From a virus (lineage: Duplodnaviria; Caudoviricetes): a stretch of 29,756 nt of DNA. A model generated the notes under the pieces. It did not search any database and was not told where the DNA came from. It was given only the letters and a program-made list of their open reading frames with translations. The stretch lies in IMG/VR virus record IMGVR_UViG_3300027234_000013, positions 1-29,756 of that record; one strand, written 5' to 3'. The position numbers were made by a program, and so were the translations under genes. This document shows, piece after piece, positions 1 through 29,756 of this stretch. Each line of letters opens with the position of its first letter. The first letter of the stretch is position 1.

Positions 1-2120
1 CCTTTCTGAGGAGATAAGTCGAGAGCGTCTAGTTGTGTTAGGATATCTTCTAGCGGCTCTGCTTGGTATAACTCAACAAACTTCTGCCTAACGTGCAAAA
101 ACATGTGATTCATATTACCAGCATGACAACCAAAAGAGTCATGGACAACGGTTGTAGTGTAGTCCGCATCGTGGATACACATTGTTAGGTGAACAGCGTC
201 TAGACTGTGCACAATGTTCGGTGCAGCACCTGTCTTCTGTTTACTTTCATTAAGAGTAGTTTCTTCCCAAACCTGCAGTTGAACTTTAAGAAGCTCTTCA
301 CCGTATTTTAACTCGGTTCTCTTAGTCGTTGGTTTTCGGTAAGCCTGAAACACAGGGAAGTTAGTCACAGGTGAAACCCAAGTCAAGTATACTTTCTTTT
401 CGTTAGCTCTTTCAGCAAGAGTTTGGAACAGTCTTAGCATACGTGCAGGGCCCTTCAGCTCCTGATAGCAAGTTTGATACACGAGGGATCCCAGGAGGGC
501 ACCCCAGAGATGCTCTTTGTCCCTTAGATAAGGGGAGATATCCCTTGTGTCCTCTATCACCTGTTGGCCCATACCGTAGGCCGTGCCACCATAACCTAGT
601 GTCATGACGTTACGCTTTACAGTCTTACGCTGGATTTTCTTGTCCTGAATGTTTGTCCAGTAAACAGGAAAGAGTTTCTCTCGCAAGCCTCTGTTTTGAT
701 TACGCCAAGTCTGAGCTGCTTGAAACGCTAGAGCCTTTCTTTCAGACTTGTCTGGTGCTTCTTGATACTCCTTTTGAAGCTTTGTTGCTGTTTGAAACAC
801 ATCATTAAACTTGTTAATAGTTTCTGGTTCTAACTTGCTCTTTTTGTTTTCAAGGCTTTCCCAAGTCTTCTCTGCGATAAACATGTAAACATCGCCAGGA
901 AGGTCTTGAGGAACCAAGTTAACTAGAGGGGCGACTTCATCATCTTGAGACATAGCCACAAGGTGTTGAACACCGTTATTAGACCCATCGATATAGACTG
1001 GTAAACAACTTGGGAAGTCTTCTGGTTCGTTACCATCCCCATTCCAGTTAGAAACCATACTATGCTCATGACAAGCAGACAAGAAGCTAAACGGTTTGTC
1101 AGCTTTCATCCAACCAGTATTTTTCATAGGATTGTTAACATAAGACATCATGTCGTCAAAGTTATCTAGAACCCACTGAGCACGGTCATCAAGACTAACC
1201 TTGTCATTACCCCAAACGTTAGCAGTGTGAACACACAACCAGTAGTAACCGTTTTCCCCAAGAGGCACTGCCTCGTCTAGCATTAGGATACCCTTTGCAT
1301 TGTCACTAGACTGCTCGTGTAGGAAGGCTGTGTTAGGGTAGATACGACCACGGAAGTCGAGGTTATACAAGTGATAGAATGGCTTGTCTAGGTTCTTCTC
1401 TGCAAGCCTCTGGATAGCCTCTGCTTCGATGATTAACGAAGCCCGTTTAATTGGATCAATCTCTTTTGTGAACTTAAAAGGGTTTGACTCAGAGTGCATA
1501 CACTGCTTGTAAACCTCAAAGACAGGTTGGTTGATACGCCAAGCTGTATTGTTTAGCTTATTTAGAGTATCAACAATATAGCTCATGTCATTCTTCTCAA
1601 AGTACTTCAGAGCATCTTCATAGCCTTTCTTAATGACACTGATACCTGTTGTAGAGTGATAGGCAGAACCATCCCAAGGCGCTGCGGGTGTGTTTACAGG
1701 GAACATGTCACACTTCTCAGTGTCTACAAGATCCAGTAACTCTTTAATTGCTACCCAGTCTTTTGCGTAGATGAAGTAAGTTCTGTGTTTATCTTTTTTA
1801 CCATTACGATACGTGTGTTTCTTACGATAGCCCAGTATCCCAAGCTCAATATAACTAATTAGAACAAACCAGCCACCTTGAATGTCTAGCACACTGTTTT
1901 GTTTCTGACGTAGTTTCTGTCTTAACCTTCTACCAATACTACTAGCTACTTCCACTAGGCTGGAGTTTCTTTCTAAACCCTTTAAAATGTGAGTGTAAGA
2001 GAACTCTACAATATCTCTCGCCCCCATTTCAGTTAAGAAGCTAGCCGCTTGTCTTTTGTCTAACATTCCTTGTCTGTATTCAAGATCTTTCGTTAACTTG
2101 TCTAGAGTATTTTCGATCAT
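1..2120 (-). CDS. T7-family single-subunit DNA-directed RNA polymerase (stand-alone; C-terminus runs off window; absent from supplied ORF track)
   Basis: Manual translation from ATG 2120 (SD AAGGA) is open to the window edge, about 706 codons. Motifs: LDFRGRIYP (~1350), motif A YIDGSNNGVQHL (~980), motif B RKTVKRNVMTLGYG (~610), APNIVHSLDA (~210), motif C VVHDSFG (~140). Confidence 0.96.
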   Translation of the reverse strand, partial: MIENTLDKLTKDLEYRQGMLDKRQAASFLTEMGARDIVEFSYTHILKGLERNSSLVEVASSIGRRLRQKLRQKQNSVLDIQGGWFVLISYIELGILGYRKKHTYRNGKKDKHRTYFIYAKDWVAIKELLDLVDTEKCDMFPVNTPAAPWDGSAYHSTTGISVIKKGYEDALKYFEKNDMSYIVDTLNKLNNTAWRINQPVFEVYKQCMHSESNPFKFTKEIDPIKRASLIIEAEAIQRLAEKNLDKPFYHLYNLDFRGRIYPNTAFLHEQSSDNAKGILMLDEAVPLGENGYYWLCVHTANVWGNDKVSLDDRAQWVLDNFDDMMSYVNNPMKNTGWMKADKPFSFLSACHEHSMVSNWNGDGNEPEDFPSCLPVYIDGSNNGVQHLVAMSQDDEVAPLVNLVPQDLPGDVYMFIAEKTWESLENKKSKLEPETINKFNDVFQTATKLQKEYQEAPDKSERKALAFQAAQTWRNQNRGLREKLFPVYWTNIQDKKIQRKTVKRNVMTLGYGGTAYGMGQQVIEDTRDISPYLRDKEHLWGALLGSLVYQTCYQELKGPARMLRLFQTLAERANEKKVYLTWVSPVTNFPVFQAYRKPTTKRTELKYGEELLKVQLQVWEETTLNESKQKTGAAPNIVHSLDAVHLTMCIHDADYTTTVVHDSFGCHAGNMNHMFLHVRQKFVELYQAEPLEDILTQLDALDLSPQK

Positions 2121-2178
2121 TCACTATTCCTTACGTAGACATTGTACTCTTGTACTCTACTTTTCTGGGACATAATAG

Positions 2179-2250
2179 TTATTCGTCGTCGCCCTTATTA
2201 TAAGCTTTCACAAGCACATACAATAGGAATACGCCAATAACTTCTACCAA
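2179..2250 (-). CDS. Possible 23-aa hydrophobic microprotein (MVEVIGVFLLYVLVKAYNKGDDE)
   Basis: TTG start 7 nt after GAGGT SD; hydrophobic N-terminal half; very short. Confidence 0.35.
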   Translation of the reverse strand: MVEVIGVFLLYVLVKAYNKGDDE

Positions 2251-2292
2251 TATACTTACCTCTTTATAGATTTGAAAAAAAAAGCTTAGTTT

Positions 2293-2324
2293 AAAACCCC
2301 CCACTCCCCGAAGGGAGTGAGAGG
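2293..2324 (-). terminator. Rho-independent terminator
   Basis: Minus strand CCTCTCACTCCC-TTCG-GGGAGTGGGGGG-TTTT, just after the HTH gene stop. Confidence 0.8.
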
Positions 2325-2332
2325 CGTTTGTC

Positions 2333-2566
2333 TTAACCGTTCAATCGTGGGTTGTTAGTGTCTAGTGTTTTAACCCAGTTACGAACAGAGTCCCTACAGC
2401 AACCAAGGTCATAGGCAACCTTAGCAATGCTCTCGCCGTTAATTACACGAGAAGCAGCAACAACACGTTCAGCGTTACTCCGACCCTTATAGGGTTGCCC
2501 CTTTTTAAGAGTGTAACGAGAGTTGCTATACAGGGATGAGATGGAAGGGAAGTTACGAGTAGCCAT
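2333..2566 (-). CDS. Small helix-turn-helix DNA-binding protein, 77 aa
   Basis: SD TAAGGAG; GESIAKVAYDLGCCRDSVRNWVK fits a classic HTH pattern. Confidence 0.75.
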   Translation of the reverse strand: MATRNFPSISSLYSNSRYTLKKGQPYKGRSNAERVVAASRVINGESIAKVAYDLGCCRDSVRNWVKTLDTNNPRLNG

Positions 2567-2608
2567 AAGAGATCTCCTTATTTATTGGCATTACAGACCC
2601 TGTGGTCT

Positions 2609-2641
2609 AAAAGACCCTCCAACTTTTTAGGGCTGGAGGGC
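2609..2641 (-). terminator. Probable rho-independent terminator
   Basis: Minus strand CCCTCCAGC-CCTAAAAA-GTTGGAGGG-TCTTTT. Confidence 0.55.
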
Positions 2642-2709
2642 TAGTTAAACAACAGGGAGGATTCCAATGAAATCCACGGAATCCACTCATCGAATGGATT
2701 CACTGGATC

Positions 2710-2883
2710 TCACTGCTCCTGAAGTGTGGCTTCTTCGTCCACCTCTTCGTGATCACTCAAATGACTTACGTCAATGTAAGTGTGAGACCACTTTTCATCA
2801 ATTGCTTTAACAAGGTTGCTAAAGCTAATTGACTGCAAATGTTCCTTCTGCTCTTCTTCTGTGAGTTTCTGTTTAACGGCCAT
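2710..2883 (-). CDS. Hypothetical acidic protein, 57 aa (MAVKQKLTEEEQKEHL...EEATLQEQ)
   Basis: Manual translation; GGAG SD; start overlaps the end of the upstream small ORF. Confidence 0.6.
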   Translation of the reverse strand: MAVKQKLTEEEQKEHLQSISFSNLVKAIDEKWSHTYIDVSHLSDHEEVDEEATLQEQ

Positions 2884-3037
2884 TAACGGTCTCCACTTTA
2901 ATGTTGCCTACGTTTTGTAGAAACTGACTGCGAACAGTTTTAGCATAACGGTCTGCGTCAGACTTAGCTAAGAAAGACTTGTGGCAAATCAATTGCAGGT
3001 CAAGGTCGTAGATGCCTACTTTGTAAACAGTGTTCAT
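2873..3037 (-). CDS. Hypothetical protein, 54 aa (MNTVYKVGIYDLDLQLICHKSF...)
   Basis: Manual translation; SD AAAGGAG; ATGA overlap with the upstream stop. Confidence 0.7.
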   Translation of the reverse strand: MNTVYKVGIYDLDLQLICHKSFLAKSDADRYAKTVRSQFLQNVGNIKVETVNGR

Positions 3038-3135
3038 TTGTCTTCTCCTTTAAGAAGGTATGGGGTAACGGCGTAGTCCGCAATAGCGGCTAGGAAAGGT
3101 GCAGCAAGAGCTGATAGTACAAGTACGTGTTCCAT
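3034..3135 (-). CDS. Hydrophobic microprotein, 33 aa (MEHVLVLSALAAPFLAAIADYAVTPYLLKGEDK)
   Basis: SD AAAGGA within a 20-bp RBS/start repeat shared with the neighbouring ORF; coupled to the next gene. Confidence 0.6.
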   Translation of the reverse strand: MEHVLVLSALAAPFLAAIADYAVTPYLLKGEDK

Positions 3136-3241
3136 AGTGTTTTCCTTTCAGGAATTTTTAGACCACATGATAAGTGCAGAGACAAGTGCGATAGACGAAA
3201 AGATTAGGTTTGCGAAATGAAGTTCCATAGTGTTTTCCTTT
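3129..3241 (-). repeat. 20-bp direct repeat AAAGGAAAACACTATGGAAC (RBS + start codon), copies at 3129-3148 and 3222-3241
   Basis: Exact match read from the sequence. Confidence 0.85.
3148..3228 (-). CDS. Hydrophobic microprotein, 26 aa (MELHFANLIFSSIALVSALIMWSKNS)
   Basis: SD AAAGGA; first ORF after promoter copy 3; single TM-like segment. Confidence 0.6.
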   Translation of the reverse strand: MELHFANLIFSSIALVSALIMWSKNS

Positions 3242-3242
3242 A

Positions 3243-3299
3243 TGGGTTGTTGTGTTGATATATGTTATATCATTATAGATGCGCTAGCTTTCTCGGTTT
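3243..3299 (-). promoter_or_regulatory. Class-I putative phage promoter, copy 3 (GAGAAA-N7-GCATCTATAATGATA + inverted repeat + CAACCCA)
   Basis: 15-bp core (3268-3282) identical to copies at 4632-4646 and 5093-5107; lies upstream of an SD and a gene cluster. Confidence 0.7.
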
Positions 3300-3685
3300 T
3301 TATAGAACAAATGTGTTCCAACTTTACTTACATACTCTAAATCATCTGCCCAGTAAGGCCAGACATAGTCTGCATGGTAGTGAGTAGTGTCTGTTCCAGG
3401 CAAGTATGTCTCAGGCTCAGACAAGATAATAGCGGCTGTCTTGTAGATCTCCTCCCATGCTTGTTTGTCTAGGTAACTCATTTTTGTAGGGTCATCAGTC
3501 AGCCCATCGTGTGTCCAGCTGAACTGTTGATTTTGGTAAACCACGTCACAAATTGTATCGGGGTAGCTGCTAGAAGCAACTCGATTAAGAGTCACCTCCG
3601 CTACCATTTGCTGTCCAGCTATAGGCTCATTGCGAGCTTCAAAAAACATATTAAGTGCCAGACACATTGTTGCTGTCATAATCAT
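3284..3685 (-). CDS. SleB-like cell wall hydrolase (Hydrolase_2 family)
   Basis: CLALNMFFEARNE...VAEVTLNRV...YPDTICDVVYQNQQFSW...HYHADYVWPYW...VGTHLFY signature. Confidence 0.9.
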   Translation of the reverse strand: MIMTATMCLALNMFFEARNEPIAGQQMVAEVTLNRVASSSYPDTICDVVYQNQQFSWTHDGLTDDPTKMSYLDKQAWEEIYKTAAIILSEPETYLPGTDTTHYHADYVWPYWADDLEYVSKVGTHLFYKNRES

Positions 3686-4152
3686 TAGATACTCTCCAGT
3701 ATTTGTTTAAGTGTGTTGTTGTTGTTTTGTTCGATTTTCTCGTTACGACGGGTTACTGCTTCTAACTTTTTCTTTTGTTTCGCCAACTCTTCATTTTTGG
3801 CTTTAATCTTTTCCTCGTTAGCTTTTGTAAACTTTTTATAGAGGCTAGATACAGCTAAGCTCACTTCAGGCAAAAACATACCCACCCAAATCAAAGAGTT
3901 GAAGTCTTCGTCAAAGCCTTGGCTAACGTCTATTGCTACGAAATAGAAAAAGCTAAGAATAGCAATATAGCCAATAAACACTTTAGATCGAGTGTCCTTA
4001 ATCTGAAGTTTTACGTTACTCTTTTTCTTTTTGTCCTTTACTAAACTTCTAAGCAGGTAAATTACCATACAAATGATAACGACTCGTAGCAGTGCACCTA
4101 GCACTATATTTCCGATAAGTAGGTAAGAATATTCTTGTAGTGTGATCATCAC
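3685..4152 (-). CDS. Hypothetical membrane protein (about 3 TM segments, C-terminal coiled coil)
   Basis: 155-aa ORF with hydrophobic segments and a K/E-rich tail; TAATG coupling to the hydrolase; start uncertain, no clear SD. Confidence 0.7.
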   Translation of the reverse strand: MMITLQEYSYLLIGNIVLGALLRVVIICMVIYLLRSLVKDKKKKSNVKLQIKDTRSKVFIGYIAILSFFYFVAIDVSQGFDEDFNSLIWVGMFLPEVSLAVSSLYKKFTKANEEKIKAKNEELAKQKKKLEAVTRRNEKIEQNNNNTLKQILESI

Positions 4153-4210
4153 AAAGCCCGTTCAATTGTTGTGGGGATGCCATTTCTGACACCCCCTGTT
4201 ACGTTTATAT

Positions 4211-4585
4211 TTACCAGACTGCTCTGGTTACGCAAGATACATAGTATCCTACCATACCTGCGAGAGGTCCAAGGAATGCGGTTGACATTGCAGTCATAGG
4301 TATTGTAGTACCAGATAGGAAAGGTTGAGACAGCGCTGCAGTCATGCCTAGCTTACTACCTGCTGCTATACCAGGCCCTACCAGAGTCACACCAGCTGCA
4401 CCTGTGACTCCTGCTGCGATTCCCGCAGTAATTCCGACTGCAGCGCCAATAGCGATATCTGTATTGCTACAGATAGACTCTCGTGCCACGTCTGGTACTA
4501 TTGTATACCGCTTTTCCGTATCCCAGGCCATTGCAGACGTTGAGATTGTAGAGACGAGCATTGCTGTGATTAGTACGTTTTTCAT
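4211..4585 (-). CDS. Hypothetical exported/membrane protein with Gly/Ala-rich (glycine-zipper-like) segment, 124 aa
   Basis: Start re-set to ATG 4585 behind SD GAGGA; signal peptide-like MKNVLITAMLVSTISTSAMA; GxxxG repeats. Confidence 0.75.
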   Translation of the reverse strand: MKNVLITAMLVSTISTSAMAWDTEKRYTIVPDVARESICSNTDIAIGAAVGITAGIAAGVTGAAGVTLVGPGIAAGSKLGMTAALSQPFLSGTTIPMTAMSTAFLGPLAGMVGYYVSCVTRAVW

Positions 4586-4666
4586 TTTGGTTTCCTCTTG
4601 GATTTCCACTTGGGTTGATGATAAATGATTTTATCATTATAGATGCCTTGTTTTTCTCACTTTTTT
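4583..4666 (-). promoter_or_regulatory. 84-bp promoter-RBS-ATG cassette, copy 2 (class-I promoter)
   Basis: Identical to 5044-5127; contains GCATCTATAATGATA, an 8-bp inverted repeat, GAGGA SD and ATG. Confidence 0.85.
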
Positions 4667-4679
4667 TGTGAGGGGGTTT

Positions 4680-4844
4680 TCACCCCTCTGCCTCCCATTC
4701 ACATTGGGAGTCAACCACTTCCTTTTCAGGTAGCGGTGGTTCCCAGCATACCTCTCCGGTATCTAGGTCAACGCCACACCATTCGTGTGACGACCGTGTT
4801 CCATCTGACCAATGAAACACTATGTGGGTTGAGTAAATTCCCAT
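4680..4844 (-). CDS. Hypothetical acidic protein, 54 aa (MGIYSTHIVFHWSDGTRSSHEWCGVDLDTGEVCWE...)
   Basis: Manual translation; very strong SD GAGGAGGT; fills the gap between neighbours. Confidence 0.7.
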   Translation of the reverse strand: MGIYSTHIVFHWSDGTRSSHEWCGVDLDTGEVCWEPPLPEKEVVDSQCEWEAEG

Positions 4845-4866
4845 TTGCACCTCCTCTTAGTTGCGC

Positions 4867-5046
4867 TCAGTTATTGTTATAATTTGTATCAGTCTTTTTT
4901 TGGTCTAGCTTGTACTTGATAAAAGCCCAAACAAAATCTACTGTCATAACAGTAACAAAAAGCAAAGAGATAACGAATATTGGGAAGAGTCCTAGCGGTG
5001 TAGTTGTGCCAGTAATTTCTGCGTAGGTCATAGTAGTATTTTCCAT
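4867..5046 (-). CDS. Hypothetical single-TM membrane protein, 59 aa
   Basis: Start re-set to ATG 5046 behind SD GAGGA; LGLFPIFVISLLFVTVMTV hydrophobic segment. Confidence 0.7.
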   Translation of the reverse strand: MENTTMTYAEITGTTTPLGLFPIFVISLLFVTVMTVDFVWAFIKYKLDQKKTDTNYNNN

Positions 5047-5127
5047 TTTGGTTTCCTCTTGGATTTCCACTTGGGTTGATGATAAATGATTTTATCATTA
5101 TAGATGCCTTGTTTTTCTCACTTTTTT
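5044..5127 (-). promoter_or_regulatory. 84-bp promoter-RBS-ATG cassette, copy 1 (class-I promoter)
   Basis: Identical to 4583-4666 (offset 461 bp); directly downstream of the structural operon terminator. Confidence 0.85.
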
Positions 5128-5165
5128 ATGGCTACAAAGCCCGTTCAATTGTTGACGAATCTGAT

Positions 5166-5191
5166 AAAAAAGGCCACCCCGAAGGGTGACC
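5166..5191 (-). terminator. Strong rho-independent terminator ending the structural operon
   Basis: Minus strand GGTCACCC-TTCG-GGGTGGCC-TTTTTT. Confidence 0.9.
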
Positions 5192-5197
5192 AGTTGT

Positions 5198-5503
5198 TTA
5201 TTTTTTCTTAGCCCACGATTTTCTGTTTTTATTATTTTCAGAGCTTGTGGTTGTCCGTAAGTTTTTAGGTTTGTTGTTAGACCTGTTTCGATCCTTGTGA
5301 TCAACGAAACCATTGGCCTTTTTACCAGTAGACATCTCTTGAATAATACGGTGTGCATACACCGCCTTACCATCAATGCGAACTGTTTTGTAGCCGTCGC
5401 CGTGGTTAGTCCCAGCAGGAGACCCCGCAGCACTTCTGCCACGGGATTCCTTCCAGTATAACTGACCGCCTTTTAGCTTAAAAAGCTTTTCCCATTTTTT
5501 CAT
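5198..5503 (-). CDS. HNH endonuclease (HNH_3-like), 101 aa
   Basis: GYKTVRIDGKAVYAHRII...VDHKDRNRSNNKPKNLR...EN motif; SD GGAG. Confidence 0.88.
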   Translation of the reverse strand: MKKWEKLFKLKGGQLYWKESRGRSAAGSPAGTNHGDGYKTVRIDGKAVYAHRIIQEMSTGKKANGFVDHKDRNRSNNKPKNLRTTTSSENNKNRKSWAKKK

Positions 5504-5536
5504 TATAGGAACTCCAATCTTACTTAACTGTTAAAG

Positions 5537-8500
5537 TTATCGACGATAGTTGTTCTCTTTATTCTGAGAATTCACGCCTTGGGCAATAGAGGGCATCATT
5601 TTGATAATCTCTTTACGAGTCTGTCTAGAGATGTCCCCTGTCACAGAAAGGTTAACTACTGTCTGACTAGCGTTACCAGCACCTCCCATAAAGCCTTTGA
5701 CTTTACTTTCAGGTACAACTAGCTCACCTGGAGTTAGCATTGTAGGTACACTGTCTACCCCTGTTTTAGAGTAAGGAGTATGAGGAACAATACCACCACT
5801 GTTCATAGCTGCACCAGCACCGCCGCTAAAGATACCTAAAATAGAACTAAGGAAGCCGCCGCCGCCGCTAGTAAGACCGCTAAAGGCAGTCTGTAAGAAA
5901 CCACCAACCTTTTCAGCCATACCAGAGAAAAGTGTACTAATGCCACTAAAGAAAGTAGATCCTGTTCCACCTTTAGCTGAAAGAGAAGATAACCCTTCAG
6001 TAATATTCTCACCAGTCTTTTTAGAAAGACCTGCCCCCCAAGACTTAATGCCTGTGAAGAGACCAGCCAGAGGGCCGTCCGTTCCGTCTTTACCGATAAG
6101 ACCTGAGAACAAAGATTCAGTAATACCTGTAGCAAAACTATCAATAACGCTACCAGTAAAGCTATCAAGCAGCATAAGGCCAAAGTTCTTAAAGTCACCT
6201 GTTTTAAGGGCTTCTGATAAACCATCTCTAAAAGAGCTAGCAAACTGAGTAGCAACTTCTTGCCCTTCGGTTTGTTTTGGTTTCTCCACTGGACCGTCGC
6301 CTCCAGAGCCTCCCGCAATTGCCCTGTCAAGAAGCTCAGCTAGGATCTCGTCCCCTTGCGAAGCCATGTTTCTAGATTTTAGTATGTCGGCTAGTTGTCT
6401 TGAAACTTTATACAATTCCTCATCGATACCTGCAACCCAACTATTTGAGCTTTCTCTAGTCGTTCTTTCCATGTTAAGAGCAAGTTTAACGTTGTTCGCT
6501 GCTGTGTCAGGGTCAATCTCAAGTGTTGCTTCAGCTTCTGGACCACCACCATTTGCTCTAAACACAGGCATAATACCTGAGTTGATCTTAGACATAAAGT
6601 CTGGGCCAAACTTATTGACAGCAGAGGCTTGTATGACATACTCACCCTTAGACAACATCGCAGGGATACTGTCTGAGGTGCTTGTGCCTGGGCCGTTAAT
6701 TAGGCCTCCTGTGGCCTTATTTGCAGGTAATGCACCTGGTACATCGCTAGGTAGAGGTTCACGCGATGATATTGTTTGTAAGGGTTTATCATTGCTTTCA
6801 AAGCCGAAAAGATCGCGAATTTTAGATTTAATATTGTCGAGACCTTCCATAAAGCCATCCGCCAGGGATCCCCCAACACCTTTAACCCAGTCTTTGATAC
6901 CTGAAAGAGCTTCGTCCCTTAGCCACTCCCCAAACTTAGTTGCTGCTTCATTCATAGAAGTTTCTAGGTCGGTAATCCAAACATTTAAATTAGATGACCA
7001 ATCGTTTATCGTAGTAGTTAAACTGTCTAACCAACCGTCTAACGCAGCTAGTACCTCAGGGCTTTTAAACAAAGCTGCCATGGCCCCCGCAGCGGCACCA
7101 ATACCAGCGCCAATAGCAGTGCCAACACCAGGTACAATAGAACCTAGCTGACCCCCTAGAACAGCGCTAGATAATGCAGAACTAGCAATACCTGTTATTT
7201 CGTCTTCTATTGCACTAATTTCTTTGTCGCCAGTACTTGAAAACCAAATTTCCCCAGCTATTTCAACTGCCGCCCCTGCCGCCGCTGCTCGAATTCCACC
7301 TTTAACTAGTTTTCCAAGGATGTTACCTGCGTTGATTGCGTTTCTTGCACCCACCCCGCCAATAAATAAAATACTTTTTATAGTCTTAGAAAAAGCTTTA
7401 TTTCCTTTAGCTGTAAAACCTACACCAAAGAGTCCAGAAGCAAGCGAACCAGCTGAACTTAAAAGTCCATTTTTAACAATACCAACAGTAGAAATACCAA
7501 GAATAGCAAGAGCAACAGCCCCCGCTAGCTTATCAGTTAACGCACCAGTGTTTTCAAAGCCAAAACCTTCTAAAATCCCTTCACCTACGCTCCCCATAGT
7601 GGAAACAATAGCTGAAAGAATTCTCTGGCCATAGCCTTTTCCTTCTCCGTCTGCTTTAAAGAAGCCAACAATGCCTTCGCCAATCTTTTTACCAATGGCT
7701 TTAGTTATTCCGTTTTCGTTAGCCCATTGAAGAATATCTGGCAAGAAGTAGAGCCCAGCTACAGTAAGTGTAATTCCACTTGTTAAAACTGTCCCTAAGC
7801 CAGTAGCAATAAGATAACCTAAACCTAAGAAAGCACCTTGCATAAGGTTTGATCTAAGCTCTGCAGGAAGGACTGCTACGATACCTGTGGCGATAACGCC
7901 CCCTATTGCTAGCCCCTTTTTATGATCCCAGAGGAAGTTACCTACGCTATTAGCAAATTCACTTGCGGTTTCAACACCGCCTCCAGCTCCCATGAGTCCG
8001 CCGACTTTACCGTCACGAGGCCCGCCGATACTTTTACCAAGGATTGTTTCATCTATTTTAGTAGATAAATCTTTACCAAGGCTCTTGGAGATTTCACTAA
8101 TCTTCTCTGCAACTGAGCTAAGATACCCAAGAAGCCCACCTTGCTCGTTGTAGCTAGCTGTGAGCGCTTCTATGGTTTCCCCTAAAAGTTCCTTCTTACT
8201 AATGAAACCAGAAGTAACAAAAGCAAAGCTCTCAGAGGCACTTACTGCCTCTTTTAGCTTGTCAGTGAAGGTGGAGATACTCATAGACACGCTGTCAAAG
8301 AAGCCCACAAGGCCTCCTGTCATGACTTTTCCGCCTGGAGTTTCTTTCTCAATGCCGTAGTACAGTTCTTTGAAAACAGCTATAACGTTTGATGAGAAGT
8401 CCCTAATTTTAGTGATGAAGCTTCCAAAAACAGAGTCTCCGACAAGGCCTTCTAGAGTAACATCGCCAGCATTCTCTTTGTGTTTTTCTAAGAAGGGCCC

Positions 8501-9688
8501 AGGAATTAAACTATCACCAGCAAGAGGATTATACCATAGATCCGTAAAGATTGCTATAACATTTTTGACAAAATTCTCAAGCCTTTTGACAAGGGCATCT
8601 TCTCCTGTAACCAAAGAGTTTAGTTCAATTGTAGGGATACTAGCCTTCAACCCCTTAAATAAGTTCTCAAAAGGAGAATCTTCACTAGTCTGTTCACCAA
8701 TGCCTAACAGTTGTTTAACTGCGTCAGTAGCTTTGGCTAGGTTCTCTCTAAAGTTTTCAATGTTAAAATCAAAAGAAAACAAATCCATTATTGCAGCTTT
8801 TGATTCATCAGCTGTAATTATAACCGATCTCGCAAAGTCAAGGAAATGATACTTGGCTAGCAGAGTGTAGTACTCAGCCCAGTCAGCAAAAAAGCTAAAA
8901 ACTTTAGTGAGCGTTATAATTTTAGAACCGACTCTAGCAGAAATACCAGTGATCTTATCAAGCTCATTCAAGGCCCTTGCAAACTCACTCTGCATAATAG
9001 AAGTAAGTTCTTCAATTGTAGGTGTTAGTAGGTCAAATTCTCTTCGGATATCCACTAGAGAGCCCAAGAGAGCATCACTGAGAACATCAGAAGTAATAAG
9101 ACCGTCAGCGGCCATTTCTCTAAGCTCTTTACGACCAACATTCAGAGACTTTGTTAAGGCTCTTAGAATTTCAGGAGCACCTTCAGAAACAGAGTTAAAC
9201 TCTTCACCACGAAGGACACCTGAAGAAAAGGCTTGACTAAGCTGGAAGAGAGCTGCTTGCTGTGTAGCTAAGGGTTGACCACCTAGTTTAGTTGCCTTGT
9301 TAATAGCCTCAGTAATTAAAAGGAATTCACCTGAACTTCTTCCAGTTCCTTCCATTGCTCTAGCAAGTCGTGAGTAGTTTGTAGCAGTGTCTTGAAGGCT
9401 TGTTCTGGACTCAATACTAAGCTTATTAAGCTTTGCCATAATGCCAGCAGTACCTTCACCCGCCGTAGTAACCAGCCTAAGTTGGTTGTTAAGCCGTTTA
9501 AAGCCATCCGCAGCAGACACAATGCTTTTAGTTGTAACAAAACCAGCATAAAAACCAAGGGCCCTTTTAATGGAACCTGCAAGGTTATGTGTTGCTTTTG
9601 TTATATTGCTAACGCTGTCTTCAACTTTTTTAAGTTCAGACCTAGCTTGTTGGGTATTAGCACGTACCCGAATTTCTACACCACTCAT
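5537..9688 (-). CDS. Tail tape measure protein (~1383 aa)
   Basis: Start re-set to ATG 9688 (SD AAAGGAG); N-terminal tape-measure motif QLSQAFSSGVLRGEEFNSVSE; A/G-rich helical body; GPGTSTSDSIPAMLSKGEYV motif; follows tail chaperones. Confidence 0.93.
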   Translation of the reverse strand: MSGVEIRVRANTQQARSELKKVEDSVSNITKATHNLAGSIKRALGFYAGFVTTKSIVSAADGFKRLNNQLRLVTTAGEGTAGIMAKLNKLSIESRTSLQDTATNYSRLARAMEGTGRSSGEFLLITEAINKATKLGGQPLATQQAALFQLSQAFSSGVLRGEEFNSVSEGAPEILRALTKSLNVGRKELREMAADGLITSDVLSDALLGSLVDIRREFDLLTPTIEELTSIMQSEFARALNELDKITGISARVGSKIITLTKVFSFFADWAEYYTLLAKYHFLDFARSVIITADESKAAIMDLFSFDFNIENFRENLAKATDAVKQLLGIGEQTSEDSPFENLFKGLKASIPTIELNSLVTGEDALVKRLENFVKNVIAIFTDLWYNPLAGDSLIPGPFLEKHKENAGDVTLEGLVGDSVFGSFITKIRDFSSNVIAVFKELYYGIEKETPGGKVMTGGLVGFFDSVSMSISTFTDKLKEAVSASESFAFVTSGFISKKELLGETIEALTASYNEQGGLLGYLSSVAEKISEISKSLGKDLSTKIDETILGKSIGGPRDGKVGGLMGAGGGVETASEFANSVGNFLWDHKKGLAIGGVIATGIVAVLPAELRSNLMQGAFLGLGYLIATGLGTVLTSGITLTVAGLYFLPDILQWANENGITKAIGKKIGEGIVGFFKADGEGKGYGQRILSAIVSTMGSVGEGILEGFGFENTGALTDKLAGAVALAILGISTVGIVKNGLLSSAGSLASGLFGVGFTAKGNKAFSKTIKSILFIGGVGARNAINAGNILGKLVKGGIRAAAAGAAVEIAGEIWFSSTGDKEISAIEDEITGIASSALSSAVLGGQLGSIVPGVGTAIGAGIGAAAGAMAALFKSPEVLAALDGWLDSLTTTINDWSSNLNVWITDLETSMNEAATKFGEWLRDEALSGIKDWVKGVGGSLADGFMEGLDNIKSKIRDLFGFESNDKPLQTISSREPLPSDVPGALPANKATGGLINGPGTSTSDSIPAMLSKGEYVIQASAVNKFGPDFMSKINSGIMPVFRANGGGPEAEATLEIDPDTAANNVKLALNMERTTRESSNSWVAGIDEELYKVSRQLADILKSRNMASQGDEILAELLDRAIAGGSGGDGPVEKPKQTEGQEVATQFASSFRDGLSEALKTGDFKNFGLMLLDSFTGSVIDSFATGITESLFSGLIGKDGTDGPLAGLFTGIKSWGAGLSKKTGENITEGLSSLSAKGGTGSTFFSGISTLFSGMAEKVGGFLQTAFSGLTSGGGGFLSSILGIFSGGAGAAMNSGGIVPHTPYSKTGVDSVPTMLTPGELVVPESKVKGFMGGAGNASQTVVNLSVTGDISRQTRKEIIKMMPSIAQGVNSQNKENNYRR

Positions 9689-9708
9689 TTTGGCTCCTTT
9701 AATAAAAT

Positions 9709-9752
9709 TGCCCCCTAACAATTTCTCGATAATGAGAAGCCATCAGGGGGCA
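9709..9752 (-). promoter_or_regulatory. Long intergenic stem-loop before tape measure (attenuator or RNA processing site)
   Basis: TGCCCCCTGATGG-C-TTCTC-ATTATC-GAGAA-A-TTGTTAGGGGGCA followed by ATTTTATT. Confidence 0.55.
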
Positions 9753-9756
9753 GTTC

Positions 9757-10086
9757 TTATTCAGGGGTTAAAATACCTATTTTTGTTAGCACTTGTTCTA
9801 TAAAATACTTTGGTGCTTGTTTACTATGACCGTTGTTTAGTTGAACAATGTGATCAACAGGGTTAAGGATTGAACCCCCTAAGAAACCATACTGATCAGA
9901 AAACTTCTTTGTTTTCCATCCAGACCTAGCCTCCCCAGTATCTACTGGAGTAACTATTCGAAGAGTATCAACAGAGTAATCCATCTTCTCTTCAATGTCC
10001 ATATTGACGAGAGACTTTAGCTCTTCCTCAACTCTCTTCATTTCTTGATGGAAGTTAACAACGTCAAAACGAATCTCGTTAGACAT
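9757..10086 (-). CDS. HK97 gp10-like tail completion/neck protein
   Basis: TPVDTGEARSGW and LNNGHSKQAPKYFIE motifs typical of this family. Confidence 0.78.
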   Translation of the reverse strand: MSNEIRFDVVNFHQEMKRVEEELKSLVNMDIEEKMDYSVDTLRIVTPVDTGEARSGWKTKKFSDQYGFLGGSILNPVDHIVQLNNGHSKQAPKYFIEQVLTKIGILTPE

Positions 10087-10441
10087 CCTTATTTCCTTTA
10101 AAGTTTACCTTCCAACCAGAGTCATCACCATTCTTTGCCTTAAGCATAAGATCTAGGAACTTACCTCTTGGAATCGCATGGTCATCTTTTTGGCTCTTTA
10201 CTGAGTTATCTTTTATGATTTTCAGTGTTGGGAAAAGGTTTTCCGCAGACTCTTTTATACCCTGCGATCTTAGCATTAAATAGGTTCTTTGGTCTTCACG
10301 CCAACCCACAGGGCGCTTATTAAAGAAGTCAATCCACTTTATAAGTTCTAAGTAAGGCATTTCCTCTTTTATTTTATAAACAGGAATTCCTAAGTTATAG
10401 GCGACTTCATAGAGAGATTCTTCTTGTGTGGTTAGTTTCCC
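10079..10441 (-). CDS. Tail assembly chaperone, gpT-like part reached by -1 frameshift
   Basis: The -1 frame is open from slippery G GGA AAC (10435-10441) through LTTQEESLYEVAYNLGIPVYKIKEE into the 93-aa ORF starting at 10360. Confidence 0.8.
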   Translation of the reverse strand, partial: GKLTTQEESLYEVAYNLGIPVYKIKEEMPYLELIKWIDFFNKRPVGWREDQRTYLMLRSQGIKESAENLFPTLKIIKDNSVKSQKDDHAIPRGKFLDLMLKAKNGDDSGWKVNFKGNKDV

Positions 10442-10731
10442 AGGTTTTCACCAAGCCCCGCAATACGCAGAATACTAGATGAGAGGTGGGTAAGCTCCCC
10501 AACAGGGAACTCATTAAATTCTTCATCGGTAATTTCGTCGGCTCCCGTGACAGCCATACGCACAACGTCTTTAATTAGAGACATGTCATCATACTCTACT
10601 TTTTTATTTTGTGCTTTTTTGATAAGCTCTTGAATATGAAGGACTTCAGAAACTGTTAGCTTCTTAACTTCAACCTCATCATTCATAAAACTTACTTTTT
10701 CAACAATCTTTTTTCCAACTAGGTGCTTCAT
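10432..10731 (-). CDS. Tail assembly chaperone, gpG-like
   Basis: 99 aa between tail tube and tape measure; ends CTG GGA AAC TAA (XXXYYYZ site). Confidence 0.82.
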   Translation of the reverse strand: MKHLVGKKIVEKVSFMNDEVEVKKLTVSEVLHIQELIKKAQNKKVEYDDMSLIKDVVRMAVTGADEITDEEFNEFPVGELTHLSSSILRIAGLGENLGN

Positions 10732-10967
10732 TTTAAGCGATCTTTCTCTGTAAATAATTCTGGGTTGTTTGCTTGAAAATCATCAAGCAACTTCCTTACT
10801 TTGTGCAATACATCTAAAGTTTCCATAATCTCACGACCAATTTCTGAGTCGTTGTCAAAGTCTTGGAACCTCTCAAAGGACTTCCGGATGCTAATATCTA
10901 CGCTTCTCCGCATGTGACGAAAAGTAGTGCGCATTACAAAAGTTTTACTAAACGGTTTATCTGTCAT
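10728..10967 (-). CDS. Hypothetical protein, ~79 aa (MTDKPFSKTFVMRTTFRHMRRS...)
   Basis: Start re-set to ATG 10967 to avoid overlap with the tail tube gene and hairpin; stop overlaps the chaperone start. Confidence 0.7.
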   Translation of the reverse strand: MTDKPFSKTFVMRTTFRHMRRSVDISIRKSFERFQDFDNDSEIGREIMETLDVLHKVRKLLDDFQANNPELFTEKDRLK

Positions 10968-10985
10968 TATACTCTTTCTGGGATA

Positions 10986-11010
10986 AGAGAGGGCGGTTAA
11001 GCCCCCTCTA
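10986..11010 (-). terminator. Stem-loop after major tail protein (weak terminator or stabiliser)
   Basis: AGAGGGGGC-TTAACC-GCCCTCTCT-TAT; poor U tail. Confidence 0.55.
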
Positions 11011-11019
11011 GTTTTGTTA

Positions 11020-11559
11020 TTAGGCAGCAGCCACAGTAGCTGGACCAAAGAAGTCAGACTGAGCAGACAACGTTACGGTTGCTGTAGTCGCATCTGTCAA
11101 GGCAGGGTTTACCAAGATAGCTTCGATTTTGCCCTTGAAGTAGAACTCTGTGTTTGCAGTTGCAAGAGTGCTACCTGCAGCTTCGTCCTGAGTTACAGGA
11201 GCCGCAGCCATCATAAAGCGGAATACAAGTTCAGTGCCGATCAAGGCGTGAATTGCTTGCATGTCTTCTGCAACGTAGTTAACAGTAACTTCCAAGCTTG
11301 GAGCGTCTGCTTGACCTTGAACTTGCGAAGAAGTTGCTTGGCCGTAAACAGGAACGTTAACGATGTTTGCAGGTGTACCAATGGATGGGAACTCACGCAC
11401 AGAAGGCATACGGACGTGGTCCGCATCAGCTGTACCTGGGGCGGTGCCAACAAAGAGAGAAGCGCATTCCGCAGCGGTGTCTGTACCCGCTGGAATTGTG
11501 CCCTTAAAGAGGTCAAGGTATGTGTAGATACCTGCCCCCAAAGATGAAATATGAGCCAT
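11020..11559 (-). CDS. Major tail (tube) protein
   Basis: 179 aa; VREFPSIGTPANIVNVPVYG...QVQGQADAPSLEVTVNY pattern; position after tail terminator and before chaperones; no sheath gene seen. Confidence 0.85.
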   Translation of the reverse strand: MAHISSLGAGIYTYLDLFKGTIPAGTDTAAECASLFVGTAPGTADADHVRMPSVREFPSIGTPANIVNVPVYGQATSSQVQGQADAPSLEVTVNYVAEDMQAIHALIGTELVFRFMMAAAPVTQDEAAGSTLATANTEFYFKGKIEAILVNPALTDATTATVTLSAQSDFFGPATVAAA

Positions 11560-11964
11560 TTAGTGTTCTCCGTATATTTTAAATGGAATTATGTAAAGTG
11601 CGCTATAAAGCGACTTATTAGATGGGTCTAGCCCTTCCACATTCAAGTAAGATGTGGCAAGCTCTGTACCATTGATTAAACGCTTGTTTTGAAGTACGGT
11701 ATCAAGAATATCTGAAATAGCCATAACACGGGATTGACCCTCGCCAGCCTTAACAAATATTTTAACTGCAACCATACCTTCTAGAATTTTATTGCCACCG
11801 TAGACATTTATGCTACTGTTGCTTGGTAAGACGTTTAGTCTACAAAATTCACTTTCTGTATTGATGTCACCTTGATAGTTATCAGGGTAAACCTCAATGT
11901 TGTTTACTGTCCAGGCCTCAGAGGCAAATACAGATTCAACGTCCGCTAAGACATTATCATACAT
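11560..11964 (-). CDS. Tail terminator/completion protein (~134 aa)
   Basis: Start re-set to ATG 11964 (SD GGAGGT); GMVAVKIFVKAGEG pattern; synteny. Confidence 0.7.
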   Translation of the reverse strand: MYDNVLADVESVFASEAWTVNNIEVYPDNYQGDINTESEFCRLNVLPSNSSINVYGGNKILEGMVAVKIFVKAGEGQSRVMAISDILDTVLQNKRLINGTELATSYLNVEGLDPSNKSLYSALYIIPFKIYGEH

Positions 11965-11965
11965 A

Positions 11966-12301
11966 CTATACCTCCTTTGCCAGTATTGCGTCAATAGTAA
12001 AGCCATTGTCACTATGATCAACAATACTGTAAGATCCGGAAGAAACAGTTAAAGTATCATAAACAGACAGGTTTAAGCCTGACTTCATAATAGCAGTAAC
12101 TGTGAAACCGTCTCCAGAAGATTTTTTGGTCGATTGCAAGATAACATCAACAGTAGTAATACTAGAAGTGCTAACTGTGCTTCGTGTTGCAAAATCATAA
12201 CCAGAGACGGTTTTTGTAGAAAGCGTACCTTGTTCTACCAAGTCACCTGCGGCAGCAAAAGCCTTATCAACAGCCTTTGTTACTTTAGCAGAGAGTGACA
12301 T
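11966..12301 (-). CDS. Head closure / head-tail joining protein
   Basis: 111 aa, beta-rich, between adaptor and terminator; call rests on synteny. Confidence 0.6.
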   Translation of the reverse strand: MSLSAKVTKAVDKAFAAAGDLVEQGTLSTKTVSGYDFATRSTVSTSSITTVDVILQSTKKSSGDGFTVTAIMKSGLNLSVYDTLTVSSGSYSIVDHSDNGFTIDAILAKEV

Positions 12302-12807
12302 TAGTTAGCCCTCCACCAGCTTGTGCCTAACCCGTCAACACCTCTTCTTAGAAGGGGTCGGATAGGTTTAATAACAAAACTAGGAGTTACAGAGATTCTA
12401 GTAACATCGTTATTAGAGTCGCTGACACTGATACTACCAATGCTAATACTCTCGTATGTTTGGGTTGTCTGTGCTACCAAGTCTTCGTTATTTAGCAGGT
12501 GTAAAGCCTGTTCATAAACAGCTACTTTGACTAGAGAAGGGATTTCTGTTTCAGAAAAAGCAATTTGCATTCCCATTCTATTATCAAGGTAGTTAGCGTT
12601 TCTTCGTGGCCATGCAAGAGCTTGGGAAGAACTAACAGCAGAGCCAATCCAAGGATTGTTGTCAATAATTTGTGTAGCAGTCACTAAAGCTTCTTCACGG
12701 GTTGAGTCTGGAGCGGAAGTCCAACTAGCAGAATCAATTCGTGTTTCAAAGTAAGCGTCAGCGTCAGCTATTTCCACATAACTATTAGTATTAAGAACTA
12801 AAGCCAT
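12301..12807 (-). CDS. Head-tail adaptor (often annotated DnaT-like)
   Basis: NSYVEIADADAYF...ALVTATQIID...QALAWPR...VKVAVYEQAL signature; directly after capsid. Confidence 0.78.
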   Translation of the reverse strand: MALVLNTNSYVEIADADAYFETRIDSASWTSAPDSTREEALVTATQIIDNNPWIGSAVSSSQALAWPRRNANYLDNRMGMQIAFSETEIPSLVKVAVYEQALHLLNNEDLVAQTTQTYESISIGSISVSDSNNDVTRISVTPSFVIKPIRPLLRRGVDGLGTSWWRAN

Positions 12808-12825
12808 TAGCTCCTCCTAGTCTTA

Positions 12826-13941
12826 TTATGAGTGGTAGATAGGCAGGATGCCCAAGTTCAATGAATCCATTTTACGGTTCCAAGAGCCAGCAGTTGCATA
12901 CGCACCGTTAGTTGCGAAAGCATTGGTTGCGCCAGCCCAGTCATAACCCATTGGGTGCATGATGAAGCCATAACGGTACCAGATGTTTGTCGAGCCACCA
13001 CCTGTGTAGGAGGCTGCATTACGATCAACTTCAACAGGAGTTGGAGTGGATACTGGTGCGAAGGAAACCGAACCTGGCTTCAATACGAAAGAACACTTAG
13101 CAGAAGTAGCGTTCAGGTCGCCCGATGCAGGTGTGATTGTCTGGCTTGCACGAGTCATGATCAGGCGGAACTTACCACCGAAGACTGTGTCAAACTCAAG
13201 GTTGCCGTCTTGTACACGAGTTTGGTCAACCAAGTTAGCTGCACGCATTTCAGCCATAACTTCTGGGGAAGTTGCCAAGTACATGAAGTCTGGTTCCATG
13301 TCTTTGTAAGCCATACCAACAGCTTTGAAGAGACGCTCACCACGAGCCGCACCAATAGCGGAGGAGTCAAAGAGGCGACGTGCATCGGAAGAACCTGTTG
13401 CAGCAGCACCGAACTCGCCAGCAGCGTTGATGTCAACGAAGAAGCCAGTGTTTGCAGCGTCTACGTCTGTATCGAAGGATACGATACCACCGTTACCTGT
13501 ACCACCAGCGTCACCGAGGGCAACCTCGTGAGCAGCAACACCTTTGAGAACGTTCAAGAGTGCATTACCCTCGTCGTCGCCACGTACTTTTGCGAAGTCA
13601 CGAGCAATCTTGGAGAGACCGTCTTGCTTCGAAACAACTTCCTGCAAGTTAACCTGCTGTGCACCGAATGTACGAACAGTCTTAACATAGTTAGCAATGT
13701 CAGTTGCGATGTCTGTGTAAGCGCCATCAGCTGCAGACGACAACGATGGAACGTTGATGTTTGCGGAGAGTGGCTTGTACCAACGGAACTGACCAACAAA
13801 GGACTCGCCGTTTGCATTGATGTCGTCACGCTGGCCAACGATGCCAGTGGAGTTAAGCTTTTTCTCAGTTGTGTAAGCCTCATCTGCATAAGCAGAGATT
13901 GCAAGTGCTACGTTCTGAAAGTCTGTGTTTGTAATAGCCAT
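12826..13941 (-). CDS. Major capsid protein
   Basis: 371 aa after scaffold; C-terminal VEVDRNAASYTGGG...RYGFIMHPMGYDW...WNRK pattern; strongly biased codon use. Confidence 0.88.
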   Translation of the reverse strand: MAITNTDFQNVALAISAYADEAYTTEKKLNSTGIVGQRDDINANGESFVGQFRWYKPLSANINVPSLSSAADGAYTDIATDIANYVKTVRTFGAQQVNLQEVVSKQDGLSKIARDFAKVRGDDEGNALLNVLKGVAAHEVALGDAGGTGNGGIVSFDTDVDAANTGFFVDINAAGEFGAAATGSSDARRLFDSSAIGAARGERLFKAVGMAYKDMEPDFMYLATSPEVMAEMRAANLVDQTRVQDGNLEFDTVFGGKFRLIMTRASQTITPASGDLNATSAKCSFVLKPGSVSFAPVSTPTPVEVDRNAASYTGGGSTNIWYRYGFIMHPMGYDWAGATNAFATNGAYATAGSWNRKMDSLNLGILPIYHS

Positions 13942-13971
13942 GATTTATTTCCTTATGGTAACTATTATATA

Positions 13972-14652
13972 TTAATAGGAGTAATTACCCAGCTGACCTT
14001 TGGCCGCTAGTGCAAGAACTTCTTCTGTTGTCATTTCACCAATAGTTTTCTTTTGTTCCATTGATGAGGTGCCAGAGGCATTTGTTTTACCAGCACCTGT
14101 GTTTGCTTTAATGCGGAATAGAAATGAATTGTCTTCACTCTTAGAGTAAGACTTAATAAAATCTTGAATGTTTGTTCCTGTTTTATGAACCCAAAGACCA
14201 TCATCATTCTGAACGAGTTGCTCGACAATATCACGATAGGCCATTTGGCGACTACGCTCGTTACGGAAGTCAAGGCCCCCTAGTACGGAGTTAACTACAC
14301 TATCCCGATTAAGCTTTACGTTTTCTTCTTCAAAAACCTTTAGCTTAGCCTGAGCTTCAGCAAGCTTTAGCTCTAGAACCTCTTGCAGTTTACCTTCTTC
14401 TTCCAGCCGTTGAATATGGGCTTGTTTTTGCTTTTGTTCAACTTCAGCAGCTTTTTTGAGAGCCTCGTCGCGCTCACCAGCCATGCGATCCATATTGGAT
14501 TTCATTTTGGCGAGCCTTTCTTGGACTTCACGTTCAATCGGATCTACCTCACTATCAGTGACAGCTTCCTCTTGAACTGTTTCTTGTTCTTGAGTCTCAT
14601 TGAACTCATCGTTTGCAGTTACTTCTTCAACTACTTTATTTTCTTCACTCAT
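13972..14652 (-). CDS. Capsid scaffolding protein
   Basis: 226 aa, acidic N-terminus, long coiled coil, FLF...GAG C-terminal pattern; immediately upstream of capsid. Confidence 0.8.
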   Translation of the reverse strand: MSEENKVVEEVTANDEFNETQEQETVQEEAVTDSEVDPIEREVQERLAKMKSNMDRMAGERDEALKKAAEVEQKQKQAHIQRLEEEGKLQEVLELKLAEAQAKLKVFEEENVKLNRDSVVNSVLGGLDFRNERSRQMAYRDIVEQLVQNDDGLWVHKTGTNIQDFIKSYSKSEDNSFLFRIKANTGAGKTNASGTSSMEQKKTIGEMTTEEVLALAAKGQLGNYSY

Positions 14653-14751
14653 TATTTCTTCCTTTCAAGCACAGCTTGAGTTATGATTTTTTTTAAATAT
14701 ACAGAGTTACAAACTCTAATTGTAGTAAGTCGCATGGGCTATTACAAATAA

Positions 14752-17700
14752 CTATGGACCAATTCCATACCAGTCTTCTCCTTCAAGGATTGGAGCGAGT
14801 ATGTCTTTTCTTGTTATCTTATCGGGCGGGTCAATTAGACCCAGTTCTTTAGCTTTGTTTAAAAGCTCATTATACGATTTCCTTGAAAGACCTTGTCTGC
14901 GCATTTCTGCCAGCGTCTTCCTAATCGTATCTCCTTCAAGAGCATCTGCATAGATGGTCCTTAAAGCATCTTTTGCACGTCTTGCTTCACCAAGGTTAGT
15001 AAAGAAAGCATCGTGAATAGTCGCAGTTTCGACATTGTTTTTCAAACCCCACAAGTGGAATTGTCGAACAATTGCAGCGTCGTTACTGTGATTTCCGTTA
15101 ACACCTAGTCCAATACGAGCGTCGTTAAGCGAGCTTTTACCAAGAAGTTTGCCATCTTCTGCGGCAGCTTCATAGATATTTGCTACTCTACGTCCTGTTA
15201 CAGGGTCCGTAAACTCAATACGCTCTTGGAGCTTTGGTCTATATCTTTGTGTCATAATTTTTCCGTCAAACGTAACCCAGGGTATATCTACCTTTTGAGT
15301 ATCGTTAACGAATACCTTTGCAACGTCTTTCCAGTAGTTGATAAAGTTATCAGTGACAGGAGCACGTTGTGCTAGGTTTCTAGACATAATTCTTGAGATT
15401 TCAGTGAAATCTTTAGGTCCAATAATGCCCTGTCTAGCGTCCATTAGCTTATTAACAAAGTCAGCAACATCTGGGTGGATGTCTTGCGCCTGTTTTAACA
15501 AGGTTCTACCAGCAGGTTCATTTTTGTTTATTATCTCAACAAGTTCATCCCTAAAAGACTTAAGTTCTGCCGAAACAGAGCTAGCTCCGAGTCTATCTGC
15601 AACCTTAATCTTACCATCAATAATACGAAGGTTCTCAGAAAGTGTTTCCTTAGTTACTGTAATAAAGCCCTGTGATTCAAGAACCTTAGCAAACTTACCA
15701 GAAACATTTGCAGTCTTAGTTGCATCACCAGCACCATAGAAGCTTACCATGTTCTGGGCTTTAGCAGCTTTTGCTAAGTCTTCCCAAGTTAACTTTGCAT
15801 TTCTTAAGGCAGGAATCTTTAGAAACTCAGGGTCGTTAACAGTATCCATCGCAACAAGGTCATACAGTCTGTTCTTTTGTTTTGTTGCCAAAACGTTAGA
15901 AGCTTGAGAAACCGCTCTATCACCAGTAGACAGACCAATAATTTGAGCACCAGAAGAACTGGCGTCATTTTCAATCATTAGTTTTGTTCTGTAGCTAGTT
16001 AAGGTTTTGCCAGACTTAAGGTGTTTATCAATGCGAGAGTACTCTAAAGCCATTCTAGCCATCTTAGGCACTTCTGGGCCTTCAAGCCCTCTTATCAGAG
16101 GATGTTCAAGAAACTCACGAAGGCGTCTATCTCTTTGAGTAGTAGAAGAAATAAGGTCACCTAGCTCTACTAGTTTTTCACGATTTCTGTTAAAGATTTC
16201 TCGACGACCAGCTTGTGTGAGGGCTTCTGTACCAGGTCCGATTAAAGCGCCAAGCTGAACCTTTAGCTCATCTAACGCTCCGTCTGACATGTTAACTGCT
16301 CTTCCAGAGTTAAGGAAAGGTCGAACAAGCTCACCTCCTGTTGGAGTTAAGTAGCCTCTATGGTATACTCGACCACGGGAGTCAATAAACGCTTGAGTCT
16401 TGAAGTTCTTACCTCGTTGAGCATGATACTTGGCTGTGGACATAAGCCCATACCCTTGTTCACCTCGTGCAAGGATTTCATGACGAAGTTCATTTATGCT
16501 ATCATAATACTTTGAGTTACCACGGGGGTCTCTAAATCTAACAATATCATCCATAAACCCAAAGAATTCGTTGTCTACACCATACTCAACATTCATGACA
16601 TGATTAAGCATCTTTGCCATATCTCTATCAATCTGCTTTTCGTCGTAGTCAGCAAACTTGTCTCTAGAGATTATGGGAACACCAGTGTCATTACCACGAG
16701 CATCAACGTAGGTCTTCTTACCTGCTTTTACATAAAGCTGGTCTCTGCCTGAAGTAACTCCGAGCCGTCTAGAAATGGTCACCCTACGTTCAGCTTCTTG
16801 TAGCTTTATCAGTTCTTTGTTTACTACAATAACTTCCCTAGAAATAACGTCTGAGAAACCCCCAGAAGCCCGTCCTGTTTCAACGTCTATTACACCTCTT
16901 CGAGTTGTACCTCTTAGGTTAACTTTGATATAGCCTTGAGACTTAAAAAACTCAAGAATTGCAGAACCTTCTTTGTGGAAGTCTTTTACAGTGTGTTTTG
17001 TAAAAGGAATTATATCTACAAAGTCTTTCGAAAACTGTTTACCAATGTTAATAGCTAGCGCATCATAGTCAGTAGACTGACCAGAGGCGATTAGCTTAGA
17101 AATCTTAGTAAGACTGTTTATTGCTGCTTCATTGAAGATGGTGTCTGTAGGTTTCTTCTTCGCAATAAGAAATTCTAAGTCAAGTATTTGTCTAACGTTT
17201 TCCCTACCACTCGCCATGGTTTTTGTAAACCAGCTGTCGGAAGGTTCCTTGTTAGTTACTTTTTTATAGAGTTTGTATGCCTTATCTAGTTTTGGATTTG
17301 CCTTTAAAAACTGTTTCTTGAGCTTTTCTGCTGAAGGGTATTTGTCAGTAAACTTATTAAAGTACAAACGCATGGGTGCTCTGCCAGAAAGGAAAAGCTT
17401 CCTAGCTAACTTCTTACCTTCAGTCCTTCTCCAAGCATCAATGAATCTTTGGTCCTTTAGTTGATTCTTTTGCAAGTCATCAAAAGTATAGTACTTGTTC
17501 ATAATGTTAACTTGAGGAGTGTCTTTAGCTAGATAGCTAACAAACATCTCAGAACGCTTACGGGAACGAGTATCTAATAACCTTGAAACGTTTTGAACAG
17601 AAAAACGATTTTCCGCTCTAACAACACTAGCAAAGTTATCCCAAGGTTTCTTATCTTTTGCATAGCGCTCAAGAACAACTCTTAGGTTTTCTACTATAAC

Positions 17701-19116
17701 TGTTTGTTGGTTTACTGAGAGTTTACCTTCAAGTCCAGTAACAACAGACTCTACAAAATCTTTTTGTTCAAGGCTTATAAGTTTAGAACTTCTCATAAAG
17801 TCAAGACGTTCTTGCAAAAGACCAAAGTCAGGATCATAAAGATTGTTGTTCTTAATTTCACCAGTCAAAGGGTCTGCACTAAAGTTTCTTTCATCAAAAG
17901 TATTGTTTACTCTTCGTCTTGATGCGGTTTTACCAACTAGGCTTGTACCTTTGTAGTCTGTCAAAGAAATAGTCTTTGAGTAGTCATCTGCGTCTAAAAT
18001 AAACAACTGACGTAAATCATCTTTGGCCTTTGGGCTACTTACAAGGCTACTTGGACGGCTTGCAGAAAGCCTTAAGTCCGTACCCCTAAGCTGTTCTTTT
18101 GGCTTGAAAACAGTAGTTGCCTGTGAGGCTCTGTTTCTAAGCGCTTGAATGCTTAAAGCATTACCTTTTGGTGTTATAAACTGATCCGCTTTTAGCTTAC
18201 CCTGCCTGAACATATTAGCAGCGTCTTCAGAACCAAGTAGCTTTGACTGAATGACCATAGGTTGTTTCAATAGCCAAGTGCCAAAAGACTCAACACGAGG
18301 AGCTTGTCCTGTGAGGCTTTCAGGCTTCTTCTTAGCAAGATTAAGCTTGTTTATTTTTGGTGTCTTTTCATTAATAAGTTCTTCTTTACTTTTAAGTACT
18401 GGAACCATCGATGAACGACAATTCCAATGTAAAGGCGGTAAAAATCTAGTATCATCCAGATCATAAATTTTTCCATTATGGTGAGAACAGATTGGGCTAG
18501 TCCTAGAGTCAAGAATAGCAGTAAACATGTAACCCTTGATAATGTCTTTATTATCATTAACTACTTTTCTTAAAGCAGCAGTTTGGGTTGAAGTAATTGC
18601 AGTCCTTGTTAAGGTCTTAGCTTGATATTCTGTTATTTTTGTTGTTTTCAAAACATCTGCAATGATCTCGTTTTGAGAGGATCCTTTTGCAAGCCCAGCT
18701 TTCACTTTTGATTGAATGCGGACTAGCTCTCCAGCAGAGATATTTTGGACATTTTGACCAATTGTTTTAGAGCCTCTCATTGTGGGGCCAGTAACCTCCG
18801 CCAAAAGCTCTCGTGCCTTGGGCTTAGTCACTTTGTAGAAGTCTTTAACTTCCTTGTAGAGGTTATCTGTATAAAAGTCTAGCTGTGACGTAGAGAACTC
18901 TGTTATTGAGTTCTTTTTATGAGCTAAAAGCTCAGTGCCAAAGCGGCTGACTTCTTTAGACAAGTTTGCTCTAATATTACCCCTTAAGAGTGTTTTTAGG
19001 TTATTCCTATGTCTTTTTAGAATTCTTCGGTTCTGTAGCTGTACACCTTCTTCGTACAGACGGACGTCTGACATGTGGTCTACAATTCTATCAAAAATCT
19101 TTTCGTTAATATCCAT
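14752..19116 (-). CDS. MuF (Mu gpF/SPP1 gp7-like) minor head protein fused to a T7-family RNA polymerase; putative virion RNAP, 1454 aa
   Basis: N-terminus: TLTRTA...FTAILDSRTSPIC...GKIY...PPLHWNCRS (aa ~165-240). C-terminus: IDSRGRVYHRG (~910), ENDASSSGAQ (~1050), KAQNMVSFYG (~1120), NGNHSNDA, TIHDAF (~1368). Located between portal and scaffold. Confidence 0.9.
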   Translation of the reverse strand: MDINEKIFDRIVDHMSDVRLYEEGVQLQNRRILKRHRNNLKTLLRGNIRANLSKEVSRFGTELLAHKKNSITEFSTSQLDFYTDNLYKEVKDFYKVTKPKARELLAEVTGPTMRGSKTIGQNVQNISAGELVRIQSKVKAGLAKGSSQNEIIADVLKTTKITEYQAKTLTRTAITSTQTAALRKVVNDNKDIIKGYMFTAILDSRTSPICSHHNGKIYDLDDTRFLPPLHWNCRSSMVPVLKSKEELINEKTPKINKLNLAKKKPESLTGQAPRVESFGTWLLKQPMVIQSKLLGSEDAANMFRQGKLKADQFITPKGNALSIQALRNRASQATTVFKPKEQLRGTDLRLSASRPSSLVSSPKAKDDLRQLFILDADDYSKTISLTDYKGTSLVGKTASRRRVNNTFDERNFSADPLTGEIKNNNLYDPDFGLLQERLDFMRSSKLISLEQKDFVESVVTGLEGKLSVNQQTVIVENLRVVLERYAKDKKPWDNFASVVRAENRFSVQNVSRLLDTRSRKRSEMFVSYLAKDTPQVNIMNKYYTFDDLQKNQLKDQRFIDAWRRTEGKKLARKLFLSGRAPMRLYFNKFTDKYPSAEKLKKQFLKANPKLDKAYKLYKKVTNKEPSDSWFTKTMASGRENVRQILDLEFLIAKKKPTDTIFNEAAINSLTKISKLIASGQSTDYDALAINIGKQFSKDFVDIIPFTKHTVKDFHKEGSAILEFFKSQGYIKVNLRGTTRRGVIDVETGRASGGFSDVISREVIVVNKELIKLQEAERRVTISRRLGVTSGRDQLYVKAGKKTYVDARGNDTGVPIISRDKFADYDEKQIDRDMAKMLNHVMNVEYGVDNEFFGFMDDIVRFRDPRGNSKYYDSINELRHEILARGEQGYGLMSTAKYHAQRGKNFKTQAFIDSRGRVYHRGYLTPTGGELVRPFLNSGRAVNMSDGALDELKVQLGALIGPGTEALTQAGRREIFNRNREKLVELGDLISSTTQRDRRLREFLEHPLIRGLEGPEVPKMARMALEYSRIDKHLKSGKTLTSYRTKLMIENDASSSGAQIIGLSTGDRAVSQASNVLATKQKNRLYDLVAMDTVNDPEFLKIPALRNAKLTWEDLAKAAKAQNMVSFYGAGDATKTANVSGKFAKVLESQGFITVTKETLSENLRIIDGKIKVADRLGASSVSAELKSFRDELVEIINKNEPAGRTLLKQAQDIHPDVADFVNKLMDARQGIIGPKDFTEISRIMSRNLAQRAPVTDNFINYWKDVAKVFVNDTQKVDIPWVTFDGKIMTQRYRPKLQERIEFTDPVTGRRVANIYEAAAEDGKLLGKSSLNDARIGLGVNGNHSNDAAIVRQFHLWGLKNNVETATIHDAFFTNLGEARRAKDALRTIYADALEGDTIRKTLAEMRRQGLSRKSYNELLNKAKELGLIDPPDKITRKDILAPILEGEDWYGIGP

Positions 19117-19141
19117 CTAGTACTCCATTGAGTAGTTAGTA

Positions 19142-19165
19142 GAAGAGAGGGGAATTTCACCCCTC
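19142..19165 (-). terminator. Stem-loop between portal and MuF-RNAP (possible attenuator)
   Basis: GAGGGG-TGAAATT-CCCCTC-TCTT. Confidence 0.5.
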
Positions 19166-19172
19166 AATCTAA

Positions 19173-20741
19173 TTATTCTTGTACGTTTACTGAGTTATCC
19201 GCAACAGTATCCACAAGAGGATCTGTTTGAATTTCTTCTCTTGCAGAGTCATCATCGTAGTCAGCCGGTAGGAAGTCGTTATACTTCGCAATGCTAAGGA
19301 AAGTACTTCTACTGATAATACCAGACTGGTACCACTCAGAGACGAGGCGCATAGCACCCTCCCCGCCTACCATTGGAGCAAAGTCGCTAGACATTTGGAA
19401 ACCAATATCAGAACCAGAGTAGTCTGTGTTATACTTCCAGTTTAGCATAAAAGCAATAACCTCTCTTAGCGTACCAGAGATTTTGGCGTTAAGCGTACCA
19501 AGCTGTGCGGTCTGAGAAGCATTTCTAATCTCAAGAGCAACACCAGAAGCCGCCTGTTCAGGTGACAACATCCGAATACCCATCTTAGCCATCTCTTCGA
19601 TAGTAGAGGAAATTGCACGATCCATGTCTGCTAAAGCACCTGTAGGCGTTTCAAGTACACTAATGCTCTCATCTTTACGAACACGCAACCAAGATCCAAG
19701 GCCAGAGTTAACTAGCTCTTCAAACTCTTCGTCAGTCATGTCAGACTGTACGATAGGTGTGTAAGTCGCTGCACCGTATAGTAGGTGGTTACGACGAGAT
19801 ACCTTGTTGTAGAGAGAGACCTCTCTGTCAATCAGTGGCATAAGCACAGGTTCAACAGGTTCAATTTGGCCGTTAAGGGGCCAGGCTGGAATTCTATCAA
19901 TTCTTGTACCAAAGATAGTTGGGTAAACTGTCTTAACCTTTTTAAACTCCGCAGAAGCTGCATAGTCAACGTAGTCTTGCTTAACATCACCATTTAGAAC
20001 TTTGAGTTCGTTATTTGTGTCAGCATGTTCATAGTAATCAATAACTAGCTTACCACCCTCATCAAGGTAGTGATCACAAACAGTATCGACATAGTTAGCG
20101 TGCCACGGGTTGTTATCCTCATAACGAGAGGTTAGATAACGTGAAACGAGTCTACCAAGGGTTTTCTGTCGTGTAACAGGGTGAACAATTGTTTGAACGT
20201 TAATGACAGTCTCTGCCTCAAGCAAAACAGGGTAAGGGCGAATCGTATCTCTTTCTTCAGGAGACATGTTATCGTAGTCTGCTTCATCAATATCAGGATA
20301 GTCTACGTAAGCCCAAGCTCTAGAGGTTTGAAGTTCTTCCCAGAGAGCATTATCTAAGAAGTTAAAGAGGGATCTACCATCCAATGTAAAGTTATCTTTC
20401 AACCAGTAGTAAGCATCCTCTGGGAGTTCTTCTGGGAGTTCTAGCTGAGACTCTTTACGAAGCAAAGCACTAATAAGCACTTTACAGTACTGAGCAGTTA
20501 GACCAGGAAGCTCTGCTTCTGACTTGTAGAAGTCATACTGAGACTGGCTCATGCTTGGAGAAAAAGGGATCAACAAGTTAGTGTAGTCTCTCTCAATATA
20601 CTCATCGTGGGCTTTTACGTTAGACTGACCTTGAAGTACAGCTCTAGACTTTTTCCACAAAGGTTTTAGTGAGTGATAGCTATCACTTGGATCCGCAACT
20701 GACTTTTTAATAGCCTTTGTCGGTTTAGTTATTTGTGACAT
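19173..20741 (-). CDS. Portal protein (DUF4055-like)
   Basis: 522 aa; size, acidic tail, position upstream of MuF/scaffold/capsid, and EEMAKMGIRML...SGVALEIR pattern. Confidence 0.85.
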   Translation of the reverse strand: MSQITKPTKAIKKSVADPSDSYHSLKPLWKKSRAVLQGQSNVKAHDEYIERDYTNLLIPFSPSMSQSQYDFYKSEAELPGLTAQYCKVLISALLRKESQLELPEELPEDAYYWLKDNFTLDGRSLFNFLDNALWEELQTSRAWAYVDYPDIDEADYDNMSPEERDTIRPYPVLLEAETVINVQTIVHPVTRQKTLGRLVSRYLTSRYEDNNPWHANYVDTVCDHYLDEGGKLVIDYYEHADTNNELKVLNGDVKQDYVDYAASAEFKKVKTVYPTIFGTRIDRIPAWPLNGQIEPVEPVLMPLIDREVSLYNKVSRRNHLLYGAATYTPIVQSDMTDEEFEELVNSGLGSWLRVRKDESISVLETPTGALADMDRAISSTIEEMAKMGIRMLSPEQAASGVALEIRNASQTAQLGTLNAKISGTLREVIAFMLNWKYNTDYSGSDIGFQMSSDFAPMVGGEGAMRLVSEWYQSGIISRSTFLSIAKYNDFLPADYDDDSAREEIQTDPLVDTVADNSVNVQE

Positions 20742-20752
20742 TTATAGTTCCT

Positions 20753-21040
20753 TTACCATTTGACTTTATTTGCCCAGTAAGCAGCAGACATTGGGCCCTT
20801 GTCAATATTTGTTTGATGGCGGGCTTTCCAAGCTAAACGTCTTTTACGATCAGCCTCAGACTCACCTTCTTTTTTAGGAGAGCCTTTAGCACCTTGAGAA
20901 CCAAACCGAATTGTTTTAATAGTATCACCAGACTTAGCAACAACAACATGAGACTTAGTAGGGTGGTTTGGAGTACGTTTAGGCTTATTATAACCAGATA
21001 CACCAACACTAGTTAGTCTTGAATCTTTATCTTTAGCCAT
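20753..21040 (-). CDS. Small basic hypothetical phage protein, 95 aa
   Basis: SD AAGGAG; K/R-rich; IRFGSQG...WKARH...SAAYWANKVKW resembles a phage family of unknown function. Confidence 0.8.
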   Translation of the reverse strand: MAKDKDSRLTSVGVSGYNKPKRTPNHPTKSHVVVAKSGDTIKTIRFGSQGAKGSPKKEGESEADRKRRLAWKARHQTNIDKGPMSAAYWANKVKW

Positions 21041-21060
21041 TACAACGACTCCTTAGAATA

Positions 21061-21106
21061 GTATAGTTAAAGTATACCTTAAAGTATATACTTAAAGTAT
21101 AGTATA
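21061..21106. repeat. AT-rich short repeat array (TTAAAGTATA x3, with overlapping palindromes)
   Basis: gtatagTTAAAGTATAccTTAAAGTATAtacTTAAAGTATAgtata; includes perfect palindrome AAGTATATACTT. Confidence 0.8.
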
Positions 21107-21125
21107 GGGTGGGAACCCTGGCGGG

Positions 21126-21148
21126 TTATTCTTAAACGTCAGGTATTA
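21126..21148 (-). promoter_or_regulatory. Class-II putative phage RNAP promoter TAATACCTGACGTTTAA|GAATAA (predicted +1 at 21131)
   Basis: Exact 23-bp repeat; aligns position for position with T7 TAATACGACTCACTATA|GGGAGA. Confidence 0.8.
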
Positions 21149-21215
21149 GTGAGGGAGGGATACTTAAACCCCTCCCCAAAGAGACTGTCAGAAAACTTGA
21201 GAGTTTGTCTGTCTC

Positions 21216-21238
21216 TTATTCTTAAACGTCAGGTATTA
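21216..21238 (-). promoter_or_regulatory. Class-II putative phage RNAP promoter, upstream copy (predicted +1 at 21221)
   Basis: Identical 23-mer 90 bp upstream; first three bases double as the spanin stop codon. Confidence 0.8.
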
Positions 21239-21622
21239 CTTCCTGCCCGTAATTTGCTTAATTGCATGGTAAAGACTACGAAAGATCTCTCTAGGTGAAG
21301 GTATCAAGAAACCACAGAGTAAACCAAAAGCAAGGATCATCCACGTAGGAATCTCATTGACAATTATAGTATCTACACTTTCGGTATTAACCCTACTTGT
21401 GTTGTTTGACTGGTCAATTTTTTCTACGGGGCCCGATGTTCTTGCTTGAGGTCTAAAGGTTGTGTTTACCCCAACATTTTGAGTGTTCTCTTTACCAACT
21501 TGTGTGTTGGCAGCAACGTTAGTGCCCTTGCCAGAGAGTAGACTAAGCGGACTTAGCCCGCTACAGCTAGCGAGAACCATCGTCAAGATGATTGTTATTG
21601 TTAGTTTCCGTAACTTTTCCAT
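21236..21622 (-). CDS. Putative unimolecular spanin (lipoprotein with C-terminal TM)
   Basis: Lipobox LAS-C at residue 20, polar N/T/V-rich middle, C-terminal TM WMILAFGLLCGFLI; follows endolysin and holin. Confidence 0.72.
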   Translation of the reverse strand: MEKLRKLTITIILTMVLASCSGLSPLSLLSGKGTNVAANTQVGKENTQNVGVNTTFRPQARTSGPVEKIDQSNNTSRVNTESVDTIIVNEIPTWMILAFGLLCGFLIPSPREIFRSLYHAIKQITGRK

Positions 21623-21806
21623 TTACATAAATCCCAAAGAAGCCAGCGCCCGCACCGACAATTACAGAAACAAACCCCGCTTGTGCGTTAGTAGGGTCTG
21701 ATAAGGCCATGAACCACTCTGTAGTACGGTAGAAGGCAATACCGTAGAGCGTTATTATAAGTCTTGGCCAGATGCGCCACCTGTTAAGCCACTCTGGTGT
21801 AAACAT
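21567..21806 (-). CDS. Putative holin (2 TM), 79 aa
   Basis: Two hydrophobic segments and hydrophilic tail; sits between endolysin and spanin. Confidence 0.68.
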   Translation of the reverse strand: MFTPEWLNRWRIWPRLIITLYGIAFYRTTEWFMALSDPTNAQAGFVSVIVGAGAGFFGIYVNGKVTETNNNNHLDDGSR

Positions 21807-22258
21807 CAGATCAGCTCAAAGTGGGGGCCATCAATAAATGGTCGCTTGCCCTGAGACCTACGAGTGTCTACGTAAGACATCATAGCCTCTTCCATAGTAC
21901 CCTCCCAGAGACGAATGTCAGGGACAGTCCAAGCGGCCCCCCAACGAACAGGTACACTAAGCTCTATGGCAGCTTCTTTCATAGCGTCAGCAAGGTCATC
22001 ATAGACGTTGAGTTGCCAAGAGACATCACTCCCAATATAGGCCACAAGGTCAACAGCGTGACCTGTTAAGTGTTTAGAGTTCATTGTCTGAGTTGCACCA
22101 CTATTTAGTAGAGCCCTTTGTTGTTCAAGGGTACGAAGACCTTGTGTTACACCAAAATCAATTTTAGTAAGTGTAATAGCCTTTTTCACTACTTTAACAA
22201 GATCGGGGTGAACCCCGTTTAGTTTGTTTAAACTTCTTTGGCTCAGTTGATAACTCAT
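21806..22258 (-). CDS. Endolysin, peptidase M15 family (L-Ala-D-Glu peptidase-like, ~150 aa)
   Basis: Start re-set to ATG 22258 (SD AAAGGAG); LSQRSLNKLNGVHPDL, GLRTLEQQ, SKHLTGHAVD, DGPHFEL motifs. Confidence 0.93.
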   Translation of the reverse strand: MSYQLSQRSLNKLNGVHPDLVKVVKKAITLTKIDFGVTQGLRTLEQQRALLNSGATQTMNSKHLTGHAVDLVAYIGSDVSWQLNVYDDLADAMKEAAIELSVPVRWGAAWTVPDIRLWEGTMEEAMMSYVDTRRSQGKRPFIDGPHFELI

Positions 22259-22285
22259 AGAGTAATCTCCTTTTAAAAGTAGGTT

Positions 22286-22315
22286 AAAGGTGCCCCTCGA
22301 AAGGGGCAACTTTTT
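22286..22315 (-). terminator. Rho-independent terminator (possibly bidirectional) after tail tip gene
   Basis: AAAAGTTGCCCCT-TTCG-AGGGGCACCTTT. Confidence 0.75.
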
Positions 22316-25300
22316 AAAGATAGTTAAGATTCACAACCGGACCTTGCGCCCTTACCGAAAGCGTAGCTTCACCATTCCTCGCACGAGTAGAACTTGTGTA
22401 GACGTGTACAAGTTTAAAACGGTCACTACCGCCAAGGTTAAGGATTCCAGCGAAACTTCGTTCAACTCTTGTACCGTTATCGCCCGCAGTCCCACTATAC
22501 GATTCTAATACGGTTTCCACACCAGCTCTAACGTGAATCAGATTAACAGTGTATGTATAAGAGTAGCTAGTTTGAGCGTCAAGAGTCATATCAACATCTA
22601 GTTCAACTTCATAGAAGTTTGAAGGGAGGGATACTACCCCTGTTTGAACTGTCCTAGTAGACTCAGTGGTGTTACTAGGGTCAAAGGTACCAGAAAAAGA
22701 TTTTCTAGGTACGACCCTACCAAGTAGGTCATCAGTACTATAGTTCTTGGTTCCGCCAAGGGGGGAAGCGTAAGTTACTACCCCATTTGCACCATTAGCA
22801 CCAGAATATTGGTTCGACGTACTGCCAAGCCCCCTTGTGCCGATAGTTGTGACAAGATAGATGTTTGAAGTTGGGAAGGCACTTGTACTAACAGACTGGA
22901 CTATTGTTTGGCCAGCCGAGCCACCTACCCCTGCTAAACCTGAATCATCAAGGAAATCAGGGGAGTCACCACCGCCACCACCGCCGCCCGCACCGTAAGC
23001 ACCAGAGAGAGGGGCTGAACCTGCTGACCTATTGCTACCGCCCAAGCCACCAGCGCCGTAGGTTGTACTTTGCCCGTCGTGGTTTGCTGACCTATTAACA
23101 TAAGCGTCTCTACCAGCAGCTCCGCCACCAGCGGTGAAGGAAGCTAGAAGGGGGCCAGATGAACTATTCGCACGAACTTGAACTGTAGTTGCTCCACCAG
23201 CAGTCGCTGTAGTTGCGGTACTCCCCCCATCGTCTTTGCCAGAACCACCACCACCACCTGCACCTTGAATGGTCAACTCAACTTCACCGTTGGTTTGACC
23301 GATGTTAGTGACGGTCGAGTTAACAATGTTTGAAACACCACCTGAGATGCTGCCACCTGTGTAGAAAGTAGGGTTAAATATTTTCATACTTTGACTGTCT
23401 TGATGGATTACCCCAGATAACTGATTCGAAACAATTGAAGTGTGGCTTACTTCAAAACCCTTAGCTCCTGCACCCTTGTCTGTTCTTGAAATCAAGAAAC
23501 CATCTACGTCATACTGAGAGGAACTTGTACGGCCTCCAATAAACCCAGCACCACCAGCGGTCAGCGTTAAAGTGTTGTCGATATTTACATCACCAAGTTC
23601 TGCGCTAATGGCCGAAAGGGATGTAACATTAATTTTGTCAGAAGTTATAGTACCTTCAACTAAAAGATCTCCGTCAACAAACGCCGCTTGGAGGGCCCAA
23701 GAAGTAGTGTAAACATAAGCGTTAGCTTGATTAAGGCTGTTGGTCAATACAAACTTATCACCATTAACGGGGTTAAGCCCCGTAGCTGTTGTAAAGTAGG
23801 TTGTAACAGTAGCAGAAGAAAGCCCCGCAGTAGAAGCAGTAGTGCCTGTTTCATAGCGCCACCAACCTGCACCTCTAGAACCAGTAGCTCCGTCAGCTCC
23901 GTCAGCTCCCTTTATTAAAGCCCAAGAATAAAGAGCCGCATTAGAGGAGTCAGTAGGGTTAGAGTCTGAGTAAGTGCCTATATACTCTTTATTAGTTGGT
24001 GACTGACTAAACCCACCACCCGTAGAAGTATCAGCGTAAGCAATATGAAGGTACGCATTAGTTCCGTCAATACCATCATCATACTCAATACCCTTTTCAG
24101 GTACAAACTTTGTAGCCGTCCCGTAAACGTAGGTTGTAGCAGGAGGTGTTAAAGTGCCTGATCTAACATACTTATCGTTGGTTTGAAAAGTATCATGCCA
24201 AAGTGTTGAACCATTTACACTATATTGTAGTTTAACAGAAACACCGCCTAAGCCATCAAAGTAGTCAACACCTTTAACAGGCGTATAACCGTCAACCCTC
24301 TTGGCGTAAACTACAGCGGAGCCGTAAGAAACAGAAGCTGAAGTTTGTGTTGCTGATCCTGATGCTACGCCGGATTTCCGATAGATGGTATCCCCATCCG
24401 CAGTCAACGCAGGTGGGTCAACAAACCAAAGTGAAGGCGCAGTTAAGTTGTTAGTTACAAAGTTGTAAGTACCTCCTGTGCCGCCTGCGCTACTATTTTT
24501 ACGGTAAATTGAAACTTCAGCAATAGAGGCCCCGTCAATCTGCCAAGGTGTACCCCAAGTAAAGGTAGTAGAGCCTGCTGTTTTAGTCCCAGACGATGCC
24601 CAAACTAACTCAGTCCCAGCTGGAGGGTTATCGTACCATCCAGTAGGAATACCAGAGGAAGCAGCAGGGGTTGCGGGTTGAGTTGCCAACCTTTGAAAGA
24701 TTATGTTTGTAGAAGCCCCAGTAACACCAGTAGCACCCTTTGTTAATACCCAAGCGTAGTCCCCAGGAGTATTTGAGTCAACAGGGTTAGAGTCTGAGTA
24801 AGTACCAATGTAGTTCTTACCTGTTGGAGACTGGCTAAATCCACCGCCTACAGAAGTATCAGCGTAAGCAATATGAAGGTAAGCATTAGTTCCGTCAATA
24901 CCATCATCATATTCTACACCCAGCTCAGGAACAAACTTAGCAGCTGCTCCGTAAACGTAGGTTGTAGCAGGAGGGGTTAAAGTGCCTGATCTAACATACT
25001 TATCGTTTGCTTCAAAAGTATCATGCCAACTACCTGTGCCAAGCACACTATACTGAAGCTTTACTGAAATACCATTTATACCATCAAAGTAGTCAACCTC
25101 TTTTTCTGGAATAAACTTTGAAAAGCTAATCCCTGTTCGAATAGGTAGAGTTGGAAGATCACTTGTGTAAGGGTAGTAGGCAATAAAATTGTTTGTACCA
25201 ACGTTATAGCTCTGTGTGTTTGTTAAAGCATTGCTAGTATTAGCATAAATAACTGCCACTTGACCAACTGTTTTAAGAAGAATAGTCTCGTCATCCACCT

Positions 25301-27200
25301 CAAGTCTATCTGACAAACCTCCAAGAGGAGTTCTACCACGAATGGAAAAGTCATAGGCCCCCGTTTTAAGTCCTGTAACATCAAAGGTTGTACTTCTAGT
25401 TACGCCTAGAGTCTGATAAGTAACTTTATTGTCTCTGGAGACTTCGACTAAGTAATCTATTACAGCAATGTCGTCAGACTCTGTCCAAGAGAGACGACCC
25501 GATGAAGTGCCTAAGTTATCTTCAGCCCCTTGTGTGAAGGTGCCGTTTGTAGGCGCTCCAACAGAAAAGTCAAAGACAGGCTGAGTAGCATAGGCGATAT
25601 CATCTTCAACGTTCCAAGCCAAGGTTTCATGGTCAAACTTATAACATGTCAGGCCAACTGTAAAGTCGCCTCTAACTTCAATACTTTCTACTCGAAATAC
25701 TTCATTTGAAATGTTAAGGTTATCAGAAGTAACTTTAATGAAGTCACCAGGCTCTAAGTTTAAGCCCTTTTTCGAAACAGTAAAGGTTAACGTAAAGATT
25801 GAACGGGCTTTGCGAACAGCCTGTTCTGCCATAGCAAGGGCGTGGTAAGGATCTGTTATACCGTCTGCATCGATATTCGCTTGGAAGGGCTGATTATTGT
25901 CTTCTGTTAGATAAGCGGTATGAGCCGCACTAAAGGAAGGGGGCCAAGTAATTGTGTCTTCTTTAAAGTCTTCATGTTCATTAAGGAAGCTAATGGTTGC
26001 TTGGTTTAGCCTGCTAGAGGCGCTGGGCCAAGACAGGCTTGATTCATCTCTGATAATGTCGTTATCAGTAAAGTGATGGTTAGCATCAACCAAGTTACTT
26101 AGTTCTATTGCTGTCTTCGGGTGCTCTAAAAGCAACTTATACTTGCCCTCAGAAGACCAAGTTAGCTCTGCAAGACCCATTGTGTTCATAATACGTTCAA
26201 TGTTATTACGAATGTTGTCCTCTGTATCGAGCGTTAGGTTGCACTCGTATAAAGGAATTGGTCTTGTGGAAGTTAGTGTAGTTTCAACCCAAACTGTTTT
26301 GTTCCAATACCAGTATTTACCGGAGCCTTGAGTAAGCCAAAGCTCATTTTCATAAGTGTGTTTTTCAAGATTTGTTGGGCGAGAACCATTATCTGCTACT
26401 GTATGAACAGTCTTTTGACCGTTTACTTGCCCTGCTACTGTTCTTTCGGTTGCTACAATAGTATCACAAACAGCTGCCGAGTTGTAAAAAGACTCAAGAT
26501 CAACTTCGTTAACTGACAAACCTCTGCCAAACTTTGAATTCATCAAGTAGTCAAGAAGGCAAAGAGCAGGGTTATTTGAGTAAACTCTGTCGGTGCTTAA
26601 GGAGTAAACCCCATTGAGTTCTTTAACCCACTTTACTTTACGACCTTTAACAAGAAATTCCATTTGAGGAATGCCGTTATAGTTATAGTCATTACGGTTC
26701 AGCTTAAACGTTGCAGAAGCATGAGCAGTGTTTGTAAACTTGTTGTTAGGGTCAATAGTGTTTGCAGTAGCAATTGCATCAGCTGCCCCGCCATTGTTGT
26801 GGGTACGAATTATGTGATTAAACTTTTTAGAACTATCGTTATAGTCTATACCATCCACTTTAACCCACTGAACACCCTCAATGCCTTCATGGCAAAGAGC
26901 ATACTGTACTGTTAAGTATTCGTTCTTAGAGCCGCTCTTTGAAGTATTTGCAAAACTCTCTGAAAAGGTTTTACTTGCGTTGTTTGTAGCAGAAGTGTAG
27001 CTACCTCGAACGAGATGTTTTACCTCGATACCGCCCAGTGAGTTCTTACCGTAAGCCACAGGGACACTAACTGCTTGTCCTGAGATTGTTAAGTTAAAAC
27101 CTTTGCGCTTGTCGGCTTCCCGCTTCATTTTGTTATTTTGGGAGATCTGATAGGCGGTAGAGGCTACCGTGATAATGAGGTTAAGCAACAATTTATCCAT
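22314..27200 (-). CDS. Tail tip / central fibre protein (lambda J-like hub, FN3-like domain, duplicated module, Gly-rich C-terminal region), 1628 aa
   Basis: VPVAYG, YALCHEGIEG, VKGRKV, SNNPALCLLDYL...FGRG, LEPGDFIKV...FRVESI motifs; FN3-like TFDVTGLKTGAYDFSIRG; GAGGGGG repeats. Confidence 0.9.
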   Translation of the reverse strand: MDKLLLNLIITVASTAYQISQNNKMKREADKRKGFNLTISGQAVSVPVAYGKNSLGGIEVKHLVRGSYTSATNNASKTFSESFANTSKSGSKNEYLTVQYALCHEGIEGVQWVKVDGIDYNDSSKKFNHIIRTHNNGGAADAIATANTIDPNNKFTNTAHASATFKLNRNDYNYNGIPQMEFLVKGRKVKWVKELNGVYSLSTDRVYSNNPALCLLDYLMNSKFGRGLSVNEVDLESFYNSAAVCDTIVATERTVAGQVNGQKTVHTVADNGSRPTNLEKHTYENELWLTQGSGKYWYWNKTVWVETTLTSTRPIPLYECNLTLDTEDNIRNNIERIMNTMGLAELTWSSEGKYKLLLEHPKTAIELSNLVDANHHFTDNDIIRDESSLSWPSASSRLNQATISFLNEHEDFKEDTITWPPSFSAAHTAYLTEDNNQPFQANIDADGITDPYHALAMAEQAVRKARSIFTLTFTVSKKGLNLEPGDFIKVTSDNLNISNEVFRVESIEVRGDFTVGLTCYKFDHETLAWNVEDDIAYATQPVFDFSVGAPTNGTFTQGAEDNLGTSSGRLSWTESDDIAVIDYLVEVSRDNKVTYQTLGVTRSTTFDVTGLKTGAYDFSIRGRTPLGGLSDRLEVDDETILLKTVGQVAVIYANTSNALTNTQSYNVGTNNFIAYYPYTSDLPTLPIRTGISFSKFIPEKEVDYFDGINGISVKLQYSVLGTGSWHDTFEANDKYVRSGTLTPPATTYVYGAAAKFVPELGVEYDDGIDGTNAYLHIAYADTSVGGGFSQSPTGKNYIGTYSDSNPVDSNTPGDYAWVLTKGATGVTGASTNIIFQRLATQPATPAASSGIPTGWYDNPPAGTELVWASSGTKTAGSTTFTWGTPWQIDGASIAEVSIYRKNSSAGGTGGTYNFVTNNLTAPSLWFVDPPALTADGDTIYRKSGVASGSATQTSASVSYGSAVVYAKRVDGYTPVKGVDYFDGLGGVSVKLQYSVNGSTLWHDTFQTNDKYVRSGTLTPPATTYVYGTATKFVPEKGIEYDDGIDGTNAYLHIAYADTSTGGGFSQSPTNKEYIGTYSDSNPTDSSNAALYSWALIKGADGADGATGSRGAGWWRYETGTTASTAGLSSATVTTYFTTATGLNPVNGDKFVLTNSLNQANAYVYTTSWALQAAFVDGDLLVEGTITSDKINVTSLSAISAELGDVNIDNTLTLTAGGAGFIGGRTSSSQYDVDGFLISRTDKGAGAKGFEVSHTSIVSNQLSGVIHQDSQSMKIFNPTFYTGGSISGGVSNIVNSTVTNIGQTNGEVELTIQGAGGGGGSGKDDGGSTATTATAGGATTVQVRANSSSGPLLASFTAGGGAAGRDAYVNRSANHDGQSTTYGAGGLGGSNRSAGSAPLSGAYGAGGGGGGGDSPDFLDDSGLAGVGGSAGQTIVQSVSTSAFPTSNIYLVTTIGTRGLGSTSNQYSGANGANGVVTYASPLGGTKNYSTDDLLGRVVPRKSFSGTFDPSNTTESTRTVQTGVVSLPSNFYEVELDVDMTLDAQTSYSYTYTVNLIHVRAGVETVLESYSGTAGDNGTRVERSFAGILNLGGSDRFKLVHVYTSSTRARNGEATLSVRAQGPVVNLNYL
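23904..25097 (-). repeat. Intragenic ~366-bp (122-aa) duplication, copies at 24732-25097 and 23904-24269
   Basis: VDYFDG...NDKYVRSGTLTPPATTYVYG...EYDDGIDGTNAYLHIAYADTS...YIGTYSDSNP...W...KGA occurs twice, 828 bp apart, with long identical DNA stretches. Confidence 0.92.
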
Positions 27201-27760
27201 TATACCTTACCCCACTTTACTGTTATTTCTTTATTTTCAAAAATCTCTTTAAAAGAGGTATCGTCAGGGCTAACCTGCTCCATACCATTCTTTGACGTCA
27301 TAAAAGAACGAACCATATCAAGATCAGACATGGGGGAGGTTCCTTCGATGACTGCTAGCTTTTGTTCAAAATCGTTTGTAATGGAGGGGCTGTCAACGTA
27401 GCCCTTGTAAACACTTAGAACATCATTTGGACTAAGCAAAGGATTACCGTTAGCGTCCAAAAGAGCTACAAAAACACTAATAGGCTTACCGACAACGTTA
27501 GCTCTGAACTCTGCGGAAAGGGTGTCTAGCACCTCTGAGATAACAATTTTGTAAGACTCTCTATCAACTACCGAAGAGAACTTTGGGGAGTCAAACTCGT
27601 AAAGACCTCCGTTTGCCAAGTAGGTATTACCGTTGTAATCAAGGTCTCTATTAAAAGAAGTTAGATAGTAGGTAGTATTAAATTCTAGCTTAATTAGAAA
27701 AGCAAATCTCATATTGTCACTATTAATAACATTCTGTACTGCTGTTGAAAACTGTCTCAT
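27200..27760 (-). CDS. Minor tail protein (gpL/DUF2163-like hub component)
   Basis: YYLTSFNRDLDYNGNTYLANG...VYKGYVD...ITVKWG pattern; upstream of tip protein. Confidence 0.72.
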   Translation of the reverse strand: MRQFSTAVQNVINSDNMRFAFLIKLEFNTTYYLTSFNRDLDYNGNTYLANGGLYEFDSPKFSSVVDRESYKIVISEVLDTLSAEFRANVVGKPISVFVALLDANGNPLLSPNDVLSVYKGYVDSPSITNDFEQKLAVIEGTSPMSDLDMVRSFMTSKNGMEQVSPDDTSFKEIFENKEITVKWGKV

Positions 27761-28365
27761 TACAAGGCCTCTATAATTGAAATTGTACCTGCGTTAGAGA
27801 GAACACCATCGGAAAAGGTGATACCTGTCTGGTTGTTAATATCTCTATAGTAGGACAAAACAGCCCCGCTACCAAATCTAACAGTGTTAGTGTTAGTGTT
27901 TTGTACTCGTAGTTCTGGGTAAAAGTTCATAAACTGGTTTGTGCTTCCCATTTGAACATCGTTAGTTGTAACATAAATCTTGTCATGATTGGAGAATTTA
28001 AAGAAAGTTCCTTTTGGAATAAAACCAGCGGCACTTGTTCCAACTAATAGCGTAGTGGTAGCTCCAGCTACAGTAGTGCCAAACATGTTAAGCGTAGGTT
28101 GACTTAGTGTTGTTTTTGCATCAACTTGAGGCAACTGAGGCATAACCATAGACTGAACTTCTTGATTGTCAACCACAGCGCCTAGAAAGATGTCTACCTG
28201 TGTTTCCGCTGTTCCAACTGTGTTAAAAGCCAACTCCCAGCGTTGAACCCCCTGAGAAGCTCTTTGTTTCCTTAGAGAAACCGTGTCTACCTCGTAAATA
28301 GGTTCGTTTGAAGTAATTGTAAGTGGTGCCAAAATTTGAGCACCGTTAAAATAGTATACCGACAT
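27760..28365 (-). CDS. Distal tail protein-like minor tail protein
   Basis: SLRKQRASQGVQRWEL, GTFFKFSNHDKIY, ends IIEAL; synteny. Confidence 0.65.
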   Translation of the reverse strand: MSVYYFNGAQILAPLTITSNEPIYEVDTVSLRKQRASQGVQRWELAFNTVGTAETQVDIFLGAVVDNQEVQSMVMPQLPQVDAKTTLSQPTLNMFGTTVAGATTTLLVGTSAAGFIPKGTFFKFSNHDKIYVTTNDVQMGSTNQFMNFYPELRVQNTNTNTVRFGSGAVLSYYRDINNQTGITFSDGVLSNAGTISIIEAL

Positions 28366-28811
28366 TATTGACTCCTAAGTGGTCTAGCGATTAAAGGCAC
28401 CCGCCGCTCTAAGAAAAGAGCTTGCCTGATGACTTCAGTGCCGCTGTTATTTTCATTTGTTGAGACCCAAAAGTCACCATTGTTTACCATGGCCCCTGAG
28501 TGGAAAGCAATATCCCCTAGCTCTGGTCTTTTATTTTTGACCACTTCATAACCGCAATATTCGGCGTAACTTTCAACAGTATAGCCCGATTTAAGTAGGA
28601 GTTTAAGCCAACCTTTAATAGAGCTGTAGGGTTCTTTAATAATGTCTCTAGCCTTGGTCTTTCCTCTGAGTTCATAGTCGTACTCAGCGAGTAAGGCGAA
28701 ACAGTCATTAACCCCGCGTGTATATTCTGTGCAACTTTCTGTTAAGAGATCTATTGTTCGACAGGCTCGTTGCAAAGCCTCCGACATCTCTTCTTTTTCA
28801 TAATACTTCAT
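28365..28811 (-). CDS. NlpC/P60-like tail assembly protein (gpK-like, ~148 aa)
   Basis: Start re-set to ATG 28811 (SD GGAG); YTRGVNDCFAL and PELGDIAFH motifs. Confidence 0.68.
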   Translation of the reverse strand: MKYYEKEEMSEALQRACRTIDLLTESCTEYTRGVNDCFALLAEYDYELRGKTKARDIIKEPYSSIKGWLKLLLKSGYTVESYAEYCGYEVVKNKRPELGDIAFHSGAMVNNGDFWVSTNENNSGTEVIRQALFLERRVPLIARPLRSQ

Positions 28812-28906
28812 TCTAACTCCTACAGAGTGGCACAGAGGTGAGCCTCTCAAGTAACTACATAGGTATCCCCATACAGTAGCCTAAGTTGCTCACCCTGTGT
28901 AGCTCT

Positions 28907-29635
28907 CTACATGTCTTCTTTAATAAACAGACGAACAAGGTCTGCTACGATGTCGCTACGAACAATGTCGTCTACTCCGAACTCAATGATTGGGAGGTCG
29001 ATTCCTGCTCTATTAATTTTTCTAGCAAAGGTTACAAGGTCTCTACCGTCTCTCACATCAGACTGAGCAGGGTCTCCCATTAGTACGAGCTTAGAGTTTT
29101 GCCCTAAACGAGTAGTAATTGCTTTTAGTTCTTCCATGCAAAGGTTCTGTGCTTCATCCACTAGAACAAGAGCGTTCTCGTAAGAACGTCCACGAATAGT
29201 TTCAATAGGTTGAATTTCAATTTCACCCTTGGCCAACATGTACTCATACTTACCTTTGCCAAAAGCCTTTGTAAGTACTTCTAGCATGGGCATAAGCCAC
29301 GGGGTCATCTTTTCTTCGATAGTCCCAGGAAAGTGTCCAAGTGACTTCCCTGTTGGTACGTTAGCTCGTGTGAGCACAATCTTTTTGTACCTACCACCCA
29401 TAAAGAGTTGTGCAACAGTCCCTGCACTACAGTAGGTTTTCCCCGTCCCAGCACAACCAATTGTTACTGTAATAGGGGCTTTCTTGATTGAAGAGATAAG
29501 AGTATCTTGTTTCTCGTTCTTAGGTAAAAGATTAAAACTTGTTCGTGGGTAACTAGTATACTTTTCTTCCTGGGCCATATGTTTTGGCATACGTGCGTTG
29601 GCTTTAACGGAATAACGAGACTGTTTTTTGGACAT
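28907..29635 (-). CDS. phoH: PhoH-like ATPase
   Basis: PKNEKQ, GCAGTGKT Walker A, LGHFPG...EKMTPW, IRGRS, LVDEAQN, TRLG..SKLVLMGDPAQSD, DIVRS. Confidence 0.96.
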   Translation of the reverse strand: MSKKQSRYSVKANARMPKHMAQEEKYTSYPRTSFNLLPKNEKQDTLISSIKKAPITVTIGCAGTGKTYCSAGTVAQLFMGGRYKKIVLTRANVPTGKSLGHFPGTIEEKMTPWLMPMLEVLTKAFGKGKYEYMLAKGEIEIQPIETIRGRSYENALVLVDEAQNLCMEELKAITTRLGQNSKLVLMGDPAQSDVRDGRDLVTFARKINRAGIDLPIIEFGVDDIVRSDIVADLVRLFIKEDM

Positions 29636-29668
29636 AAAAGATTCCTTGGACTGTTATTGTTTAGGGGT

Positions 29669-29694
29669 TAAAGCAGGGCCCGAAGGCCCTACTT
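29669..29694 (-). terminator. Rho-independent terminator-like hairpin
   Basis: AAGTAGGGCC-TTCG-GGCCCTGCTT-TA. Confidence 0.7.
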
Positions 29695-29707
29695 GTTTTA
29701 GTTTAAT

Positions 29708-29756
29708 TCAGGGTTTAACAGGCCACACGACATCATTAGGGAAGCCAGCCTGTTGT
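29708..29756 (-). CDS. 3' end of a tail fibre assembly chaperone (partial)
   Basis: Reads ...QQAGFPNDVVWPVKP*, the typical C-terminus of tail fibre assembly chaperones. Confidence 0.65.
   Translation of the reverse strand, partial: QQAGFPNDVVWPVKP

Follow-up and report, generated by a model that had tools for sequence, protein, structure and literature searches.

The 29,756-nt stretch of DNA analysed here (the window) is a genome fragment of a siphophage from an aquatic setting, a Naomviridae-like kin of DSS3_VP1, whose relatives have genomes of 60-80 kb. The polymerase, portal, head/tail and early genes, the motif copies and the hairpins placed below are all on the minus strand. The gene for a stand-alone T7-like RNA polymerase (RNAP) occupies 3..2120, where it is truncated by the window end. 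It is preceded by an early block, which includes a SleB-like cell-wall hydrolase (3284..3685; PF07486) and ends with a 77-aa HTH-like protein (2333..2566), whose Pfam HTH matches lie below the cut-off. Scaffold, major capsid, head-tail adaptor, tail terminator, major tail and tape-measure genes lie at 5537..14652, downstream of the class II motif, and this head/tail operon is closed by a terminator-like site (5172..5191) just ahead of the block that carries the class I motif. A second RNAP, fused to a MuF domain (MuF-RNAP), is encoded at 14752..19116, with the portal gene directly upstream (19173..20741; phrog_145, E 1e-48).

The gene order is that of Noahvirus DSS3_VP1 and DSS3_PM1 (PMC8323127), and this synteny, together with protein similarity, places the phage with the Naomviridae. 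Among 50,697 phage records, both RNAPs have their best full-length matches in Noahvirus (61.7% identity for the MuF-RNAP, 57% for the stand-alone enzyme). The class I core is identical there, and class II has the same frame but differs at bases -12 to -8. In Noahvirus, the MuF-RNAP (gp28) is annotated merely as 'minor head protein-like' (PMC8323127). In DSS3_VP1 (MN602266), gp28 is QGH74596 and the stand-alone RNAP is gp56 (QGH74624), and class I starts are predicted at 35820, 36267 and 67804 of that record. Kin of this group are reported to be abundant in seawater (PMC12669031), and DSS3_VP1 has uracil DNA. Of 17 relatives examined, eight have a dCMP deaminase match, which is absent from the window's nearest relatives, themselves fragments, and none has Thy1 or ThyA. 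A search of GTDB for prophage copies gave 11 pattern matches, none of which was confirmed.

The preliminary description had placed an RNAP with canonical motifs at the start of the window, and all three motifs that it quoted are present in the translation of the open reading frame at 3-2120. The window holds 706 of about 722 aa; the full length of 722 aa was taken from a relative 99-100% identical to it. The protein matches PF00940 (E 5e-80) and, by phmmer, T7 RNAP (E 2e-55, with the loop aligned). Motifs A, B and C and the specificity loop all align to T7 RNAP, giving D378, R498/K502/Y510 and H660-D661 as catalytic residues; in the loop, R601 aligns with T7 R746 and E603 with T7 N748. It shares about 30% identity with T7 RNAP and falls about 160 aa short of its length. 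The marked divergence claimed between the two RNAPs of the window also holds, as BLASTP finds no significant match between them (best E 0.12).

The MuF-RNAP, 1454 aa long, was recognised from Pfam matches and a structure model. A PF04233 domain (aa 134-237, E 1.7e-15) and the location of the gene between portal and scaffold identify it as a MuF/SPP1 gp7 protein, and PF00940 matches at aa 1032-1410 (E 6e-6). The MuF region extends to about aa 333 and is followed by a helical middle part and, from about aa 545, by the polymerase. The sequence has no match at E 1 among PDB chains, and aa 334-560 gave no usable match in the ESM Atlas. The model (pLDDT 80.6) matches T7 RNAP best (Z 30.1, rmsd 3.7 A over 524 residues; Foldseek against the T7 fold, E 6e-19), and the fold is closer to T7 RNAP than to N4 mini-vRNAP (Z 20.1). 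D912, D1051, K1119, Y1127-G1128 and H1368-D1369 are invariant in 96 aligned proteins. Thus, the Asp of motifs A and C, the Lys and Tyr-Gly of motif B and DxxGR are all found as in T7-like enzymes; the Arg at the T7-R627 position of motif B is not, its place being taken by Ala1115, which adjoins a nearly invariant Lys1116. The strands of the specificity loop (~1295-1303 and ~1310-1318) are present as a hairpin in the model. The two enzymes occur together in every record at least 90% complete, whether these were collected through the MuF-RNAP (4/4), the stand-alone RNAP (1/1) or the class I motif (4/4).

Class II is an exact 23-mer present twice, as first described, at 21238-21216 (predicted +1 at 21221) and 21148-21126 (predicted +1 at 21131). 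Only about 1e-5 identical 23-mer pairs are expected by chance, and no other site within 6 mismatches exists in the whole window. T7 promoters have a 17+6 layout, as class II does. De novo k-mer searches for motifs were swamped by coding repeats until only intergenic DNA, or only the site preceding the SSB-like gene, was used. Class II had been described as the promoter of the head/tail operon. It does lie ahead of that operon, but not exclusively: in longer relatives, copies of it directly follow the RNAP gene or precede exonuclease, primase, terminase, PhoH/tail and tape-measure genes, so that it serves replication genes too. In the window, the tail-tip and lysis genes (21236-29635) are upstream of both copies.

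Class II behaves as a T7-type promoter in being repeated, biased to the coding strand (66 of 67 matches) and variable at central bases in step with the specificity loop of the stand-alone RNAP. All 83 distinct stand-alone RNAPs that were scored follow one rule: Arg at the R746-equivalent position goes with C at -7 (66) and another residue with another base (17); among 28 distinct loop/promoter combinations, these numbers are 19 and 9. On the tree, the 746-equivalent changes four times, -7 changes four times, and the four changes are joint. Among the loop columns, the 746-equivalent predicts -7 best and the 748-equivalent does so for -12 and -11, with a loose rule at -11 (Lys with G in 6 and with T in 3, Glu with C in 5 and with T in 1 of the 28). 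Both R746 and N748 are promoter-recognition residues of T7 RNAP (PMC11880802), in which N748 goes with -11G and D748 with -11C (PMC8874028). When taken from the MuF-RNAP instead, the 746-equivalent column mispredicts -7 of class II in 14 of 25 contigs that have both enzymes and both classes. It seems, then, from natural covariation, that the stand-alone RNAP reads class II, as had been proposed. In obeying the R746/N748 loop positions and in serving both replication and structural genes, class II resembles the promoters of T7 and other Autographiviridae.

Class I had been reported as a 15-mer in three copies, and these are exact (5107-5093, 4646-4632 and 3282-3268), with no further site within 3 mismatches in the whole window. 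The element is in fact longer and two-part, consisting of a core with a distinct conserved box some 20 bp upstream of it. Copy 1 (5080..5125) has its box from 5125, core at 5107-5097, predicted +1 at 5096 and a hairpin at 5097-5080; copy 2 (4619..4664) has its box from 4664, core at 4646-4636, predicted +1 at 4635 and a hairpin at 4636-4619; copy 3 (3256..3300) has its box from 3300, core at 3282-3272, predicted +1 at 3271 and a 5' hairpin at 3272-3256. Copies 1 and 2 both lie within one 89-bp duplication (5039-5127 and 4578-4666), and chance alone would give the window about 0.6 identical 15-mer pairs, so that the case for class I rests on copy 3 and on conservation in relatives. There, 50 of the 51 distinct regions compared carry class I upstream of their RNAP gene. 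The two classes occupy separate territories, class I before the RNAP gene and class II over the replication and virion modules. They were first described as unrelated; this is not wholly so, since both end in T(A/T)A(A/T) and a purine. In a scan of the collection with three core bases left free, the 182 matches comprised the core alleles GCA (105), GTA (47) and CCC (24) and six others.

The class I core contains a perfect TATAAT. Together with the conserved upstream box, this would fit a reading in which host sigma70 uses TATAAT as its -10 element with an activator on the box; the stand-alone RNAP would still read class II, and the MuF-RNAP would have another role, such as DNA pulling or priming. 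T4 middle promoters are of this kind, with an upstream box bound by an activator and reading by sigma70. The weak sigma70-like matches that directly precede the RNAP gene (9 of 12, which is chance level) also lean this way. However, class I has neither a -35 hexamer 16-18 nt upstream of TATAAT nor a TG extension, the preceding bases being ATC or CTC, and none of its copies is among the five sites that a sigma70 scan found in 2000-5700. Furthermore, a stem of at least 4 bp with its 5' arm beginning at the base after TATAAT is present at 74 of 165 distinct class I sites, against a mean of 4.3 and a maximum of 11 in 500 shuffles, although 59 of the 74 come from one family of related sites and every CCC site is without a hairpin. 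Stems that start at +6, +7 or +8 instead number 4, 2 and 12 of the 165, and 69 stems reach to -1. A sigma70 start would cut these hairpins, and their register therefore argues against sigma70. Pelagiphage Kolga, a single control with a related stand-alone RNAP and a MuF protein that lacks the polymerase, has no class I site. None was found in EBPR siphovirus 1 either (50 kb of a 54-kb partial record).

The hairpin also differs from N4-type promoters, in which it is upstream of the start: in class I, box and core are unpaired across alleles, and the hairpin lies downstream and is missing at 91 of 165 sites. Pairing of box with core was rejected, being possible in CCC sites alone. Sigma54, sigma28 and sigma32 patterns, compared by eye, did not fit.

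In 35 of 35 contigs, the class I core allele tracks the lineage of the MuF-RNAP and not that of the capsid or of the stand-alone enzyme, which again speaks against reading by sigma70. In the eight CCC contigs, the MuF-RNAP sits on a long branch (49-54% identity over its C-terminal part), whereas the capsid proteins (69-78%) cluster with those of the GCA genomes G002 and G036 (support 0.997). The GCA allele is found alongside five class II types and several stand-alone loops. Of 333 columns, 6 distinguish the three alleles from one another, and loop residue 1312 of the MuF-RNAP is one of them. This link involves two or three allele changes only, and the GTA contigs may be one lineage; the trees were quick ones (IQ-TREE and FastTree), and the set contains duplicate rows (G037/G067 and G030/G048). 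The most distant MuF-RNAP clade (G016, G017, G019-G021 and G027) is without the early block and so falls outside the class I data. Single off-type copies occur in G002 (one GTA) and G003 (one GAA). Host shifts could be confounded with the association. The assignment of the MuF-RNAP to class I thus gains support from sequence variation, and we consider reading of class I by host sigma70 unlikely.

The preliminary description had noted two terminators between class I copy 3 and the RNAP gene, and this difficulty is real and conserved. A terminator-like GC hairpin with a T-run (2274..2324; hairpin at 2297-2324) separates the early small genes from the RNAP gene, a second terminator-like hairpin has a short U-run (2614..2641), and a stem-bulge-stem hairpin lies just before the RNAP start (2135..2160), with similar folds in other letters in several relatives. 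Of 51 regions from relatives, 48 have a terminator-like hairpin no more than 330 nt from the RNAP start, against 3 of 40 in-gene controls. The distance from the last class I site to the RNAP gene is 542-6173 nt (median 1514). Expression of the stand-alone RNAP therefore requires either read-through or an additional promoter. If the latter, both enzymes might read their own classes while host RNAP was still needed for the RNAP gene or for blocks free of class II. Such a division of labour would accord with TATAAT-like words between hairpin and RNAP start in several relatives, and with the long stretches of complete genomes in which class II is not detected (e.g., 14.4-37.3 kb of G006), which leave room for host RNAP; N4 and P23-45 retain a host-RNAP stage, according to the available portions of their accounts (PMC13434306, PMC10770324). 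On the other hand, no conserved promoter motif was seen between hairpin and RNAP start in the relatives compared. In G005 and G030, a class II site is placed directly before the hairpin that precedes the RNAP gene, which suggests that phage enzymes read through it. Class II also stands before portal, terminase and tail genes, which N4 leaves to the host. A need for host RNAP in this form appears improbable to us.

In four metatranscriptome runs of one sample, contigs of a relative mostly 90-99% alike cover the early block, the RNAP, the MuF-RNAP and head genes. One of them spans the HTH gene and the RNAP start, and four end at 4614, inside the 89-bp repeat. Since contigs do not resolve starts or single transcripts, these runs carry no weight in the interpretation.

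Taken together, the two T7-fold RNAPs probably form a relay, in which a packaged MuF-RNAP reads class I, leading to the stand-alone RNAP, which reads class II. The covariation of each enzyme with its own motif across dozens of relatives makes it likely that the fused enzyme is in the particle and switches on the free one. The MuF-RNAP would be packaged at the portal through its MuF domain and ejected into the host with the DNA. In SPP1, the MuF protein gp7 is targeted into the procapsid by the portal, and its delivery into the host has been proposed (PMC6316719, as far as the available text goes). Starting at class I, the MuF-RNAP would give the early small proteins and the stand-alone RNAP; the latter would start at class II and give the proteins for replication, packaging, lysis and the virion, new MuF-RNAP among them. 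Start sites are predicted at the purine after T(A/T)A(A/T). Transcription would pass the hairpin ahead of the RNAP gene only in part, leaving the second enzyme initially in short supply, and host RNAP may have little or no role.

The MuF-RNAP might read class I and still not be delivered in working form, if host RNAP made its first copies, or if the fusion were cleaved at head maturation and the polymerase left in the producer cell. Its large size, 1454 aa, for passage through a long tail and the insertions that interrupt its gene in several relatives would suit this. But with its gene placed after that of the portal in the class II head operon, the enzyme would be the last to be made, whereas its promoters have to work at the outset; both domains are also kept in nearly all of 120 homologues among the matches listed. 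We regard non-delivery as very improbable.

The proposed relay resembles several known systems. In N4 and other Schitoviridae, a virion-borne RNAP of the single-subunit family makes a second phage RNAP, the order being vRNAP gp50, RNAPII gp15:gp16 and then host RNAP. From the portion of that account available (PMC13434306), N4 differs in its short tail, its vRNAP of ~3500 residues, extruded hairpin promoters, a heterodimeric RNAPII with cofactors and the use of host RNAP for late genes. The present phage has a long tail (tape-measure and major tail genes), a 1454-aa MuF fusion, a one-chain second enzyme of 722 aa and class II before virion genes, and thus does not belong to the Schitoviridae. 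In the Thermus siphovirus P23-45, a virion RNAP fused to a structural protein (gp96) transcribes a block containing the gene of the non-virion RNAP, gp64; as far as the source could be consulted (PMC10770324), these are two-barrel, cellular-type RNAPs, the carrier is the tape measure, and a modified host RNAP serves middle and late genes. Here, both RNAPs are T7-fold and the carrier is MuF; the tape-measure protein has tape-measure matches only. The jumbo phages phiKZ, AR9/PBS2 and phiR1-37 also have two phage RNAPs, one in the virion and one outside it, and rifampicin-resistant development, and several have uracil DNA (from a partial text of PMC7598289), as DSS3_VP1 does; their RNAPs are multisubunit and their genomes exceed 200 kb, in contrast to the single chains and 60-80 kb of the window's kin. 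T7 itself uses host RNAP for early genes (PMC7598289). Other MuF/SPP1 gp7 fusions likewise join a portal-linked minor head domain to a C-terminal enzyme that presumably reaches the host; the cargoes named in the available parts of the sources are nucleases, RelA/SpoT, PRTase, kinases and toxins, and none is an RNA polymerase (PMC5512222, PMC6316719). No published description of an architecture with MuF-RNAP and stand-alone RNAP was found in the literature searched.

Whether the whole programme of these widespread aquatic siphophages of 60-80 kb runs without host RNAP is evenly balanced in our judgement; it would use one MuF-docked RNAP with a two-part promoter reaching ~30 bp upstream, and another that reads T7-style promoters through a hypervariable loop, by a natural amino-acid-to-base code. 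The relay can be tested now, since DSS3_VP1 is cultured on Ruegeria pomeroyi and has all the parts. The 28 distinct loop/promoter pairs are candidate orthogonal polymerase-promoter sets in which the R746 position varies. A new DNA-reading mode of the T7 fold may also be represented by the MuF-RNAP and its two-part promoter. If true, the relay would be a further independent design of virion-delivered transcription beside N4, P23-45 and the jumbo phages, and would extend the range of MuF cargoes from toxins to a polymerase. If the whole programme did run without host RNAP, these small genomes would have arrived independently at what uracil-DNA jumbo phages achieve with multisubunit RNAPs. Freedom from the host enzyme may also matter for the way Naomviridae kin deal with uracil DNA.

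The window comprises the entire record, and all its long genes lie on the minus strand, in the order PhoH, tail-tip genes, endolysin and spanin, portal, the 1454-aa MuF protein, scaffold, capsid, tail genes, tape measure, an HNH gene, a small-gene block and the stand-alone RNAP gene, which is truncated at the contig end. This order is common to the Naomviridae phages DSS3_VP1 (VP1) and DSS3_PM1 (PM1), the best full-length matches to the window RNAPs among 50,697 phage records. The MuF protein is 61.7% identical to its Naomviridae counterpart, whose annotation reads 'minor head protein-like'; for the stand-alone RNAP the figure is 56.9%. The PhoH-like ATPase (28907-29635, minus strand) also precedes the tail-tip genes in Noahvirus, and the central tail fibre gene (1628 aa) holds an internal 300-nt duplication (80%; 23883-24182 and 24711-25010). 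A SleB-like cell-wall hydrolase (3284-3685, minus strand) is found within the early block, apart from the lysis genes; in the clade of contigs G006-G012 its place is near the terminase. Neither kind of thymidylate synthase was found in 17 relatives, 8 of which have a dCMP deaminase; this gene content is compatible with uracil DNA in some members of the family but does not prove it.

The stand-alone RNAP (3-2120, minus strand) aligns with T7 RNAP at E 2e-55, its R601 and E603 falling on T7 R746 and N748. The MuF protein (14752-19116, minus strand) carries PF04233 at residues 134-237 and a weak PF00940 match. Its structure model (residues 261-1454, pLDDT 80.6) is matched best by T7 RNAP (Z 30.1, rmsd 3.7 Å over 524 residues) and less closely by N4 mini-vRNAP (Z 20.1); the T7-fold match begins at about residue 545, with some 200 unassigned residues between it and the MuF region. 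The family of this MuF-RNAP comprises 394 clusters at E 1e-10 (7995 candidates scored). Its catalytic columns are invariant in 96 aligned members, and Ala occupies the T7-R627 position with Lys beside it. Both enzymes occur together in every near-complete record reached by three search routes (4/4, 1/1 and 4/4). They give no significant BLASTP match to each other, and thus are not a recent duplication. MuF-RNAP genes are split by insertions, probably introns, in contigs G002, G054, G062 and G066 and in EBPR siphovirus 1 (L100:21305-26678), where the insertion holds an HNH gene.

Both repeated motifs sit where the preliminary description placed them. Class I matches are on the coding strand in 30 of 30 cases (12 related loci), and class II matches in 66 of 67 (42 loci). 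The class I element has two parts. The first is an A-rich box, at about -30 to -17, whose last bases are GTG(A/G)G(A/G)AAA; the second is a core, (GCA/GTA/CCC)TCTATAAT, with a purine next to it downstream. The fixed positions of this consensus were imposed by the search pattern. Copies 1 and 2 share one 89-bp duplication, and therefore conservation in other genomes matters. The small HTH-like protein that closes the early block (2333-2566, minus strand) could be a regulator acting at the class I box. The class I sites of long contigs fall in the stretch that separates the virion module from the RNAP gene; a further, box-less copy precedes VP1 orf104. Box-less cores at L002:27793 (VP1 67793) and L098:15946 (PM1) stand ahead of an uncharacterised 660-aa gene, far from the early block. 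An HNH gene follows the tape measure in the window (5198-5503, minus strand) and in relatives L014, L072, L094 and G022. The relatives have a complete class I site overlapping the ATG of this gene, with the predicted start inside the start codon; in the window only CTATAATG remains there. Class II sites are located directly after the RNAP gene and before the exonuclease, primase, terminase, PhoH/tail, portal and tape-measure genes of long contigs. The class was first described ahead of the head/tail operon; this holds, yet it also precedes replication genes (exonuclease, primase), and from its positions across the replication and virion modules class II therefore covers middle and late genes. 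In contig G016, which belongs to the most distant MuF-RNAP clade, a different class II-like word, AAGTGACACCTTCTAAAGAA, is repeated ahead of the PhoH and portal genes; the contig's stand-alone RNAP lies outside the fragment.

In T7 RNAP, R746 pairs with position -7 of the promoter. For covariation, the class II site before the SSB-like gene following the RNAP gene was used. From 213 loci with an RNAP, 35 were left out: the SSB-like gene was absent from 8, the loop anchor from 3 and a frame match from 14; 5 were short and 5 had weak flanks. The remainder represent 83 distinct proteins, of which 66 combine Arg at the 746-equivalent with C at -7 and 17 combine another residue with another base, with zero exceptions; the 28 distinct combinations divide into 19 Arg/C and 9 non-Arg/non-C. 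On a FastTree tree each trait changes four times, with four joint changes. Asp or Glu goes with G, Gln with A, and Val with T. At -12 and -11 the 748-equivalent is the best predictor, but loosely. The T7 loop employs R746, N748, R756 and Q758 (PMC11880802), and N748D moves the -11 preference from G to C (PMC8874028). As a control, the equivalent column of the MuF-RNAP mispredicts -7 in 14 of the 25 contigs with both enzymes and both classes. In VP1, class II is altered at -12 to -8 and class I is unchanged; the stand-alone loop is altered, and the MuF-RNAP loop barely. The 83/83 concordance bears out the earlier assignment, and class II is almost certainly read by the stand-alone RNAP. The covariation also sets +1, as the purine that comes next after T(A/T)A(A/T), predicted at 21221 and 21131 (minus strand).

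A viral-contig scan with the three core bases free, covering 134 of about 140 stretches, gave 182 class I matches in 130 overlapping loci (GCA 105, GTA 47, CCC 24, other 6). Family markers are present in 71 loci, tape-measure or SleB matches only in 27, and none in 32, of which 29 are short loci without flanks. The MuF-RNAP loop and class I sites could be compared in 35 contigs (17 GCA, 10 GTA, 8 CCC), where alleles track MuF-RNAP lineage without exception; a single allele is found alongside up to five class II types. Loop residue 1312 is among 6 of 333 columns separating all three alleles. This covariation is weaker than that of class II because it comprises two or three events only, and host shifts may confound it. 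CCC-type MuF-RNAPs form a long branch, whereas their capsid proteins cluster with GCA genomes G002 and G036. MuF-RNAPs of G033, G034, G037, G049, G054, G065, G066 and G067 are strongly diverged from that of the window (45-47% identity over full length in three whole contigs checked), with capsid and tail proteins at 69-86%; this reads as an allele swap or a burst of change in MuF-RNAP, the class I sites along with it. A stem begins at the base after TATAAT in 74 of 165 distinct class I sites (shuffles: mean 4.3, maximum 11), and at +6, +7 and +8 in 4, 2 and 12. These stems show varied loops and changed pairs; 59 of the 74 sites are one related family, and CCC sites have no such stem. The stems independently support a start at the base after TATAAT, predicted at 5096, 4635 and 3271 (minus strand). 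The word CCAAGTGG recurs a few bases past this hairpin in many relatives, and in the window at 4604-4614 and 5065-5075 (minus strand). No class I copy of the window scores in a sigma70 promoter scan, and class I was not found in Kolga, a pelagiphage whose MuF protein carries no polymerase. The proposed reading of class I by MuF-RNAP is supported by the 35/35 allele/lineage match and is likely.

In 50 of 51 distinct regions the RNAP gene has class I upstream. The terminator obstacle noticed between them is real and conserved: a terminator-like hairpin with a T-run occurs within 330 nt of the RNAP start in 48 of the 51, and in 3 of 40 controls. A host-read promoter may stand between hairpin and gene. 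In G005 and G030 a class II site directly precedes the hairpin, about 260 nt ahead of the RNAP start, which suggests that the hairpin is an attenuator read through by phage enzymes; such a site upstream of the gene perhaps provides a feed-forward loop or self-amplification. Just before the RNAP start is a stem-bulge-stem hairpin with an AATG bulge (2135-2160, minus strand), whose shape recurs with changed pairs in G001, G002, G005 and G023; it could control RNAP translation.

Genes, motifs, fold, territories and covariation are the observed basis of the proposed relay. By analogy with SPP1 gp7 (PMC6316719; see also PMC5512222 for the MuF comparison), MuF-RNAP would be packaged via the portal. 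It would then be ejected into the host with infection and initiate at class I. Read-through of the hairpin would yield the stand-alone RNAP, which would initiate at class II, and the programme would be independent of host RNAP. Delivery from the virion is probable; full independence is slightly favoured. The logic is that of N4 (PMC13434306), P23-45 (PMC10770324) and jumbo phages (PMC7598289), but by membership tests the window system falls outside all three types. No publication on the MuF-RNAP fusion or this relay was found in literature consisting mostly of non-subscription papers, with supplements partly covered. PMC8323127 gives VP1 gp28 as minor head protein-like, and 'RNA polymerase' is absent from its accessible main text; the accessible portions of PMC12669031 do not mention RNA polymerase, and those of PMC12697855 have a count of 0 for the term. 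In the PMC11880802 supplement, as far as available, the VP1 and PM1 accessions occur only in the sheet 'others'. On sequence evidence, the feature is genuine and represents a new form of virion-RNAP relay, its enzyme-promoter wiring backed by natural covariation, and it is directly testable in cultured phage.
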